Origin: Candidatus Bathyarchaeota archaeon | GTDB taxonomy: Archaea; Thermoproteota; Bathyarchaeia; 40CM-2-53-6; JALHTG01 | Direction: 5' to 3' | NCBI GenBank assembly: GCA_022865705.1 | Contig: JALHTG010000019.1 | Span: forward strand, 11,920-75,919 | Length of the DNA stretch: 64,000 bases | Part shown: piece by piece, positions 1 through 64,000 of the stretch | How the letters are laid out: each line of letters begins with the position of its first letter | Numbering within the stretch: the stretch's first letter is position 1 | Notes under the pieces: generated by a model | Databases searched by the model: none | Seen by the model: only the letters and a program-made list of their open reading frames with translations | What the model was told of the DNA's origin: nothing | Position numbers and translations under genes: made by a program

Positions 1-1847
1 GGATATTCGATGACTTGGGCCTTAAGGGTGTCCACGGCTTTTTGCATGGCCTCGAAATTGATTGAGAGTCTCGATGCAATCTCAATTGAATCAGTTGCAT
101 CTGGGGCATCTTGGATGATCGTTCTTCTGAGAAGACCGACCTGATTTGAGATGCAGTAGTCGACCGGTATTATCTCCCCTTCCCAGCTTGGAATCGCACT
201 GAGGCTAGGGGCTACGGGCTCAACCTCAACGGAGAGCCTCACCTCATCGGCTGTAACCACTCTCCAAGTATTGCCGTGCATGATGAATTCTACACCGGGC
301 TTACAGCTTCGGGCGACGAACCCTTGATCAAGAGTTCCGATCCTGCGCTTCCTTATGAAATCAAAAACAGTGAACCGTTTTACGTCAGGGATCACGGATA
401 GATTCTCGTAATAGTAGTGAAGTGCTTTCAGGAACCTTGCCTGAATCAGGTTCTCTCTTTGTGCTAGAATACGCAGATCGACGAGTTGTTTGATAGTAGC
501 CAAGAAGTCTTCCGGATCAAGAGTTCTATATGGGTAGGCTCTCGTAATAGTCTCCAGGATTTGTTCAGCGTTACATCTCCCTCGATCGAGTAGTATGCCC
601 ACAATCTGGTGGGCCAGGACATCGAGCGCATTCTCATGGATCTTGACTTTCTCCAGCTGCTCCTGCCTTGCATAACTGATGATCACGGAGGACTCAAGGA
701 TGTCGTCCGCCCACCCGGAGATTACCACTCCTCTAGGGATACCTTTGATCTCGTGCCCACTTCTTCCAATTCTCTGAATGAGTCGAGTTGCTTCCCTCGG
801 CGACATGTATTGGATGATGAAGTCGACTGATCCGATATCGATGCCAAGTTCCAGTGACGATGTACATATGACTGCTCTGATGGCACCCGATTGAAACTCT
901 TTCTCCACTTCTTCCCGAATTTCTCTAGACAAAGAACCATGGTGAACCTTAACAGGTAAGGCTTCGTTGATGGCGTGTATCTGTGATCCTAAAGCTTCCG
1001 CATGCTCACGTGTATTGGTGAAGACGAGTGTAGATTTGTGCTGTGAGATAAGACCACATATTCTTCTCACTCTTGCGAGCGAGGGAGCGGGAATCCCCAG
1101 CTTGTTTGAGGCTTTGTAGTCATCTTCTGTAGGTGTGACGTACTCTACTTCGGCCTCGAATCTTCTTCCTTCTTCAGACTTGACTATCTCAACGAGCCGG
1201 TCCTGTCCGACTAGGAACTGCCCAATCTTGCGATCCTCTCCTATAGTTGCAGAGAGTCCGACTCTCTGAAAGTCTCTGCCTGTCAGATTGCGCAACCTCT
1301 CCAGAGCTACTGACAGTTGAACTCCCCGTTTGTCTGTGGCTAGTTCGTGTAGTTCGTCGACAACCACCCAACGTACACCTCTCAAATGTTGCCTCATCCT
1401 CTTCCCAGGCAGGATCGCTTGAAGAGTTTCAGGCGTTGTAATCATCATGTCCGGGGGGAACTTTGCTTGCAGGGATCGGATGTGGGTAGGTGTGTCGCCA
1501 TGTCTGACTTGGACCTTTATGTCGAGCTGTTTGGCGTTTTCTGCGAGTTTTCTCAAAATGTCCCGATTCAGAGCTCGTAGAGGTGTAAGGTATAGGATGG
1601 AGATTCCCTCTACAGGTTCCCTGTTTCTCGTCTGAACAAATAGTTCGAAGATTGGCATGATTGCAGCATAGGTCTTGCCTGTTCCTGTAGGAGCTATGAT
1701 CAAAACATTTTTTCCTTGAAGAATCTCCGGAATCGCCAAATCCTGTATGGCGCTAGGTCGAGTAATGCCCTCGTTCTCAAGCAGTTTCCTGATGTCTTCT
1801 CGGAGGAGAGAGAAAACGTTCAAGTGCTCCTTTGCTTCTTGGATCAC
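1..1847 (-). CDS. lhr: Lhr-type ATP-dependent DEAD/DEAH-box helicase (3' end runs off the window)
   Basis: Not in the ORF track because it has no stop in the window. Manual translation from GTG 1847 gives MIQEAKEHLNVFSLLREDIRKLL...AIQDLAIPEILQGKNVLIIAPTGTGKT (Q motif and Walker A), YLTPLRALNRD, RHGDT, VVVDELHEL (DExH) and GLSAT. Confidence 0.9.
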   Translation of the reverse strand, partial: MIQEAKEHLNVFSLLREDIRKLLENEGITRPSAIQDLAIPEILQGKNVLIIAPTGTGKTYAAIMPIFELFVQTRNREPVEGISILYLTPLRALNRDILRKLAENAKQLDIKVQVRHGDTPTHIRSLQAKFPPDMMITTPETLQAILPGKRMRQHLRGVRWVVVDELHELATDKRGVQLSVALERLRNLTGRDFQRVGLSATIGEDRKIGQFLVGQDRLVEIVKSEEGRRFEAEVEYVTPTEDDYKASNKLGIPAPSLARVRRICGLISQHKSTLVFTNTREHAEALGSQIHAINEALPVKVHHGSLSREIREEVEKEFQSGAIRAVICTSSLELGIDIGSVDFIIQYMSPREATRLIQRIGRSGHEIKGIPRGVVISGWADDILESSVIISYARQEQLEKVKIHENALDVLAHQIVGILLDRGRCNAEQILETITRAYPYRTLDPEDFLATIKQLVDLRILAQRENLIQARFLKALHYYYENLSVIPDVKRFTVFDFIRKRRIGTLDQGFVARSCKPGVEFIMHGNTWRVVTADEVRLSVEVEPVAPSLSAIPSWEGEIIPVDYCISNQVGLLRRTIIQDAPDATDSIEIASRLSINFEAMQKAVDTLKAQVIEY

Positions 1848-2026
1848 AGGAACCCACCCTAGATAACTCTTCATTCCTCTCGACTAACGCGTCCTGATTG
1901 AAACTGGATCATGCATAAGCGTTCCCTCAATCAGGGCTTCGCATCTACAAGTCACATCATAAACGTGACAAGTCTGATAGATGTGCAACCCCACAGAAGA
2001 CTAAGTCCTTCACACATGCCCAGGAT

Positions 2027-2140
2027 CTAAGTCGGTGTTGATCTCTCATATGCCACATAGACGAATATCAGAAGCAACGCTAAGAAAGACAAGATCTGAA
2101 TTCCCAGTATCAGAACTCCATAGAACTCATCAGCGGACAT
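2027..2140 (-). CDS. Small single-pass membrane protein, 37 aa (MSADEFYGVLILGIQILSFLALLLIFVYVAYERSTPT)
   Basis: Manual translation from ATG 2140 to TAG 2027. One clean hydrophobic helix, GGGAG upstream of the start, and a TTTTTAAG TATA-like box about 45 bp upstream on the minus strand. Confidence 0.6.
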   Translation of the reverse strand: MSADEFYGVLILGIQILSFLALLLIFVYVAYERSTPT

Positions 2141-2197
2141 GTTCGAAGCTCCCTGCATCGCGCCGTCTAATATCGCAAAGAACTTAAAAACATGTGG

Positions 2198-2635
2198 TCA
2201 GTCTGCCCTAAGCTCATCGGACGGCTCCTCGAAGTGCCACTTCTCAGTGACCTTGCTATAGGATGAGTCGGGAAGCTTTTCTAAATCGTATTCTTCTAGA
2301 ACATCAGCTAGCCGTTGCGCGATTATGTGGTAGCACAATTGCCTCCTTCGGTCAATTACTCTGAAGTAGTAGTCATCGCAGCTACAGAAATTAGAATCCG
2401 GGATGACTTGATACTCTGCCTTTCTGCCCTTCACTGTCCATATAACTCGTCCACTAGGGGAGAAGACATATTTCTTGACCATTCCCGTCTCCACTAGCCT
2501 CAGAGCGTTCTCGAATCTATTCGCAAAATACGCAAGCAACTTGGCTCTTGTCCTTCCGTTGATTTCTCTAGACCGTCTTATGTCTGCACAGATCTTGTCG
2601 ATTGATTGAAGCTCCTTCTTCTCTGCAACCTCCAA
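2198..2635 (-). CDS. SWIM zinc-finger protein
   Basis: CSCDDY...LCYHIIA (CxC-xn-CxH), preceded by a V-x-G...Y-x-V beta strand typical of SWIM domains. Confidence 0.8.
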   Translation of the reverse strand: MEVAEKKELQSIDKICADIRRSREINGRTRAKLLAYFANRFENALRLVETGMVKKYVFSPSGRVIWTVKGRKAEYQVIPDSNFCSCDDYYFRVIDRRRQLCYHIIAQRLADVLEEYDLEKLPDSSYSKVTEKWHFEEPSDELRAD

Positions 2636-2771
2636 GTCTCGTTCCCCTTAGCGCGTCTGCGTCTCAGTATACTAGTCTCTTCTCCATAACCTTAAGCAAC
2701 CCGCAATCACCAAGGAACGCAAAAGGTTACGGCGGGAAGAGGCCACGGCAACAGACACCCACATTAGGCCT

Positions 2772-3602
2772 GTGGAGTCATATCCGGCGTTACTTCTCGA
2801 GAATGCATCAGAGAGAATACTGGTGGTTGCAGATTTGCACATTGGATGGGAGGTCTCGCTTGCTCAAAAAGGCATCCACGTTCCATCTCAGACCCCTAAG
2901 CTTCTTGAAAAGATGATTCAACTCATCAAGACAACGGCTCCCACATCGATCATCTTCCTAGGAGACATCAAACATGCAGTTGAGAAAATTGAGCTTGAAG
3001 AATGGAAAGATGTGCCGGAATTCTTTGAGAAGATCAGTGAGGTAGTCCAAGACATACAGGTTGTGCTTGGAAACCATGACGGAAACCTAGACGCTCTAAC
3101 GACACCCAACGTCAAGATTCACTCATCAAGCGGTGTCAAACTATGGAACAAAGTTGCACTTCTCCATGGCCACGCATGGCCGAAGATCGATCTCCTCGAC
3201 TGTGATACTATGGTGATGGCTCATCTCCATCCAGTAGTTACGTTCACGGACGAACTTGGCTTTCGTATGATACGACCAGCCTGGGTAAGAACCAAGGTTG
3301 GAGGCCACAAGCTCGCAAAGGCCCTTCTCAAGCACATGAAGATCAAACCCGATGGGAGGATTCAGGAGAGTGTAAAGAAGCGCTTTGGCATCGATCTTAC
3401 TGATCAACAATGCATTGTGATCCCATCCTTCAACGATAATCTCGGAGGAAGATCCGTCAACAGAAGAGATAGCAGAGGAAAAATGTCGACCATGATCGGC
3501 CCGATCTTGCGATCTTCAGCGGTCAATTTTGAATTCGCAGAACTCTACCTTCTTGACGGAACGTACCTAGGCACTGTGAAGCATTTGCGCTCATTGAGCT
3601 AG
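2772..3602 (+). CDS. Calcineurin-like metallophosphoesterase (ICC-like, often Lhr-associated)
   Basis: Motifs ADLHIG, LGDIKH, GNHD, HGH, AHLHP and PSFN. Confidence 0.88.
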   Translation: MESYPALLLENASERILVVADLHIGWEVSLAQKGIHVPSQTPKLLEKMIQLIKTTAPTSIIFLGDIKHAVEKIELEEWKDVPEFFEKISEVVQDIQVVLGNHDGNLDALTTPNVKIHSSSGVKLWNKVALLHGHAWPKIDLLDCDTMVMAHLHPVVTFTDELGFRMIRPAWVRTKVGGHKLAKALLKHMKIKPDGRIQESVKKRFGIDLTDQQCIVIPSFNDNLGGRSVNRRDSRGKMSTMIGPILRSSAVNFEFAELYLLDGTYLGTVKHLRSLS

Positions 3603-3721
3603 CATATGGTATGGAATAATCGGAGAGCATGTGCTGAGGAAACAATCGTTGACGGTCTCCTATTCGAGCCAATCAATCTCAGCGTTATCTTAATCAGATA
3701 GTTAGAGCAAACTCGGCCACA

Positions 3722-3878
3722 GCGGGGGTTGCCAAGCCAGGTCAAAGGCGCAGAGCCAACTCAGCGCGTCAGCTTCAGGAGCCTGTCCCGAAGGGGTTCG
3801 AGATTGGAAGGTACGCCTTGCCAACGAAAAGGTTCAAAATGGCATCGAAGAACCATGAAACTCCCTCCCCCCGCACCA
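3722..3878 (+). tRNA. tRNA-Leu(CAG) with three introns (3754-3771, 3803-3830, 3839-3861); CCA encoded
   Basis: Removing the three inserts gives an 88-nt cloverleaf: acceptor stem GCGGGGG/CCCCCGC, discriminator A plus CCA, D arm GCCAAGCCAGGTCAAAGGC, anticodon arm CAGGC-TTCAGGA-GCCTG, long variable arm, and T arm GAGGG-TTCAAAT-CCCTC. Each insert folds into a BHB-type motif. Confidence 0.93.
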
Positions 3879-3907
3879 CATAATATGAGTGAAGAGGAGG
3901 AACAGGC

Positions 3908-4777
3908 TTGATCGTTATTCCTGGCCCGGCATCTGTGAATCTAGGGCGAAGAATCGGGGAGCTGTCGAAGGCGAGAGTTGTCTCAGTTGAGTTCAAGCGT
4001 TTTGCAGACGGAGAGTCATATGTACGGTTTGAAGATGCAGTCAAGAACGAGGATGTAGTCGTTGTTCAGACAACTGGTCCTCCTCAAAACGAAAACCTGA
4101 TCCAACTTCTGCTGATGGCAGACAACGCAAGAGACATGGAGGCCAGAAGCATCACGGCCGTTGTGCCTTACCTCGCTTATGCCAGGCAGGACGATCGGTT
4201 CAGATCAGGTGAAGCATTTAGCATAAGAACCATTGTGACTTTGCTGAAGACGTGCGGCGTGAGCAGAATAGTCACAGTGAACTCGCACAACCCCGCATTG
4301 TTGAAGACTCTGCCTGTGGCAACGGAGGATCTCTCTGCGTTCAGCCTTCTGGCTGAACATTTCAAGAATAGAGGCTTTGAAGGCGCTTTCTCTGCATCCT
4401 TGGGGAAGAAGGGAATGGATGTAGCGATTGAGGCGAACAAGATACTGAAGGGGGGATGCGGCTATGTTTCTACGCAACGAGACAGAGTGGGTGGGGAGGT
4501 CACCATTGAGAAGAAAACCTTGCCAGTTAGGAAAAGGGATGTCGTGGTTTTTGATGATGTTATGAGCAGTGGTAAGTCTATGGCCAAGGCCGTAACCTGG
4601 ATCAAGGAACAAGGAGCAAGAAGAGTGTACGTCGCCTGTGTTCATGTAATTTTGATCGACGACGGTAGAGAACGTGTTCTTAAGAGTGGCGCGGAAGGCA
4701 TCGTGGGCACGGACAGTGTTCCAGGCCCACTCAGTGAGGTATCAATTGCACCTCTGATTGTCAGCACATTGAAGTAG
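3908..4777 (+). CDS. prs: Ribose-phosphate pyrophosphokinase
   Basis: FADGESYVR, PYLAYARQD, and PRPP-binding loop VVVFDDVMSSGKS. Confidence 0.95.
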   Translation: MIVIPGPASVNLGRRIGELSKARVVSVEFKRFADGESYVRFEDAVKNEDVVVVQTTGPPQNENLIQLLLMADNARDMEARSITAVVPYLAYARQDDRFRSGEAFSIRTIVTLLKTCGVSRIVTVNSHNPALLKTLPVATEDLSAFSLLAEHFKNRGFEGAFSASLGKKGMDVAIEANKILKGGCGYVSTQRDRVGGEVTIEKKTLPVRKRDVVVFDDVMSSGKSMAKAVTWIKEQGARRVYVACVHVILIDDGRERVLKSGAEGIVGTDSVPGPLSEVSIAPLIVSTLK

Positions 4778-4800
4778 GGAGCGTTACACGGGCCAGCATG

Positions 4801-4808
4801 GCGCGCGC
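4801..4808. repeat. GCGCGCGC junction octamer (copy 1 of 7)
   Basis: Exact octamer in intergenic DNA 24 bp after the prs stop, followed by a stop-riddled segment. Confidence 0.6.
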
Positions 4809-5088
4809 TAAAGGAGAGAATCAAGATCTACACTCTCTGAATCGACGGAAACGATGTGGAAGAATAGGAGGCTTTGCTCGTCAAGCATCGACCTAAACAG
4901 ATAGAGACTAATCTTGGACGATAGAGAATTGACTCATTTCCATGTTGATGTATCATATCCCTGCTTGGCGTGAGGTTTGAGCCATATGTATACGCGAGTG
5001 GTCGCTTCGGCACCTTTCAAATTCGTTCACGGCAAAAAGGCTCTTAACGGCTCAGATGAGACCTTCTGTAGCAGAGGTTGGGAGAAAC

Positions 5089-5601
5089 ATGCCTCTTAAC
5101 TGGATCGGTGCCTTCAAGAGAGCCTTGGTCTACTTCATTTGGCTCATTGTCTGGGGAATTCTCGGAATATTGATGATGGCCATAGGCGCCTATGTCGCCA
5201 CAGTGCCACTCACCAACTTGTTTGCTGGGAAGACTCCAGCAGTTGAAACTGAACTCATCACAGGGATCGTTCTGCTCATTCTTGGCTATATCATCACCAT
5301 GCTCGGTGCAGTAGCTACTTTAATCCGCCTGGTCTACCAGCTCTCATTCGAAGCCACTCAAGAAGCCATGACTAAAGGAAAGCCCACTGGGACTGCTCCT
5401 AGTGTTGCGATGCCCATGACGGAGATCAAGCTTACGCCAACTGCCGTGCAGCCAGTTGTTCAACAACCTTCACCTGAAATTTCACGACAACCAATGGGTT
5501 CGACCGCACCACCAGCACAACAGAAGTACTGTGCCTTCTGTGGAAGAGCCATAACAATAAGCTCAAGGTTCTGTCCGTTCTGCCAGCGAGCACAGCCCTG
5601 A
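5089..5601 (+). CDS. Membrane protein with two TM helices, a Pro/Gln/Thr linker and a C-terminal zinc ribbon
   Basis: Two hydrophobic segments and a terminal CAFCG...FCPFC. ATG 5089 follows GGGAG (ORF track starts at 5056). Confidence 0.8.
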   Translation: MPLNWIGAFKRALVYFIWLIVWGILGILMMAIGAYVATVPLTNLFAGKTPAVETELITGIVLLILGYIITMLGAVATLIRLVYQLSFEATQEAMTKGKPTGTAPSVAMPMTEIKLTPTAVQPVVQQPSPEISRQPMGSTAPPAQQKYCAFCGRAITISSRFCPFCQRAQP

Positions 5602-5610
5602 TCCAGATTT

Positions 5611-7191
5611 CTATGAATGCTTCAGAACTCTGCCAGCCAAGGCGCCGGTATGCTTGCCCTTGTTGATCGTGAGAACACCGTTCACGAACACATACTCTAT
5701 TCCTTTCGGGTATCTCTTCGGGTCGGCATAGGTCGCCACATCGGTCACCTTGTCAGGGTCAAAGACAACCAGATCAGCCCATGCACCGGGCCTAATCACT
5801 CCTCTGTCTCTCAACCCCAGCTTCTGGGCAGGAAGTGAGGTCATCTTGCGTACTCCTTCGGGAAGGCTGATGATGCCTCTGTCACGGACATAATGTCCCA
5901 GAACCCTAGGAAAGGTTCCATAGTTCCGAGGGTGCGGATGCCCTTTACCCAAGATGCCGTACGGAGCTAGCGCAGAACCGTCGCTGCCTATCATAGAGTT
6001 TCTGTAGCTCAGCACGTATTCCACATCTTCTTCCGCCAGACCGAAGCGCACGACGCTAACAGCAAGGCTTTCCTCGATTAGGAGGTCAAAGGTAAAGTCG
6101 AATGGATCCTTCGTTTTCTTCGCTAGCTCCGAGATGAACCTGCCCTGGTACTCCTTGTGTCTAGGGCAATGGGCGATCATTGTTTTATTCCAGTGAGCTG
6201 ATGAGAGAGAGCCTCGCTCCATGTCTCGTCTGACCTTTGCTCGGAACTCCGTTGAGCGTAGGCGTTCAAGGATCTTCTCTGGTCCCCCTTCATGCGCCCA
6301 GTCTGGAAGCATGTTGACTAGACCGAAGCTAGACGCAACATATGGGTAGACGTCACACGTCACATCAACGCCTCTTCTTCTTGCATCTTCCATCAGCTTC
6401 CTTGCCTGCTTCACCTTTCCCCAGTTCTTCCTTCCCCCCGCCTTGTGATGTGAGATCTCAACTGGAATTCCTGATCTCTCTCCGATTGAGATTGCTTCCT
6501 TCACAGCCGCAAACAGTGTGTTGCCTTCTCCTCTTATGTGAGATGTGTAGATCCCTCCATGCGACGCTACAACCTTTGCCAATTGAACAATCTCACTCGT
6601 CTTTGCGTAGCTACCAGGGGGATAGATCAAACCGGTCGAGAGTCCGAACGCGCCTTCTCTCATCGACCTATCGAGCATGATCTTCATCTTCCCCAACTCT
6701 TTCGCGGTGGCACGACGGTTATCATATCCCACTGTCATCTTTCGTAGATTGCCGTGCCCGATCAGAGGTGCAACATTAACAGCTATGGCTCTTCTCTCAA
6801 GCTTTGTAGCGTATTCGGCAAAGCTTGAATAGTCTAGCTTTACACCGGCTTTTACAAGAGGAGCCCCCGTTCTCTTCATCTCTTCTTTGATCGTCTTGTC
6901 AATTGGGGCTCCTGAGTCTCCGCAGTTCCCAATGACTTCTGTTGTGACGCCTTGCCTGATTTTGCTCTCCGCCTTCGGATTGATTAGAAGCGCATCATCC
7001 GAGTGTGAGTGCATGTCAATGAATCCGGGAGTGATCACAAGGTTTCTCACGTTGATTCGGCTTTCAGCTCGTCTCGATTCCAAATCGCCGATCTTTGCTA
7101 TCTTGCCACGGTCTATTCCAATGTCCGCTTTGAACCAAGGGTTCCCTGTCCCATCAATAACATATCCATTCCGTAGCACAATTTCGACCAT
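5611..7191 (-). CDS. N-acyl-D-amino-acid deacylase (D-aminoacylase, amidohydrolase family)
   Basis: PGFIDMHSHSD, QGVTTEVIGNCG, GLSTGLIYPPG, SHIRGE, SHHK and HPRNYGTFPRVLG. Confidence 0.92.
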   Translation of the reverse strand: MVEIVLRNGYVIDGTGNPWFKADIGIDRGKIAKIGDLESRRAESRINVRNLVITPGFIDMHSHSDDALLINPKAESKIRQGVTTEVIGNCGDSGAPIDKTIKEEMKRTGAPLVKAGVKLDYSSFAEYATKLERRAIAVNVAPLIGHGNLRKMTVGYDNRRATAKELGKMKIMLDRSMREGAFGLSTGLIYPPGSYAKTSEIVQLAKVVASHGGIYTSHIRGEGNTLFAAVKEAISIGERSGIPVEISHHKAGGRKNWGKVKQARKLMEDARRRGVDVTCDVYPYVASSFGLVNMLPDWAHEGGPEKILERLRSTEFRAKVRRDMERGSLSSAHWNKTMIAHCPRHKEYQGRFISELAKKTKDPFDFTFDLLIEESLAVSVVRFGLAEEDVEYVLSYRNSMIGSDGSALAPYGILGKGHPHPRNYGTFPRVLGHYVRDRGIISLPEGVRKMTSLPAQKLGLRDRGVIRPGAWADLVVFDPDKVTDVATYADPKRYPKGIEYVFVNGVLTINKGKHTGALAGRVLKHS

Positions 7192-7281
7192 CTATGATCA
7201 CTTGTCTGCTAACAACTAAGCGAAGTTCAGGCTCTTCTGCTTTTGCAGGCATTTTGCGGATAGTTTACTTCAGATTCGTGA

Positions 7282-7289
7282 CGCGCGCG
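7282..7289. repeat. CGCGCGCG junction octamer (copy 2; within the palindrome ACGCGCGCGT)
   Basis: Intergenic, between the D-aminoacylase and the four-gene membrane operon. Confidence 0.5.
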
Positions 7290-7343
7290 TAGAGGCGAAT
7301 AGATCCCTAGCTAACGCTGGAAGAAGCTGTGGAAAAATGCGAT

Positions 7344-7359
7344 AAAAAAAGGGGGAAAA
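7344..7359 (-). terminator. Oligo-T/pyrimidine terminator of the four-gene membrane operon
   Basis: Minus strand reads TTTTCCCCCTTTTTTT about 20-35 nt after the stop at 7378, as expected for an archaeal intrinsic terminator. Confidence 0.5.
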
Positions 7360-7377
7360 TGAAGGTTTGTGCTGTCG

Positions 7378-8109
7378 CTACTTTGATTTTGCTGGTTTGG
7401 GCCAGGGTCTCTTCTCGGCAGGAATCATGGCGTACACCAATAGTATCAGTACTATTGGCAATGCGACCATGGCTCCTGGAAGAGGTAGCCATTGAGACTT
7501 CAAAAAGTCGAGTCTGCCGAAGATCATGGTAATCCTTGATAGGAACCCGTTGGCGAATGAGTAGCCGAATGCCGCCATCATGCTATACCGTGCGATTTTC
7601 GAGATGATCCCTAGGTTGCCTTTGTGTATGCCAGGGAACGTGAACACGAAGAAGTAGACCACGCATAGTACGATGATGATGAAGACTAGATTGCTGAAGG
7701 CGGTCCATGGGTCTACGCCGAGAACCTTCATTGTGACGGTGGATTGGATTTGTGCGATGAACTCCGAGGTAACTGTGGATCTCATTGATAGCCCTATACC
7801 TATCCCAACCATCAACGCTAGCGGGAACCTGCTGATCCAGAAGTACTTCCCATGGTACCTTGAGTAGAGGAGTATTCCTAGCAGGAACACGACAATGTAG
7901 AGCATAGATCCTTTCGTGAGTGGAATCCAGCCGTACCTTATCACGTTGTCGATTCCTAATACGATGAGGTTCCCAGCTGCAGCCCCGACGTAAGTGTGCT
8001 CGGCGAACTTGAACCACATATTGTCCCTGAAAGTGTAGCTGTAGGCCCAAATCGTGAATAGCGCAGCCAACCATATCGAAGTAACAGATGCTAGATCCAT
8101 TGCCATCAA
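7378..8109 (-). CDS. Uncharacterised polytopic membrane protein (gene 4 of the membrane operon)
   Basis: About 7 hydrophobic helices; YSYTFRDNMWFKFAEHTYVG and MMAAFGYSFANGFLSRI segments; GGAGGT SD. Confidence 0.85.
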   Translation of the reverse strand: MMAMDLASVTSIWLAALFTIWAYSYTFRDNMWFKFAEHTYVGAAAGNLIVLGIDNVIRYGWIPLTKGSMLYIVVFLLGILLYSRYHGKYFWISRFPLALMVGIGIGLSMRSTVTSEFIAQIQSTVTMKVLGVDPWTAFSNLVFIIIVLCVVYFFVFTFPGIHKGNLGIISKIARYSMMAAFGYSFANGFLSRITMIFGRLDFLKSQWLPLPGAMVALPIVLILLVYAMIPAEKRPWPKPAKSK

Positions 8110-8118
8110 CTTAACCTC

Positions 8119-8979
8119 CTATGCTTTCTTCTTAGAAGCTCTCCTTCCGAAGTATGCGATGTTCCCGACTACGACGAATGCGGCCACAAGAATCCCAGTG
8201 AAAGTCATTACGTCTGCACTCGCTATCCCTCGTGCAGGTACCTTAACAAGTGACTCCATCTGACCTGCCTGTGCACCCGACGTCAACGAAACTATCTGAC
8301 CTGCCCTCATATATGGCAGCATCGTCGGCATCATGAGAGCTAACACGTTACACAGGTACGGTGTCTTATACGGTGTGTACCACTGCCGCACCCATCCTTC
8401 TGACTGGTCTCCTCCTGTCGTGTAGCATATCAGTAAGTTGACGGTGGTGGCACCTTTGACCCCTTGCATCACTGGATACTGGTCAAGCGAGGCTCCTTTA
8501 TAGTCGGTGGAGGTCAGCGCTCTCAGATCCTTTCCCAAAGCTGCCATTGCTGTCTCGATCCCTGCGAAGTAGCCTAGCATGATGTAGTCGACGCCGTACT
8601 TCCTGCCGTATTTTTCAGGGTTGACTTCAGCCATAGCCTTGTCCCAAAGCAGCGGTCCCTCTTGGGTCGTTGCCACGCCAATCACTCTCAGTCCTCCTTT
8701 TCTGAAAATGTGGTGATACACGGCAACGGCAAACGGGCCACATTCTGGTTCTCCTCCACCCGAGTATCCTTGGTCGATGATAATTGCAGCGCCACTGGGT
8801 AGCGCTTCAATCGTGTCATACCATTTCTTCACTTCAGGTGTTACGGGTAGGGGAAGGCCCATCGGGTTAATCATGGGCAGAATGAAGGCTATCAATAAAA
8901 GTCCGTACAAGAATTCCCTAGGCAGGTCTTCCAACTTTTCCCAGATGTTCTTTTCTTGCTTGCTCATGTCTGATTTCAC
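8119..8979 (-). CDS. Uncharacterised membrane-anchored protein with a ~200-aa soluble domain (gene 3)
   Basis: N-terminal TM, then an alpha/beta domain (YGVDYIMLGYFAG, WVRQWY, LPYMRAGQI), then a C-terminal TM. Overlaps the upstream stop by 4 nt. Confidence 0.85.
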   Translation of the reverse strand: MKSDMSKQEKNIWEKLEDLPREFLYGLLLIAFILPMINPMGLPLPVTPEVKKWYDTIEALPSGAAIIIDQGYSGGGEPECGPFAVAVYHHIFRKGGLRVIGVATTQEGPLLWDKAMAEVNPEKYGRKYGVDYIMLGYFAGIETAMAALGKDLRALTSTDYKGASLDQYPVMQGVKGATTVNLLICYTTGGDQSEGWVRQWYTPYKTPYLCNVLALMMPTMLPYMRAGQIVSLTSGAQAGQMESLVKVPARGIASADVMTFTGILVAAFVVVGNIAYFGRRASKKKA

Positions 8980-9632
8980 CTTTCAGCCTCAGTTAGTCGG
9001 CCAAGGAATCCAGTTTCCCTGCCGATCATCGTTCGTATTCCGAGAGCTATGGCTCCAAGGGCTGCTCCCATCATGATTCCTCGCTGCGCTGAAGTTGTCG
9101 GAACCGAGCTAAGCCAGTTCTCCATGGTTACGAGGATCGGGACGTTCACTGCAAGCGCTGGAGCGTTCTTCAACAGAACTATCAGTCCCACGATCATAAG
9201 AACTGCTGCCTCCGAGTTGCGCGCTCTAAGAGCTCGATAACAACCAGAAGCAATGTAGAACCCCGTGGAAGAGTAGATTGTTGCGCTGAGTGCGAAGAGG
9301 GTTGAGTTGTATAGCCATTGATACTCAGGCCCGGTATACTTCAAGGAAACGCCGACAACAGCGAACAATATGAGCATGACGAGTAAACAAATGCTGTATG
9401 GCCACTGTCCAGGAGTGCGTCGGGAGATGTGTCTTGTGTGAACGTAGAACAAATTGACTGCGCCATAGCCTAGTGCGAACGCTGAGAGTATGACGCCCCA
9501 GTTCTGTAGGTCTGTGACCACTGGGCTCGTTCCTGGGATCTTCAAGAAATAGTCCGCCATCACAATCACAGCAACGCTGCTTAGCAGTAGGATCGGTAAT
9601 TGCCTTCTAACGAGTAGAGACAATATTCTCAC
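8976..9632 (-). CDS. Uncharacterised polytopic membrane protein (gene 2)
   Basis: About 6 TM helices; YIASGCYRALRARNSEA and RGIMMGAALGAIALGIRTMIGRE. Abuts the upstream gene. Confidence 0.85.
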   Translation of the reverse strand: MRILSLLVRRQLPILLLSSVAVIVMADYFLKIPGTSPVVTDLQNWGVILSAFALGYGAVNLFYVHTRHISRRTPGQWPYSICLLVMLILFAVVGVSLKYTGPEYQWLYNSTLFALSATIYSSTGFYIASGCYRALRARNSEAAVLMIVGLIVLLKNAPALAVNVPILVTMENWLSSVPTTSAQRGIMMGAALGAIALGIRTMIGRETGFLGRLTEAER

Positions 9633-10421
9633 CTACATTTTCAGGAGATCGACGATAATGGAAGTGCCAGCCGCAGTAGCGACGATACCGAGGATCGTCA
9701 GTATCAATGCTAGGGCTTTGCCGAGATCTTGGCCTCGTATGCTGCCGACTTGCGTGGGATCCTTCGATAGATAGGCGCCTGCAGCATAGATCTCCTCGGC
9801 TATCAGCAGATAGTCGCATACGACGGCGAAGAACGGGATCTGGTATCCTCTAGCTGTACCGGCCAACTGGATAGAGCCGACTCTAAAGAATGTCTCCGCG
9901 AATAACTGTGACTCTGCGTAGAAAGGTCCGATCATTATGTTTGCCGCTGGGCGTTCTCTCTCGGCGTAACCTTGCACAGCGGATGAGTAGGCGAACTGGT
10001 CACCTGACATGTATCTAACTTGGATCTCAGCGTTGAACGCATCAGCCTTGCCCTCCTTTATGTACGCTGCTCTCATCACTTCGGTTGCGATTGGCATCAT
10101 TTCTGCCAAGAACACCGTGTAGACGACCCTGACGCCATACTTGGCACACAACTCGGAAACATGTCCGAGAACAGCCATAGCTGCGATGAGTTGAGGTAGC
10201 ACCGGGTCAGTCAACGAACCTCCACCGCCCGTTGTGAAATGCACCGATTTGTTGGTTTCAGCAGCCCTGCCAACCATCTCCGGCAGCGCGTCAAGCCCTG
10301 GAAGCTTTCGAAAAGAAGGAAGTTTCTTCTTTGCCATCATCATGCTGACAAGAGCGAAAATCCATATAGCGATCAACGTTCCTAGTGCGAAAATTCTTCC
10401 TGTTGCTAACAATGATGTCAC
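9633..10421 (-). CDS. DUF6754-like membrane protein (gene 1)
   Basis: FRKLPGLDALPEMVGRAAETNKSVHF, FYAES and QIPFFAVVCDYLLIAEEIYAAGAYLS match the DUF6754 pattern as I recall it. TM helices at both ends. Confidence 0.75.
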   Translation of the reverse strand: MTSLLATGRIFALGTLIAIWIFALVSMMMAKKKLPSFRKLPGLDALPEMVGRAAETNKSVHFTTGGGGSLTDPVLPQLIAAMAVLGHVSELCAKYGVRVVYTVFLAEMMPIATEVMRAAYIKEGKADAFNAEIQVRYMSGDQFAYSSAVQGYAERERPAANIMIGPFYAESQLFAETFFRVGSIQLAGTARGYQIPFFAVVCDYLLIAEEIYAAGAYLSKDPTQVGSIRGQDLGKALALILTILGIVATAAGTSIIVDLLKM

Positions 10422-10651
10422 CTATTTTTTTCTAAGACGAGTAGTGCTGGGTTCTTTTATAACACTTTCTAGCCACCCAGACCTCTCTGGCTGAGGAAAT
10501 CATCGCTTTTATTAACCAACAAAGGCGCTCGCAGTACCCATGTGCCTAGATCTACCCCGCCTTGCCAGCTCCTCTGAAATGCATCTCACTTTCATGAGGA
10601 AGACCAAGAAAGGCCTCATGTCACCGAACATCTCCCTTTGCCTCGCGGCCC

Positions 10652-11047
10652 TTAACTCTTGCCGCTTGTATCAGGTCGGTGAAACGCCCTTGCAAAGAGA
10701 CCTCCCAAGAATCCCCCTATCATGAAACCAAAGAAATAGATCACCATTCCCCAGAGGGCTTCGTTCAGTTCGAAGACTATGAGGCGAAAAACCATGTTCG
10801 TCATCCAAGTTCCAAGCCCAACTCGTATCCCAACATGAATCTGTCTTGTCCGCATTTTGCGGGTCAGACCAAAAGCGCTCAGGAAAGCAGCCTCCAGATA
10901 GACTAGTGCGGAGAGAAGTGTCAGGTTCAACGCCGTCTCCCCCGGGAAGTAGAGCGAAGCGAGGAAATCCCAAAACCACGCAATTCCGCAAGCGAAGGCT
11001 GCCGCGCCCACGTACTTCTCCAACCTTGGTGAAAGCTTCTCCTTCAT
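10652..11047 (-). CDS. Four-TM hypothetical membrane protein
   Basis: The hydrophobic part of ORF 10652..11239 begins at ATG 11047, after GAGAGAGGCGG. Confidence 0.7.
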   Translation of the reverse strand: MKEKLSPRLEKYVGAAAFACGIAWFWDFLASLYFPGETALNLTLLSALVYLEAAFLSAFGLTRKMRTRQIHVGIRVGLGTWMTNMVFRLIVFELNEALWGMVIYFFGFMIGGFLGGLFARAFHRPDTSGKS

Positions 11048-11258
11048 GCCGCCTCTCTCCTCACACATCTCTGATGATTTCATCGAGTGCAATGCAGACT
11101 TGTACAATAAATGTCTAAGACTACTACGAAGGTTTCTCCAATGATGAACAGGACAATACGGGGATCCCCTACAGCCATTTTCATCGGTCCACTTAAAGAG
11201 GTTCAACAGAATATGTTGAAACAAGTTGGAGAACAGCACTCCAGTTGATGATGAGAAG

Positions 11259-11552
11259 ATGACAACGATCTCTGAGTCTCAGGAGTTGATGAAACGAACA
11301 TATCTCCAGAGAGACAAGAAGAAGGGAACATATGCCACTTTACTACGGATGACCTCTGAAGTAGGAGAAATGCTTGATGCCGTTCTAAGGAACGATCTGC
11401 CCCAAATTCATGCTGAAGCTGCGGATGTTCTCGCCTGGCTATGTAGCGCCTGCAATCTCCTTAGTGTAGATCTTGAGAAGGCTTTCCTTAACAAATACGG
11501 GAATGGTTGCCCCAGATGCTGCCAAGTTCCTTGCGCATGCAAGGGTCCATGA
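11259..11552 (+). CDS. MazG-like nucleotide pyrophosphohydrolase
   Basis: SEVGEMLDAV...EAADVLAWLCSACNL, with the archaeal C-terminal KYGNGCPRC...PCAC. Confidence 0.88.
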   Translation: MTTISESQELMKRTYLQRDKKKGTYATLLRMTSEVGEMLDAVLRNDLPQIHAEAADVLAWLCSACNLLSVDLEKAFLNKYGNGCPRCCQVPCACKGP

Positions 11553-11657
11553 CTCCGACTAACTGTTCCAATGGCAGCTTTCCCTCATCTCGTGATTGCG
11601 GTATCTCAACAAATGCTCGCACGTAACGTCAAACCTTGAGAATTTCCGGATCCCAAC

Positions 11658-11927
11658 CTACCTCATAAGACTCTGCTGTCCGAACTTGGTTAACGCCCAA
11701 AAATAGCCTCTCTTCGTGCCTGACCGAGTAACTATTCGTTCTTTCATCAGAAGACGAAGATGGTGGGCAGCGCATGCATAGCTAATTCGAGACTTCTCTG
11801 AGATCTCAGTAATCGTTCCCGCACCACGTTCCATAGAGGAAAGCACCTTGGTCCTAGAGGCCAGGCCTGCCCTCACGTTCTTCATCGTGGTGAGATACGC
11901 CCTAGGATTGTACACGTTCCTTGACAT
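11658..11927 (-). CDS. Small winged-helix (ArsR-like) DNA-binding protein
   Basis: TITEISEKSRISYACAAHHLRLLMKERIV helix-turn-helix plus wing. Lies 9 bp downstream of polC. Confidence 0.8.
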   Translation of the reverse strand: MSRNVYNPRAYLTTMKNVRAGLASRTKVLSSMERGAGTITEISEKSRISYACAAHHLRLLMKERIVTRSGTKRGYFWALTKFGQQSLMR

Positions 11928-11936
11928 ATCACATCA

Positions 11937-14900
11937 CTACATGAATTCTCCTAGTGCCTTTTGCTTCGTCTTATCCTCCCCCATGAACAGGGAATCTATC
12001 TCATTCTCCAAGAGCATGAGCCGTTGCTCATGATACTTTCCAAGATCATACCGTTTTACAAGGTCGCGCGCAACTTCGATGTACTTCTCTATGCTTCCTC
12101 TATGGACTGTGAGCGCCAACTTCCCTCCGCATCGGGAGCAAACTCCCTTCAACGGGATGCGTCTGAATTTGAAATTGCATTTCATGCATCTCACCTTCTG
12201 CGTAGAAAACGCCTTTAGATTGCCTGTGACGTCGCGCATCAGGTGGGTTGAGAGGACACGACTAGCTACGTCTCTCGCTTTCACTGCAACAATGGATTCT
12301 GCGAGCTGTAGTTGCTCTTGGACCTTTTCCACCATTGTTCCTAGCTTCTTGTAGAGACTCTCCTGGTTTCCAATGTTCAGATCGCTCACGAAATGTGTGA
12401 ATCCAAATCCTCCAAGTGCGCTCCCGCTTGCTGAATCGCCGTTCTCGAGTCTATGTGAAACTGTTTCAATGATTTCTTGTACGATTTTTGGATCGGCTTC
12501 GCGCAATGTTTGCTCAAAGAACTCCAAGGGAAGAGATTCGACTACCTCCACGTTGAATGCTTGCCTAGCAACCTCAGCAGGGTTCAGCGTCACCGTCAGT
12601 AGGAGTGGTGCATCCATCAATCCTCCTATCCTGCCTGGCAGATAGGATCTCGAGAAGTTCAGCAGAACATCTAGGGCAAGCATAACTGCATCTTCGTCAC
12701 CGTCGCAGTCTCTTCTCTTGGCAGCATGCCACAGAGGGTTAGCGAAGCAAACACTCGCCTTAGTGAAGCCCACAACCCTACCTGCGACTCCAACGGAAGT
12801 GTGAGGCGACATGCCGAGTATGAGATGCCCCACCAGGTCTTTCGTGGTCTTGACGCCATAGTAAGGCGGCAGGCCATACACCTTCTGAAGCAATTCATCA
12901 GTGAATCTTGCCACATTCACCAAATAATCAGCGCAGCTTTCTGGGATCACAACATCCTGCAGCTGCAGTTCACACAACTGGCCTTCATCCACCAGCTTTC
13001 TCTGCTTGTAGTCTACAAGATAACCCAATTCCCGAAGTTTCTCGACTCCAACCCCCACTTCTTTACCATTGAAGTGCGTAAGGGGGGCATCTGTAGCGTC
13101 AAATCTGACAGTTCCATCCTTGAATGTTGAGAGACCGAATTCCGCCCTCAAGATCCCCTTCTCTATCAGTTCCGGTGTCCTTGAATCACTTGTAAGTCCC
13201 TTGACACCCTTCACAAGATCAGGGATTCGACCAATCCCCAATGATTTGCACGCCGATTGTAACTCCATCCCGACATCAATTGATCGTGTATCATATGGTG
13301 CTGCATCAATTTTGCATGAAGGACACTTCTGGGTGGAAAGGGGCTTGGCGCATTTTGGACAAACATACTCGATGATGGTTGGGCACCCGCACTTCCTGCA
13401 TAGAGCTTGGTGGGTTACAGTTTTGCAAGAGGGACATCTGCGCTTCACAACTTCAACAGTAATCCGATTGCTGGTCTTCGCTGCTTCAGCTATGTTGCGG
13501 CGAGATCCTCCGTGGATACCGATAGGGAACAAACAGTGAACCGGAGGACTCATCTCTCTTCTTTTTGCTTTTTCCGGTCGTCCCATTCTTGCACCAATGT
13601 ATGATCCAACCTTCTTGTACACTGTCAAACCTGATATTCTAGAAATGTTTTCCAAGACGGAGAGTTGAGGATCGAGGGAAACATTCAGATCGTCAATACC
13701 AAGGCATTTCGCGAGAACTAGGCCGTGTGATTCTGAAATCCCTATTGACCCATCCTTAACGACGTGCGGGACACACAACCTCTCAAGTATTGATTTCAGC
13801 TTTGAATCATAAGACAAGACCGCCGCTGACTTGTTAGTCCCCAGGCCTTTTTTGAGGCATGAAAGAGTGTTTCTAACATAGTTGAGATCCTCAAAATTAA
13901 GACCCTCCCAGAAATACGTCCAACGGGGGTGCAAGGGAATCTTGAAAACTTCTGAAATAGAAAGAGCTTCGTGCTCTGATGGGATTTCAACCAGCGGGGA
14001 GTCAAGCATCTTGCGTACCTGTTCGTACGACAGGCCCGCTTGGGCAAGCGCCGAGTCCCTATCGACTCGATCCAACTCTCTCTCAAGAAGCTTCGCCCAC
14101 CATTCCTCAACGAAGCCCGACGGGAGTAGTGGTCGGTTGTTTTCTAAAAACTCACCAAAAGCCACGAGCAGGTCGCCCAGAAACAATATGGATTGGACGG
14201 AGCTTTGAAGCTCTGCGGCTTGCTGTACATTCTCCACGCGAACGACAGACCCATCTTTCAACTTCACTACTGGAGGTTCGATTGATTCGACGGGGGCCAT
14301 CACGCCGGCCTTGCCGGGTTTCTCCACTCGAAGCTGCGTTCCTGTAGCGATGAAATCCCTCAGAATCTTCATGGTGGCAGGATGGATTCCAAGTGCTGCA
14401 AGCCCGGTATTCCTAGATCGGCCATAGCGGAGCCTGAACCCTCCTGGGGTGTTTGGGAAGCAGAAGATTGGGCGTCCCGCAATGACGTCGTCCATGAACG
14501 CTAGATCACGTGTTTCATCGTCCTCAACAGGCACGGTGCGAATAGTCTTGAGCCAATCCCATCCGCTTATTCCTATCTTCTCGACAATCTTGATGACCTT
14601 CTGACTTCGGCCGATTAGCCCATCATTGACGACTCTTAACGCTCCTCCCCTGACTCTGTTGGTTTCTATCCGAGGCAAGTTCCTAAATGAGACAACCTCA
14701 ACAGGATCCGTTTCGACTCCTGTCGCCTCCACTGGCAGACGCATGATTGTATTAGTAAGTTCTTGATCTGAGAGCTTGAATTGGAAACGGGTTAGCTCTC
14801 GTTCATGCACTCTGACTTCCTCAAGGAACCTTCTTGCCTCCTCTTCTGTTGCCTTGTAACGATCGAGGCCCATGAGCCTTCGTACGTAGTCTGAGATCAC

Positions 14901-15368
14901 CAATGTGAGGCCCATCTCGGTCCCGCCGGCTGACCGGATAGGGCCGGCAAAATACACGGCCAAGTACTTCGATCGATCGTGATTCGTCTTTATCCTAATA
15001 CCAGATATTCCTTGAATGGCGGACACCGTTCTTCCTTCATCAAGAATTGATAGTGCGGTGCGGATCGCGTTCTTTGCGGCCTCCTCCCCGCCTGATCCGA
15101 ACTTCCCGAGAACTATTTCTTCCGCTATCTTGAAGGCAACTTCTTCCCTGGGCATGGTTTCTGTAAGTTCGCGAATGCGACCAGCTACTCCCTGTGGCCC
15201 AACTGACTTCTCGACTCTTTCGGCAACATCTCTAGTGACTACGCATTCAGGTTTGGTGGAAGGGTCAATGCCCTTGGATCGGGCTTGCTCAGCTATGGAG
15301 TAGATTTCCGCAAATCTTCGCTCAATCTCACTAACGTAAGATGAAACGCCCAAGTGGGCATCAACCAC
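11937..15368 (-). CDS. polC: DNA polymerase D large subunit (DP2)
   Basis: YFAGPIRSAGGT, GGFRLRYGRSRNTG, GARMGRPEKA, catalytic AKRRDCDGDED and C-terminal Zn fingers. At 1143 aa it has no intein. Confidence 0.98.
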   Translation of the reverse strand: MVDAHLGVSSYVSEIERRFAEIYSIAEQARSKGIDPSTKPECVVTRDVAERVEKSVGPQGVAGRIRELTETMPREEVAFKIAEEIVLGKFGSGGEEAAKNAIRTALSILDEGRTVSAIQGISGIRIKTNHDRSKYLAVYFAGPIRSAGGTEMGLTLVISDYVRRLMGLDRYKATEEEARRFLEEVRVHERELTRFQFKLSDQELTNTIMRLPVEATGVETDPVEVVSFRNLPRIETNRVRGGALRVVNDGLIGRSQKVIKIVEKIGISGWDWLKTIRTVPVEDDETRDLAFMDDVIAGRPIFCFPNTPGGFRLRYGRSRNTGLAALGIHPATMKILRDFIATGTQLRVEKPGKAGVMAPVESIEPPVVKLKDGSVVRVENVQQAAELQSSVQSILFLGDLLVAFGEFLENNRPLLPSGFVEEWWAKLLERELDRVDRDSALAQAGLSYEQVRKMLDSPLVEIPSEHEALSISEVFKIPLHPRWTYFWEGLNFEDLNYVRNTLSCLKKGLGTNKSAAVLSYDSKLKSILERLCVPHVVKDGSIGISESHGLVLAKCLGIDDLNVSLDPQLSVLENISRISGLTVYKKVGSYIGARMGRPEKAKRREMSPPVHCLFPIGIHGGSRRNIAEAAKTSNRITVEVVKRRCPSCKTVTHQALCRKCGCPTIIEYVCPKCAKPLSTQKCPSCKIDAAPYDTRSIDVGMELQSACKSLGIGRIPDLVKGVKGLTSDSRTPELIEKGILRAEFGLSTFKDGTVRFDATDAPLTHFNGKEVGVGVEKLRELGYLVDYKQRKLVDEGQLCELQLQDVVIPESCADYLVNVARFTDELLQKVYGLPPYYGVKTTKDLVGHLILGMSPHTSVGVAGRVVGFTKASVCFANPLWHAAKRRDCDGDEDAVMLALDVLLNFSRSYLPGRIGGLMDAPLLLTVTLNPAEVARQAFNVEVVESLPLEFFEQTLREADPKIVQEIIETVSHRLENGDSASGSALGGFGFTHFVSDLNIGNQESLYKKLGTMVEKVQEQLQLAESIVAVKARDVASRVLSTHLMRDVTGNLKAFSTQKVRCMKCNFKFRRIPLKGVCSRCGGKLALTVHRGSIEKYIEVARDLVKRYDLGKYHEQRLMLLENEIDSLFMGEDKTKQKALGEFM

Positions 15369-15424
15369 AGTCTCTATCTGGAGGTATTAGTCGGCGACGC
15401 AGTTATAATCCTGATCGAAGACGC

Positions 15425-15865
15425 CTACTGTCTCGCCTCATCAACCTTAGAGGCTTCGTCCGCATCGAGCTCGAATTCTTCAGACGGGAGTTCTGAGGTC
15501 TCTGACGTTTCGGTTTGTTGCTCAGAGGATGATTCCACTTCCGCATGTTTTTCCTCATCTTTGATCTGAGTTTCAGACAGTACCGGACCTTCGGGGGGGC
15601 TTTCTGTGTGAGCCTGCTTCAGGGCGGGGGTTTGGGTTGCCCCGTAGAACCTGTCAGTGAATCTGCAGTAGACATCAACCATTTGATCTGCGGGGGATGT
15701 CTCGACTTCCTGTTTCAGTCCACATGCGGCGCATTGAACTGTTGCGTGACCCTTGCCTCTACTCATGATTACTCTGATCGCTTCCTCTCCGCAACTCGGA
15801 CATGAGAAGACCGTAGGCAGCTTCTTCTTGACTACCTTTACTATGCGTCGTCTTCGTCGTCCCAA
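15425..15865 (-). CDS. elf1: Transcription elongation factor Elf1 with an acidic C-terminal extension
   Basis: GRRRRRIVKVVKKKLPTVFSCPSCG...CAACG...VDVYCRFTD. TTG 15865 follows GGGTGA. About 65-aa Glu/Ser-rich tail. Confidence 0.88.
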   Translation of the reverse strand: MGRRRRRIVKVVKKKLPTVFSCPSCGEEAIRVIMSRGKGHATVQCAACGLKQEVETSPADQMVDVYCRFTDRFYGATQTPALKQAHTESPPEGPVLSETQIKDEEKHAEVESSSEQQTETSETSELPSEEFELDADEASKVDEARQ

Positions 15866-16012
15866 GTATCTCACCCTAGATGGTTACCTCGTGTCTTTGC
15901 CGTTGTATTTCAACCTTCTATGAAGCATACTGTTCCGGAGCAGAAGATCATTCAGCACGAACTTCATGTTGACTCCTTGAAAGGTCACAACAGGATCACT
16001 GCATACATAATG

Positions 16013-16321
16013 TCACATAACTTGTTTCCAAAGGTCTGGCCATCGCTTCGAAACAGCTTCTTCAACTATTGCGGCCGTGACCTTAGACACATTGAACTCT
16101 GGCGTGGTCTTGCGCAGAAATGTCAGTATCGCTTTCACTTTAGGCGACACAAACGATACACGCGGCTGTTCTTTGGCGATTCTTAATACGTCTTGCCAGA
16201 TTTGGGTATCCGTTTTCGACTCCACTGCTGTTGGTTCTTCACGATCCGTTCTTGTTACGGGCTGTGGACCGAAGAGGCTCCTCGCCACGATACCCAGCCG
16301 TCTGTCTCTCTCATCCGACAA
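16013..16321 (-). CDS. segB: SegB-like archaeal centromere-binding protein
   Basis: Overlaps the ParA stop. PRVSFVSPKVKAILTFLRKTTPEFNVSKVTAAIVEEAVSKRWPDLW aligns by eye with the C-terminal domain of Sulfolobus SegB. Confidence 0.78.
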   Translation of the reverse strand: MSDERDRRLGIVARSLFGPQPVTRTDREEPTAVESKTDTQIWQDVLRIAKEQPRVSFVSPKVKAILTFLRKTTPEFNVSKVTAAIVEEAVSKRWPDLWKQVM

Positions 16322-17075
16322 TCCTGAGTATTTCCTCCTTGACTAGTTTTCGATAAGCAATCGACGCCTTAGATGTCGGAGCGTACTGCGTTACAGGAGA
16401 GCCGTGGCTAGGCGCTTCTGCGACCCTGATTGCTCTCGGAATCAGATTCGTGAAGACTGCGTCCCCGAAGTTCTTTCTGACCATGTCCTCGACTTCTGCG
16501 CTGAGCCTCGTCCGACTGTCATACTTAGTCAGAAGGAACCGAGTCTCCACGCTGTGCCCGAGTCTAGTTGTCACTAGATCACGGAGTTGTAGCATTGTCT
16601 TGATTCCAGCCATTGCGTAGAACTCGCATTCTACTGGAACGATCAACTGGTTTGATGCAGCAAGGCCGTTTATTGTTAGGATGCCGAGCGACGGCGGAAG
16701 GTCACAAACAACAAAGTCATAATTGCTGGCTACAGTGGTGATCTTTTGCTTGAAGATCTCTTCGCGCCGAATAGCCGATATCAACTCGAACTCTGCTGCC
16801 GATAACGAGATGTTAGAGGGAAGCAAAGCAAGATTGTCGATGGCCGTCTGAACTATGGCATCGTCTGGTCGAGTGTCTTTACACAGGACTTCATACATCG
16901 TTACTGGAAGCTGATACGAGTCAACCCCCAGGCCCAAGGAACACGATCCTTGAGGATCCAAGTCACAGATCAGGGTCTTTCGGCCTTCTGCGGCCAGACT
17001 CGCGCCTATGTTGATGGCGCTCGTCGTTTTTGCACTTCCACCCTTTTGGTTTCCAAAACAGATAATGGATACCAT
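16311..17075 (-). CDS. segA: ParA/Soj-family ATPase (SegA)
   Basis: NQKGGSAKTT deviant Walker A, DLDPQG, CDLPPSLG and IRVAEAPSHG. Likely start ATG 17075. Confidence 0.92.
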   Translation of the reverse strand: MVSIICFGNQKGGSAKTTSAINIGASLAAEGRKTLICDLDPQGSCSLGLGVDSYQLPVTMYEVLCKDTRPDDAIVQTAIDNLALLPSNISLSAAEFELISAIRREEIFKQKITTVASNYDFVVCDLPPSLGILTINGLAASNQLIVPVECEFYAMAGIKTMLQLRDLVTTRLGHSVETRFLLTKYDSRTRLSAEVEDMVRKNFGDAVFTNLIPRAIRVAEAPSHGSPVTQYAPTSKASIAYRKLVKEEILRIVG

Positions 17076-17084
17076 GGTAGATCG

Positions 17085-17235
17085 TATACGGTATATGTGT
17101 CTCACATATATCTTATACGGTATATCGTGTCTGGCTAATGTCACCTACGGTATGCCTTATGAAATGAGGAACCGGACTCTCCAGAACACCTACGATTTCA
17201 GTGGCTTTATGTTCAGCGGATACGGTTGTGTATCC
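17085..17235. promoter_or_regulatory. Repeated TACGGTAT motifs in the segA/segC divergent intergenic region (candidate SegB sites)
   Basis: TACGGTAT at 17087, 17116 and 17146 (29-30 bp spacing; the first two are TATACGGTATAT). Variants TACGAT at 17191 and TACGGTT at 17221, the latter inside the inverted repeat GGATAC-N6-GTATCC. Confidence 0.55.
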
Positions 17236-17250
17236 ACTGGAGGGTGCCTC

Positions 17251-17727
17251 GTGTCTGAGACTTTGGATGGTGCAAAACAGGTTCTAACCGCCACGTTTCG
17301 GGACCCAATCACCCAGACGTTACTCATTCATTCGAGTTTAACCCGAACGCAGTTTGAAACAGTCCTAATTTCCATGCTGGGACAGGAACTATCCGGCAGA
17401 CCGGTCTTGTCACATGAGAGGCTTGTATTGCGTCTCACAAAGCCAAAATTGACTCGGGGATCCTTCAACAGAACCTTGTCTCAGGCTAGAAGGAACATCG
17501 TGGGGTCTATCTACACCATACTCCTGCTAGGATACGTAGGTCTATTTGACAGTCCTGAACTCGCGCCTTTTCTCGAGCTGGCCAGCAGGATGAAGGCATA
17601 CATTGATCAGCGGGAAGCCTCCGAAACGATGACTCAGGAGGACCGGGGAGAAGTCATGAAGATCATCGGGGACGAGCTTGAAGAGGCAATCAACACTCTG
17701 GTGCGCGGGGCGCCAAACGAAGTGTGA
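17251..17727 (+). CDS. SegC-like protein
   Basis: GTG 17251 follows GGAGGGTG. LLIHSSLTRTQFE...LTRGSFNRTLSQARRNIVGSIYTILLLGYVG resembles Sulfolobus SegC (SSO0033) as recalled. Adjacent to segAB. Confidence 0.65.
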   Translation: MSETLDGAKQVLTATFRDPITQTLLIHSSLTRTQFETVLISMLGQELSGRPVLSHERLVLRLTKPKLTRGSFNRTLSQARRNIVGSIYTILLLGYVGLFDSPELAPFLELASRMKAYIDQREASETMTQEDRGEVMKIIGDELEEAINTLVRGAPNEV

Positions 17728-17737
17728 CGTCACAGCA

Positions 17738-20056
17738 TCACACCTGTGACGCTACTATTGCCTGACCTAAGGAGAGTCCCCCGTCTCCGGGCGGCACTGA
17801 CTTGTGCTGAAGGAACGTTAGTCCCTGTTCCTCAACGCATTTCCGTATGGTTTCGACCATGCTCAAGTTAACCGCGACCCCTCCAGTCACACCAACTCGC
17901 CTGATGTTTCTACTCCTCGCGACCTCGGTAGCAATATAGGCTAAGGCCCTTGAGAGGCGGCCTTGGAACGTCGCACAAATGTCTGGGAGCGGTACTCTTC
18001 CAATCGCTAACAGCGTCTCAAGCAACAGCTTCGTGGTGTCAACAGTCAAGAGTTCACCGCGTTGGACTATCAAGTCAGATGAAGAACAGTGTGTTTCTGG
18101 TTGCCCATTCTGCGCCACGGCCTCAAGCATCATTGCGGGCTCTCCCTCGTAAGTTCTGTGAAGACAGATCCCTACTCCCGCAGCCATTGCGTCCAGCACC
18201 CTTCCGGTACTGGATGTCCAGCTCAAAGCCAGGTGGTTCTCGATCTGCGTGGTCAATCGCAATAGGTCTTGTTCATTCAGGGCTCCGATCCCTTGGTGTG
18301 AGAGAATCGTCGACCGGACTCGATTGTCGTCAAGGTGTTCCGCAAGCATCGCAGCACACATTCTCAATGGGAAGCGTGTGCAAACATCCCCTCCTGGCAT
18401 CGGTTGCTCGGCCAAGTGGCCTATGCGTTCGAAACCCTTGTACGACGTGACCAGGATCTCTCCACCCCAGATCTTGCCGTCCAGGCCAAACCCGATCCCA
18501 TCGGCGGCTATTGCAACGATGGATTGCTCCACCGGCACAGAGTTCTCAGCCATTAGGGACACTGCATGAGCGTGATGATGCTGCACTGCTACCGTTCTAC
18601 TCTTCCACGCGTGAGAGAGATCCTTTGCCAGCCTGGACGACAGATAGCCCGGATGTGCATCATGAGCAACAACAGCCCCCTGATGTGAAATGCCTACCAG
18701 TTGAATTAGGTGTTCAAGAGCGTCCTTAAGGAAGCCCATGGCTTCCAACCGGTCCACGTCCCCAATGTGCTGCGTAAGGTAACACTGGCTGCCATGAAGA
18801 ACGCTACCTACGGACCTTAACTCTGCCCCCAAGCCCACGACATCAGCCTGTGACACAAAAGGAACCTCCACGGGAACCGGGACGTACCCCCTGGACCTAC
18901 GAATCATCGTTGGAACCTGGCCGAGAACTCTTACAACCGAGTCGTCGCAACGTGCCGTGATCTCCCTATCATGAAGTACAAAGTAGTCAACGATATCTGA
19001 CAGTTGCCGAATGCCTTCATCGTTTGAAACTGCCATTGGCAGCCCAGAGATGTTGCCGCTTGTCATCACGAGTGCCGGATCCTTGGAGAAGTGAGCAAGC
19101 AGAAGATGTATGCCGGTGTATGGCAACATCACGCCCACTGTATTGAGATTAGGAGACACAAGCTCAGAGAGGCGGTACCCTTCAAGCTTCCTTAGTGCGA
19201 CTATCGGCCGTCGCCAGCCCTCCAGAAGACGTGCCTCTAGATCCGACACAAATGCGAACTTTCGAACTTCGGCCAAGTCACGTGACATCACCGCGAAAGG
19301 TTGGAAAGGTTTCGCCTTTCGCGTTCTGATTCGGCGTAAGGGATCGTCGCAAATTGCGGACGCCGACACATGGATCCCCCCAATGCCCTTTACTCCAAGG
19401 ATAGCTCCTTCGTTCAACAGTCGCGCTGCCTCTTCTAACGGGTTGTCTTCCTCAATCGGCTTGCCTGTCCTATCGTACAGCGTAACCCGCGGCCCGCATG
19501 ATGAACAACAAATCCCTTGGGCGTGAAATCGCCTGTCGTCAGGGTTTTGGTATTCTCTCAGGCAGGTTCGGCACATTGGGAACGAATTCATGTTGGTATG
19601 GTCCCTGTCATAGGGCGGTTCCATCACAGCAGAAAACCTTGGGCCGCATGAGGCACAACACGTGAAGGGATACAAGTACCATCTCGATGTTGCGTCAAGA
19701 ACCTCGCTTGCGCATCTATCGCAAATTGCTATGTCAGGCGGGATTATTGACCCTGAAAAAGATCGCTGCAGATCACTAGGGTATATTGCGAATTCGTGGA
19801 ATCGTCCTGAATACTTTTCAAATGCTACATGTAGGTCGGTGATCTGGCATATGGGTGGCGCTCTCGTCCTCAGCTCATGAACGAACGTTTCGACTGTGGG
19901 CCGATCGCCTTCTATGCAAAGTTCTACGCCGGCATCACCCAGATTCCGGACATACCCAACCACGCCATGTCGTGACGCTAGGTTGTGAAGGAATGGCCTG
20001 AAGCCGACCCCCTGGACGATCCCTCTGAACCGCAGTTTGGCCGCTATCTTCTCCAA
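17738..20056 (-). CDS. hypF: [NiFe]-hydrogenase maturation carbamoyltransferase
   Basis: Acylphosphatase GIVQGVGFRPF, two Zn fingers, RRFHAQGICCSSCGP, KGIGG, VQHHHAH and PPGDGGLSLGQ. Confidence 0.96.
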   Translation of the reverse strand: MEKIAAKLRFRGIVQGVGFRPFLHNLASRHGVVGYVRNLGDAGVELCIEGDRPTVETFVHELRTRAPPICQITDLHVAFEKYSGRFHEFAIYPSDLQRSFSGSIIPPDIAICDRCASEVLDATSRWYLYPFTCCASCGPRFSAVMEPPYDRDHTNMNSFPMCRTCLREYQNPDDRRFHAQGICCSSCGPRVTLYDRTGKPIEEDNPLEEAARLLNEGAILGVKGIGGIHVSASAICDDPLRRIRTRKAKPFQPFAVMSRDLAEVRKFAFVSDLEARLLEGWRRPIVALRKLEGYRLSELVSPNLNTVGVMLPYTGIHLLLAHFSKDPALVMTSGNISGLPMAVSNDEGIRQLSDIVDYFVLHDREITARCDDSVVRVLGQVPTMIRRSRGYVPVPVEVPFVSQADVVGLGAELRSVGSVLHGSQCYLTQHIGDVDRLEAMGFLKDALEHLIQLVGISHQGAVVAHDAHPGYLSSRLAKDLSHAWKSRTVAVQHHHAHAVSLMAENSVPVEQSIVAIAADGIGFGLDGKIWGGEILVTSYKGFERIGHLAEQPMPGGDVCTRFPLRMCAAMLAEHLDDNRVRSTILSHQGIGALNEQDLLRLTTQIENHLALSWTSSTGRVLDAMAAGVGICLHRTYEGEPAMMLEAVAQNGQPETHCSSSDLIVQRGELLTVDTTKLLLETLLAIGRVPLPDICATFQGRLSRALAYIATEVARSRNIRRVGVTGGVAVNLSMVETIRKCVEEQGLTFLQHKSVPPGDGGLSLGQAIVASQV

Positions 20057-20152
20057 CCTTGACCCCGGTCCTGACGCACTATGGAGGCTCTCGAGTCGTT
20101 CTCGAAAACGTAGATATACTTTCTGTTTCCAGGTGATTCTAGGTTAAGGCCG

Positions 20153-20740
20153 TTGTCGAAACCGCCAAAGACATCCGAGCCCGTTCTGGGCGAAGTTGGA
20201 ACTTGGACAGCGATGGGGATTGTGAAGCGTCTTGATGATCAGAAGCGTATGATAGATCGCATGTGCCGCGAGTTGGAAGAGTTGAGATCGATGAAGATTA
20301 GTGAGACAAGCAAGAACACACAATTCCAAGACTTCAAAGCGTTGACGGAGAACCTTGAAACCGCTCTAGCCGCAAACAAGCGACTTGCAGATAGCGTGAT
20401 CAAAATCAGGGAGATCCTTTCTGGTCTAGTACGTGAAAACGAGAAGCTGAGAGAAGAAGTTGACGTGATAAGGAGGGGTTCCGGTGCGTCAATTGCTCTC
20501 GAGCCTAGACAGATCCATGATTCTGGCCTCAGGATCCTTCAGGCACTTAGCACGGGCTCCAAATCGTCGACGGAAGTCTCGGTCGTCGTAAGACGAAGTC
20601 GCGAACACACCAGTAGGATGCTGAAGAAGATGGTCGACCAAGGGCTGCTTGAGGAGTCGCGGACATACCCTGCGAAGTATAGTTTGACTAACAGAACGAA
20701 GGATGTCCTACAATCTCAAACGACGCCTACTTCTGGATGA
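20153..20740 (+). CDS. Coiled-coil protein with a C-terminal winged-helix domain
   Basis: Heptad-rich N-terminal ~100 aa. C-terminal ILQALSTGSKSSTEVSVVVRRSREHTSRMLKKMVDQGLL...YPAKYSLT wHTH. Confidence 0.75.
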   Translation: MSKPPKTSEPVLGEVGTWTAMGIVKRLDDQKRMIDRMCRELEELRSMKISETSKNTQFQDFKALTENLETALAANKRLADSVIKIREILSGLVRENEKLREEVDVIRRGSGASIALEPRQIHDSGLRILQALSTGSKSSTEVSVVVRRSREHTSRMLKKMVDQGLLEESRTYPAKYSLTNRTKDVLQSQTTPTSG

Positions 20741-21140
20741 TGTTATTCCAGGAGAACGTGCCAGGCTGTTTCGTTGTATACAGCCATTGGGCAGGGGATC
20801 CCGACCGCAACACTATTCCCTTGTCTACGAATCGAGAGAGGTAGGTGCAGACTGTGCTTAGCGATATAGTCTCACCATGCCTCCGTTCATATGCCTGCTT
20901 TATGTCGGCGGACCGAAACGCCCTTCCCTGGTACCCGGTGAGAATGTCGCGAATTCGTTCAAACTTTCTTTCAGCTGTTGGCCCCGCACCTGTCTCCCCG
21001 GGACCACCAACGTTGCCCATGAGTTCCACATAGTCGAGGATCTTGGCGACCTTCTCCTTGGTAACATCCCCGTCGACAGTGATCGTATGCTTGGTCCCGA
21101 CTTGGTCGAAGAACTCTATCTTCACCTTGCGGGCCGGCAC
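20727..21140 (-). CDS. Origin-adjacent hypothetical protein with a C-terminal winged helix
   Basis: Small N-terminal beta domain, Gly-rich linker, then FRSADIKQAYERRHGETISLSTVCTYLSRFVDKGIVLRSG wHTH. AGGTGA SD. Confidence 0.78.
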   Translation of the reverse strand: MPARKVKIEFFDQVGTKHTITVDGDVTKEKVAKILDYVELMGNVGGPGETGAGPTAERKFERIRDILTGYQGRAFRSADIKQAYERRHGETISLSTVCTYLSRFVDKGIVLRSGSPAQWLYTTKQPGTFSWNNIIQK

Positions 21141-21387
21141 ATTCTCACCTGCTTATCGTTCTTCACGTTTCTCAGTTCACAAGTTAATACCTTTTTTGGT
21201 GAACCTACGGCGAAAGCTTTCACAAATGTCTCAATTCTCGGCTCAATGTTCGCCCGTAATCAAACCAAATCGATTGGAAAAGGAGAAACGTGACTCATTC
21301 ACTCGAAGTGAACTCCGCACTTGCCCTGTTAGCGTATGTTTACCATCGATTGATGTTCAGCGGGTTCACCCTTCGCAAAAGATAACT

Positions 21388-21620
21388 GATCCGTTTCCGT
21401 TGCAGACGAACCCCTGCGTTTCCATTGGAAGATCCCCCTCGGCAGCTTCAGTGACCACGCATCGAACAAAACGTGGTTCGTGTTGTAACAACTACAATCA
21501 ATTATACCGATAGTATTTAGTGGTCCGTTGCCTCCTATACCCAATGGACTATATTTCATTCCAATACTAACACATCCAAGCTATTCCCAGGACGAAGCCT
21601 CCAGTGGAAGGAGAGGGGTG
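21388..21620. promoter_or_regulatory. Putative replication origin (oriC) with inverted ORB elements
   Basis: Minus-strand ORB CTTCCAATGGAAACGCAGGGGTT (21409-21431) and plus-strand ORB CCTCCAGTGGAAGGAGAGGGGTG (21598-21620) flank a 166-bp spacer with AT-rich patches. A mini-ORB-like CTGCAACGGAAACGGA lies at 21390-21405 (-). Directly upstream of orc1/cdc6. Confidence 0.85.
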
Positions 21621-21757
21621 GCGGAGTGCGAGGGAAACTCACCGAAGTACTTCGGTAGCTGCCGTCCAGTACAGGGATCTGTTGTTGCAAGTCGGTTTTC
21701 GTGTACAAGAACTGTTAATATTTCTCATGGAGCGTGCGTCGTGTGGAGGCTTCTCAA

Positions 21758-23005
21758 GTGAGTTCCGGCGACATATTGGATGTGGTCTTTGACAGATTTC
21801 TTTCTGGCACCACTATCTTCGCAAATCGAGATGTCCTCCGGCACGATTATGTTCCTCAGGCTCTTCCTCACCGCGATGAACAGATCCACAAACTTGGAGC
21901 TATGGTGGCACCTGCGCTTACAGGATCGAAGATCTCAAACGTGTTTGTCTATGGGAAGACAGGCACAGGAAAAACTGCAGTAGCAAGATTTGTCCTGTCG
22001 CACCTTGAGCGAAGGGCTGGTGACACTGGTGCACCGGTGCGCGTTTCCTACATCAATTGTCGGTTGGCCGGAACGAACTACCGTGTTCTGGCGGAGCTAT
22101 GTCGTACGTGGTCCGTTAATGTTCCATTCACTGGCCTGGCATCCGGTGAGGTCTTGGACAGATTCCGAGACTCACTCATAGCGAGCAAGCGGTTCACAGT
22201 GGTAGTTCTTGATGAAGTCGACGCTTTGGTCAAACATCAAGGCGACGACACGCTCCTGTATGAACTAACTAGGATAAACGAGTCATTGAGAGGGGGCTGG
22301 GTTGGAATCGTCGGGATATCCAACGACCTCCACTTCAAGGAATACCTTGACCCGAGAGTCTTGAGCTCACTCAGCGAGGAGGAGTTGCTCTTTCGTCCGT
22401 ACCTTGCGGACGAATTGTATGACATACTACTGGCACGTGCAAAGTCAGCCTTCCTCCCGAACGCTCTACTCGAACCCGCCTTGAGACTGTGTGCCGCTCT
22501 GGCGGCAGGAGAGCATGGAGATGCGCGGAGAGCGTTGGATCTGCTCCGCGTCGCTGCCGAATTAGCAGAGAGAGAAACCGCGAAAGCGGTGACCGAGGAG
22601 CATGTCCGGCTAGCACAACAAAAGATCGATGACGACAGAGTTGCTGAGGCCCTCAAGTCGTTGCCATTGCATTCGAAGGTAGTTCTTCTGGCGACCCACC
22701 TCATCAGCAGTCGTACTCAAGAAGGGGCGATCACGGGCGACGTCTACGGTGTCTACAAGGAGTTGTGTGATGTGACAAAGGTGGAACCACTCACGCAAAG
22801 GAGGGTCAGCGGGTTAGTGAATGAGCTTGACGTAATGGGGATACTGAATGCCCGGGTTGTGAACCTTGGCCGCTACGGTAGAACAAAGAAGATACGACTG
22901 GGCATCCCACCCAAGGCACTATCAGATGCGTTCTCGCATGAAACCTTGGTTTCTTCGCTCATGTCATATACTCCGAAGAGCTTCCACAGACGGCGAATCG
23001 CCTAA
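21758..23005 (+). CDS. cdc6: Orc1/Cdc6 replication initiator
   Basis: YVPQALPHRDEQI, Walker A GKTGTGKT, VVLDEVD, GDARRALDLLR and C-terminal wH GRYGRTKKI. GTG 21758 follows GGAGG (ORF track starts at 21734). Confidence 0.96.
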   Translation: MSSGDILDVVFDRFLSGTTIFANRDVLRHDYVPQALPHRDEQIHKLGAMVAPALTGSKISNVFVYGKTGTGKTAVARFVLSHLERRAGDTGAPVRVSYINCRLAGTNYRVLAELCRTWSVNVPFTGLASGEVLDRFRDSLIASKRFTVVVLDEVDALVKHQGDDTLLYELTRINESLRGGWVGIVGISNDLHFKEYLDPRVLSSLSEEELLFRPYLADELYDILLARAKSAFLPNALLEPALRLCAALAAGEHGDARRALDLLRVAAELAERETAKAVTEEHVRLAQQKIDDDRVAEALKSLPLHSKVVLLATHLISSRTQEGAITGDVYGVYKELCDVTKVEPLTQRRVSGLVNELDVMGILNARVVNLGRYGRTKKIRLGIPPKALSDAFSHETLVSSLMSYTPKSFHRRRIA

Positions 23006-23557
23006 AGCACGTGCAACGATTCTAGCGATTCTAAGGGGCTCTGGCCTCTTCCCAAACTGGACCATTTTGCGCAACATACCCGCGGCCTTTAATGGAGGAA
23101 GGCCGACGCAGTAGAAGTAGGCTGTCTCCCGCCGACTAATTCGCAGAGTGTGTGGCGGACCCATGCGATGAAAGAGAGCGATCTTCTCTTTCCAATCTGC
23201 GAAATGCCTTCGAAGAGCCTTCTTCACGGAACCTAAATCCGGCCTTACTGGATTCACCACCAGAATTGGCAGGTTAGTTTCTTGGTGTAGCTTGTGGGCG
23301 TTGACAACATTGAATCCGCCTAGAGAAATCGATGGCAGAATGATCAGATCCAGCGAACCCGCTCGTCGAGCAAGTGAAGTGACTTTCCGTGTAGCATCCG
23401 TCCCATCGACATCAATACGATCTAGAACAAATCGCTGAATCGAGTTGTTGGTTGTTACAACACCAAGCAGAAGACAATATCTATCCGACTTTGAAAAAGG
23501 CCCGTCTTCAATGGCCAAGACCCTTCGGATGTTCCATTCACGGCTGTGTGAAGTCAA
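22964..23557 (-). CDS. DUF99 family (endonuclease V-like, putative endonuclease dU)
   Basis: RVLAIEDGPF, IDVDGTDAT, ISLGGFNVVN and PEPLRIARIVA. Confidence 0.85.
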   Translation of the reverse strand: MTSHSREWNIRRVLAIEDGPFSKSDRYCLLLGVVTTNNSIQRFVLDRIDVDGTDATRKVTSLARRAGSLDLIILPSISLGGFNVVNAHKLHQETNLPILVVNPVRPDLGSVKKALRRHFADWKEKIALFHRMGPPHTLRISRRETAYFYCVGLPPLKAAGMLRKMVQFGKRPEPLRIARIVARALGDSPSVEALRSI

Positions 23558-25055
23558 TGAGGCCTACCTGCAGCGTCTGAAGGGATAGCGTGGGCAAGAT
23601 ACCTGGGGTAGGGACTAGGCCCATCTTCCGCTGATACTCAGTCTGGCTCTGCCAAGCGCCAGAGTTCACTATGACGGTTCTTCGATACTCCTTGTGCTTC
23701 AGGACATGGATATGTCCGGAGTGAAAGACGTCAGGAACATCTTGGATGACTAGCCTATCCTCCTGCTCTGGAGCGATGGGGGTCCTCTTGCCATACTCTG
23801 GTGCCAGGTGTCGACATCTCAAAAGGTGTTCCATTGCCTTGTCAGGCGTTTGGAACGTCATTCCAGGCACTGTTGCCACTACGTCGTCGAGCGAGCGGCC
23901 ATGATACACGAGGAAGCTTACCCCGTGCAGTCGAAGCCGAACGGGGTTGTCTAGAGCATGGATACTTCTCGCCTCGTACACTGGTTCAGCGAATTCTTTT
24001 GCCACTGCGGGTTGGGGGATGGCCTGCCTTGTCGCGTCGTGATTGCCCGGAATGAGTATCACCTCGATGTAGTCCGGTATTTGCTCAACGTACTGAGCCG
24101 CAACCTTGTACTGAGCATAAACGTCGGGAATTTCCAACTCTCGGTCCTGGTCTGGGTAGATTCCTACGCCGTCTACCAGGTCACCGGCGATAACTAGGTA
24201 CTTGATTCTCCCAGCAACATCCCGTTGATTCGGTGTGCCGATCTTGCCGTTTAGCCAGAGGATCATTCTACCGAACGCTTCTCGCAGAAAGGTTTTGCTT
24301 CCAACATGGATGTCTGATAGCAAGGCAGCGAACACTGGCTCGTCTGCTCTGTGGGGTTCATGATCAGGAAGGTCTGGAAGATAGAGTTTCTCGCAAATGA
24401 GTAAATCCTTCTTTGCTCGAACCGCCTCGACGTAGACAACTTGGTCCAGAGGGGCACTTTGAGCCGTTTCAAATGCCTCCGGGTTGCTTCTTTGCACCAT
24501 CACGGTGGCACTGTTTTCCTCGTCGTCAACGCTTAAGAAGAGGTAGTCTTTTCGAGGCCTCTTATCCATTATCATGGCGATAAAGCGTACCTTCTCGTTG
24601 GGCGAGGCCTCTAGCGCTTGTCCGATTGTGCCCGCACCACGGACGTCCACTCTTTCATTCAAAATCTGTCGGATCTTCCTGAATCTTGTGCGAAAATAAC
24701 GTGCGAAATCTCCGATTTCGGCCTTTGATCTTTTTTCCAGCTCCTTGTCTAAGATTTCGATTCTAGCTTGCACTTCTTTTGCGTAAGGGATTATTGTCGA
24801 AACGACAGTCGACGGGACTGTTTCCGGGCCAATGGTTTTGTCAGGACTTATCCTGAGGGCAACCTTCTCCAGAAGGGGCCTGTCAATTACCGGAGGCCAA
24901 AGCTTGGCTTTCGACGCTTCGTTCAGAACCTCCGCCGCAAGTCTTGCCAGATCCACTTTGTCCTCGATGAGACGAAGCAGTTCTAGGCAGCTCTTATCCA
25001 ACTGATAACCTGCAGCCACGATGCATTTTATCGCGGCCACACTCTTCTGTGACAT
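23538..25055 (-). CDS. polB: DNA polymerase D small subunit (DP1, proofreading exonuclease)
   Basis: LSDIHVGSKTF, AGDLVDGVGIYPDQ, PGNHDA, YHGRSLDD, RHLAPEYG and HSGHIH. Confidence 0.97.
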   Translation of the reverse strand: MSQKSVAAIKCIVAAGYQLDKSCLELLRLIEDKVDLARLAAEVLNEASKAKLWPPVIDRPLLEKVALRISPDKTIGPETVPSTVVSTIIPYAKEVQARIEILDKELEKRSKAEIGDFARYFRTRFRKIRQILNERVDVRGAGTIGQALEASPNEKVRFIAMIMDKRPRKDYLFLSVDDEENSATVMVQRSNPEAFETAQSAPLDQVVYVEAVRAKKDLLICEKLYLPDLPDHEPHRADEPVFAALLSDIHVGSKTFLREAFGRMILWLNGKIGTPNQRDVAGRIKYLVIAGDLVDGVGIYPDQDRELEIPDVYAQYKVAAQYVEQIPDYIEVILIPGNHDATRQAIPQPAVAKEFAEPVYEARSIHALDNPVRLRLHGVSFLVYHGRSLDDVVATVPGMTFQTPDKAMEHLLRCRHLAPEYGKRTPIAPEQEDRLVIQDVPDVFHSGHIHVLKHKEYRRTVIVNSGAWQSQTEYQRKMGLVPTPGILPTLSLQTLQVGLIDFTQP

Positions 25056-25268
25056 TTATTTCTTCTCTGTAATGGTTTTGTGAACATGACAGGCGTTCAT
25101 TGACCCAGGCACTCTCATTTGTTGTGCTCTTTCTTGAATCTTTCATCCTAAGGGAACGTTCAGTCTGGAGGGGGTTTTTATTGTACAATTCATAACAGTA
25201 CTTTGGATCTGATCCGGAACCTCCTGCTAGATGGATCGCGTTAACCATACATTGATGAAGTGACATGA

Positions 25269-25931
25269 ATGAAGAAATCTGAACTTGCCCGAATAATCGA
25301 TCATACGAATCTAAAACCTGACGCCAAGGACGACGACATAACTCACCTTTGTGAGGAAGCGATAAAGTATGGATTCAAGGCCGCAGTTGTGAATCCAGTG
25401 AACGTCCGGTTTGCCGCGAGGCTTCTTCACGATTCAGGAGTCGCGGTATGCTCCGTTGTTGGCTTTCCTCTAGGAGCCACGACGCGTCATGCGAAGGTAT
25501 TCGAGGCTGAAGAGGCAATACGTAATGGGGCCTCTGAAATTGATATGGTAGCCAGCATCGGGGCGCTGAAGTCTGGGCGTCTTGATGACGTTAAGTTGGA
25601 CATCGAGTCCGTCGCCGCCGCGGTGAAAGGAAAGGGCAAACTTCTCAAGGTGATAATTGAGGCACCCCTGATTACAGACGATCAGAAGGCAAAGGTGTGC
25701 AGCTTGGCGAAGGACATCGGTGTTGACTTTGTGAAGTCTTGCACAGGGTTCGCTGGGAGCGCCAAGATTGAAGACATTCGCCTCATGCGTACGGTTGTGG
25801 GGGAGGCCGTAGGCGTGAAGGCAGCAGGTGGTATACGATCGTATTCTGACGCCGTTAGAATGATTGAGGCTGGCGCCTCAAGAATCGGAACCTCTTCCGG
25901 ACCAAAGATCATCGAAGAAGCTTCAGAGTGA
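25269..25931 (+). CDS. deoC: Deoxyribose-phosphate aldolase
   Basis: IDHTNLKP, VVGFPLG, EIDMV, FVKSCTGF, VKAAGGIR and RIGTSS. Confidence 0.96.
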   Translation: MKKSELARIIDHTNLKPDAKDDDITHLCEEAIKYGFKAAVVNPVNVRFAARLLHDSGVAVCSVVGFPLGATTRHAKVFEAEEAIRNGASEIDMVASIGALKSGRLDDVKLDIESVAAAVKGKGKLLKVIIEAPLITDDQKAKVCSLAKDIGVDFVKSCTGFAGSAKIEDIRLMRTVVGEAVGVKAAGGIRSYSDAVRMIEAGASRIGTSSGPKIIEEASE

Positions 25932-25960
25932 GGCGAGTCTGTCATCGTACTCGCTGGATA

Positions 25961-26773
25961 TCACGAGATGTGGATGAACCGCTTGTAGACCCAATAGATG
26001 CTGAGCGTAGCCGTTGCGAGTACACCTAGTATGAATAGGACAAGAGCGACGAAGTCTACAGCTCCACCTGGATACAGGAAAGACAATGGAAGTAGGATGT
26101 CCGTGAGAGCGTGCACGGCGATGAAGGGCAGGATGCATCGTATTCTCAAGTAGGCCACACCGAACAGCAAACCAGTTCCAATCACATCCAAATGCTGCCA
26201 AATTCCAGTTGAACCCAGCGCGGGAAGGTACCAGAGATGCAGGGAGCTCCACATCACCGCACTAGCGACAACAGCAAGTAGTCGGCCCTTTTTCAGAAGC
26301 CGTGTGAGGATATATCCCCTAAAGGCCAGCTCCTCTCCAAAACCGGCATAGACGATTGACGTGAAGATCATGTACCAGTATGCCTCTCTTGAAAGGTCCT
26401 GAAACGCTGTCTGCACAGCCCCAGGGTCATAGCGCATACCCTCTGGCAGTCTTGGTGTCAGATATTCGCCGGCCCAGAATAGCGAGGTACTCACAACAAA
26501 CGACAGGAAGTACAGGACCAATGTGAATGCGATGACTCTCAGCCAAGACGTTCTTGAGAACCCAGTAGATGACCAGAAGCCGACATTCTCAACAGTCTTG
26601 ACATAGAAAAGAATAGTTATGATCGGTAACATGAAGACCAGAAGCTGAAGCGCAGCATATGAGAAGAATGTTGTGACAACCCAGCCTGCAGTTTGGTTGA
26701 GAACCACTGACACAAATGAAACGAGATATACCATCGGTGGGCCAGTCCACCCCCACTTCTTCGGCGTGCGCAT
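25961..26773 (-). CDS. CPBP/CAAX-family intramembrane glutamic endopeptidase
   Basis: GFGEELAFRGY, WSSLH and AVHALTD motifs; multiple TM helices. Confidence 0.88.
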   Translation of the reverse strand: MRTPKKWGWTGPPMVYLVSFVSVVLNQTAGWVVTTFFSYAALQLLVFMLPIITILFYVKTVENVGFWSSTGFSRTSWLRVIAFTLVLYFLSFVVSTSLFWAGEYLTPRLPEGMRYDPGAVQTAFQDLSREAYWYMIFTSIVYAGFGEELAFRGYILTRLLKKGRLLAVVASAVMWSSLHLWYLPALGSTGIWQHLDVIGTGLLFGVAYLRIRCILPFIAVHALTDILLPLSFLYPGGAVDFVALVLFILGVLATATLSIYWVYKRFIHIS

Positions 26774-27018
26774 TGACGTTTCAGATTGCGTTTCGACGGC
26801 CTCCTAGGCACCTATTCTTCAATCAGTCTCTGCCCATACTCCCTGCGAGTTCCAATACTGGGAGGTCATGTGGATACCTTGATTCACGCTGACACATTAT
26901 TGATGACTCGCCAGCCTAGAGCGTTCCATCATTCTCAGGGGATTAGAATGCGGTTTGAATCAGCCCAAGACTCGTCTGGATGTCTTGCTGGTTCGTTCGC
27001 GGTGTGCAAAAGAGGATG

Positions 27019-27852
27019 CTACTTCTTCGTCCGTGGTTGGAAGCTTACAACTATTCGGCCTTTCTTCTGCAGATACATCAGGGCGGCAACCACGCCAACA
27101 GCGACCACAAAAGAGCACAGAGCAATCCTTGTAATGGCAAGCGCTTGAGCAAGATTCTCGTTTTCTGAGAGCGACCTTTGGTGCTCTTCATTCAGCTTGG
27201 TGTATCGCGAATTAAGGGTTGAGTAGTCCGAAGAGAGTTTATTGTAGTCCGTGTTCAACTTGTCGTAGTCTGCCTTGAGCTGTATGTACTCCGGAGTTGT
27301 AGCCAATACATATGTGAGCGGGCCCGTTTCCTTATCCACTGTATCCACGTAGGTGCGATAATTGTAATACGTCGGGTACCACCACCACCAGTAGCGCGTT
27401 GCGTTCACTCCATACCAATAGTATGGATACGAATAGTACGAGTAGCTGTAGGAGTAACTGTATGTTCTCACACTCTCCGACGCAACAGCCATGAGGAAGC
27501 TCCTCGGTGCATCGCTCGGAATACTGACGGCACCATACTTCTGGAAGGAGTTTCCAGAAACTGCACTTATCTGCTTGACGATCGACACGCTGCCAATCAA
27601 CCTAGGTTCACCTGAGAGAGAGTATGCGAAGAGTTCAACGGATAGGTCCTGGACCTCGCAATCTTTCTTGACAGTAGCTGTCACGGAAACCGTGATGGTT
27701 TCTCCCGGTTTTCCATTCTCAGGATAGCTAACATCGACATCGAAGTATGCCAGCGCAAACCTCTTCTGAGTAGGAGAGGCATGACTCGGGATTACGCTAC
27801 CCAGAAAGACGCATAGTACAATGAGACAAGCTACCGTTTGCGACCTCTTCAC
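27019..27852 (-). CDS. Secreted, C-terminally anchored surface protein with a Tyr/Trp-rich insert and a coiled-coil stalk
   Basis: GTG 27852 gives the signal peptide MKRSQTVACLIVLCVFLGSVIPSHA. It is followed by a beta-rich domain, YSYSYSYSYYSYPYYWYGVNATRYWWWWYPTYYNY, heptads DYDKLNTDYNKLSSDYSTLN, and a C-terminal TM with a basic tail. Confidence 0.78.
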   Translation of the reverse strand: MKRSQTVACLIVLCVFLGSVIPSHASPTQKRFALAYFDVDVSYPENGKPGETITVSVTATVKKDCEVQDLSVELFAYSLSGEPRLIGSVSIVKQISAVSGNSFQKYGAVSIPSDAPRSFLMAVASESVRTYSYSYSYSYYSYPYYWYGVNATRYWWWWYPTYYNYRTYVDTVDKETGPLTYVLATTPEYIQLKADYDKLNTDYNKLSSDYSTLNSRYTKLNEEHQRSLSENENLAQALAITRIALCSFVVAVGVVAALMYLQKKGRIVVSFQPRTKK

Positions 27853-28000
27853 TTCAACCACCGAGGTATCTGAGATTATTCCCATATATTGATGTTTATT
27901 TTCCGTCTTGAAGCCAATGGATGATCTGAATGGACGAGGATCAGTTCTCCATAACAGCTTGGATCTTCCTGATGTCGAGTAGGACATTGTGTTCCTTACG

Positions 28001-29008
28001 TCAGCCCATGATCTTCTTGAAAACCCTAAGGAAGTTCTCACCAAGTATCTTGATCACATCTTCTTCTCCATATCCTCTCTTGAGAAGACCCTCCGTAAAG
28101 CTAGGTATCTTCGTTACATCTTCTAAGCCTTTAGGAGTGTTTTCAATGCCATCGAAATCTGAGCCTAGTCCGACGTGTTCGACACTTGCGATTTTCACCA
28201 CGTGATCAACATGGTCTAAGACTCTTTCCAAAGTTGCATTGTCCTTGTTCTCGTCGACGAAAGCAGGTGCGAAATTCATTCCCATAACACCGTCTTTCTT
28301 GGCCAGAAGTTTGATCATCTCGTCGGTGAGGTTTCGTCGATGGTTGCATATCGCGCGACAGTTGGAATGCGAGGCGATTATTGGGCTCTTTGTCGTCTCA
28401 ATAACGTCGAAGAAACCTGCGTCGCTGATGTGCGAGACGTCGATCACCATCCCGATCTTGCTCATTTCGGCTACAAGTTCGAGACCGAAGTTTGTTAAGC
28501 CCCCCTTTGTCCTTCCTTCAGCGGCGCCATCCGCGATCTGATTCCGCTCGTTCCAAGTCAATGTCATGGCCCTGACTCCGAGCCGATGTAGCATTCTCAG
28601 GATGCCGAGGTCCGCCTCGACGGCTTCTCCCCCTTCGATTGAGAGCATTGCAGCTATCTTTCCCTGTTTCTCTGCCTCACGGACATCAGCGACTCTAGTA
28701 AAAGGAAGTAACTTGTCTGGATGTGCGTCAAGAAGTTGATAGAATCGATCAATCAACTGTAAGACTCGGTGAAGCGCCCTCTCAATCTTGTATTCAGGTT
28801 GAATGTACGCAGCGAAGACCTGCAGATCTACGCCACTCTCGAGAAGCCTCGGTAGATCTACGTGGCCCTTCATCGACCGTTCACCAAAGTTTCGTGGAGT
28901 CGCAAGCTTTGTTGGTCTGGCAGGTGGTACCATTAGCTCAAGTAACGTATCTATATGGGCATCTACGACCGTGGCACGTTTGTGAAGCTCAAGAATTCTT
29001 TGGTTCAT
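28001..29008 (-). CDS. Membrane dipeptidase family (peptidase M19)
   Basis: VVDAHID, LSIEGGE, TLTWN, IDVSHIS, ASHSN and GLGSDFDG. Confidence 0.93.
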   Translation of the reverse strand: MNQRILELHKRATVVDAHIDTLLELMVPPARPTKLATPRNFGERSMKGHVDLPRLLESGVDLQVFAAYIQPEYKIERALHRVLQLIDRFYQLLDAHPDKLLPFTRVADVREAEKQGKIAAMLSIEGGEAVEADLGILRMLHRLGVRAMTLTWNERNQIADGAAEGRTKGGLTNFGLELVAEMSKIGMVIDVSHISDAGFFDVIETTKSPIIASHSNCRAICNHRRNLTDEMIKLLAKKDGVMGMNFAPAFVDENKDNATLERVLDHVDHVVKIASVEHVGLGSDFDGIENTPKGLEDVTKIPSFTEGLLKRGYGEEDVIKILGENFLRVFKKIMG

Positions 29009-29150
29009 GCGACGTAACCACATTTGGCTGGACTAGTTCACATAATGTTCGCGAGTTGCGATTTATCGTTATGCCTGTTGTGAGACAGGGCTCAATCTTA
29101 GAAGAAACCATATAGTCGTCTCCTTATCTCTAGAATCGTGGTTGATTCAG

Positions 29151-30203
29151 ATGCGTATAGTCGACCTCAGAAGCGACACAGTCACCCTTCCTACTGACGA
29201 AATGTTGGAGGCAATGAGAAACGCTGAACTCGGCGATGATGTCTACAGGGAAGACCCTACCGTCAATCGTCTCGAGAAATTGGCTGCTAAGAAGATGGGC
29301 AAAGATGCTGCGTTGCTGACAACAAGTGGAACACAGGCTAACCTCGTGAGTGCGATGAGTCAGACTACGCGAGGCGACGAGGTAATCTTGGAAACTGAAG
29401 CCCACATGTACTACTATGAAGTCGGCGCCTTCTCAGCACTAGGTGGGCTTATCCCCCGTTTTGTGAAAGGGCATATGGGAGTCATGTCTCCTAGGGATAT
29501 TGAGCAAGTGCTGAGGCCTCCCAACATACACTTTCCTCCAACAAGCCTAATCTGCATCGAGAACACGCATAACCGCGCCGGGGGAACAATCTGGTCCCCA
29601 TCGAACATCAAAGAAGTGTCTGATCTTGCGAAAACTCACGGCTTGAGAGTTCACATGGACGGGGCAAGAATATTCAACGCAGCCATTGCTTTAGGTTTGG
29701 ACGTGCGTGAGTTCACGCGCCATGTGGACACGTTGATGTTCTGCCTCTCCAAGGGTCTGAGCGCACCAATCGGGTCAATGGTTGTAGGTGAGCAGGCGTT
29801 TGTCGACCGTGCAAGACGATACCGCAAGATGCTTGGCGGAGGTATGAGGCAGGCGGGCGTAATCGCAGCCGCGGGGATCATTGCGATAGAGAAGATGGTG
29901 GATCGTCTCAGGGATGATCACGTCAACGCTAAGACACTCGCCGCGGGGCTATCGAAGATTCCAGGAATAACGGTCGACGTGGCAAGAGTTCAGACCAATA
30001 TTGTGGTCTACGACGTAGCTGGGTTGGGCGTGGATGGGAAAAGCTGGGTTGCAGAGTTGGGTAAGTATGGAGTTAAGGCGGGAGCTCAAGAGTACGGGCG
30101 AGTGAGAATGGTTACTCATAGAGGCATTGAGAAAGAGGACATAGAATACGCGCTCACGGCCGTCGAGAAGGCAACCAAAGACATTCTAGGCAAGAAGAGG
30201 TAA
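29151..30203 (+). CDS. ltaE: Low-specificity L-threonine aldolase
   Basis: DLRSDTVT, GDDVYREDPT, SGTQANL, ENTHN, HMDGARIFNA and PLP lysine in CLSKGL. Confidence 0.95.
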   Translation: MRIVDLRSDTVTLPTDEMLEAMRNAELGDDVYREDPTVNRLEKLAAKKMGKDAALLTTSGTQANLVSAMSQTTRGDEVILETEAHMYYYEVGAFSALGGLIPRFVKGHMGVMSPRDIEQVLRPPNIHFPPTSLICIENTHNRAGGTIWSPSNIKEVSDLAKTHGLRVHMDGARIFNAAIALGLDVREFTRHVDTLMFCLSKGLSAPIGSMVVGEQAFVDRARRYRKMLGGGMRQAGVIAAAGIIAIEKMVDRLRDDHVNAKTLAAGLSKIPGITVDVARVQTNIVVYDVAGLGVDGKSWVAELGKYGVKAGAQEYGRVRMVTHRGIEKEDIEYALTAVEKATKDILGKKR

Positions 30204-30379
30204 TGAATGGCTAGGCCCTTACCGGTTCTCTCTCTTCTACTCTGAATCATTCTGGTAACCGAGGGCAATTCCGTTACTTCAACCTCACTCAACGAAATCC
30301 TCCCGCACGTTATCGCTACTCGTTTCCGAAATCATAAGTACTTGGACTCTCATGTGAGATTCTAGGAGTATTGTGGCAG

Positions 30380-31846
30380 ATGAAATTCGTAGTCGCAATG
30401 CTGAGTCACGAAACGAACATGTTTAGCTCCGTGAAGACAGAACTTCGCCACTTCAAGGAAAGGGAGCTCTGCTATGGCGAGGAGATGTTCACGGCTTTCA
30501 AGGGAACTAAAACCGGCATCGGAGGAGCTATGGATGCAGCGAAGGCAAACAACATTGAACTCATTCCAACCGTTGCTGCAAATGCAATGCCGTCAGGATT
30601 GGTCACCGCAGATGCTTATCGCACTCTGAAAAGAAAGATCCTAGATGGGATCAAAGCCGCGGGAGCGGTTGACGGCTTTGTTGGGATTCTTCACGGATCT
30701 ATGGCGGTTGAAGGAGTTGGAAATGCTGAGGGCGACTTCCTTCGTGATGTGCGAGGAGCCCTTGGATCACAGGTCCCTGTAGTGTGTACACTCGACCTTC
30801 ATGCAACAGTCACAAAACTGATGATTGAGTCATGCGACGCCATTTTCGGCTTCAACACTAACCCTCACGTCGATTCGTATGAGCGTGCAGTGGAGGCCGT
30901 GAATGCGGCCGTTGCCATCAGCAAAGGAAAGATCAAGCCTGTTATGGCGCTTCGGAAACCCGCGATGATGCCTCCAACAATCAATATGAGAACAACAGAG
31001 GGCCCGATGGTGAAGATTTTCGAAAGGGCGTACAAAATAGAGCGGGATCCACTGGTCGTAAATGTCAATGTGGCTGGCGGTTTTCCGTTTATGGATACTG
31101 AGGAGGCTGGATTCAGCATTGTGGTCATAACTAATGATGATCGTGAACTGGCAGAGAAATATGCCCAGCAACTCTCCGATTTTGCTTGGAGCGTTCGGAG
31201 AGAGTTCTTGAAGCCACTCACAGCGGTTCCTGAGGCCGTGAAGAGAGCGATGGAGGCAAAAGAGGGGCCGGTGATTCTGGCTGATGTGGCAGATAACCCG
31301 GGTGGTGGAGGCTCTGGCGACGGAACAGTCGTGCTGAAGACGCTGCTCGATATGGGGGCGCGCAATGTTGGGTTTGCGTTGATCAAGGATCCTGAAGCGG
31401 TGGACAAGGCGATTAAGGCAGGTGTGGGGGGAACGGTCACCATGATGATTGGTGGAAAGACAGACAAATTCCACGGGCCACCAGTGAAGATCACCGGGCG
31501 AGTAAGAACGATTACGGACGGGACCTTCATTCATAAGGGTCCAATGAGTACGGGCTCGAAGGGAGAGATTGGCCGAAGCGTCGTCTTGACGGTCAACGGT
31601 GTGGAACTGATAGTCTCAGAGCTGAAGATGGCGCCAAATGATCCTGAGATATTCAGGAGGCATGGGATTGAACCGACTGAGAAGAGAATTCTCGTTGTGA
31701 AGTCGAGAGGCCACTTCAGGGCTGGATACGAGCCTTTCGCCAAAGAGATAATCGAGGTCGATGCACCCGGCGTAGCTAGCCCAAACCTCAAACAGTTCCC
31801 ATACAAACATGTGAGGAGGCCACTTTTCCCTCTGGACGACATCTAG
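30380..31846 (+). CDS. MlrC-like M81 metallopeptidase
   Basis: HETNMFS, LHGSM, TLDLHA, PHVD, ADNPGGGGSGD and VVKSRGHFRA. Confidence 0.92.
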   Translation: MKFVVAMLSHETNMFSSVKTELRHFKERELCYGEEMFTAFKGTKTGIGGAMDAAKANNIELIPTVAANAMPSGLVTADAYRTLKRKILDGIKAAGAVDGFVGILHGSMAVEGVGNAEGDFLRDVRGALGSQVPVVCTLDLHATVTKLMIESCDAIFGFNTNPHVDSYERAVEAVNAAVAISKGKIKPVMALRKPAMMPPTINMRTTEGPMVKIFERAYKIERDPLVVNVNVAGGFPFMDTEEAGFSIVVITNDDRELAEKYAQQLSDFAWSVRREFLKPLTAVPEAVKRAMEAKEGPVILADVADNPGGGGSGDGTVVLKTLLDMGARNVGFALIKDPEAVDKAIKAGVGGTVTMMIGGKTDKFHGPPVKITGRVRTITDGTFIHKGPMSTGSKGEIGRSVVLTVNGVELIVSELKMAPNDPEIFRRHGIEPTEKRILVVKSRGHFRAGYEPFAKEIIEVDAPGVASPNLKQFPYKHVRRPLFPLDDI

Positions 31847-32140
31847 CTCCACAAGACGAAAGCTGTAGCATCTCAAGATCCGTTCGATTCATCTACCGTC
31901 ACTGGCACCACGAACTGTCCCCGATCTGGAGGAATATGTAAGAAACGGTTTTGGCATGATTCGGCTAAGTTGGCTTTCTGTAGTCTTGTTACGCGTAGAG
32001 GTCTTTTCTTGGCCATTAGCGATTCTTGAGAGATATCGGCTTATGATTTTGTGAGAACGCGCCATAGGTTTCCAAAAGGGATTTCAACTCTTTGGGCAAT
32101 CAAAGACATGTCGGCCGTCCTGATGTGGAGAGTTGAACAG

Positions 32141-32241
32141 ATGAGGCTTGATGCTATACTAGTGCTTGATGTTGGTGGACAGTACTGCTATCTTATTGCT
32201 AGGAGGATCAGAGAGTTCAATGTCTACTCCGAGGTTGTTGA
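32141..32241 (+). pseudogene. guaA: Truncated N-terminal fragment of GMP synthase glutamine amidotransferase
   Basis: [33 protein letters not shown] matches the GuaA start. Similarity stops exactly at GCGCGCGC (32242), and the frame ends at 32293. Confidence 0.8.
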
Positions 32242-32249
32242 GCGCGCGC
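32242..32249. repeat. GCGCGCGC junction octamer (copy 3)
   Basis: Lies at the exact truncation point of guaA and at the left edge of the ABC-transporter module. Confidence 0.7.
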
Positions 32250-32371
32250 GTCTAACTTTTGGAACGATTCTACAGCACTTCGAAAGCTGTTGAGAAATGA
32301 CGTTCTTTGAAGAGGGGAACAAGAACGCATCGTTACGCGAAACCAGACGTTTGGTAGCCCACTACTGAGTT

Positions 32372-33265
32372 TCAAGCAATTCTCTTAATTTCGCCGAATA
32401 GGCCTGTCGGCCTTATTGCCAATGTAGCTACCAGCACAACGAACCCGTATATGTCGCAGTAAGAAGGATTGATCAAGACTGATCCTAAGGACTCGACCAC
32501 GCCCAGCAGTATCCCGCCAACGATAGTGCCGGGGATGGACCCCAGGCCTCCCAGAGTTATTATTATGAACCCCTTCATTGTGGAGATTGCCCCGTTAGTG
32601 GGATAAACCATGTAGACTGGTGTAAGAAGAGCGCCGGCAGCAGCCGCGAGCGCGACACCCATCCCAAACGCGATCTGATCTACCGTATATGGGTTTATGC
32701 CGGCTATCTGAACTCCAATCCGATTTTGAGCCGTAGCTTGGAACGCCCTCCCTATCCAAGTTCTCTTCACGCAATAGTAGAAGATTCCCAATATGAGTAC
32801 CGTTCCTACAAAGGCTGTGAATCTACTTCCACTCATGGGGAGTGTTCCAAAATACACTGGGGGGTAATAGTCTGGTGTTGAGAATACATATGGCCCGTAT
32901 AGGACAACCGCTATGTTACGAAATAGGATTACGGATGCGATAGTGATTATTGTGACGTAGTCGTCCCTCCTCTCAACTCCTCCTGCAAACATGGGCCTTA
33001 GGAGAAGACGATAATATGCCAATCCCACCAAGAAGACAACAATCATCGAGGTGGGGATCCCCAAGAACCATTTTTCCGATCCGAATACTTTGACAACCAA
33101 GAACCATTGAACGTAACTGCCGACCATGTAGAATTCTCCCATGGCCCAGTTCATCATCTTCATTATACCATAGATGAAAGTGATTCCTATGGCCATCAAA
33201 CAATATGTCGAACCGATTATTATTCCGAGAAAAAGATACTGAGAGAGAAGAAGGGGATCCATCAA
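32372..33265 (-). CDS. livH: Branched-chain amino-acid ABC transporter permease (LivH-like)
   Basis: LMAIGITFIYGIMKMMNWAMGEFYM, GRAFQATAQN, LGGLGSIPG and IRPTGLFG. Confidence 0.92.
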   Translation of the reverse strand: MMDPLLLSQYLFLGIIIGSTYCLMAIGITFIYGIMKMMNWAMGEFYMVGSYVQWFLVVKVFGSEKWFLGIPTSMIVVFLVGLAYYRLLLRPMFAGGVERRDDYVTIITIASVILFRNIAVVLYGPYVFSTPDYYPPVYFGTLPMSGSRFTAFVGTVLILGIFYYCVKRTWIGRAFQATAQNRIGVQIAGINPYTVDQIAFGMGVALAAAAGALLTPVYMVYPTNGAISTMKGFIIITLGGLGSIPGTIVGGILLGVVESLGSVLINPSYCDIYGFVVLVATLAIRPTGLFGEIKRIA

Positions 33266-33303
33266 CTTCTGCCCGTCACGCCTTGGGCAAGCCCGTCGTG
33301 ATT

Positions 33304-34515
33304 CTACTGATATACTACTGTTGCATCTTTGATGTCTTGTCCAACCTTTGTAAATTGAAGCACAATTAGAGGCGTCGAGAAGTGCTGGAAATAGCGTCCC
33401 TTCTCTTGTGGAAAGACAACCTTCTCGGAATTCCAGCTTATGAAGGTGCCTTTGCGTAGGGCGTCGGCGATAGCTTTTGGATCGGCCGAATTTGCTTTCT
33501 CAATTGCCTGTTTGATTACCATTATCTCAGCATATGCATTAAACGCGTTGTATGTCGGCTCCTCGTTGTATTCTTGAATGTACAAGGATTTCATCTGCGC
33601 GCCTAGACTGGTTAACTTCATTGCTGGGTGATAGTATGATGTCCAGTAGATCTTCTCTCCCTTCGCTCCTAATGCATCCCAGTATCCTGGTTCAACTGGG
33701 TAGTCAGCGGCGCCTAGATGCGGCGTGCCGGGAAAGAGCCCAATGTCGTAGGATTGTGATAGGATGAGTCTGAAGAGGGCGCCAGAAGCAGTGACTATCA
33801 CTAAGTCAGGCTTCCATGCTTTTAACTCGAGTAGGTGTGCAGTCGCATCAACAGCCTTGAATGAGATTACAACTGATTTGTATTCGACTTCCGCTGGTTT
33901 TTGTTTACCCATTTCATCGTTTAGTCCCAGTCCATAGTCGGTGTCCTCTGCTATCTGGGCAACTTTCTTGAAGTTCATGACTTTGATCCACTTAAGCCAA
34001 AACGTGACTCTATCTGGGTCTATGATGTGCATTCTAAATGTGTACGGTAATCCTCTCTCGGTAATTTTAACGGAAGACGATGAAGTGATGAGTAGGGGTA
34101 TGCTATACTTCTCGTGTACGTCTTGTACTGCAAGAGTAACGGAGCTGTGGACTTGTCCCACTGCGGCCACTATTTTGTCCTTTGTGATTAGCTTCTCGGT
34201 TGCAGCAACGCCTTTCTCAGGGGTCCCAGAATCATCTTCAATGACTAACTTCACAGGTCTCCCCAAGATTCCCCCCTGTTGATTGATGTATTTTTCGGCC
34301 AAGTACGACGCTCTCCTGATGAAATGTCCGTATCCATAAGCTCCTGGAGGAGATAGGGGAGTGACGACGCCAATCGCTATTGGTTCAGCTGATGGTTTTG
34401 GAAGCATCACAAAAACATATGCTGCCCCGCTTACGACTGCGATGATCAATACCGCAACTATGATCACAGTCTGAATTCGAGTAACGGCCCTCTTGCTTGT
34501 GACAAACTCAAACAA
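33304..34515 (-). CDS. Branched-chain amino-acid ABC substrate-binding protein (LivJ/K-like)
   Basis: GGILGRPVKLVIEDDSGTPEKG and GQVHSSVTLA. N-terminus SKRA|VTRIQ followed by a hydrophobic helix. Confidence 0.92.
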   Translation of the reverse strand: MFEFVTSKRAVTRIQTVIIVAVLIIAVVSGAAYVFVMLPKPSAEPIAIGVVTPLSPPGAYGYGHFIRRASYLAEKYINQQGGILGRPVKLVIEDDSGTPEKGVAATEKLITKDKIVAAVGQVHSSVTLAVQDVHEKYSIPLLITSSSSVKITERGLPYTFRMHIIDPDRVTFWLKWIKVMNFKKVAQIAEDTDYGLGLNDEMGKQKPAEVEYKSVVISFKAVDATAHLLELKAWKPDLVIVTASGALFRLILSQSYDIGLFPGTPHLGAADYPVEPGYWDALGAKGEKIYWTSYYHPAMKLTSLGAQMKSLYIQEYNEEPTYNAFNAYAEIMVIKQAIEKANSADPKAIADALRKGTFISWNSEKVVFPQEKGRYFQHFSTPLIVLQFTKVGQDIKDATVVYQ

Positions 34516-34590
34516 TCAACATCCATCCTCACAGAACATGCGTTTGAAAACAAGGCCACGAGAACTGAGCATATAACATTTGTGTTTGTA

Positions 34591-35730
34591 GCGCGCCAGC
34601 TTCTTGCAAAACTATCTTCTCCATGTCAATTTTGTGAAGTGGATTGGTGAGCGTATTTTGTGTGGGAGGCCTTGCTTGATCGCGGATAGGGCGTTTGCGA
34701 GTAGGGCTGTGAGGCAGAGGAGCACGTGTGACAGGACGTTTCTCAGGCCTCGGGTTCGAAGCTGACGCAGACCGAAATATGTCTCAAGTCTTGACACGAC
34801 TCTTTCTATGGCGGATCGTTTCCGGTATAGGCGTCTCAGGCTTGGTGGTCCGTGGCTGCGGAATTTGCGGTCGACGCGGAGAACCCGTCTGCCTTTCGCC
34901 TGGTTCCTTGGATATGGTATGACGGGTTTCGCGTCTAGACGCTTCACCTCTTCTCTTACGGCTTGGCTTGAGTACTGTGAATCCGCGACCACGTGGCGTA
35001 CTCTACGCTTACGTCTGCGCCTGATAGCTTTCTTGAGGAGCGTTGGCGCGACCTTCTTCTCGTTCACGTTCGCAGGCTCCAGAATGACTGCTAGAGGCAT
35101 CTCGCTCTTTGTGTCGGCTGCCAAGTGAACGCCGTATCCAAGCGTCACGTTTCCGCCCCTGCTTTCTTAAACCTGCCTCGATATCGGACAGTCCGCGGCG
35201 GCTATTCTTGGGGTCTCTGCGGCTGTACGCCTTGATGAATGTGGCGTCTAAAGCCACGGTTCTGGCGTCCAATATGTTCATCCGGGCAAGCTGCTTCACG
35301 CAATGTGCCATGATCTCTTGGAAAGCTTCAGGGCCGATTCGCTTCCTGAACCTTGAGAGTATCGATGGATGGTACGATTTCTCGCCTTCTTTAACGTCGC
35401 ATAACATGCGGAGATCCTCATCGTTCTGGAGCAGCCTATGCAGCTCATCATAGCCCTCGATACGCGCTACTCGCTTGAGAAGCTCCGTCTTGAATTGGCC
35501 GAACAGGCTTCTCGGATGTCTACCGGTCCGCCTTCTCCCGTAGCTTCTTTCCAAGGCTTGCTCTACAAAATCTAGATCCACCGCCTGAAACAAATCATGC
35601 AGAGCCCTACACTCGTTCACCCGTGTCACCAAGAACGAGGTGAACGTGTGTAAAGCTCATCCGTTCTCTTGCCAAAACCAAGCATACATCTTCATGTTAA
35701 GCGAAAGAGTTTTGCAAGAAGCTGGCGCGC
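34591..35730 (-). mobile_element. Insertion sequence, 1140 bp (DDE, IS5/IS1182-like), with 23-bp perfect TIRs and a 7-bp TSD
   Basis: TIR GCGCGCCAGCTTCTTGCAAAACT at 34591-34613 and its reverse complement at 35708-35730. Direct repeat GTTTGTA at 34584-34590 and 35731-35737. Confidence 0.93.
34612..35632 (-). pseudogene. Frameshifted DDE transposase
   Basis: ORF 35009..35632 (HPSILSRFRKRIG, VALDATFIKA) and ORF 34612..35148 (LGYGVHLAAD, VVADSQYSS, YRKRSAIERVVSRL) join across a one-base shift near 35150 (CGG AAA C GTG). Confidence 0.85.
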
Positions 35731-35824
35731 GTTTGTAGCACGTTATGATGTTTCATACTCGGAACAAGCATTATATACACACAACCGGTAGTTCATCAAT
35801 TCGGGCGATTACAAGGTCAATTCG

Positions 35825-36757
35825 ATGAAGAATTCACATTTGCTGCTTCTGTCCTCAAGTGTCATCTTTATGCTAATAGTTCCTTATCTTTTCGAAACCT
35901 ATGAAGTTCACATAATTATCATAAGCCTCTACTACATGGTCTTGGCCTGTAGCTGGAATCTAGTCGCTGGATACACCGGTCAATTCTCTGTGGCTCATCA
36001 TGCTTTTGCGGCTGTTGGAGGCTACACTTCCGCACTTCTCGCAGTCGATCTAGGCATCTCCCCTTTGGTGGGGATCTTTGTTGGCGGTTTGGCTGCGATG
36101 GCAATAAGCTATCTCATCGGGCACATTTGTCTGAAGCTCAGGGCAATATATCTTGCAGTGGCCACTTGGGCTTTTGCAGGAAGTCTCGAACTTGCCGTCC
36201 GGATGGCATACAAATGGACAAGAGGAGACTTGGGACTTACTGCCCCACGTCTGATAGAAACAGCATCAGTTACTCCATATTACTATGCTGGTTGTGTCAT
36301 GACGATCGCATCAGTAGTCATAATGTACAGAATTGTAAACTCGAAGATTGGATTGTATATGAGATCCATACGTGAGGATGAAGAAGCGGCTTCTGTGATG
36401 GCTGTAGATACCGTCAAATGGAAGAAATTTATCTTTTCCATAAGCGGTCTCTTTGCAGGCATAGCTGGAGCTTACAAAGCTCACTACATCGGTTTGGTCA
36501 GTCCAGTTCTCCTAGGATTCGATGAAATGGCTGTCATTATAATGATGACAACAATTGGGGGATACGGCAATTTCTTCGGACCGATTATTGGAGCACCCCT
36601 GATAGAGATACTCACGGAATATCTAAGGGTGGTGGGAGAGATTAGAATGGTCCTATATGCAGTAGTTGTCATTCTCATCGCCCGGTTCTTTAGGGGAGGG
36701 CTTGTCGGTTTCTTGCAGCTGCTCTACAAAAGACATCTGAGAGGACTCCGTTCTTGA
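35825..36757 (+). CDS. livM: Branched-chain amino-acid ABC permease (LivM-like)
   Basis: SWNLVAGYTGQFSVAHHAF, LRAIYLAVAT, SIREDEEAA and GGYGNFFGPIIGA. Confidence 0.92.
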   Translation: MKNSHLLLLSSSVIFMLIVPYLFETYEVHIIIISLYYMVLACSWNLVAGYTGQFSVAHHAFAAVGGYTSALLAVDLGISPLVGIFVGGLAAMAISYLIGHICLKLRAIYLAVATWAFAGSLELAVRMAYKWTRGDLGLTAPRLIETASVTPYYYAGCVMTIASVVIMYRIVNSKIGLYMRSIREDEEAASVMAVDTVKWKKFIFSISGLFAGIAGAYKAHYIGLVSPVLLGFDEMAVIIMMTTIGGYGNFFGPIIGAPLIEILTEYLRVVGEIRMVLYAVVVILIARFFRGGLVGFLQLLYKRHLRGLRS

Positions 36758-36781
36758 CGAATCTTTCTTGAGGCGACGGCA

Positions 36782-37495
36782 ATGTTACTTGAAGTGAAGA
36801 ATATTACCAAGAGTTTTGGAGAATTGAAAGCACTGGATGATGTTTCTATCAACGTTGAGAAGGGAGAGATTAGAGGCCTTATAGGAATGAATGGTTCAGG
36901 TAAGACTACCTTATTCAACGTGATCAGTGGATTATACAAATGTGACAGTGGGCACGTATATCTAAATGGTGAACGAATAGATGATCTTAGGCCCAACGAT
37001 ATCGCGATGAGAGGTATTGGCAGAACATTTCAGATCCCTAAATTGTTTAGAAGAATGTCTGTATTGGAGAATATGTTTGTGCCTTGTTATGCCAAGGGAG
37101 AATATGTTGACAAGACAGAAATCATGATCAAAGCGAAGGGGCTTTTGGAGTTCGTTGGTCTCCATCATCTGGGGGGAGAGCATGCTGCCAACCTGTCCGG
37201 AGGACAACAGAAGTTACTTGAATTTGTGAGGGCACTTATGCTGGACCCCGCACTAGTTCTGATGGATGAGTCCTTTGCAGGTGTCCATGTATTGGTGAGA
37301 GAGAAAATACTGAAGTCTATAGAATCTATGAACGAAAGAGGAACCACATTTGTCGTCATTTCTCACGACTTTCGCTCGATATTCGGTCTTTGCGGAAGGG
37401 TCACTGTGCTGGCAAGCGGGAAGGTCATTAGTGAGGGTAGCCCGCAAGATGTACGAAATGACCACAAAGTTGTGGAAGCATATTTGGGTAAGTAA
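36782..37495 (+). CDS. livG: ABC ATP-binding protein (LivG-like)
   Basis: GMNGSGKTT, GIGRTFQ, LSGGQQKLLE and VVEAYLG. Confidence 0.92.
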   Translation: MLLEVKNITKSFGELKALDDVSINVEKGEIRGLIGMNGSGKTTLFNVISGLYKCDSGHVYLNGERIDDLRPNDIAMRGIGRTFQIPKLFRRMSVLENMFVPCYAKGEYVDKTEIMIKAKGLLEFVGLHHLGGEHAANLSGGQQKLLEFVRALMLDPALVLMDESFAGVHVLVREKILKSIESMNERGTTFVVISHDFRSIFGLCGRVTVLASGKVISEGSPQDVRNDHKVVEAYLGK

Positions 37496-37497
37496 TC

Positions 37498-38226
37498 ATG
37501 ATTCTAGAAATATCGAACGTAACCGTTGGATACTTCGAGGATATAGATATCTTGTCGAACTTGTCCTTGAGAGTTGACAATTGTTCGACTACGAGTATAA
37601 TAGGGCCTAATGGGGCCGGAAAATCGACGCTGTTGAAAACGATATTTGGCTTTCTGCACCCAAGAAAAGGGGAGATTGCCTACAACGGCGAATCCATAGT
37701 AGGTATGCCTCCTCATGCATTGATTAGAAGGGGAATTTCCTACCTACCGCAAGAGCATAGCACATTTCCACAACTCACGGTGGAAGAGAATCTCATGATG
37801 GGCCTGTGGGCATTCAGAGACGACAAAAAGAATGTAAAGGAGAGATTAGAGCAGGCATACAGTGAATTTCCTAGTTTGGGTGCTAAGCGGCATGTAAGGG
37901 CGACTTTTCTCAGCGGTGGTGAGTTGAAGATGTTGGAGTTCGCGAAAGTGCTTTTGGTCAAACCCAGATTACTCCTTATAGATGAACCCTCGGCCGGGCT
38001 TGCCCCAACGATAGCCAGCCAAGTGTACTCGAGAATAGGAGAACTCAAACAGAGTGGAACATCGGTACTCTTGGTCGATCAGAACATTCGACAGGCTGTC
38101 AATCTGGCAGATTTCGTCTATATGATTGAAATGGGCAAAAACAGACTTGAGGGACCGAGGGAGGATTTCAAGAAAAGATTAGAGGATATCATACATGAAT
38201 CATTGCTGGACGGGATAGCAGGCTAG
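37498..38226 (+). CDS. livF: ABC ATP-binding protein (LivF-like)
   Basis: GPNGAGKST, LTVEENL, LSGGE and DEPSAGLAP. Confidence 0.92.
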   Translation: MILEISNVTVGYFEDIDILSNLSLRVDNCSTTSIIGPNGAGKSTLLKTIFGFLHPRKGEIAYNGESIVGMPPHALIRRGISYLPQEHSTFPQLTVEENLMMGLWAFRDDKKNVKERLEQAYSEFPSLGAKRHVRATFLSGGELKMLEFAKVLLVKPRLLLIDEPSAGLAPTIASQVYSRIGELKQSGTSVLLVDQNIRQAVNLADFVYMIEMGKNRLEGPREDFKKRLEDIIHESLLDGIAG

Positions 38227-38309
38227 CCCAATGGAACTTCTGGAAAGGCCTGAGAAGTGTCAGTAGTGATGATGGGAGAAACCCTACGATTTACAGGTTC
38301 GGACGAATC

Positions 38310-38317
38310 GCGCGCGC
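38310..38317. repeat. GCGCGCGC junction octamer (copy 4)
   Basis: Right edge of the ABC module; falls at the 3' end of a broken ORF. Confidence 0.65.
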
Positions 38318-38760
38318 CAAGGCGTTAGGAGTCGTTGCCAAGGCCGTAGTTCGGTTTGGTATGATCCTCGATTTCTTGCGGTCTGTTTTCTGGGGGAAAT
38401 TGTTCTGGTCGTCCCATTCTCGGTATTTCAACCTCTTGACAATCAGTTGCAGGTCTTTCTTGGCTAGAAAGGCTTCCAGGTTCGTGTTGTAAACCTTGAC
38501 GTGTTTTAGTCGTCCTGTGTTTATTGCATCTTGAGTCTTCTCATCCCACTGGATGTACACGAACTTGTCTTTCCAGTTGACGATGGCCTTTTGCCACGTG
38601 TCTTCGAAGCGGTAGGCGACCCACCCTGCCTCTTCGACGGTTTCTTTTGTTGGTTTCCCTCTTCTCGAGCGGCCAAGCGCTCGCGTATTGCGTTATGATT
38701 TGTTGGCCAATTCTCAAGGGGCCCTTTTCGTCTGAGTCTGACCATTAGGATATGATCCAT
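38318..38760 (-). pseudogene. Probable frameshifted and truncated hypothetical gene
   Basis: ORF 38521..38760 and ORF 38291..38560 overlap in different frames. The second frame extends upstream as KPTKETVEEAGWVAYRFEDTWQKAIVNWKDKFVYIQW and runs into the octamer. Confidence 0.4.
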
Positions 38761-38845
38761 GTTCTTGAAATATCCGAACGTAGCTGTAGAGACAGCATGC
38801 TCAATTCGTCGAAGAATTATGACTCAGACTAATGTCCTTGATTCT

Positions 38846-40117
38846 CTAGACGATTTGTATACAATTCCAGCTGCAGAATAGTGCAAGCTGCCCACTGACG
38901 TCTTCAGGAAAGATGATGTAGTGTGCGTTGCAGATCTTGTCCATAAACTTCTCAAGGTCTTGAGTTAATCTAATGCTCAACAAAACTGTCTCATGGGTGC
39001 TACACGAGACAACTTCGCCGGTAGCCATATGTACTTTGTCGAGGTTCTTTCCAAAGAATCTTGCCACTGTGTCTTTCGTCCGAGGAATCATCGGTCTGCA
39101 GAATGCCAGAGGCACAGGCATATCAACCGTCGAGCCTCCAACATCTATCGTTGTCTCTTGACGGTTCTCTGATAATGACGCTGCTCCAGCACAGTTCACC
39201 ATGACGAGCGTGCCATCACTTTCCACAGTGTAGAAGTCTGCGAGAAAACCGTCCTTTCCCGTCAGGTACTTTGACAGCAAAAGCATTGACAGCGCCACCA
39301 CGTCCCCCTCACACCCTATCACATAGCTTTCGTCAACGAATCCAAGACATGAAGTGCTCTCGAACTCTCTTATCAATTCGCCGTAGCAATTGACCGCGAT
39401 TCCTGAGAGCCCATACTTTCGCGCTATTTCCTTAAGCGCCAGATGGAATCTGACAGCTTTTCGAAAGGTCTCTCTATCCGTGTTCACCCGAAATCTCTTT
39501 GAGATATCCGCAACCGCTTCGTCAAGCTCTCTTTCATCAACGGACTGCAGAAATGATCTTGTCTCGCCAATAGAAATATGCGTCACCTTAGGCCCCATTT
39601 TCTTAGTCAGGATGTCCTCATGATATTTGGATGCGACAAGAACTGGATATAGTCCCCCTATTTCACCGATTTTTGCTTCTCTCATTTGATTGAGCGCGAA
39701 AGCAGCCTTTGACACAAGAGATATCTTGTCCCCAATTGCTTTGTCATCCGCTCGTCCGTAGACGAATTTCACAGAACGCCCGAGATCTCTCAGGGCACCG
39801 ATGGCACTCGCAGAAGTGGATAATGAATGTCTTTCTGGCAATGCCCAGATCACAACCGGAATCTCAAACTGGGTGGCCACAGTGACTTGGATATCTGCGG
39901 TTAGGCCGTGGAGAGCAAAAAGAATGAGAAGATCGATGTTTTGATTTCGTATCCTTCTTGTCGCTTGCAGGGCCCGCTCAGAATCTGGAACAGGGTCAAG
40001 GCAGGTCAGCTCCATATCCAGCCTGCCTAGCATATCTTTTGCATTTTCGAGATCTCTTCTCGTGTCCGTTGAGGTAGCTGACCCGATAGGAATCAATGTG
40101 GCGGATGGCTTATGCAA
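38846..40117 (-). CDS. L-fucose/L-arabinose isomerase-like protein
   Basis: GIAVNCY, GCEGDV, FLADF, NCAGA and terminal AHYIIFPED match FucI-related archaeal proteins. Confidence 0.72.
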   Translation of the reverse strand: MHKPSATLIPIGSATSTDTRRDLENAKDMLGRLDMELTCLDPVPDSERALQATRRIRNQNIDLLILFALHGLTADIQVTVATQFEIPVVIWALPERHSLSTSASAIGALRDLGRSVKFVYGRADDKAIGDKISLVSKAAFALNQMREAKIGEIGGLYPVLVASKYHEDILTKKMGPKVTHISIGETRSFLQSVDERELDEAVADISKRFRVNTDRETFRKAVRFHLALKEIARKYGLSGIAVNCYGELIREFESTSCLGFVDESYVIGCEGDVVALSMLLLSKYLTGKDGFLADFYTVESDGTLVMVNCAGAASLSENRQETTIDVGGSTVDMPVPLAFCRPMIPRTKDTVARFFGKNLDKVHMATGEVVSCSTHETVLLSIRLTQDLEKFMDKICNAHYIIFPEDVSGQLALFCSWNCIQIV

Positions 40118-40376
40118 GTTGTCATCACTTGTTGGGCCGAAGTTCCGTTAAACTGAAATATCCCAACCAAAGCGCTCTAGGGCTTATGAATCTTCTGTCA
40201 GATCTGATTGCGGGGAGTTCATTGACCTAGATCTTCTCCCCGCGATTCCCTACATCCATTCATTTGTGTTCATTACTTGCTCAATTCTCCGGCCCAAGAT
40301 CGGAGGCAACCCACATAAGGGATGAGATCTGGAGCCTTTTTATCCATGCAAGTGATTTGGAAAGCGGCTTTGGCTC

Positions 40377-40643
40377 ATGCGAAGATCGACATTCCTGATT
40401 GGATCTCTAATGCTCGTCGTCAGTTTCACATTTCATGAATTTGGACTGATGTCAACTCTTCATCAGCAGAATCTGTTTGGTGAGTTGCTCGCTGAAGTTG
40501 CAGAGATGATCCGATGGGAGAGATCGCTTGGACTTCTTGCAGCTCTCTTTCAGCTCTTCGGAGGAATTCTGGCTATATTTGGGCTGATCGTGTGCTTCGC
40601 TGGAGTTGCAGGGCCGGCCGTACGACTTTTCAAGGGGTCCTAA
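40377..40643 (+). CDS. Small two-TM membrane protein
   Basis: Two hydrophobic helices; TTTTTAT box upstream. Confidence 0.6.
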   Translation: MRRSTFLIGSLMLVVSFTFHEFGLMSTLHQQNLFGELLAEVAEMIRWERSLGLLAALFQLFGGILAIFGLIVCFAGVAGPAVRLFKGS

Positions 40644-40688
40644 ACCAAGAAAGTTAATCCTTATGAATCATCATTTGTGTGGATCCAA

Positions 40689-41030
40689 ATGAGTCGTGTA
40701 ATCGATCATCCGATCCTCGGAAGAATGCCGGAAAAAAGGAAAGTCACGATTTGTGTTGATGGACGTCAGGTGCAAGCATTTGAAGGGGAACCAATCGCTG
40801 CAGCACTAATCGCAGCTGGAATCCACATTTGCAGGTTCACCACCAAAAGGAATGAACCCAGGGGACTTTATTGTGCGATCGGTCAGTGTACAGATTGCGT
40901 AATGACCGTTGATGGAGCCCCCAACATCAGAACATGCATTACTCCTGTTAGAAACAACTTGAAAGTAGAAACGCAAATTGGCGTTGGTCAGTGGAGAGAC
41001 GCCACATGCAAGAAACAGACATCGCAATAG
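40689..41030 (+). CDS. (2Fe-2S)-binding subunit of a proline/opine/D-amino-acid dehydrogenase complex
   Basis: GEPIAAALIAAG...PRGLYCAIGQCTDCVMTVDG.PNIRTC. Confidence 0.9.
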   Translation: MSRVIDHPILGRMPEKRKVTICVDGRQVQAFEGEPIAAALIAAGIHICRFTTKRNEPRGLYCAIGQCTDCVMTVDGAPNIRTCITPVRNNLKVETQIGVGQWRDATCKKQTSQ

Positions 41031-42109
41031 TGGGAACTGGGCCAGCTGGGCTCGCAGCAGCGGTTGAGGCAGCAAGGGCCGGAGCCCGCACGACACTGAT
41101 AGACGAGAATCAGAAGCCAGGTGGACAGCTCTTCAAACAGATACACAAGTTCTTCGGGGCTAAGGAACACTATGCTGGAGTTCGAGGATATGAGATAGGA
41201 GAAAGACTACTGAAAGAAACTGAAGAGAGGGGAGTGGATGTCCGCCTGAATACGGTCGTTTTCGGTTTTTACGGACAGGAAGTCGGACTCATATCCAATC
41301 AGAGAGTCTCATCGCTCAAAGCGAAGAGAATCATACTGTCTACGGGTGCCTGCGAGAACCCGTTAGCTTTTCCGGGGTGGACCTTACCCGGCGTGATGGG
41401 AGCTGGTGCAGTCCAGACAATGATGAACGTGCACAGAGTCCTGCCAGGAAAGACCGTTCTCATGATAGGGTCTGGGAACGTTGGTTTGATAGTTTCCTAT
41501 CAGTTGCTACAAGCCGGAGCAGAAGTGTCCGCCATAGTTGAGGCTCTCCCGACCATAGGAGGATACGGGGTTCACGCAGCCAAGATCAGGCGAGCCGGTG
41601 TACCCATCATGACCTCGCACACGGCAGCAAAAGCGACAGGAAAGACGCGGGTTGAAGAAGTTACGATTTCCAAGATAGACGAGAAATGGCGTCCGATTAA
41701 AGGATCAGAACAGAATTTCGATGTCGACCTCGTGTGCATCGCCGTCGGTCTTACCCCTCTGTCAGAATTGGCTTGGATGGCAGGGTGCAGGTTCATGTAC
41801 CTCCCTCAGCTGGGAGGTCTCATCCCCATACACAACGATCGAATGGAGACAACGGTCAACGGACTCTATGTGGCGGGGGATGTGGCGGGCGTTGAAGAAG
41901 CCAGCACCGCAATGGAAGAAGGGAGACTCGCCGGCATCTCTGCATGCCAGTCGCTGAGGCTGATCACCGAAAAGACGGCGGAGGAACAGAGAGGAGACAT
42001 AGGGAGCAGGCTTGATCAATTGCGCCAAGGACCTTTCGGTGAAAGAAGATATCAAGCAAAGAGAATTCTCGTCGGAGAAGCGAAGAGAATGACTGTCGGG
42101 GGAAGCTAG
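41006..42109 (+). CDS. FAD/NAD(P)-dependent oxidoreductase, alpha-type subunit (PdhA/HcnB/SoxA-like)
   Basis: IAIVGTGPAGLAAA, PGGQLFKQ, FPGWTLPGVMGAG and AGDVAGVEEASTAMEEG. Confidence 0.9.
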   Translation: MQETDIAIVGTGPAGLAAAVEAARAGARTTLIDENQKPGGQLFKQIHKFFGAKEHYAGVRGYEIGERLLKETEERGVDVRLNTVVFGFYGQEVGLISNQRVSSLKAKRIILSTGACENPLAFPGWTLPGVMGAGAVQTMMNVHRVLPGKTVLMIGSGNVGLIVSYQLLQAGAEVSAIVEALPTIGGYGVHAAKIRRAGVPIMTSHTAAKATGKTRVEEVTISKIDEKWRPIKGSEQNFDVDLVCIAVGLTPLSELAWMAGCRFMYLPQLGGLIPIHNDRMETTVNGLYVAGDVAGVEEASTAMEEGRLAGISACQSLRLITEKTAEEQRGDIGSRLDQLRQGPFGERRYQAKRILVGEAKRMTVGGS

Positions 42110-42112
42110 AAA

Positions 42113-42616
42113 GTGGGAAACCACCTGGCCCATTCAGGAGTTCTATCAGAGGAAGAGTTGGAAAGGTACGGAGTCTATCCGAGCAAAGAGAGATTGAACG
42201 AGGGTCCCGTTGCCATCATAGAATGCATCCAAGCCATTCCATGCGACCCTTGTGTTCATTCCTGCCCGCAGAAGGCAATAGCCATGGAAGGTCTATCTTC
42301 CGTTCCGAAACTTGATGTTGGGAAGTGCATCGGGTGTACACTTTGCATTCCCGATTGCCCGGGTCAAGCCATATTCGTCGTGGATATGACTTACTCGAAA
42401 GACGAGGCCTCGGTCTCCTTTCCATATGAGTTCCTTCCAATTCCGAAGGTCGGAGATCGAATTGAAGCGGTAGATCGCGAAGGCAAGCCTAGGGCCAAGG
42501 GTAGAGTGATAAGAGTCAGGTCGGATACCAAGACCGATCGAACAGTCGTACTGACCATCGCAGTTCCCAAGGACATTGCATTAGAGGTCAGGAGCATGCG
42601 TAGGAGTAGACGGTAA
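42113..42616 (+). CDS. 4Fe-4S ferredoxin subunit of the dehydrogenase complex
   Basis: ECIQAIPCDPCVHSCP and KCIGCTLCIPDCPGQAIF, then FPYEFLP. Confidence 0.9.
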   Translation: MGNHLAHSGVLSEEELERYGVYPSKERLNEGPVAIIECIQAIPCDPCVHSCPQKAIAMEGLSSVPKLDVGKCIGCTLCIPDCPGQAIFVVDMTYSKDEASVSFPYEFLPIPKVGDRIEAVDREGKPRAKGRVIRVRSDTKTDRTVVLTIAVPKDIALEVRSMRRSRR

Positions 42617-42619
42617 GCA

Positions 42620-42901
42620 ATGAGTGATGACGATATTGTGATATGCCGCTGCGAAGAAATCACTAAGAAGGAAATAGTAGCAGCCATAGAGGCGGGAGCT
42701 GACACAATAGCAGCGATACGCAGGATGACTAGGGCTGGAATGGGCCTTTGCCAAGGAAGAACTTGTCGGACACTCATCATGCGGATAATAGCAGAGACAA
42801 AACAGAAGAAGGTTGATGCCATTCTTCCCGCGACTTTTCGAGGTCCGGTCAGGCCGATGAAAATCGAATCATTGTGCTCCGCAGAGGGAAAGAATTGCTA
42901 G
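42620..42901 (+). CDS. BFD-like (2Fe-2S) subunit
   Basis: ICRCEEIT...TRAGMGLCQGRTC...RGPVRP. Confidence 0.9.
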   Translation: MSDDDIVICRCEEITKKEIVAAIEAGADTIAAIRRMTRAGMGLCQGRTCRTLIMRIIAETKQKKVDAILPATFRGPVRPMKIESLCSAEGKNC

Positions 42902-44070
42902 AGACAGAAATCGCAGTGATAGGTGGAGGCGTCATCGGTACTTCGATAGCCTACTACTTGGCGAAGGAGGGAAAGAAGGTGGCTCTCCTTGAGAGAGATC
43001 ACCTCGCATCGGAAACATCCGGAGCATGTGATGGCAACATATTCCTTCAAACCAAACGCCCAGGCATCGGATTGGATCTGGCCATGAAGAGCGCAAGAAT
43101 GTTCGAAGGATTGGAGGAAGAGCTTGGTTATCGCATCGAGTACAAGAAAAACGGAGGCATGGTCATCATTGAAGAGGAAGGGCAATTCGAGGTAATGGAG
43201 AAGTTCGTGCAGGCTCAGAGACAGTCTGGACTTGACGTAGAGATACTAGGAAACGAAGCAGCAAGAAAGGTTGAGCCAGCGTTGGCTGAACACATAGCCG
43301 GTGCAACTTGGAGTCGTTCTGATGGCAATGTGAATCCGATGTTCCTCACCTTCGCGTTCGGACTGGCCGCAAAGAGGCTGGGTGCGAAAATCTGCACTGG
43401 GGCTGAGGTCATATCCATCAAGACTGAGAGCGGCCGAATAAGATCAATCGTGACAAAGCAATCGGAAGTCAAGACGAAGGTGGTGATAAATGCTGCCGGG
43501 TCATACGCTCCCCTGATCGGGGCGATGGTTGGGGTCAACATTCCGATCAAGCCTAGAAGAGGACAACTCGTCGTAACAGAACCTTGTCCCAAGTTCATAA
43601 CCAGTGCTCTCAGCGACGCAAAATACGTTCTCGTTAAGTTGGCTCCTCATCTTGTGAAGAGCGGCGATGATGATGCAAGTAGATTGGGGGTCGGGCTCGC
43701 GCTGGAACAGACTGCAACTGGAAATGTGATTATCGGTGGTACTAGGGAATTCGTCGGGTATGATAAGAGGACCACAATCGAAGGTGTCACTGCCATGGTT
43801 AGACATACATCGAGAATGATGCCAAGGCTGAGACAACTCTGTGTCATAAGAGCCTTCTCTGGACTCAGACCGTATACTCCAGACGGACTTCCGATAATCG
43901 ATTCGTTAGACAACCCAGAGGGTTTTGTTATTGCTGCTGGTCACGAGGGCGACGGAATCGCGTTGGCGCCGATGACTGGCAAGATCGTTGCGAAACTCGT
44001 AACGGAAGGTAAGTTGAGTTCTGAAATGAAAGCATTCGCTCTGAGCAGATTCGAAAAGGACACTGCGTAA
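42895..44070 (+). CDS. FAD-dependent D-amino-acid/proline dehydrogenase catalytic subunit (DadA/HcnC/PdhB-like)
   Basis: VIGGGVIGTSIAYYL, PRRGQ, SGLRPYTPDGLP and GHEGDGIALAP. TTG start overlaps the upstream stop. Confidence 0.9.
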   Translation: MLETEIAVIGGGVIGTSIAYYLAKEGKKVALLERDHLASETSGACDGNIFLQTKRPGIGLDLAMKSARMFEGLEEELGYRIEYKKNGGMVIIEEEGQFEVMEKFVQAQRQSGLDVEILGNEAARKVEPALAEHIAGATWSRSDGNVNPMFLTFAFGLAAKRLGAKICTGAEVISIKTESGRIRSIVTKQSEVKTKVVINAAGSYAPLIGAMVGVNIPIKPRRGQLVVTEPCPKFITSALSDAKYVLVKLAPHLVKSGDDDASRLGVGLALEQTATGNVIIGGTREFVGYDKRTTIEGVTAMVRHTSRMMPRLRQLCVIRAFSGLRPYTPDGLPIIDSLDNPEGFVIAAGHEGDGIALAPMTGKIVAKLVTEGKLSSEMKAFALSRFEKDTA

Positions 44071-44106
44071 TTCGTTTTCACGGAATTCTCTGTATAATGA
44101 GAGTCA

Positions 44107-45006
44107 ATGCGTATAATTGGGGAGCTTGTAGCTCTATCCACCGCGCTGATATGGACGATCTCAAACGTCTTTTATCGCAAGGCTTGGTTCGCAGCCACCC
44201 CGTTTCAGGTCAACCTAGTCCGATTTGCGACATCGGCCATCGCGGCTATTGGATGCTCATTGGTTCTTGACAGATTCCATGCTCTATGCTCCCTATCTCG
44301 GCTTACTATCTTGGCAGCTCTGTTGAGTGGATTTGCCCTCTTCTCGGGTGATTTCTTTTGCATGTTCAGTCTGAAGTGTCTGGGTATGGTGAAGACCCTC
44401 TCAATTACGTTCGTCTACCCTTTGTTCAACGTTGTCATCGCCGTTCTCCTCAAGGGAGAAGAAGCCACGCTATTTGTGGTCATTGGAGCAATAAGTGTGG
44501 TCGCCGGCATTTGGTTGGCAAGTTGGAATGAAAGGGATGATTCAACTGAACCAAGTCGGACAACCTTTAGCAATGGTGTTATTGCGGCACTTGTTGCCGC
44601 TTTGATCGCGTCTGTGAACATCACTTTACTTAACAGTGCCGTTACTCTCGCGAAAACAGCGGGCATAGAGGGGTTGTTTTGCATCGTCACGGTCAGGCTT
44701 GTTGCTGCTATCGTCGTGTCTATGGCACTATCACCCGTCTTCGACAAGAACCTTGGGTGGCTGAGAGTTCCTAGAAATACGTGGATTGTCGCAACCATTG
44801 GTGGTATGATCAGACTGGTTTTGGGCCCCTTCCTACTGGGGTTCAGTTTTCTATATACGCAGGAGGCGCGGGCAGTTCCGATCTCGTCCGTAGCGCCATT
44901 GTTCTCCGTCATTGCAGGGGTACTCTTCCTTCATGAACCTGTTACACGTAGGACTATCTTGGGCTCCAGCATTGTTGCCTCCGGGACCTTTCTGCTGTTC
45001 ATCTGA
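44107..45006 (+). CDS. DMT/EamA family transporter
   Basis: Ten TM helices in two repeats (PLFNVVIAVLLKGE; PLFSVIAGVLFLHE). Confidence 0.9.
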   Translation: MRIIGELVALSTALIWTISNVFYRKAWFAATPFQVNLVRFATSAIAAIGCSLVLDRFHALCSLSRLTILAALLSGFALFSGDFFCMFSLKCLGMVKTLSITFVYPLFNVVIAVLLKGEEATLFVVIGAISVVAGIWLASWNERDDSTEPSRTTFSNGVIAALVAALIASVNITLLNSAVTLAKTAGIEGLFCIVTVRLVAAIVVSMALSPVFDKNLGWLRVPRNTWIVATIGGMIRLVLGPFLLGFSFLYTQEARAVPISSVAPLFSVIAGVLFLHEPVTRRTILGSSIVASGTFLLFI

Positions 45007-45276
45007 GTGAGTACTGTCGTAACCCGTACGCCCACTGGTGAGTTTCCTCAATACTCTTTATCTTCTCTCTTCCACTCTCCGATAAGTGAATGGTCCACGG
45101 GACGTAACATATTGGGCCGAGAAGATAGCGCACATTCCAAAGCAAAGATTGCAGTTTGCTATGATCGCCTTAAATCGTAAGATATCATGCGTGACTCTTG
45201 GAAGCAAGAATCGTGAAAGTGATGCGCAACACATATATGCAAAAAAGGGAAACCTCCAATTCGAAGGGTATGTCCG

Positions 45277-46179
45277 TTGGTGGCAAAACCAGAGGGTTTG
45301 ATAATTCCGATAGTAACGCCATTCACGACCGACTATAAGCTTGACGAGAAAGGGCTAAGAGAAGAGATTCGTTTCTTGTTGGACTATCACATTAATGGAT
45401 TACTTGTTAACGGAAGCACTGGAGAGTTTACTTCTCTTTCAATTGAAGAGCGGCGCAGAATTATCGAGATCGTTTCGGAAGAATGCAAGCGCAAAGTGTT
45501 CATCATTGCAGGTGTTGAGACTCCTGCAACGCAAGATGCCATCGACGAGGCAAAACGTGTGAAGCAGGCAGGAGCCGACTTTGCGCTGGTTGCGACCCCG
45601 TTCTATTTGAAGCCCACTATCGATGGAGTCTACGAGCATTATAAGAGAGTGGCTGAAACCGGCGTACCTACATTGCTCTACAACAACCCGTTCCGAACGT
45701 ATGTCAACCTAAGCGCTTCGCTGGTGAGCAAGTTGGCCGAGCTGAAGAACGTTGTGGGAATCAAGCAGTCAAACGTAGACCTCAGTCAGACCACGGAATA
45801 CATCGAAGTGATAGGAGACAAAATATCTGTCATTCATTCGTATGGAGACGCGGTAAGTGTCTTCCCGGGGCTTCTCCTTGGAGGAGCAGGCGTTATGAAC
45901 ATTACATTCCTCGTCGCTCCAGACAGAGTTATGCAACTGTACGAAGCTACTAGGAGCAGAGATGTGGAGACGGCGAAGAAGATCTGGGTAGAAATACTCT
46001 CTCTGCTGAGAAACATCGGAGGCGGCGTCCATGGTGAACCCAACCCCGCTCCATTGAAAGAAGCCCTCAGGATAGTTGGAAAACCAGCTGGTCCCGCAAG
46101 ACTTCCAGTTCTACCGGTCACAAATGATACAAGTGAACTGCTGAGGAAGATACTGAAGAATCTGAAACTTGCACGCTAA
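45277..46179 (+). CDS. DHDPS/NAL-family class I aldolase or lyase
   Basis: PIVTPF, NGSTGE, TPFY, LLYNNP and Schiff-base Lys in GIKQS. No lysine-biosynthesis neighbours, so substrate uncertain. Confidence 0.85.
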   Translation: MVAKPEGLIIPIVTPFTTDYKLDEKGLREEIRFLLDYHINGLLVNGSTGEFTSLSIEERRRIIEIVSEECKRKVFIIAGVETPATQDAIDEAKRVKQAGADFALVATPFYLKPTIDGVYEHYKRVAETGVPTLLYNNPFRTYVNLSASLVSKLAELKNVVGIKQSNVDLSQTTEYIEVIGDKISVIHSYGDAVSVFPGLLLGGAGVMNITFLVAPDRVMQLYEATRSRDVETAKKIWVEILSLLRNIGGGVHGEPNPAPLKEALRIVGKPAGPARLPVLPVTNDTSELLRKILKNLKLAR

Positions 46180-46210
46180 TTCGCTCGTTCTTCGTGGTAA
46201 GGTGGTTTCT

Positions 46211-46942
46211 TTGCCCATAGAAGGTGGGCGACATCATTACGGAGAGGCAATAGGGATCCTCACACTGGATACGATCTTCCCAAGAATTCCTGGGGATATA
46301 GGCAATGCGAGTACCTTCAGCTTTCCTGTGAGGTTACGCGTGGTAGGAGGAGCCACTCAAGATAGGGTCGTCAAGGAAGGGGGACGAGGTCTTCTAGAAC
46401 CATTCATTGAGGCTGCCAAAGAGCTGGAAAAAGATGGTGTCAGGGCGGTTACAACGAGCTGTGGTTTCCTTGCTCCCTTCCAAGACGATGTCGCAAAAGC
46501 GCTTGCGATTCCGGTGTTCACCTCAAGCCTGATGCAGGTGCCTCTCGTCTACAAGATGCTCGGCAAGGGCACCAGAGTGGGCATACTGACTGCTGACTCC
46601 AGTCACTTGGGCAAGATGCACTTAAGAGGAGCAGGAATTGACCCATCCATCCCTGTGGCAATTGCCGGATTGCAGGATCACGAAGAGTGGGCCAAACCAT
46701 TCCTGAGAAACCAGCCCACAATTGATCCTGAGAAGATAGAGGTGCTTATTGTGAACGCTGCGAAAGAACTGATATCAAAGTATCCCGACACTGGAGCTTT
46801 CGTACTCGAATGTGCGAATATGCATCCGTACTCGGCAGCAATCCAGAGGGAAACAGGACGACCAGTTTTTGACATCATCACGTTTGTAAACTACGTCTAT
46901 CACGCGGTTGTCTGCAAGCCCTTCACAGGAGGGTTCATGTAG
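46211..46942 (+). CDS. Asp/Glu/hydantoin racemase-family protein
   Basis: GILTLDTIFPRIPGDIGNASTF; two catalytic-type cysteines in TTSCGF and LECANM. Confidence 0.85.
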   Translation: MPIEGGRHHYGEAIGILTLDTIFPRIPGDIGNASTFSFPVRLRVVGGATQDRVVKEGGRGLLEPFIEAAKELEKDGVRAVTTSCGFLAPFQDDVAKALAIPVFTSSLMQVPLVYKMLGKGTRVGILTADSSHLGKMHLRGAGIDPSIPVAIAGLQDHEEWAKPFLRNQPTIDPEKIEVLIVNAAKELISKYPDTGAFVLECANMHPYSAAIQRETGRPVFDIITFVNYVYHAVVCKPFTGGFM

Positions 46943-47133
46943 ACAAAAATCCGAGACAGATAGTCCTGTCGCTTCCCGAATCAGTTGAATTCTCTGGAAA
47001 TGCCTTTGAAAGATATGTTACTAGAGTATCCGTTCGACTCAGGCAGAATTCTCCGAGAAATACCAATACACTTCGCATAACGGAGTCCAGACGATGTTCC
47101 GTCTTCTTCATCCCATCAATGCTGCAAGAAACG

Positions 47134-47162
47134 TTGGGACTCAGCATTTTGCTGACTCCCAA
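47134..47162. terminator. Inverted repeat between convergent genes
   Basis: TTGGGA-C-TCAGCA-TTT-TGCTGA-C-TCCCAA: a 12-bp stem with one mismatch. Confidence 0.35.
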
Positions 47163-47233
47163 GGCATTCTCGAATTGTTGATTATTCTCCATTGAATTTC
47201 TAAATCGTTCTTCACGACTTTCGTTTTTTCGAG

Positions 47234-48403
47234 TTACTTCATTCCAGAATTCAATGCCTTCTCGATTCTATCCATTGCCCTCTCAATATTCTCTATGGAG
47301 TTCGCGAAAGAAAGTCTGATGTACCCCTCTCCGAATTCTCCGAAGGCGGTTCCCGGCACAGTTGATACTCTGGCGTGATCTAACAGGGCAAGGCTGAAGT
47401 CGTGTGACGAGAGCCCATATCTGTGAATGTTCGGGAATACATAGAAGGCCCCTTCTGGCGGTACGCATGCTAGCTCCGGTATGCGACTTAATCTATCAAG
47501 AACGAGATCTCTCCTTCGTGAGTACTCCTCACGCATTTGGCGGATACAGTCCTGAGGACCTCTGAGAGCTTCGACCCCAGCTTTCTGAGCTATTGAGTTA
47601 GCACAGGTATTGAGAGTCATATTGATCTTGATCATTTGGCTGATTACCTCTGCAGGCCCTCCGACATATCCAAGCCTCCATCCCGTCATTGCGTATGTCT
47701 TGGAGAATGCATTCACAGTCAAGACTCTTTTGTCCATTCCAGAAAGGGCGCCTATGCTTTGATGTTTGATGCTCCCATAAGTGATCTTCTCGTAGACCTC
47801 GTCAGAAATGATCAAGAGATCGTTCCGTTCGGCTATTGCCGCTATTTCCCTCAGTTCTTCATCAGTCAGGACCGATCCGGTTGGATTGTTGGGACTACAA
47901 ATGAGGATGGCCTTCGTCTTCTTGTTGATCTTAGCTCTAATCTCATTTAAGTCTGGTCCGAAGCGATTTCTTTCCAGAAGGGAGTACTGTATCGGAACGC
48001 CTTGTGCTATCTTAATGCACCCCACATAGTTGGGCCATCCTGGGTCTGGTATGAGAACCTCATCGCCAGGATTAACAGTTGCCATGAGAGATAGGGTAAG
48101 GCCGTTAACTGCGCCTGAAGTAACCATGATTTGTGTCTTTGGGTCGAATTCCAGATCATTCTCTCTGCGAAACTTCCGAGAAATCTGTTCCCTCAGCTCA
48201 AACACTCCTGCCGTTGATGTGTAGTGAGTTTCACCTTCACTCAAAGCACGTGCGGCAGCTGCCGTGATGTGGTCTGGGGTGTTGAAATCAGGTTCGCCAA
48301 CCTCGAGTCGAATAACATCGCTCATAGTCTGTGCTTTCTCAAATATCTCTCGAATTCCTGAGGTAGGTATGCCTCTTGTTCGTTCAGCGATCAGAGGTCT
48401 CAT
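47234..48403 (-). CDS. PLP-dependent class I/II (aspartate-type) aminotransferase
   Basis: GEPDF, SPNNPTG, SDEVY, NAFSKTYAMTGWRLG and YIRLSFA. Confidence 0.94.
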   Translation of the reverse strand: MRPLIAERTRGIPTSGIREIFEKAQTMSDVIRLEVGEPDFNTPDHITAAAARALSEGETHYTSTAGVFELREQISRKFRRENDLEFDPKTQIMVTSGAVNGLTLSLMATVNPGDEVLIPDPGWPNYVGCIKIAQGVPIQYSLLERNRFGPDLNEIRAKINKKTKAILICSPNNPTGSVLTDEELREIAAIAERNDLLIISDEVYEKITYGSIKHQSIGALSGMDKRVLTVNAFSKTYAMTGWRLGYVGGPAEVISQMIKINMTLNTCANSIAQKAGVEALRGPQDCIRQMREEYSRRRDLVLDRLSRIPELACVPPEGAFYVFPNIHRYGLSSHDFSLALLDHARVSTVPGTAFGEFGEGYIRLSFANSIENIERAMDRIEKALNSGMK

Positions 48404-48469
48404 CTTCAACCTCACCGTCCACTGCGGCGGACTTGTTTCTTGGGAAGTGTCCTGAAACATCCTAATTGA

Positions 48470-49699
48470 TCAATGACATATCTCTCTGACAATCAGTTTG
48501 AATTCTTCATCAGTCAGGACTCTCTTCTTCTGCTCCGAGGTTTCTTTTACTCTTGTGAGTAAAGGTTCCACCTTGTCATCGGGAATATGGAGTCCAAGAT
48601 GTCTTGCTTTGTACGCAATTGAGTCTTTCCCACTTTTCTTTCCCATGACAACTCTTACAGGCCGTTGACCAACCAATTCAGGCTTGAATGGAAACATCTC
48701 AAGGGGCATGTTCAGCTGTTCTAACCTATTCCACCAGCCGGCTACGATACCGGACTCTGTGGTGAACGCGTTGTCGCCCACAACTGGTTTGTTAGGAGGC
48801 ATGTCGATTTCCGACAATCTCTCAACGACCTTGGACAAATCATAAAGTCTCTCCTTCCTTATTCCAGTCTTAACACCATAGAGCATCTCAAGGGCAAGAG
48901 CGATTTCGTCGAGAGAGCCGTTTCCCACTCTCTCGCCAATGGCATTGACAGTGGTGTGAACAATCTCCACTCCTGCTGTAACCGCGGCCAACGTATTTGC
49001 CACAGCCAAACCGAAGTCATTATGACAATGAATTTCTATCGGTTTCTTGATCCGTTCTTTCATTCTTGTGACGAAGTATCTGATTGCTTCAGGCGAACAC
49101 ACACCGAATGTATCCACCATGACTAAGGAATCCATGTGGCCTTCCGAAGCGACGGCGTTAACAAGCTTCCAACATGTTTCAAATGAGGCTCTCGTGGCGT
49201 CTATTGTGAAGAAGGCAACATGTAATCCGTGTTCCGCTGCATAGGAGGTTGCTTCTACGGATAGCTGGATAGCATGTTCCTGAGACCATCCGTACGCATA
49301 TTCCAGTATGTGATCACTTGAGGGGATCTCTGTTATGACCCCATCAACGTCGCATTGACGAGCAAGGTCAATATCTGACTTTGCACATCTGGAGAAAGCG
49401 AAGATCTTCGCAGAAAGGCCCTCATGAGTTATAGCCTTTATCGCGGCCATGTCCTGCTTGGACACGGCGGGCATACCGGCTTCAATTCTATCCACACCCG
49501 CCTCGTCTAGGGCTCTTGCTATCTCCAGCTTCTCTTCCTTTCTGAAGATAATACCTGCTTGCTGTTCACCATCTCGAAGCGTAATATCGTGAATCTGGAC
49601 TCTATCTGGCAAGTGGAATCCTTTTCTGACTTCGTCCGCATAGTTGTAGTGACTTACAAACCAATCATCGGCCTTCCATTTTTCCAAATTTCTCACCAT
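48470..49699 (-). CDS. DRE-TIM metallolyase (homocitrate/isopropylmalate/citramalate synthase-like; no regulatory domain)
   Basis: DITLRDGEQQ, IHCHNDFGLAVAN, IGERVGN, ESGI and GKKSG. Confidence 0.88.
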   Translation of the reverse strand: MVRNLEKWKADDWFVSHYNYADEVRKGFHLPDRVQIHDITLRDGEQQAGIIFRKEEKLEIARALDEAGVDRIEAGMPAVSKQDMAAIKAITHEGLSAKIFAFSRCAKSDIDLARQCDVDGVITEIPSSDHILEYAYGWSQEHAIQLSVEATSYAAEHGLHVAFFTIDATRASFETCWKLVNAVASEGHMDSLVMVDTFGVCSPEAIRYFVTRMKERIKKPIEIHCHNDFGLAVANTLAAVTAGVEIVHTTVNAIGERVGNGSLDEIALALEMLYGVKTGIRKERLYDLSKVVERLSEIDMPPNKPVVGDNAFTTESGIVAGWWNRLEQLNMPLEMFPFKPELVGQRPVRVVMGKKSGKDSIAYKARHLGLHIPDDKVEPLLTRVKETSEQKKRVLTDEEFKLIVREICH

Positions 49700-49823
49700 G
49701 TTGTGGCAAGGACTAGCGGAATTATGTCTCATGTGAACTTATGATTGTTTTGGTGAGATCCTCGTTTTGACACCATAGCAAATAAGAAACATATTGTGAG
49801 CAGTTTCGGAGAAGCTCTCGAAC

Positions 49824-49831
49824 GCGCGCGC
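49824..49831. repeat. GCGCGCGC junction octamer (copy 5)
   Basis: Intergenic, at the right edge of the catabolic module. Confidence 0.65.
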
Positions 49832-49944
49832 TGGTCCTGAACTGTGAAAGACCAGCAGAAGTGTAAATCAACAATGCGCCAGACGTCATGGAGTAACAGA
49901 CTGGTTCACAACTCATAAATAGACGTCGTCGTGCAGTTTCCCTC

Positions 49945-50331
49945 ATGTCGCGCTTGCCAAAGATAGTTGCCTATTTCTACGGTAGAGAACACTTTTCAGA
50001 CCTAGCCGAAATGGAGTCACATATTGTTTGTTACTTACAGGAAATAGGCGTGCATTCATATGAAGAACCGGGAGATGTCACTAACGGCTCAATAGTCTTG
50101 TTTGTTTACGAGGATAGGGTTCTCGGTGACGCGGTCATTCGTAGCCTCAGGAAACTATCGGAAGGCGCGGCAAAGATTCAATTTGAACCAAAGCTCGTTA
50201 GGCTATATCCCCGGTATCCGACGTTAGACGAGCTAAGAGACAGCTGGGTTCCAAAGGTTTCACCGCTCAGGACCTCTGAGGAGCTGACGCCTGAACAGTA
50301 CGTCGCCATACTGAAGAGACTAGTTGACTGA
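49945..50331 (+). CDS. Hypothetical protein (possibly EVE/PUA-like fold)
   Basis: 128 aa with protein-like composition. GSIVLFVYEDRVLGDAVI and the terminal LTPEQYVAIL resemble EVE-type domains. Confidence 0.6.
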   Translation: MSRLPKIVAYFYGREHFSDLAEMESHIVCYLQEIGVHSYEEPGDVTNGSIVLFVYEDRVLGDAVIRSLRKLSEGAAKIQFEPKLVRLYPRYPTLDELRDSWVPKVSPLRTSEELTPEQYVAILKRLVD

Positions 50332-50955
50332 CGCGTCGGCCTCAGAATTTCAGATTCTGACTCGATACTCCTCTGAAGAAGACGCTCTTGCATTGGACAC
50401 GGGGCCGCCAGTCTGATTGTTCACAGAAAGGTCTGCCTTAGCAATAGTGAATTGTGCGTTTCCTCCCTTCGAAATCTAATACTCAAGACTTTTTTCGACG
50501 TTTGTTGCATGTTGATAAGCGAGTTCAAGAGCACTCCATGCCTTGGGTTCGTCGACAAAAGCTATGCGGTCGGTTGCGAGGGTGATCTCCGGTGCTTTCA
50601 ATGCTTCTGCTGTCAGAGTACTTGATAGTTTTGCACCCTTTTGGGTATGAGTCCCGCCTGATCCACCATTCCAATCATTCCCTCTGAGCGCGCTAATCTT
50701 ACGCTTCTCGGCGGGATCGCCACTATGAGAGGGAGAGAATCCAACAAGCTTCATCAGGCGAAGTGCGGGCGCTTAACGCTGATTGTGTGTATGATATCGT
50801 GTGTATGTATTGTTGGGTTCCCTACTCTCTACTCTACTACTCAACTACTCTCCAGCTCCTTCTGGCCGGAAACCTACTGGATGTGTTCGGTCGGGATGTG
50901 GATGAAGACCCCGTTCTCAAACTTGATGTCTAGAAACACATTTTTCATCGCCCTA

Positions 50956-50963
50956 GCGCGCGC
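50956..50963. repeat. GCGCGCGC junction octamer (copy 6)
   Basis: Lies in fragment-rich DNA upstream of ahcY. Confidence 0.6.
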
Positions 50964-51274
50964 TCCAACAAATCATCGTCGTTCAGCAAAATTGTGTGTG
51001 TATCAGTTGGTGCGGCCGGCTCAAATTGAACGACGAGAAACGTTCTTGATCGCACGCGATAAGATGACAGAGTCCTGCGCTGAGTCTATGCTCAATCCTC
51101 ATAAGACTACAACTTTGCAATCAGGCGAAACGTATGCATTTCTTTGATGGAGAAGCGCGAGCACCCACTTCTTGAAGGTGATGAGTGCAGTGCTGGATCT
51201 TCTGTTTACATAGGTTCATCTAGGAGATTTCCCATGTCCCGGAGGTCCATCGTTTCGTTCAGGGATGTGGAGAT

Positions 51275-52528
51275 ATGACGTTCAAAGTGAAGGATCTTGG
51301 CCTCGCTGACGCGGGTAAGCTAAAGATTGAGTGGGCAACAACACGCATGCCTGTCCTGGGAAGGCTACGAGAAAGATACGCCAAAGAAAAGCCCCTGAAA
51401 GACATTCGAGTTTCAGGCTGCTTACACATCACCAAAGAGACTGCGGTTCTCGTACAGGCACTAAGCGCAGTAGGTGCCGAAACAGCGTGGTCTGGCTGTA
51501 ATCCCCTTTCTACTCAGGACGATGTTGCGGCTGCATTGGCGAAGGAAGGAGTAAATGTCTACGGCTGGCGCGAGCTGTCAGTTGAAGACTACTACTGGTG
51601 CATCGACCAAACGATCGAATTCAAACCCCATCTTACGTTGGATGACGGCGCTGATCTGACTCTCCGGCTTCACGAGAAAGGCGCAACCTCTCTCAAAGAT
51701 GTGATCGGAGGTACAGAAGAAACCACAACAGGGGTTCACCGTCTGAGAGCTATGCATGAATCGGGAGCGCTTCGATGCCCGATAATCGCAGTGAACGACG
51801 CTGAAACAAAATGGGATTTTGACAATGTTTGGGGAACAGGCCAATCCTCCATTGATGGCATCCTCAGAGCAACCAACATACTCATCGCGGGCAAGATTTT
51901 CGTGGTTGCAGGGTTCGGACACTGCGGACGGGGAGTGGCGATGAGAGCAACCGGCCTAGGCGCCCACACCGTGATTTGTGAAGTTGATCCGTTGAAGGCT
52001 CTCAAAGCGGTCATGGAAGGGTTCAGAGTCATGCCGATGAAGGAAGCCGCCAAGATAGGAGACATATTCATCACAGCAACCGGATGCAAGAATGTCATCA
52101 CCAAAGAACACATGGAACTAATGAAAGATGGAGCAGTCCTATCTAACACGGGTCACTTCAATGTTGAGGTATCGGTCGAAGATCTGGAACGAATAGCTGT
52201 CAAGAAACGAGAGATCAGGCCAAACAATGTGGAGTACACGCTCCGTGACGGGAGGAGACTTTTCTTGCTGGCAGAAGGCCGACTCGTAAACCTGGCAGCA
52301 GCCGAGGGCCATCCGTCAGAGATAATGGACATGAGCTTCGCGAACCAATTCCTTTCACTGATATACCTGGCCGAGCATGGAAGAGCGATGAAACCGGGCG
52401 TATACAACGTTTCCAAAGAGCAGGATCAAGAAGTCGCAATAATAAAGCTAGAGACAATAGGAACCAAAATCGACACACTGACACCTGAACAAGAAAAGTA
52501 CTTGACATCCTTCAAAGAAGGCACCTGA
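51275..52528 (+). CDS. ahcY: Adenosylhomocysteinase
   Basis: GCLHITKET, CNPLSTQDD, DDGADL, EETTTG and GRLVNLAAAEGHPSEIMDMSF. Confidence 0.97.
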   Translation: MTFKVKDLGLADAGKLKIEWATTRMPVLGRLRERYAKEKPLKDIRVSGCLHITKETAVLVQALSAVGAETAWSGCNPLSTQDDVAAALAKEGVNVYGWRELSVEDYYWCIDQTIEFKPHLTLDDGADLTLRLHEKGATSLKDVIGGTEETTTGVHRLRAMHESGALRCPIIAVNDAETKWDFDNVWGTGQSSIDGILRATNILIAGKIFVVAGFGHCGRGVAMRATGLGAHTVICEVDPLKALKAVMEGFRVMPMKEAAKIGDIFITATGCKNVITKEHMELMKDGAVLSNTGHFNVEVSVEDLERIAVKKREIRPNNVEYTLRDGRRLFLLAEGRLVNLAAAEGHPSEIMDMSFANQFLSLIYLAEHGRAMKPGVYNVSKEQDQEVAIIKLETIGTKIDTLTPEQEKYLTSFKEGT

Positions 52529-52874
52529 CCTCAAGAACCTATTCGAGTCTCAGTCAACCCACAGGCAAAAACTGGTAGACGTCACGGCCAAAGCTACACA
52601 TTACTCTATGAATCACTCCGCTCATCATCAAGTGAACACCACGCCAAAGAACAAACGCATCTAATAAGCCGCATCTCCTATACTCTCTCAAGAGAATCCG
52701 CGTAGTTCGGTGCCTGGATTGTCCCTTTGGAGAGGAATAGAATTCATTGCCAGAGGGGACAAGGAAACCCTTCGCTCCTACAATGACCTACTCAACTATG
52801 TCTTCAAACAAATAGACAGCCTGAAACGATTGGTCGCATACGTCGCAGATGAAGACTGGGATCTAGCATCGAAA

Positions 52875-52882
52875 GCGCGCGC
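52875..52882. repeat. GCGCGCGC junction octamer (copy 7)
   Basis: Inside the short, probably truncated ORF 52710..52946, downstream of ahcY. Confidence 0.6.
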
Positions 52883-53177
52883 ATGGGTAGCTTCCACCGA
52901 ACCGAAGATGAGCTATGTCTCGTTGAATGTTGGCAAAGGCCCATGAGCAGAAGCCTTGAGGACAGGTTCCTTTTTCCGATAGGAATGTGTCGTCCTCCTT
53001 GAATCTCGGACACATCGGTTCGATATATTTTGAAATCTTCGGGAGCGATGATTCAAAGACATCTTTCGTTGAAGCTTCTTCGCGGCAATTATCCCCACAT
53101 CATACTGCTCCTTCGATTAGGTGTACGTAGGATGCTATTGAACGAGGAAGAACGTGCCAAACCGATCGATGACCAAA

Positions 53178-53894
53178 TCAATGATGGACACGTTCTCTCG
53201 TAGAGGTATTGTCCAAGAGTTTCCTGATCTTCTTGAAAACTCTGAGCCACTCGTTCCAGGTGAGCCTCCCCGTCTGCGTGTTTTGTCCACTCGGGTGATA
53301 GGATGCTACAAGCAATGGCTTTTCTTCGGTTGGTCTAAAGGTCAAGCCGTGCCCAAATTCCGGTCGACCCTTTCTCTTAATGTCCAGATGTCGAAGGTAG
53401 CTGTCGAAAGCTATCCTTCCTAGCGTGAGTACAACGGTGACTTCTTTGAGTAGCATGAGCTCCTTTGCCAAGTACTCTGAACAGTTCAGAATTTCTTGTT
53501 TGGCCGGTTTGTTTTTTGGCGGGGCGCAACGTACTACGGCTGTTATATAGGTTGATGCAAGTTCCAATCCGTCATCTCTGCTTATACTGTGAGGTTGATT
53601 CGCGAACCCATTCTCATAAAGAGCTCTGATAAGCCAATCACCTGAAGAATCACCTGTAAACATCCTTCCCGTTCTGTTCCCACCATGTGCCGCTGGGGCC
53701 AATCCTACTATCAAGAGCTGAGCATTGGGATCTCCAAACCCTGGCAATGGCTTTCCCCAATATGTCCAAGTCTCAAACCTACGAGTCTTGACAGATGCCA
53801 CGGCAGAGATGTAACGTTTGAGTCTTGGGCATCTTTTGCAGGAGACAACTCTTTCTTGGAGAGCTTCAAGAGCGCTTTCCGCGCGGGTTTCCAT
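53178..53894 (-). CDS. udgB: Uracil-DNA glycosylase, family 5 (UdgB)
   Basis: CKRCPRL Fe-S ligands, GLAPAAHGGNRTGRMFTGD, RCAPPKNKP and SYHPSGQNTQTG. Confidence 0.93.
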   Translation of the reverse strand: METRAESALEALQERVVSCKRCPRLKRYISAVASVKTRRFETWTYWGKPLPGFGDPNAQLLIVGLAPAAHGGNRTGRMFTGDSSGDWLIRALYENGFANQPHSISRDDGLELASTYITAVVRCAPPKNKPAKQEILNCSEYLAKELMLLKEVTVVLTLGRIAFDSYLRHLDIKRKGRPEFGHGLTFRPTEEKPLLVASYHPSGQNTQTGRLTWNEWLRVFKKIRKLLDNTSTRERVHH

Positions 53895-54047
53895 GCAAAC
53901 CAACGGTTATCCTGCTCTGCCACATAATCGAGACACTGGCGCTAGATAACTTGCTTTCATCTCATATCTGATTGTGCTAGATTATGTACAATTTAAATGC
54001 GGCCGAAATAGCTCTGATGATCTGAGAGATCGAATACAGGTGATCGT

Positions 54048-54611
54048 ATGACAAGAATCCCTGGCAAAACCTCTGATTCCCCATTCCCGTTACCCGTTAT
54101 GTTGATTTCATGTGCAGATAAGAAAGGAAGTAAGAACCTGATCACTTTGGCTTGGGTTTCGAAGGTCTGTGCCGAACCACCTATGATTGCAATCGCGGTT
54201 CGCTCAAATAGACACTCATATCAAATGATCAAAGAGACAGGGGAGTTTGTCGTGAATGTTCCCACAGAAGCCATCATACGTGAAGTAGATTTCTGTGGTA
54301 ACAAATCAGGAAAGGACATAGACAAGTTCAAGGAAACAGGACTGACGCCGGAACCAGCTTCAACAGTGAAGGCGCCTATCGTCAAAGAGTGCCCCGCTAA
54401 CTTCGAATGCAGAGTGCGACAGTCGGTTCGACTTGGTTCTCACGACCTCTTCGTCGGAGAAGTTGTCGCTGTGACGTTCGATGACTCGATCCTCGATGCG
54501 CAAGGCAAGATAGACTACACCAAAGCAAAACCGGTAGCCTACGCTTCACCAGGATATTGGAGCTTGGCCAAGCAGATAGGAACATACGGATATTCAGTCA
54601 AAGGCAGTTAG
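54048..54611 (+). CDS. Flavin reductase (DIM6/NTAB) family protein
   Basis: PLPVMLIS, TGEFVVNVP, APIVKECPANFECRV and GSHDLFVGEV. Confidence 0.92.
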   Translation: MTRIPGKTSDSPFPLPVMLISCADKKGSKNLITLAWVSKVCAEPPMIAIAVRSNRHSYQMIKETGEFVVNVPTEAIIREVDFCGNKSGKDIDKFKETGLTPEPASTVKAPIVKECPANFECRVRQSVRLGSHDLFVGEVVAVTFDDSILDAQGKIDYTKAKPVAYASPGYWSLAKQIGTYGYSVKGS

Positions 54612-54801
54612 GAACCGCAGATCATCATTTTTCGAATCAAAGAAATCGTGATCTAACAAGTCAGGTTCCACTTTCCAAAGCACGCTAAGAGTTGGCTTCA
54701 ATCTCTGACATTGACTGTCAACTAATCGTATGGATGATTCCTTCACGTGCCTTTTATCCACGTGACATGCTTCGGTCAGCGAATTCAAAGGAGGTGAGTG
54801 C

Positions 54802-54954
54802 ATGTCAGCAAGGCTCGGAGGAGGTTCACCAGTCATAGGCCTGATCTTAGGTGTGGGAGGACTCCTTGTGACGATCGCATCCTTTTACCTAATAATGAAG
54901 ATGGCTGGACTGGTCGATGCGCTAAGTCAGAAGATCAAGGAAATGAAACTCTAG
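54802..54954 (+). CDS. Small membrane protein, 50 aa (MSARLGGGSPVIGLILGVGGLLVTIASFYLIMKMAGLVDALSQKIKEMKL)
   Basis: Perfect GGAGGTGA SD at 54790-54797, ATG 54802, TAG 54952-54954. One TM helix and an amphipathic basic tail; CTTTTAT box near 54751. Confidence 0.72.
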   Translation: MSARLGGGSPVIGLILGVGGLLVTIASFYLIMKMAGLVDALSQKIKEMKL

Positions 54955-55042
54955 CTGAGTTCATTTCCTCCTTTTGTTGAATCATGTTCTTCCGTCATAG
55001 AAACGTGATCTCAGTACTTTTGTCGTACAGGAAATCGCGAGG

Positions 55043-55330
55043 CTAGTCTTTGATCGCTTCGAGGATACTTGCAACGTTCCATAGCTTGACCCTGGTGTAT
55101 GCAGGCATGTTCGGATCTTGAGATATCTCATCCAAGATTGCTATGGCGTTTGATGCCTTCACGCCTAAGCTATGTTCTGCTGTCTGCAAGGCGTCTGCGG
55201 CATCTTTGGCGGCTCGTCGAATGTTTCTAGGAGTCGTATTGTCCTGAGCCACTTCATTCAGGACTGTTGAGGCTTGATTAATGCGTGACTGGTAGTCTTC
55301 CTTTCGTTTTGAAACCTTCTGCGTCGGCAA
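55043..55330 (-). CDS. UPF0147 family protein
   Basis: DNTTPRNIRRAA...LDEISQDPNMPAYTRVKLWNVASILE. Confidence 0.9.
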   Translation of the reverse strand: MPTQKVSKRKEDYQSRINQASTVLNEVAQDNTTPRNIRRAAKDAADALQTAEHSLGVKASNAIAILDEISQDPNMPAYTRVKLWNVASILEAIKD

Positions 55331-55410
55331 GCTTTCACCCCATCATTAATAAAGGGACTAGACATGAATCTATGGAACTGACTAAAATTCTTTCCTCGGA
55401 GTCAGATCAG

Positions 55411-55761
55411 ATGAGGGATGATACGCACCATCTGGATAAGGCGGTCGAGCTACTCAGATCAGGGGCCACCATGCTCGGTCAGGCCTGTCCGGCATGTGGC
55501 ACGCCATTGTTCAAAATCGGCGAGCAAGTTATGTGCGCCAAATGTAACAGACCAGTAGTCATTCTGAAAGCAACAGAGGACGAGAGCAAGGTCTTTAGAG
55601 GGCAGACTCTAGCGACCACTGAACATACTTTACTCGTAAAGATAGACGAAGCGCAATCTGCGATCGAGAAAGAACAGGATCCCACGAAGATAGCGCAACT
55701 CACTCAGAGTCTCTCAAATCTATTGAGTGCACTTGAGAGATTGAAGAAAGTGGATCGGTGA
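55411..55761 (+). CDS. UPF0148 / Sjogren autoantigen p27-like Zn-ribbon protein
   Basis: ELLRSGATMLGQACPACGTPLF...CAKC; divergent from the UPF0147 gene. Confidence 0.88.
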   Translation: MRDDTHHLDKAVELLRSGATMLGQACPACGTPLFKIGEQVMCAKCNRPVVILKATEDESKVFRGQTLATTEHTLLVKIDEAQSAIEKEQDPTKIAQLTQSLSNLLSALERLKKVDR

Positions 55762-55776
55762 TCCGCATAGGACCAT

Positions 55777-58038
55777 CTACTTTTCGTCTTCTTCTCGATA
55801 CTTAGTGGTCAGAATCTCTCGGATTCTTTCCGAGATCTTCTGGCCTATCCCTTCAACTTCGCTGAGTTTCTCCTTGCTGGCTGTGAACACATTCTCCACG
55901 GTTTCGAACCTCTTCAAAAGGTCTCTTGATCGAACCGCATCTATGTGGGGAAGGCCAGCCACAATGAATTCCTGCAATTCCTCGACACTAGCTGGCTTGC
56001 GCTCAGCCCTAACTCTGGGTTCGCGCCTCTCCTTGATCTGTTCACGTCGGGCAATTGAGTACAAAAGCAAAGCCGTCTGCTCTGGGTTCTTCGTTGAAAC
56101 AACAGGGATCTGATAGTCCACTAGCACGCTAGCAACGGCGCCGGCCAGAGATTCGGGGCTGATCCCTCTTGCAGACACATCTTTGTCCCCCTCCACCAGT
56201 AGTATGGATAGCTGATACGAGTTTCTCATCGTGGCCAGTTGATCAAAAAGACGGCCATCCATTACTGAGCTTGCCAGATCGTCGACGGTCTTGCGTTCTA
56301 CTGCAACCCGATCTGATAGGATGAAGTCTGCGGCCATCAGGCTTTCCATCCTTATTGAGAGATTCAGCTTGGAGAGTTCCTTCACGGTTGGAGAGGAGCC
56401 TTCTCTTGAGTCAACGATAATTGTCACGTCTGTTTTCTGCGGTTGCTCTTTTTCCTCCTTGAACTCTTCCAGCCTTGGTTGTTCACGTGCAGTCTTCGAC
56501 GTAATCTCGATGTTGCGCAAGGCATCCATCATTGTGCGTTCTTTTCTTCTCGCGATCCAATGATATGCTTCATCTCTTGTTCCGACAGCCATCAATATCG
56601 TTGCCTTTCCCGGCCCTTTTCTTCCTGTTCTTCCTCTTCGTTGGATGAATCTGATGGCGCTGGGAACATTGTCGTAGAAGATGACCTCGTCACATTCCGC
56701 TATGTCCAAGCCTTCTTCCCCGATTTGTGTGGCTACCAGCACGTTGTAGATCCCTTGTTTGAACTGTTCCAGTGCAGTCGCCTGTTCCTTTTGTGATAGT
56801 CCCTTGTCCTCACCCTTTGTGAGCTGACCGACAAGTCGTACCGCCGATATTCCTGGAAGGGAGTTGGCTGTTTCGAGGAGCTTGGCGGCTGTGCTGCGGT
56901 AGTTCGTGAAGACCATGATTCTTCTGGCACCTTTTTCCAGTGCTTCCTTGAGCTCTTTGGTCAGTTCCCCGATTTTCGGGTGATCGATTCCCTCCTTCAT
57001 CGCGGCGTTTACTAGCAGAAGTGATCGCTGCACTTGCTCGTGGTCCATCATCTTCCTCAAAGCGGAAGATGGTCTTGTATTCATCTTTGTCTTCAACGAT
57101 TCGATGTGCTTGTTGAGTGATGAGAATCCTTGCGTTTCCAGTAACTCTATGGCCTTGATGGCGTGAATGCATGAGTATAGTCCCGAAGAGACTGCCCGCA
57201 GTTCCTCTTTTGATACAGCGGTTGACGTACGCAATTGGCGAATACTCTGTCTTGCTTCCAAGATATCTCTAATCTTAACTCTGTCAGGAACGATTTGGGT
57301 GAGTGTGCCCAGTTTCTGAGCTGCTCTTACTTGTTCTCTCAAGAACTCTTGAAACCCATGTCTCGTGTCATGGAAGATCTGGGGAAGAACTATGCTCTTC
57401 CATATCACTTCAAGTCCGCCTACGTATGGTTTCACGTCCGGGCTTGAAATGGTCCGGGCCTCCACTTGTCGAATGTGAAGGTTCCTACATACTTCCTCTA
57501 TGGCTTCTCTTGTAGAGCCAGGCGACGCTGTTAGTCCTAAGATCAATGAGTTTGGCTCTCGGGCATATTGTGGGCCTATGAACGCGTATGCGTAGTCACC
57601 CACTGCTCTATGTGCTTCATCAAAAACAAGCAGAACTACATCACGCAACTGAAGACGTTTCGTAATGAGATCGTTCATGACGACTTGAGGCGTGGAAAAG
57701 ACAACTCTTTTGTTCCATAGATCAACTCTCTGAGCTGGAGGAGTCACTCCGGTTATCGCAACCATGTCATCAGAATCAACCGCAAGTAGCTTGATGAAGG
57801 TCTTGTAATGTTGAAGAGTAAGTGGCCGTGTAGGGGCCATTATTATGACTCTGCCGTTTGGAAACAGTTTCAGTCTTTCGGCAACTACTAGCGCTGCCAC
57901 TACAGTCTTTCCCAAACCGGTTGGGAGACAAACTAGAGTGTTTACTTTGAGACATTGACCTGCAATTCGTTCTTGGTAACTCCTTCTCTCGACCGCCTTC
58001 TCTCGTATTATAGGGTGTTCTACAAAGCTTTCCGTCAT
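55777..58038 (-). CDS. hef: Hef (FANCM-like helicase fused to ERCC4 nuclease)
   Basis: LPTGLGKT, FDEAHRA, GLTASPG and QRRGRTGR. C-terminal VDSRE, VERKT nuclease and HhH motifs. Confidence 0.96.
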   Translation of the reverse strand: MTESFVEHPIIREKAVERRSYQERIAGQCLKVNTLVCLPTGLGKTVVAALVVAERLKLFPNGRVIIMAPTRPLTLQHYKTFIKLLAVDSDDMVAITGVTPPAQRVDLWNKRVVFSTPQVVMNDLITKRLQLRDVVLLVFDEAHRAVGDYAYAFIGPQYAREPNSLILGLTASPGSTREAIEEVCRNLHIRQVEARTISSPDVKPYVGGLEVIWKSIVLPQIFHDTRHGFQEFLREQVRAAQKLGTLTQIVPDRVKIRDILEARQSIRQLRTSTAVSKEELRAVSSGLYSCIHAIKAIELLETQGFSSLNKHIESLKTKMNTRPSSALRKMMDHEQVQRSLLLVNAAMKEGIDHPKIGELTKELKEALEKGARRIMVFTNYRSTAAKLLETANSLPGISAVRLVGQLTKGEDKGLSQKEQATALEQFKQGIYNVLVATQIGEEGLDIAECDEVIFYDNVPSAIRFIQRRGRTGRKGPGKATILMAVGTRDEAYHWIARRKERTMMDALRNIEITSKTAREQPRLEEFKEEKEQPQKTDVTIIVDSREGSSPTVKELSKLNLSIRMESLMAADFILSDRVAVERKTVDDLASSVMDGRLFDQLATMRNSYQLSILLVEGDKDVSARGISPESLAGAVASVLVDYQIPVVSTKNPEQTALLLYSIARREQIKERREPRVRAERKPASVEELQEFIVAGLPHIDAVRSRDLLKRFETVENVFTASKEKLSEVEGIGQKISERIREILTTKYREEDEK

Positions 58039-58181
58039 CGGATTTCTCCTATCGACATACGCGATAGGCTGCTCTCCAACTGCCCTTCTCATGAGTAGTC
58101 AACCGACAGATGCAAATAGTCTATGCTCTGTCCGTATTAGAGTGAACGAGCAACCAAGGGAGATTCTGTTCGACAACTATT

Positions 58182-58802
58182 TCATCTCTGGAAATGAATT
58201 TTATCCAGAGACCGAAGAACAATCTCCATGATCTCTTTTCTGACAACATCCCGGTTTCTATACGAGTCTATCTTGACTAACTCACCAGACTTCACTAAGT
58301 CAAGGTAGATCTCTCTTACCTTCTTCTCCAGATCCAGATTTTCAAGTGTGCTTCTGCTTCTCTTCCTTGCAAGCCCTGTCTCAGGCAGAACGTCCAGATA
58401 CAGAGCCAAATCAGGCCTGATCGCAAAACAGTTGATTTGCTTTATCCAGTCTGGTGCCAGGCCTTGTGCCCCTTGGTAAGCAAGTGAGGAATAGACGTAT
58501 CTGTCTGAAACGACGATCTTGTTTGCATCAAGCATAGGAATTATCTCAGAAGTTAGGTGGTGGAACCTGTCTGCAGCGAAAAGTAGTGCCTCTATTTGCG
58601 GAGCAACCTTGGTTTCACGAAGAAACTTCTGCGCAATGAATTGTCCTATGGGCGACTTGCTTGGTTCCGTCGTATAAGCTACATCATAGTCAAGAACACG
58701 TAGTTGTTCGCAGAGCATTTTCGAATGGACGGTTTTTCCACATCCATCGATTCCATCAAGGACGACGAAGAAACCTTTTCTGGTGGAAGACAAGGCTCCC
58801 AT
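58182..58802 (-). CDS. tmk: Thymidylate kinase
   Basis: DGIDGCGKT, LLFAADR and SDRYVYSSLAYQG. Confidence 0.95.
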   Translation of the reverse strand: MGALSSTRKGFFVVLDGIDGCGKTVHSKMLCEQLRVLDYDVAYTTEPSKSPIGQFIAQKFLRETKVAPQIEALLFAADRFHHLTSEIIPMLDANKIVVSDRYVYSSLAYQGAQGLAPDWIKQINCFAIRPDLALYLDVLPETGLARKRSRSTLENLDLEKKVREIYLDLVKSGELVKIDSYRNRDVVRKEIMEIVLRSLDKIHFQR

Positions 58803-59045
58803 ATCCGACAATTGTGAACAGAAAGCATCTGTACTATCGCACTGTATAAAAACAGATGCCGTTCGCTTATGCGATCTAGTACCGCCGACGGGACGGTCGG
58901 ACGGGTTGCGTCGTATGGATGATGCATTCTTTGGTTTCAGTCAAAAACCAGAAGTAATATTATGTCGGTTAAACAAGGCTAGATGGCAAGAGAGCTTTCA
59001 AGAACATGTTAGAGTTCTCTCTATGTTGTGAGGCATCAGATAGAA

Positions 59046-60335
59046 ATGTCTGAGTCCAAGGATCTATCCGCCTTTTGGGGGTTCATAAAGGATCCCCTCT
59101 ACGGTTACATTCGACTCAAGGAAGCTGAGAAGAACATACTCGATACAAAGGCTGTTCAAAGGCTACGTCGAATAAAGCAGCTTAGTGGAGCAGAATATGT
59201 CTACCCTGCCGCTAATCATACCCGAATCGAGCACTCTCTTGGTGCACTCTATCTTGCTGGCACCTTGGCGTCGAGCATACCTGTGCGATTGAAACCTGAC
59301 GATGTCAAGATGCTGAGGGTAGCCGCCTTGCTGCATGATGTTGGGCACCTTCCCTTCTCTCACCTCTTTGAGCCTACTATGAGAGAGGTCTTGGGAAAGA
59401 CACACGAAGACTTAGGCACATGGATAATTACCAAATCTGATCTTGCAGACACGCTGCGGAAAGAAGGAATAGACCCCGATGAAATGGGCAAACTTGCAGT
59501 CGGTCTTCTGAAAGATGGCCAGAAGCCGTTCATGAATCAAATCATACGAAGTTCAGTTGATGTAGACAAGATGGATTTCATTCTTAGGGACTCATATCAT
59601 ACAGGTGCAGGGTATGGCACAGTAGACATTTTTCGTCTCATCTACACAATGGATGTGTTGGATGGGGATCTGGCAGTGAACTCTACCGCGATTCCAACCC
59701 TCGAAACCTTTCTGTTAGCGCGTCTCGAATCTTTCAGAACGATATATTTCCACAGGGCTTCCAGAGCAGCGCAAATAATGGTGCAGGAAGCATTGAAGTT
59801 AGCTGAGCCGGAGTTGAAGCTCCTATCTTTCAGAACTCCGGAAGAATATCTCGCTATGGACGACTACTGTGTCTGGTCTAGACTCAAATCATGTGCTAGA
59901 TCGAAATCACTTATTGAAGATCTTGAGAATCGGAGACTGATCAAATGCTGCTACGAGAAAACAACCTTCGCGAAGGATGAACTGGTTTCCAGTGTTTTCA
60001 CCAATGATTCAGTACGGAAGAACGTGGAGCGAGAAATAGCCCGCAAGGCAAAGGTAGACCCGGAACAGGTTTACATCGATGTTCCTTCTCTTCCCTCTGT
60101 ACCATACCACTACGCCATGCAGATGGAACCGATGGACATTCCTGTTTTTCACGAAACCAGAGACGGAAAGAAGGTTCGACTCAGGTTGACCGATCTCTCT
60201 CAGATAGTCAGTGTGATGCGCGTATTCATGAACATAGTTCGTGTATACTCAGTCCAAAAGCATCGGGATGCCGTGATGAGAGCTTCGGAAGAAGTTCTCG
60301 GAAAACCAACGCTCTCTTCGCAAGTATCCTACTGA
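59046..60335 (+). CDS. HD-superfamily phosphohydrolase (dNTPase-like)
   Basis: QRLRRIKQL, HTRIEHSLG, LLHDVGHLPFSH and DVDKMDFILRD. Confidence 0.92.
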   Translation: MSESKDLSAFWGFIKDPLYGYIRLKEAEKNILDTKAVQRLRRIKQLSGAEYVYPAANHTRIEHSLGALYLAGTLASSIPVRLKPDDVKMLRVAALLHDVGHLPFSHLFEPTMREVLGKTHEDLGTWIITKSDLADTLRKEGIDPDEMGKLAVGLLKDGQKPFMNQIIRSSVDVDKMDFILRDSYHTGAGYGTVDIFRLIYTMDVLDGDLAVNSTAIPTLETFLLARLESFRTIYFHRASRAAQIMVQEALKLAEPELKLLSFRTPEEYLAMDDYCVWSRLKSCARSKSLIEDLENRRLIKCCYEKTTFAKDELVSSVFTNDSVRKNVEREIARKAKVDPEQVYIDVPSLPSVPYHYAMQMEPMDIPVFHETRDGKKVRLRLTDLSQIVSVMRVFMNIVRVYSVQKHRDAVMRASEEVLGKPTLSSQVSY

Positions 60336-60667
60336 TTTTGTTTCGGAGAAAGGTCATCCAGAAGGGCTGCTGCGATTCTAATTCCTTCGGCTTCTGATGT
60401 TTCCACATGGACCGAGGCTAGGCTCATCTTTCCAAAGACACCAGCGATTCTCTCAGCTAGGGCCCTAGCAGACAACATATGTTTTCCCCCTAGCAATATT
60501 GAAGATGTTACCACTTGACTATTTGCTGGTGCCGGCAAAGCGATAGCAAGAGTTCCAAGCTTCATATTTCTCTCGTAGAAGAATGCTAGGACCGCATTAC
60601 TAAGTTCCAACAGACTCAGAAGAAATACTCTTCCATTCTTCTCCATGCTCGCATTCTTGAACGACAT
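60329..60667 (-). CDS. Hypothetical protein (possibly proteasome assembly chaperone 4-like)
   Basis: 112 aa. KLGTLAIALP...SSILLG...ARALAERIA...LASV pattern is reminiscent of PAC4/POC4. Confidence 0.5.
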   Translation of the reverse strand: MSFKNASMEKNGRVFLLSLLELSNAVLAFFYERNMKLGTLAIALPAPANSQVVTSSILLGGKHMLSARALAERIAGVFGKMSLASVHVETSEAEGIRIAAALLDDLSPKQNQ

Positions 60668-60739
60668 AGCTAATCCTCGGTAAGTCTGTTGTCAATCAAC
60701 ATATGGAGATCTAGAGTAGTCATCTCCTATGTCTCAACC

Positions 60740-61825
60740 TCAGGATGTGAGTTCCTTTCCGGAAGGGTCGAGTTTTACAGCGCCAAACTCAATCGTTTTT
60801 ACCAGTCCTCTGAAAGGAGTGTAAACCTTCATAATTCGCTCTTTCTGCTCCACACCTTTCAAAATCCCTATGTTGAGAAGTAGTTCGTCGTCATCCAAGA
60901 ATCCTGTCATCGAATTGAGTTTTTGAGGCGCACCTCTCAATCTACCGTTTCTCAATTCCGCCCCCACAAGTTTCACCTGAGTGAAGTCTATGTTTCGACA
61001 GATACTGTTCGCAAGATGTTTTCTGTACGCTAGCTCTCTTAGCCTCCTTCTTTCCTCTCGCCCTCTTTTCTTTATGATTGTTGGAGGGTAAACAATAACC
61101 GCGGTAGTCTTTGTTGCGTTTACTATGGAACCCAATTGATCATCAGTTTGTATCGCGGCCACGAGGTCTGGGCAGACTTCACTAATCATTCTGGCCTTGA
61201 AAGCGCAGGCTTCGTCGCCCGTAGTCCAACCATCGGTGTTTATGATCAGAGGGTCTTGACCAGTCGAACGTTCCATGAGTTTCTTTATGCCCGAGATAAC
61301 CTTGTCCTTGACCAGCGTCGGACTAGTGTGTCCCACAAAGAACATCGAAATAGGGTTAAGATCTGCCAGCGATAACAAGTACTCATCCGTCGTCCCAAGC
61401 CCAATTGTTGCAGGTGGGCCTATGTCAGACTGGCCTACGTCTGCATCGATCACCGATACCCGCTGATATTTCTCCAAAAGCATGTTAGTGAGATAGGTGC
61501 ATAGAGTGCTCTTCCCTGAATCTGTGGGTCCAATAGCAAGGATCTTTGGATTTGGCAGTTCTAGGGTTGTATTGGCGAGGTTCTCCCAGGAACTTGGTAT
61601 TGTAGTTCCTGTAAACTCCCTGCGGCTGGCTACCTCCCCCAAAGAGACTTGGAGGACGCTATTGGTCACCGCCTCAATCGGAATCTGTCTATCTTCTCTT
61701 ACGAGTAGTCTTTCTTCTTTTTTAATAGGCGCACCTAAAACTTCTGCCTCACCCTCAATCAACACCAGTGATGCTGGGCCGGAGACCAGCAGGGTTCTTC
61801 CTGCGGCCAGAGTCGCTTTTTCCAT
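60740..61825 (-). CDS. clp1: Clp1/Nol9-family polynucleotide 5'-hydroxyl kinase
   Basis: GPTDSGKSTL, DADVGQSDIGPP, INTDGW and RGREERRRLRE lid. N-terminal beta domain (IEGEAEVLGAPI). Confidence 0.88.
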   Translation of the reverse strand: MEKATLAAGRTLLVSGPASLVLIEGEAEVLGAPIKKEERLLVREDRQIPIEAVTNSVLQVSLGEVASRREFTGTTIPSSWENLANTTLELPNPKILAIGPTDSGKSTLCTYLTNMLLEKYQRVSVIDADVGQSDIGPPATIGLGTTDEYLLSLADLNPISMFFVGHTSPTLVKDKVISGIKKLMERSTGQDPLIINTDGWTTGDEACAFKARMISEVCPDLVAAIQTDDQLGSIVNATKTTAVIVYPPTIIKKRGREERRRLRELAYRKHLANSICRNIDFTQVKLVGAELRNGRLRGAPQKLNSMTGFLDDDELLLNIGILKGVEQKERIMKVYTPFRGLVKTIEFGAVKLDPSGKELTS

Positions 61826-61907
61826 CGTGCGCCTCGTCCTTGAACGTTCCTTATGCATTTAAGGTAATCTCGGGTGAAGATATGGCCAAAATAAAGATGG
61901 ACCACAG

Positions 61908-62612
61908 TTGACATCCCGACCAAGTGTAGTCTCGACCAGATGCCCATCCCTCGATGCAATACTTCAAGGAGGATTCCCATTCTCTCGGCTTAGCCTCGTC
62001 TATGGAGAAGCTTCGACCGGAAAGACGACCTTGGCCACTCAATGTTCGATCGAATGTGCCAGCAGAGGCCTCAAGACGCTGTACATCGATGCAGATAGAT
62101 CATTTTCACATACTCGACTCTCCCAACTAGCAGAGGGTGACTTCGAGAAGATCGGTGAAGGTATCATTCTGTTTGTGCCCGAGACTTTCTCAGAGCAAAG
62201 ATCACTGGTTGAGCGAATAGAGAGTTTCATCACAGGAAGCACTGGGCTAATAGTAGTGGACACCATAACTTCACTCTATCGTTCTTTTCTGGGACCGACA
62301 GAAAAGGTGTTTGTGCAGAACAGAGAGTTGAACAGGCAACTGGCGTATCTCGCAGAGTTAGCCTCAATGAGACATGTGGCAGTGCTTCTCATAAGCCAAG
62401 TTCACGCTCTCCCCTTTCGCCCTGGTCATCAAATTGAACCTGTGGCGAAACGTATCCTTACATACTGGTCCGAGGTCGTACTGAAGCTAACCTCAACAGC
62501 AAACCCCATGGTGAAAGAGGCTCGGCTCGAACGATACTGTTCAGCTAACATTCCTATCGCATCATGTTTCTTGAAGATAACCGAAAGAGGATTGGTAAAG
62601 GCTGATGTGTAG
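61908..62612 (+). CDS. radB: DNA repair and recombination protein RadB
   Basis: LDAILQGG, YGEASTGKTT, VVDTITSLYR and LISQV; lacks the RadA N-terminal domain. Confidence 0.88.
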   Translation: MTSRPSVVSTRCPSLDAILQGGFPFSRLSLVYGEASTGKTTLATQCSIECASRGLKTLYIDADRSFSHTRLSQLAEGDFEKIGEGIILFVPETFSEQRSLVERIESFITGSTGLIVVDTITSLYRSFLGPTEKVFVQNRELNRQLAYLAELASMRHVAVLLISQVHALPFRPGHQIEPVAKRILTYWSEVVLKLTSTANPMVKEARLERYCSANIPIASCFLKITERGLVKADV

Positions 62613-62651
62613 GGCTACTCATCTTCGGGAATATGAGGGAAGGATGGTTCA

Positions 62652-63158
62652 TTGGAACTGGTCATAGACCTGGCGGACGTGCTGTCAGCTCTTCTCTTCA
62701 TCATTCCTTCATATGCGGCCAACTCAGTTCCAGCAATCTTTGGAGGGGGAACTCCAATAGATCTTGGAAGAAGGTTCATTGATGGTGAGAGGATATTTGG
62801 TTCTCACAAGACAATCAAGGGGTTCGCTAGTGGGCTTTCTGCTGGCTTTCTCGTTTCTATTCTGATAGGGGCCCTCTTCTCAGTTGAGTTTTTTGTCTCT
62901 TCCGCTCTGATATCAATAGGGGCTCTGGGAGGCGATCTTCTCGGAGCATTCATCAAGAGGCGCTTGAAGCTTCCTCCAGGCTATCCATTGCCGTTGCTGG
63001 ATCAGCTTGACTTCGTTTTTGGTGGATTGTTGATTCTATATCCTTTCTATGGGCTGAGTTCAGGGGCAGTCTTTCTTATCTTGGTAGTTACCCCAGCCAT
63101 TCACGTGCTTGCGAACATGATAGCCTATCTTCTGAGGTTCAAGGAGACCTTCTGGTAG
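62652..63158 (+). CDS. carS: CDP-archaeol synthase
   Basis: PSYAANSVP, PIDLG, RIFGSHKT, GDLLGAFIKRR and LLDQLDF. Confidence 0.94.
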   Translation: MELVIDLADVLSALLFIIPSYAANSVPAIFGGGTPIDLGRRFIDGERIFGSHKTIKGFASGLSAGFLVSILIGALFSVEFFVSSALISIGALGGDLLGAFIKRRLKLPPGYPLPLLDQLDFVFGGLLILYPFYGLSSGAVFLILVVTPAIHVLANMIAYLLRFKETFW

Positions 63159-63166
63159 ATTTTACA

Positions 63167-63616
63167 CTAGTAGCCTATTTTTGATGATAGGAACGAGGTG
63201 CAATAATAGACTGCGATGAGTGTGACCATAAGTCCAAGGATGAGTGTAATGTAGGCTTGTCTTGGATTGTAGACTTGGCGAGTACTTCTGAGAAGTAGGT
63301 AGAGGCCCAGCACCCCGAGGAAATAAAGAAGGCCGGCCAATATACTCTCGTTCAAAGTCTGAATGCTAATGCTGCCTTTATAGACGAACGTCCATCCTGA
63401 CCCTTTCGGTAATAGAGCAAGGGGTGTCTCCAATATGTCGAAAACTCCACCAGCCAAGATGAAGACCACGAAGAACATCATAGCGAAGACAAGAAGAGTC
63501 GTGGATGGCCTTCTCGCTCTTGTTTGTGGAATTCCTATTGCGCGAAATCTGTAGCCAAGATTCACGAAGAATCTCCTTGCTCTCCACGAGATCTTGCCGA
63601 CCCTATTCTTCAGCAT
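63167..63616 (-). CDS. OSTC/DC2 (OST3/OST6-family) oligosaccharyltransferase subunit-like membrane protein
   Basis: 149 aa, 3 TM. AGGVFDILETP, QTLNESILAGLLYFLGVLGLYLL and terminal FLSSKIGY parallel eukaryotic DC2 motifs. Confidence 0.7.
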   Translation of the reverse strand: MLKNRVGKISWRARRFFVNLGYRFRAIGIPQTRARRPSTTLLVFAMMFFVVFILAGGVFDILETPLALLPKGSGWTFVYKGSISIQTLNESILAGLLYFLGVLGLYLLLRSTRQVYNPRQAYITLILGLMVTLIAVYYCTSFLSSKIGY

Positions 63617-63797
63617 TTGGCGTCCAACACCATGTCCCCAGACACTTATGACAGGGTAAACTTAAGCATATCCCAAGATATCTTGCATGCATTGATCACC
63701 AAAACTCTAGAATTTCTCGTGGTACAGAGTTGTGAGTGTCAAAATAAGGTTAAAATACATTGGCCTTTTCGTATAGCGCAGAAGCCGTGAAGAACAT

Positions 63798-63983
63798 ATG
63801 CCCCAAAAGATTCTATGCTCAGCCTGCAATACCCCTCTTTACGATGGCTTCGAACTCGAATCTCCTCTTGAGATTATTCAGAGGAATGGTGGGGCATGTC
63901 CAAAGTGTGGGCGAAAGCTTAGCTTTGACCCAGACGCCATCAAAATAATTCCCGTCGAAGAGATGAAGAGTCAGAAGAGATAG
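63798..63983 (+). CDS. Small zinc-ribbon protein
   Basis: CSAC...CPKCG; 61 aa. Confidence 0.75.
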   Translation: MPQKILCSACNTPLYDGFELESPLEIIQRNGGACPKCGRKLSFDPDAIKIIPVEEMKSQKR

Positions 63984-64000
63984 GGTTTAAGCTTATCAAC

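Follow-up and report, generated by a model that had tools for sequence, protein, structure and literature searches.

A probable tRNA-Leu(CAG) gene with three bulge-helix-bulge introns at positions 29/30, 51/52 and 59/60 in a Bathyarchaeia-like archaeon

In a stretch of archaeal DNA of 64,000 nt (the window, by which the whole analysed stretch is meant), two genes are separated by a gap of 305 nt according to the window annotation. Direct reading of this gap finds a 7-nt tRNA acceptor strand that opens the segment 3722-3878 on the plus strand and its complement that closes it, followed by A and CCA. Does this segment encode a functional tRNA, and if so, which bases are removed from its transcript and by what machinery? 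The initial annotation took it for a tRNA-Leu(CAG) gene with inserts of 18, 28 and 23 nt at positions 29/30, 51/52 and 59/60 and without an intron at 37/38. The analysis described here leads with high confidence to the conclusion that it is a functional tRNA-Leu(CAG) gene of a Bathyarchaeia-like archaeon that carries three bulge-helix-bulge (BHB) introns at these sites. The host genome is a MAG of 2.17 Mb in 117 contigs, 91.6% complete and with 6.3% contamination; three relatives of the downstream pyrophosphokinase in the genome collection, with 62-66% identity, are all labelled Bathyarchaeota/Bathyarchaeia. The locus comprises the following features.

2772-3602, plus strand: upstream neighbour, a metallophosphoesterase-like gene
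3679-3704, plus strand: conserved 26-nt upstream block, about 18-43 nt before the tRNA, identical in the sister species
3722-3753, plus strand: exon 1, tRNA positions 1-29, which run from the acceptor 5' strand through the D arm to the first three bases of the anticodon stem, placed by reading, ARAGORN and orthologues
3754-3771, plus strand: intron 1, 18 nt, site 29/30, placed by its BHB motif
3772-3802, plus strand: exon 2, positions 30-51, which complete the anticodon arm with CAG and continue through the variable arm to the first three bases of the T stem, placed by ARAGORN and orthologues
3803-3830, plus strand: intron 2, 28 nt, site 51/52, placed by BHB motif and fold
3831-3838, plus strand: exon 3, an 8-nt piece with positions 52-59, made up of the final two bases of the T-stem 5' strand and six bases of the T loop, placed by ARAGORN and orthologues
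3839-3861, plus strand: intron 3, 23 nt, site 59/60, placed by its BHB motif
3862-3878, plus strand: exon 4, with position 60, the 3' strands of the T and acceptor stems, A73 as discriminator and the encoded CCA, placed by reading and ARAGORN
3908-4777, plus strand: downstream neighbour, a ribose-phosphate pyrophosphokinase gene

Reconstruction and detection of the gene

The introns were cut out by coordinates in a script and the remaining 88 nt were run through ARAGORN, which called the whole length [1,88] tRNA-Leu(cag), with a complete cloverleaf and an encoded CCA. The spliced product has a 7-bp acceptor stem, a 5-bp anticodon stem with anticodon CAG and a 5-bp T stem, together with an 11-nt D loop, a 14-nt variable region (long arm), the T loop TTCAAAT and the discriminator A73. 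The long variable arm and A73 are features that we take to be identity elements of tRNA-Leu. Since the D loop has 11 nt, the mature offsets 32, 63 and 71 correspond to the Sprinzl sites 29/30, 51/52 and 59/60. Site 37/38 is without an insert.

Upstream of the gene, a stretch of 120 nt was compared with that of the sister species (G001). The overall identity is 87 of 128 aligned columns and the 26-nt block at 3679-3704 is fully identical. It holds a BRE/TATA-like CTTAAT at 3689-3694, approximately 30 nt ahead of the mature 5' end, and may be the promoter.

The initial annotation had warned that standard scanners might miss this gene, and all those run on unspliced DNA did miss it. ARAGORN reported no genes in the whole window, nor any on 3650-3950 with its intron option switched on. 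Rfam gave no match in the window at gathering scores, and no tRNA on 3600-4000 at E up to 10. The sole match of the latter search, sR33 at 3939-3992, was taken as chance. A genome-wide search with RF00005 returned 19 matches at E up to 0.001, and their number rose to 38 when E was allowed up to 10; none lies at 3722-3878.

An intron-aware scan was therefore written, in which acceptor pairs with T8 are collected and up to three BHB-like segments are removed. Checks of the T arm, anticodon arm and D stem follow, and each candidate product is then submitted to ARAGORN. By design the scan sees at most three introns per gene and none in the acceptor stem. It recovered the three-intron Leu(CAG) solution unprompted. 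The relaxed version confirmed 26 loci by ARAGORN in the real genome and none in the reversed (not complemented) genome; the strict version yielded 26 candidates.

Comparison with relatives

For a comparative view, 40 relatives of the same order (G001-G040) and this MAG (G000) were scanned for Leu(CAG), and an 84-nt solution was obtained in 12 genomes including this MAG. Half of these genes (6 of 12; G031, G017, G008, G034, G029 and G023) have no intron. Four carry the 29/30 intron alone, with lengths of 10, 18, 18 and 17 nt in G015, G024, G039 and G035, respectively, and these genomes belong to two other families of the order. All three introns are present in two genomes, this MAG and its sister species. 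The scan of G030 returned no Leu(CAG) solution, though a Leu(CAG) exon is present.

The predicted 84-nt mature body could be aligned without gaps to five intron-less Leu(CAG) genes from other genomes of the order, with 78 of 84 identical positions for each of G031, G034 and G029 and 77 of 84 for each of G017 and G008; other Leu genes of the order share 73-81 of the 84 positions. This position-for-position match fixes all six splice boundaries to the base. Exon 3, which is only 8 nt long, is uninterrupted in the intron-less orthologues. This bears directly on a two-intron reading of the locus, in which the 18-nt insert and one 59-nt insert (3803-3861) would be removed to leave a body of 76 nt, its variable region short and its T arm made from other bases. 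Such a solution is listed by the intron-aware scan, is also accepted as tRNA-Leu(cag) by ARAGORN and has a boundary with four central, one inner and four outer pairs. However, the 59-nt insert would delete exon 3, which is contiguous in all six intron-less Leu(CAG) solutions and also present in every other 84-nt Leu gene of the comparison table. The resulting Leu tRNA would be missing the long variable arm, which is retained in all compared Leu genes, and among the three solutions listed for the sister species, those with the fewest introns first, there is no 76-nt two-intron solution. The two-intron reading is thus extremely improbable, and the gene is treated below as one with three introns.

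Between this MAG and the sister species, the exons differ at none of 88 positions and the introns at 16 of 72 aligned columns (exon versus intron, Fisher p = 1e-6). All three central helices are kept in the sister species through G-U changes (CGAA to CGAG, TGAA to TGGA). As judged from this divergence, the comparison shows selection on the exons and not on the introns. In-silico splicing, the intron-less orthologues and the contrast between exon and intron divergence together uphold the three inserts of the initial annotation. Covariation can also be seen in the 29/30 intron, where the central helix ends in a C:G pair in three genomes, in T:G in one and in T:A in two. The exon base of this pair doubles as anticodon-stem position 27, and its partner in that stem changes alongside.

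A second Leu(CAG) gene had been named as a point to check, and none was found in the MAG. The exon 2 pattern has a single match within three mismatches, and the gene at 3722-3878 is the only one found in this 91.6% complete genome. The same pattern was found in one of six same-genus genomes and not found in the other five, which are 69-88% complete; the three-intron form hence rests on two species.

Splice motifs, enzymes and order of cuts

At each intron the boundary sequences can pair over 4 bp, with a 3-nt bulge on one strand at one end and a second on the opposite strand at the other, and an exonic and/or an intronic helix closes the structure. All motif details of the initial annotation were found in place on direct reading. 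With arrows at the splice boundaries, the motif of intron 1 is AAG GCGC AG↓A ... GCGT CA↓G CTT, with four central pairs (one G-U), two inner pairs and three outer pairs (AAG/CTT). Intron 2 reads TTCG AG↓A (inner hairpin) CGAA AA↓G and has four central pairs, none of them G-U, four inner pairs and no outer pair; its inner hairpin has 8 bp with one bulged G. Intron 3 reads GG TTCA AA↓A TGG...CCA TGAA AC↓T CC, with four central pairs, again without G-U, three inner pairs (TGG/CCA) and two outer pairs. Introns 1 and 3 have the full hBHBh' form, and intron 2, which is without the exonic (outer) helix, has the relaxed HBh' form.

These motifs are hardly visible in free folding. The unconstrained fold of the 157-nt precursor is no better than that of shuffles (z = -0.71). 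Among the BHB parts, the minimum-energy fold contains only the helix and hairpin of intron 2; GCGC pairs in a neighbouring register and the core of intron 3 is absent. In the nearest-neighbour model the cores have probabilities of 1.6e-5 (intron 1), 0.0098 (intron 2) and 0.010 (intron 3). Two 3-nt bulges are costly in a free-energy model, so that recognition has to rely on the enzyme, and with core probabilities this low an enzyme-stabilised or alternative conformation must be assumed.

The initial annotation held that a broad-specificity endonuclease is needed for such sites and proposed that the EndA of the host be typed; what the genome encodes agrees with this requirement. Two EndA genes (PF01974/PF02778) are present in the MAG, one of 186 aa and one of 176 aa. 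The 176-aa paralogue has weaker matches to endonuclease folds and a gap opposite the M. jannaschii segment that is presumably the place of the catalytic histidine; it is read, from this alignment, as a putative non-catalytic structural beta subunit. The 186-aa protein, predicted to be the catalytic subunit, has its best matches among the catalytic subunits of heterotetrameric enzymes, those of A. pernix (9e-41), S. tokodaii and P. aerophilum, and aligns with them through the crenarchaeal-type loop with a single one-residue gap. The loop residues K44 and R46 of A. pernix are K and K in this protein. The loop, and K44 in particular, confers cleavage of non-canonical and relaxed sites (PMC3241643), and the endonuclease types that cut such sites are (alpha-beta)2 and epsilon2 with the specific loop. 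Taken together, the alignments support a two-subunit (alpha-beta)2-type EndA with a crenarchaeal-type loop, predicted to cut non-canonical sites. RtcB, an RNA ligase acting on 2',3'-cyclic phosphate and 5'-OH ends, is present as well (PF01139, 591.9 bits, a 507-aa open frame at C99:6177-7484). The EndA and RtcB genes sit on contigs other than that of the window (C59, C10 and C99), in a MAG with 6.3% contamination.

We infer transcription, cleavage, ligation and cut order of the Leu(CAG) precursor as follows. The gene would be transcribed as a precursor of approximately 157 nt with three protein-spliced introns, and this precursor would form a bulge-helix-bulge at every boundary, of the hBHBh' form for introns 1 and 3 and of the relaxed HBh' form for intron 2. 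An endonuclease of the (alpha-beta)2 type would cut after the second bulge base on each side. Finally, RtcB, as judged from gene content, would join the four exons to an 88-nt class II tRNA.

The order of the three cuts deserves attention. A neighbouring intron may need removal before the next BHB can form, as described in PMC8450103, and the initial annotation suggested ordered splicing on the grounds that the outer helix of intron 3 is complete only after removal of intron 2. The observation itself stands: this helix has 2 bp with intron 2 in place and, as GAGGG/CCCTC of the T stem, 5 bp once intron 2 is gone. An obligatory order, in which intron 2 must go before the endonuclease recognises intron 3, would also fit the rise of the modelled core probability of intron 3 from 0.010 to 0.044 on removal of intron 2, and such a dependence is described for closely spaced archaeal introns (PMC8450103). 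However, the effect is small and mirrored, as removal of intron 3 lifts the core of intron 2 from 0.0098 to 0.051. The core of intron 3 is already flanked by two outer and three inner pairs, enzymes of the (alpha-beta)2 loop type cut relaxed motifs (PMC3241643), and intron 2 is itself without any outer helix. In the thermodynamic model the core of intron 1 is unaffected by removing the other introns. Such small and symmetric modelled effects give no support for a strict order, which is considered unlikely; we think that the order of the three cuts is not strictly fixed.

Public metagenomes provide a further view of the locus. Of the 24 runs listed, 20 contain the DNA stretch; they belong to 15 studies, with samples from sediment, groundwater and wetland, and three of these 20 runs may be the source of the window's DNA. 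Contigs were compared from four of the 24 runs, namely X20, X23 and X24 (RNA) and X6 (DNA). Those of the independent sediment DNA run X6 cover 3727-3800, 3778-4300 and 3784-3841. One X6 contig has four substitutions inside intron 1 (3761, 3762, 3769 and 3770) and none in the flanking exons; the variant 3769 T>C turns the G-U of the intron 1 central helix into G-C. Among the RNA runs, X20, the metatranscriptome run with part of the stretch, covers only 3462-3643, X24 covers only exon 1 (3722-3753) and X23 has no coverage. The X24 contig continues unlike the window and is probably another organism's Leu tRNA. No spliced joints were found in the contigs of X20, X23, X24 and X6, and contigs of standard libraries rarely hold tRNAs.

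Could the locus then be a decaying pseudogene, a former tRNA-Leu that was disabled by three insertions and is left unspliced? The contigs of the three RNA runs, in which no spliced joint was found, and the thermodynamically weak predicted BHB cores would be in line with this. Against it stand the comparison with the sister species, with unchanged exons (0 of 88), diverged introns (16 of 72) and conserved BHB pairing, the lack of any other match in the MAG to the anticodon-arm exon of Leu(CAG), the conserved upstream block and the many other tRNA genes of the genome that share the architecture. Decay is therefore very improbable, and a functional, spliced gene is the preferred reading.

Introns across the genome and the origin of the T-arm introns

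The intron-aware scan of the MAG detected 25 tRNA loci with 43 introns; 3, 8, 7 and 7 loci have none, one, two and three introns, respectively. This census is partial and follows its own criteria, and loci found only by RF00005 are left out. At two loci the homology-supported solution was chosen over the one with the fewest introns, the three-intron form for Leu(CAG) and the two-intron form for Glu(CTC). A call of Ser(GGA) at C10:35116-34871 spans 246 nt, has weak boundaries and coincides in part with a normal RF00005 hit; it was dropped as spurious. The other genes with three predicted introns, and two further genes discussed below, were all located by the scan.

C10:35298-35445, plus strand: Lys(TTT), three predicted introns, checked by eye, with clean strict boundaries including one at 37/38
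C10:23308-23162, minus strand: Leu(TAA), three predicted introns
C10:26185-26015, minus strand: Tyr(GTA), three predicted introns
C112:354-493, plus strand: Gln(CTG), three predicted introns
C70:3985-4146, plus strand: Pro(TGG), three predicted introns
C99:8894-9042, plus strand: Ser(TGA), three predicted introns
C104:2878-3013, minus strand: Leu(GAG) paralogue, introns at 51/52 and 59/60, none at 29/30
C94:16265-16371, plus strand: Glu(CTC), two introns, one adjoining the anticodon and one of 20 nt at 59/60

Across the 41 genomes of the order, RF00005 finds 3-30 tRNAs per genome, and 21-30 in those that are 98-100% complete. Even in these the counts are low, and by this rough proxy tRNA interruption seems to be order-wide. 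In the MAG, two RF00005 hits of 137 nt are near-copies of each other (C52:7988-8124, plus strand, and C58:37237-37373, minus strand), and there are two Cys(GCA) genes (C52:1818-1888 and C107:162543-162613). These could be duplicated tRNA genes or reflect the 6.3% contamination of the MAG.

The distribution of the three introns suggests different ages. As the 29/30 intron of Leu(CAG) is common to two other families of the order, we infer from the gene comparison that it is old. The T-arm introns at 51/52 and 59/60 are present in Leu(CAG) of only this species and its sister among the genomes scanned. The Leu(GAG) paralogue is interrupted at the same two T-arm sites, and its body differs from that of Leu(CAG) only within the anticodon arm. 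Between its 51/52 intron and intron 2 of Leu(CAG) the identity is 80%, compared to a maximum of 70% in 20 shuffles, and a 51/52 intron in Leu(GAG) also occurs in three other families (G019, G013 and G040). With the same two sites and a near-identical paralogue, recombination is the simplest account, and the T-arm introns of Leu(CAG) were probably acquired by recombination with Leu(GAG).

The 59/60 intron of Glu(CTC) starts with ATGG and ends with CCATGAAAA. It is 74% identical to intron 3 of Leu(CAG), with shuffle maxima of 60-70% (n=20), part of the likeness being forced by the shared T-loop helix. The two form the best cross-isotype intron pair, and same-isotype pairs reach 80% and 79%. The two introns may belong to one family, or the T-loop helix may have forced them to converge.

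A more far-reaching proposal can be built on these data. The genus might have one of the heaviest tRNA-intron loads outside Asgard archaea, with a recent, datable spread of the two T-arm introns through recombination with Leu(GAG) and a 59/60 intron that came from Glu(CTC). The load of the partial census is approximately 1.7 introns per detected gene, with seven three-intron genes, in a lineage whose DNA occurs in groundwater and sediment runs; the published record of P. calidifontis is 1.54. We regard this combined proposal as tentative and rather doubtful. If true, it would show concretely how introns can arrive in a gene, a route that the Asgard study had been unable to identify.

Relation to known interrupted tRNA genes

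Archaeal tRNA genes can hold up to three introns, and P. calidifontis has 71 introns in 46 genes (PMC8450103). Thermoproteales such as Pyrobaculum calidifontis and Thermofilum pendens likewise have an (alpha-beta)2 endonuclease with the crenarchaeal-specific loop, and their multi-intron genes are likewise missed by plain tRNA finders (PMC4033280, PMC8450103, PMC3218864, PMC3241643). The host described here differs in being a Bathyarchaeia-like MAG whose DNA occurs in groundwater, sediment and wetland metagenomes and not a hot-spring crenarchaeon. Evidence for transposed intron families of the Thermoproteales type, in which genes of different isotypes have closely similar introns, is weak here and amounts to one pair, with 74% identity against a shuffled maximum of 70%.

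A 2026 preprint describes Asgard archaea with up to five intervening sequences per gene, and makes no mention of Bathyarchaeia. In Asgard archaea, as here, most tRNA genes are interrupted; a gene has on average about two intervening sequences, and these lie at BHB boundaries. Detection by standard tools is incomplete there too, and gains are repeated and lineage-specific. Asgard archaea belong to a different phylum, and against their up to five introns per gene the scan used here sees at most three. The initial annotation named Thermoproteales as the best-known hosts of multi-intron tRNAs; the present host is Bathyarchaeia-like and not one of the Thermoproteales.

In Thermofilum pendens and Cyanidioschyzon merolae, permuted tRNAs are processed at site 59/60, where the same T-loop position serves for BHB cleavage and ligation (PMC3218864). 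In Leu(CAG), by contrast, the 59/60 insert is a plain 23-nt cis intron and the gene is unpermuted. A eukaryotic nuclear tRNA gene with three introns, one of them in the T arm, resembles the present gene in intron number and in the T-arm intron; the eukaryotic endonuclease complex differs. We take both 29/30 and 59/60 to be catalogued sites of tRNA introns; a literature search retrieved no paper that names both. A full-text search outside subscription journals and supplements retrieved no paper on tRNA introns of Bathyarchaeia.

Three-intron tRNA genes are already published for Thermoproteales and Asgard archaea, and the Leu(CAG) gene adds a case and not a new kind; the known splicing mechanism is unchanged by it. 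Its practical consequence lies in annotation. ARAGORN and the Rfam model miss the gene, and with 19 tRNAs found in a 91.6% complete genome such MAGs look tRNA-poor. This apparent lack can distort completeness checks and codon-usage inferences. As a well-supported case with base-exact junctions, the gene lends weight to the view that heavily interrupted tRNA genes also occur beyond hot-spring Thermoproteales and Asgard archaea. The series of Leu(CAG) genes with none, one and three introns within one order, together with the Leu(GAG) paralogue, offers material for studying both the manner and the timing of intron gain.

What the first reader, a model, noticed from the sequence alone, without database searches (positions are those of the whole stretch)
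4801..52882. GCGCGCGC octamers mark gene-truncating junctions and module boundaries and match the ends of the resident IS: a candidate excision-scar or module-shuffling system
Seen: GCGCGCGC at 4801, 32242, 38310, 49824, 50956 and 52875, and CGCGCGCG at 7282. A uniform base model predicts about one copy of a given 8-mer per 64 kb, mostly inside genes. All seven lie in intergenic DNA or gene fragments, and by eye I found none in an intact long CDS. One sits exactly where guaA is cut off. Successive copies bracket coherent modules: the ABC transporter (32250-38309), the catabolic cluster (38318-49823) and ahcY (50964-52874). The IS at 34591-35730 begins and ends with palindromic GCGCGC, so its two tips are also direct repeats, and joining them out of register yields GCGCGCGC. 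None of the octamers is flanked by a target-site duplication. Inference: they are footprints of a self-erasing IS left after IS-mediated deletions, rearrangements or module import, or crossover cores of an unknown recombination system.
Basis: partly seen in the sequence, partly recalled or inferred. Interest (0 to 1): 0.85.

Follow-up and report, generated by a model that had tools for sequence, protein, structure and literature searches.

The report
GCGCGCGC octamers mark IS-linked junctions
An eight-letter palindrome, GCGCGCGC, litters the non-coding DNA of this sediment archaeon, is where one family of jumping genes always sits, and lies at the edges of deleted, copied and imported DNA, so it looks like the seam along which this genome is cut and re-joined.

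Summary
GCGCGCGC is the commonest 8-mer of this 2.17-Mb Bathyarchaeia-type genome: 346 copies in 328 maximal runs, of which 267 lie in the 19% I call non-coding (278 copies there against 5.2 expected). Run lengths peak sharply at 8, so this is not slippage. Density is equal in convergent, divergent and tandem spacers, so it is not a promoter or terminator signal. The flanks favour A...T and carry no duplication.

Two related IS1182/IS5-like elements in this genome sit inside such runs. So do 44 of 52 relatives with findable ends in other Bathyarchaeia records, usually as 6+6, which fits an octamer plus a 4-bp duplication.

The ends of non-IS repeats fall on the runs about ten times more often than chance. 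A second genome (G035) shows the same.

In the window, a guaA stub ends at octamer 32242. A 19-kb block missing from a congener is edged by octamers 32242 and 50956. Homology to congeners restarts right after octamer 52875.

My reading (about 0.5): the octamer is the landing and breakage site of this IS family, and probably also its by-product. How octamers arise is unresolved, because two octamer-rich relatives show no such IS. I rate it a new variant of known kinds (REP-targeting IS elements, palindrome-targeting IS1182 elements).

The parts
4801..4808 (.). GCGCGCGC octamer in the spacer after a ribose-phosphate pyrophosphokinase-like gene
   Evidence: It lies between gene calls 3908-4777 and 5056-5601 (Pfam). 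Synteny with G001 and G004 continues across it.
7282..7289 (.). CGCGCGCG octamer in the spacer between two minus-strand genes
   Evidence: It lies between gene calls 5611-7191 and 7378-8109. Synteny is unbroken.
32156..32245 (+). guaA 5' stub of 30 codons that ends at the next octamer
   Evidence: TIGR00888 positions 1-30, E 7.8e-8. The DNA is 80% identical to the real guaA start at G000:C79:21540-21633, up to window 32238.
32242..32250 (.). 9-nt GC run (GCGCGCGCG) at the left edge of the block that G004 lacks
   Evidence: Synteny with G004:C1 stops at window 31845. Contigs of X1 and X2 bridge it.
31846..51270 (.). About 19 kb (ABC transporter, IS, catabolic genes) absent between the MlrC-like gene and ahcY in congener G004
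   Evidence: G004:C1:36762-38273 matches window 30334-31845, and G004:C1:39166-40425 matches window 51270-52528.
34591..34596 (.). GCGCGC run abutting the left end of the IS
34597..35724 (-). IS-A: an IS1182/IS5-like insertion sequence with inverted repeat CAGCTTCTTGCAAAAC. Its transposase is split into ORFs 35009-35632 and 34612-35148.
   Evidence: Domains DUF772 and DDE_Tnp_1. NCBIfam IS1182 scores 78.8 and 66 bits, below the cut-off. There are 22 ends in the genome, most at contig ends, and each abuts a GC run of 4-8 nt.
35725..35731 (.). GCGCGCG run abutting the right end of the IS
38309..38317 (.). 9-nt GC run between the ABC transporter genes and the catabolic cluster
   Evidence: Contigs of X1, X2, X3 and X4 bridge it.
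49823..49831 (.). 9-nt GC run. In a sister strain (run X4) two contigs stop at 49824 and start at 49832 and run on into unlike sequence.
   Evidence: (records 29 and 30; joint 40542/49824 on opposite strands, 36 nt).
50777..50958 (.). 182-bp segment duplicated at G000:C30:3669-3850 (96% identity). The octamer is at its right edge here and at its left edge in C30.
50956..50963 (.). GCGCGCGC octamer 312 nt upstream of ahcY, at the right edge of the 19-kb block
52875..52882 (.). GCGCGCGC octamer downstream of ahcY, at a homology breakpoint with congeners
   Evidence: G001:C51:508-673 matches window 52708-52873. G004:C1:42422-42656 and G001:C13:17117-17347 match from window 52882 onward.

Best explanation
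GCGCGCGC (consensus (T)A-GCGCGCGC-T(A)) is a hyper-abundant, almost purely non-coding palindrome. It occurs in this Bathyarchaeia-type genome and in a patchy set of related genomes.

It is the specific insertion site of a Bathyarchaeia-restricted family of IS1182/IS5-like DDE insertion sequences. An element enters the middle of the run and duplicates 4 bp, giving GCGCGC-IS-GCGCGC. In some subfamilies it duplicates all 8 bp.

Because these elements cut and paste only there, I infer that the octamers are where the chromosome is repeatedly broken and re-joined. Error-prone repair, IS-IS recombination and IS-adjacent deletions followed by loss of the IS would then leave an octamer at the edges of truncated genes, partial duplicates, captured fragments and strain-specific blocks such as the 19-kb block in this window.

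New runs most likely come from the elements' own target duplications. One route is GCGC -> GCGC-IS-GCGC -> GCGCGCGC. Another is one run becoming two runs with filler DNA between them. The runs then decay by transitions.

Shown: the abundance and non-coding location, IS occupancy, coincidence with breakpoints, and the decay spectrum. Inferred: that IS activity causes the breaks, and how octamers are born.
For: Abundance:
- GCGCGCGC is the commonest 8-mer, 346 copies.
- Of 328 maximal runs, 267 are non-coding, 57 coding and 4 straddle a boundary; the coding fraction is 0.806.
- Non-coding DNA holds 278 copies against 5.2 expected from a first-order Markov model.

A discrete unit:
- Non-coding run lengths are 5:398, 6:177, 7:121, 8:167, 9:65, 10:30.
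- The phase is GCGCGCGC in 145 and CGCGCGCG in 22.

IS occupancy:
- All 22 IS-A ends, and 14 of 19 hits to the IS-B inverted-repeat motif, abut GC runs.
- The 13 complete copies in G035 are mostly TA-GCGCGC-[IS]-GCGCGC-TA.
- Of 52 elements with a detectable inverted-repeat pair, out of 67 loci and nearly all from Bathyarchaeia records, 44 have runs of 5 nt or more at both tips. The pairs are 6+6 in 12, 7+6 in 9, 6+7 in 6 and 8+8 in 3, although the inverted repeats differ and the transposases share only 28-45% identity.
- The transposase scores best against NCBIfam IS1182 (134-136 bits). That family holds IS1272, which targets inverted repeats (PMC5678879: abstract, section 22 and passages read).

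Junctions:
- Non-IS repeat endpoints near runs of 8 nt or more: 56 of 1046 against 5.2 random.
- Non-coding endpoints only: 42 of 513 against 4.7, maximum 10.
- There is no enrichment for 4- and 5-nt runs, or for GGATCC, GCATGC, CTCGAG and GGCGCC.
- 51 of 328 runs are touched by such an endpoint.
- In the C14/C82 pair, about 120 nt inside a paralogue is replaced by GCGCGCGC.
- G035 repeats the result: top 8-mer (265 copies), non-coding peak at 8 (159), and low-copy endpoints 54 of 987 against 2.1.

Window cases.

Decay: single transitions are 5.5-7.5x over expectation, and transversions at positions 3-4 are 1.5-2.4x.

Co-occurrence: 5 of the 7 genomes with 68 or more octamers hold the IS family.
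Against: - G016 (165 octamers, 96% complete) and G039 (120 octamers, 94% complete) gave 0 matches to the transposase profile. Their few DDE_Tnp_1 genes have no GCGCGC nearby. Octamers therefore exist without a detectable IS, unless the IS copies were lost in assembly or binning.
- No octamer was caught being born. The sister strains covered (about 0.65% divergent) keep octamers 32242, 38310 and 50956 unchanged.
- The sequence data cannot separate 'target' from 'IS tip or footprint', because a GC run is both a direct and an inverted repeat.
- Part of the endpoint enrichment may arise because octamers often hug gene ends, where paralogue homology stops anyway. In tandem spacers 13 of 125 lie within 10 nt of a stop codon, and in a 99.8%-identical duplicate the octamer follows the TGA directly.
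- My gene calls are crude.
- Related genomes and multiple IS copies are not independent samples.
Confidence: 0.5

Rival explanations
1. The octamer is a host motif with its own origin and upkeep: a site for a dimeric DNA-binding protein, a structure-prone (Z-DNA-type) element, or a repair- or methylation-driven iterated palindrome like cyanobacterial HIP1. The IS family merely uses it as a safe intergenic landing site, as some bacterial IS elements use REP sequences. Junctions carry octamers only because the IS elements that cause rearrangements sit there.
For: - G016 and G039 are octamer-rich and no such IS was found in them.
- The A/T preference on each side makes a 10-12-bp palindrome, as expected of a site read by a symmetric protein. 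In G000, -1 is A in 195 of 327 and +1 is T in 198 of 327. In G035 the figures are 220 and 232 of 287.
- There are hints of positional conservation. G001 has TTAGCGCGCT in the spacer that holds octamer 4801. G004 has CGCGCGC 204 nt upstream of ahcY.
- IS targeting of abundant palindromes is known (PMC1525189, search listing only; PMC5678879).
Against: - Decayed copies are nearly as common as intact ones, and they are transition-biased: 198 single-transition variants at positions 2-4 against 278 intact octamers. That argues against strong selection on each site.
- Density is the same in convergent, divergent and tandem spacers, 0.59-0.66 per kb.
- The distribution is patchy, even within the genus: G000 has 346, its congeners 2-49.
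- No C5-methyltransferase was found in G000, G024, G016, G039 or G038. N4/N6 methyltransferases are in 38 of 41 genomes and so do not discriminate.
- This reading does not by itself explain octamers inside deletions of coding paralogues.
Confidence: 0.27
2. The octamer is the joint, or minimal end, of a cut-and-join system. DNA lying beside or between octamers is copied or moved as a cassette by the IS transposase acting on octamers alone or by an unknown enzyme, so islands are assembled module by module.
For: - Segments between neighbouring runs have a second copy elsewhere more often than control spacer DNA: 49 of 191 against 83 of 573, Fisher p = 6e-4.
- A 99-bp copy on C66 is flanked by runs on both sides.
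- The 182-bp duplicate has an octamer at opposite edges in its two copies.
- The 19-kb block is edged and subdivided by octamers.
- In X4, a 36-nt inverted copy of window 40507-40542 is joined at octamer 49824.
- Near-identical duplicates (up to 99.8%) end exactly at an octamer in G035.
Against: - Most duplicates have an octamer at one end only, and in one copy only.
- No cassette was seen in two places with both joints.
- No recombinase or arm sequences are associated; flanks are random beyond +-2 nt.
- The enrichment of copies is only two-fold and may include IS debris.
- Ordinary IS-mediated rearrangement explains the same pattern.
Confidence: 0.12
3. The junctions are artefacts: assembly chimeras, collapsed IS copies or amplification chimeras at GC palindromes.
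For: IS copies do break this assembly; most IS ends lie at contig ends.
Against: - Independent contigs of runs X1 and X2, from two studies, bridge octamers 32242, 38310 and 49824 with 0-18 differences per record.
- The same pattern holds in a 5-contig genome of another family and in several further genomes.
Confidence: 0.03

Closest known systems
IS1182-family elements that target palindromes (IS1272 of Staphylococcus; PMC5678879: abstract, section 22 and passages read)
   Same: The DDE transposase has a DUF772 N-terminal part and a DDE_Tnp_1 core, and its best NCBIfam match is IS1182. Insertion is into a palindromic target. The outcome depends on where the palindrome is attacked. That paper's model includes replacement of the palindrome, duplication of its loop, or duplication of the whole palindrome. 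Here 4 or 8 bp are duplicated.
   Different: Scores are below the curated IS1182 and IS5 cut-offs (134-136 against 270; 103 against 140). The target is one fixed 8-bp sequence, not any stem-loop of 21-85 bp. The host is archaeal. The target itself is the commonest 8-mer of the genome.
REP/BIME sequences and the IS elements that insert into them (PMC1525189, seen as a search listing; the names IS1397 and ISPpu9/10 are recalled, apart from the ISPpu9 title and abstract start in the listing)
   Same: Both are abundant extragenic palindromes that serve as specific landing sites for IS elements and that keep insertions out of genes.
   Different: REPs are 20-40 bp imperfect hairpins, spread by a RAYT (Y1) transposase. 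Here the unit is 8 bp, too short for a hairpin, and no RAYT link was examined.
HIP1 (GCGATCGC) of cyanobacteria and alternate iterated palindromes (recalled; my searches found no paper linking such palindromes to GCGCGC)
   Same: Both are GC-rich 8-bp palindromes that are among the commonest words of the genome and are patchily distributed among relatives.
   Different: As I recall it, HIP1 is frequent inside genes and goes with cognate methyltransferases. Here 81% (G000) to 90% (G035) of runs are non-coding, and no C5-methyltransferase was found in G000.
Transposon excision footprints and IS insertion at DNA breaks (Tc1/mariner footprints recalled; bioRxiv 10.1101/2024.06.02.596822, abstract read)
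   Same: A short sequence is left at a place where an element was. IS movement is associated with large deletions and duplications, without a target duplication.
   Different: No duplication flanks the octamers. The footprint would have to be made of the element's own 4-bp target duplicates. Occupied octamers do not leave the 12-nt runs that this route predicts.

Membership tests
IS1182 / IS5-type DDE insertion sequence (the IS, not the octamer) | DDE_Tnp_1 catalytic domain with a DUF772 N-terminal domain | tested here: met
   PF01609 E 3.3e-17 and PF05598 E 2.6e-11 for IS-B. The same two domains are split over the two ORFs of the window copy.
IS1182 / IS5-type DDE insertion sequence (the IS, not the octamer) | Score above the curated NCBIfam cut-off of a named IS family | tested here: not met
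   IS1182 scores 133.9, 136.3 and 101.2 bits against a cut-off of 270. IS5_4 scores 103.2, 96.5 and 66.8 bits against a cut-off of 140.
IS1182 / IS5-type DDE insertion sequence (the IS, not the octamer) | Terminal inverted repeats and multiple copies | tested here: met
   There are 22 IS-A ends and an IS-B of about 1.12 kb with inverted repeats. An inverted-repeat pair was found in 52 of 67 loci from other genomes.
IS1182 / IS5-type DDE insertion sequence (the IS, not the octamer) | Palindromic target, as described for some IS1182 members | tested here: met
   GC runs of 5 nt or more at both tips in 44 of 52 elements. Left run + right run - 4 = 8 in the commonest class. No insertion event was observed directly.
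REP/BIME (RAYT-mobilised extragenic palindromes) | Imperfect palindrome of 20-40 bp able to form a hairpin | tested here: not met
   The unit is 8 bp, and flanks are random beyond +-2 nt.
REP/BIME (RAYT-mobilised extragenic palindromes) | Cognate Y1 (RAYT) transposase gene | not tested
   I made no search for a Y1 transposase.
HIP1-like highly iterated palindrome | 8-bp GC-rich palindrome among the commonest words of the genome | tested here: met
   It ranks first among 8-mers in G000 (346 copies) and in the 1.99 Mb of G035 examined (265 copies).
HIP1-like highly iterated palindrome | Frequent inside genes as well as between them (feature recalled) | tested here: not met
   In G000, 57 runs are coding and 267 non-coding out of 328. 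In G035, 26 are coding and 258 non-coding out of 287.
HIP1-like highly iterated palindrome | Cognate cytosine methyltransferase present wherever the palindrome is abundant | tested here: inconclusive
   PF00145 was not found in G000, G024, G016, G039 or G038. PF01555 is present in 38 of 41 genomes whatever their octamer count. The specificities of these enzymes are unknown.
Transposon excision footprint | Target-site duplication kept on both sides of the remnant | tested here: not met
   Direct repeats flanking the runs match permuted flanks. For k = 2, 30 observed against 34.4; for k = 4, 2 against 1.5; for k of 6 or more, 0.
Transposon excision footprint | Occupied and empty alleles of the same site | tested here: inconclusive
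   In X4, contigs break at both edges of octamer 49824 and run on into unlike sequence. Contigs only; the inserted sequence was not seen in full.
Core of a site-specific recombination site (att/dif-like) | Conserved recombinase-binding arms around the core | tested here: not met
   There is no conservation beyond -2...+2 across the 327 of 328 runs that have full flanks.

The most novel reading that the evidence does not exclude
The octamer is the only cis-requirement of a cut-and-join system. Any DNA that lies beside or between two GCGCGCGC sites can be copied or moved, by this IS family's transposase or by an unknown enzyme. Bathyarchaeia would then build and reshuffle gene blocks along 8-bp palindromic seams, a cassette system with the shortest known joint.
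Probability: 0.12. Interest if true: 0.85.

Novelty: new variant of a known kind. Interest (0 to 1): 0.62.

Why it matters
Bathyarchaeia are abundant, uncultured sediment archaea, and how their genomes change is hardly known. This finding gives a simple sequence mark, readable in any assembly, for three things:
- where one of their IS families lands;
- where their assemblies break;
- where deletions, partial gene copies and strain-specific blocks begin and end.

If the causal chain holds, it would be a clear case of a transposon family confining both itself and the damage it causes to an 8-bp site kept out of genes. It would then offer a natural system for studying target choice by IS1182-like transposases and break repair in archaea.

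It is also of practical use. The octamers predict contig ends and pseudogene edges in metagenome-assembled genomes of this group.

Tried and rejected
Readings tested and rejected:
- Slippage of a GC microsatellite. The run-length spectrum falls geometrically to 5 nt and then peaks at 8, with a strong phase bias.
- Promoter or terminator element. Density is equal in tandem, divergent and convergent spacers.
- Part of a longer repeat. Flanks are random beyond +-2 nt, and only two recurrent flanks exist, both of them IS ends.
- TA target duplication, with the IS tips being GCGCGC. Near-identical G035 copies lack TA on one side (for example L033, AGA...TAG). Left and right flanks are independent.
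- A duplication outside the runs. Only the window copy shows TTTGTA on both sides, in a TTTGT-rich context, and no other pair could be made.
- HIP-like methylation drive by a C5-methyltransferase. None was found in G000 or in four other octamer-rich genomes. PF01555 does not discriminate.

Steps that led nowhere:
- Base-level comparison of orthologous spacers with congeners. Genes are only 66-80% identical and the spacers do not align.
- G035 against G024. The one long shared block (8.4 kb, 80% identity) holds no octamer.
- Metagenome scan with ahcY for near relatives. The best hit has 66% amino-acid identity, so nothing was usable.
- Octamers inside repeats as 'filled against empty' pairs. 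Only 3 cases turned up, and only one was informative, ambiguously.
- Rfam on the window: no match.
- Papers: no report of GCGCGC(GC) abundance in archaea or Bathyarchaeia in searches. One search gave nothing on IS elements of Bathyarchaeia beyond passing mentions.
- Read laying gave contigs only, so no read-level allele frequencies and no IS circle junctions. Parts of the stretch without cover carry no meaning.
- Supplementary files of papers were not consulted. Those of PMC5678879 (S3 Fig, target sets) may bear on the comparison with IS1272.
- All 40 Python scripts were used. A control that matches endpoints for distance to gene ends could therefore not be run.

Full report
1. OBSERVATION

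There are 6 matches against 0.48 expected, and 0 of 100 shuffles reach 6. For CGCGCGCG there are 4 against 0.47, three of which overlap the former.

The window is G000:C107:11920-75919, part of a 2,167,407-bp assembly of 117 contigs with 49% G+C. The organism is an archaeon: it has both subunits of DNA polymerase D (each above its curated cut-off) and Hef. The IS family described below occurs almost only in records titled Candidatus Bathyarchaeota or Bathyarchaeia, 65 of 67 loci.

2. THE PHENOMENON IS GENOME-WIDE

GCGCGCGC is the commonest 8-mer of the genome, with 346 copies. There are 328 maximal alternating runs of 8 nt or more: 200 of 8 nt, 83 of 9, 36 of 10 and 9 longer.

I called genes with a crude ORF and codon-bias method of my own (1991 calls, 80.6% coding). 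By those calls, 267 runs are wholly non-coding, 57 coding and 4 straddle a boundary. Other GC-rich palindromes show the opposite bias: GGCGCC is 323 coding and 62 non-coding, GGATCC is 431 and 69. The 57 'coding' runs sit in shorter and lower-scoring calls than average: median 202 against 262 aa, and 0.067 against 0.095 score per codon.

Non-coding DNA holds 278 copies against 5.2 expected from a first-order Markov model.

The run-length spectrum in non-coding DNA falls geometrically to 5 nt and then peaks at 8: 4:1410, 5:398, 6:177, 7:121, 8:167, 9:65, 10:30. There is a phase bias of 145 GCGCGCGC to 22 CGCGCGCG. This is a discrete octamer, not a microsatellite.

On the flanks, A precedes the run in 195 of 327 cases and T follows it in 198 of 327. 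There is nothing beyond +-2 nt. The two sides are statistically independent, so there is no duplication and no extended palindrome beyond chance.

Density is 0.59, 0.66 and 0.62 runs per kb in tandem, divergent and convergent spacers. That argues against a promoter or terminator role.

3. THE IS CONNECTION

The window IS (IS-A, body 34597-35724) carries DUF772 and DDE_Tnp_1 domains, split over two ORFs. A second element, IS-B, is about 1.12 kb with an intact ORF of 329-343 aa. Its transposase is 42-46% identical to that of IS-A.

All 22 IS-A ends found abut a GC run: 9 of 6 nt, 5 of 7 nt, 6 of 8 nt, and one each of 5 and 4 nt. So do 14 of 19 hits to the IS-B end motif. Among all flanks of GC runs, only these two sequences recur.

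In G035, which belongs to another family of the same order and has only 5 contigs, I read 13 complete copies of two IS types. The usual structure is TA-GCGCGC-[IS]-GCGCGC-TA.

A scan of one genome per species with a transposase profile gave 67 loci. Of these, 52 have a detectable inverted-repeat pair. Of those 52, 44 have GC runs of 5 nt or more at both tips (6+6 in 12, 7+6 in 9, 6+7 in 6, 8+8 in 3), 6 have a run at one tip or shorter runs, and 2 have none. This holds although the inverted repeats differ between subfamilies and transposase identity goes down to 28%. Several of these loci come from the same genomes, so they are not independent.

Left run plus right run minus 4 equals 8 in the commonest class. 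That is what insertion into an octamer with a 4-bp duplication gives. The 8+8 cases fit duplication of the whole palindrome.

The best NCBIfam match is IS1182 at 134-136 bits, below the cut-off of 270. IS1272, of that family, targets inverted repeats. The authors' model allows replacement of the palindrome, or duplication of its loop or of the whole palindrome, depending on where it is attacked (PMC5678879: abstract, section 22 and passages read).

A model in which GCGCGC is the IS tip and TA is the duplication fails, because near-identical copies lack TA on one side.

4. JUNCTIONS IN THE WINDOW

(a) A guaA stub of 30 codons ends at octamer 32242.

(b) In congener G004, the MlrC-like gene (matching window 30334-31845) is followed about 0.9 kb later by ahcY (matching window 51270-52528). 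The roughly 19 kb between them in the window is therefore an indel. Octamers 32242 and 50956 lie in its two edge spacers, and 38310 and 49824 lie inside it.

(c) A 182-bp segment (50777-50958) is duplicated on contig C30 at 96% identity. The octamer is at its right edge here and at its left edge there.

(d) Homology to G001 and G004 stops at 52873 and restarts at 52882, the two sides of octamer 52875.

(e) In run X4, a strain about 0.65% divergent, one contig ends at 49824 and another starts at 49832. Both run on into unlike sequence. Thirty-six letters of it are an inverted copy of window 40507-40542.

The junctions are real. Contigs of X1 and X2, from two studies, bridge 32242, 38310 and 49824.

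5. JUNCTIONS GENOME-WIDE

I compared the genome with itself and removed every match that touches IS-A- or IS-B-like sequence. Of the 1046 unique internal endpoints that remained, 56 lie within 6 nt of a run of 8 nt or more, against 5.2 at random.

By run length (within 4 nt), the enrichment is 0.9x for 4-nt runs, 1.1x for 5, 4x for 6, 10x for 7, 14x for 8, 12x for 9 and 15x for 10 or more. GGATCC, GCATGC, CTCGAG and GGCGCC are not enriched.

Restricted to non-coding endpoints and non-coding random positions, the count is 42 of 513 against 4.7, with a maximum of 10 in 50 trials.

Of the 328 runs, 51 are touched by such an endpoint and 14 abut IS sequence directly.

In 20 of the 21 printed junctions, the copy without the octamer simply continues with unrelated sequence and has no GC run at that place; in the C66 pair it has GCGCGC about 30 nt on. 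In 16 of 20 pairs, homology does not resume within 3 kb. Two of the four that resume are same-contig overlaps. In the C14/C82 pair, about 120 nt inside a paralogous coding region is replaced by GCGCGCGC.

Segments between neighbouring runs have a second copy elsewhere in 49 of 191 cases, against 83 of 573 for control spacer segments (Fisher p = 6e-4).

6. REPLICATION IN G035

I examined 1.99 Mb of G035. GCGCGCGC is again the top 8-mer, with 265 copies. The non-coding spectrum is 5:356, 6:142, 7:84, 8:159, 9:61, 10:30, against 15 coding 8-nt runs. A precedes the run in 220 of 287 cases and T follows in 232 of 287.

Low-copy, non-IS endpoints lie near runs in 54 of 987 cases against 2.1 expected. 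For non-coding endpoints the count is 50 of 646 against 6.3, maximum 11.

One 1008-bp duplicate is 99.8% identical and ends exactly at an octamer that follows a TGA stop in one copy only.

This example also shows a caveat. Octamers often hug gene ends: 13 of 125 in tandem spacers lie within 10 nt of a stop codon. Paralogue homology ends there anyway, so part of the enrichment may come from that. I had no scripts left to control for it. The mid-gene cases (the guaA stub, and the C14/C82 pair) are not explained by it.

7. TURNOVER AND DISTRIBUTION

Single-transition variants of the octamer are 5.5-7.5x over expectation in non-coding DNA, while transversions at positions 3-4 are 1.5-2.4x. In numbers, 198 variants with a transition at positions 2-4 stand against 278 intact octamers. 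Octamers are therefore born whole and decay by ordinary mutation, which calls for a continuing source.

Among 41 genomes of the order, the counts are patchy: G000 346, G024 325, G035 298, G016 165, G039 120, G038 85, G030 68, G001 49, and the other five congeners 2-23. The 12-mer TAGCGCGCGCTA follows the same pattern.

The transposase profile finds the family in 5 of the 7 genomes with 68 or more octamers. It finds none in G016 and G039. The few DDE_Tnp_1 genes of those two genomes have no GCGCGC nearby.

G010 has only 5 octamers, and two of them flank its one complete IS, as 8+8.

No C5-methyltransferase was found in G000 or in four other octamer-rich genomes. N4/N6 methyltransferases are nearly universal in the order.

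8. READING

What is shown:
- a discrete, hyper-abundant, non-coding octamer;
- strict association with one IS family across Bathyarchaeia;
- coincidence with breakpoints of homology in two genomes;
- a decay spectrum.

What is inferred:
- IS traffic makes the octamers hot spots of breakage and error-prone re-joining.
- The elements' target duplications are the source of new runs.

The main rival is a host motif that the IS merely exploits. G016 and G039 keep it alive, as does the symmetric A/T flank preference. The bold reading, octamer-bounded cassettes that move, is not excluded but has only indirect support.

Compared with what is known, this combines features of REP-targeting IS elements, palindrome-targeting IS1182 elements and iterated palindromes such as HIP1. 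It fails defining features of REP (length, hairpin), of HIP1 (presence in genes, cognate C5-methyltransferase) and of a classical footprint (flanking duplication).

I found no report of it in searches. Those searches cover only the held library.

Noticed in passing
G000 genome-wide, for example C19:7021-7080 and C82:1118; also X4 loose end at window 34645: A second GC palindrome, GGCCGGCC (often CGGCCGGCCG), behaves similarly. 63 of 88 copies are non-coding. CGGCCGGC occurs 121 times against 6.5 expected in non-coding DNA. Repeat endpoints fall near it 10 times against 1.1 expected.
   Followed up: partly
window 34612-35632 (-): The transposase of the window IS is split into two overlapping ORFs (35009-35632 and 34612-35148). 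This is either a frameshifted dead copy or programmed frameshifting. IS-B and the G035 elements have a single ORF.
   Followed up: no
window 52882-53116: About 235 bp starting at the first base after octamer 52875 is conserved at 71-77% in congeners and present twice in G004 (C1 and C46). It has no Rfam match and only short ORFs. It could be a small gene or an unknown RNA.
   Followed up: no
window 34579-34596 and 35725-35745: The window IS, together with its GC runs, is flanked by TTTGTA on both sides, in a TTTGT-rich stretch. It is the only copy with a direct repeat outside the runs.
   Followed up: partly
L030 (G035:C1:586540-589478): One G035 IS copy is flanked by TTCGGATA-GCGCGC...GCGCGC-TATCCGAA. 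If it sits in a pre-existing octamer, that target was a perfect 24-bp palindrome.
   Followed up: no
G001:C29 about 7880-7900 (L003); G004:C1:38962 (L037): Octamer-poor congeners carry shorter GC runs near the places of window octamers 4801 and 50956: TTAGCGCGCT and CGCGCGC. This may be positional conservation of the sites across species.
   Followed up: no
L190: One contig of a MAG titled Patescibacteria group bacterium carries this otherwise Bathyarchaeia-restricted IS, with GC-run tips. This is either mis-binning or transfer.
   Followed up: no
G000 and G035 non-coding DNA: CACACACA is also over-represented. In G000 non-coding DNA it occurs 98 times against 10 expected, and it has 196 copies in the G035 sample.
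   Followed up: no
G000:C56:2891-3178 and 5333-5500; C66:16498-16709; C19:6920-7080: There are short arrays of three or four GC runs separated by 43-99 nt of unrelated sequence, including two 72-nt gaps in a row on C56. In all, 209 neighbouring run pairs lie 400 nt or less apart.
   Followed up: partly
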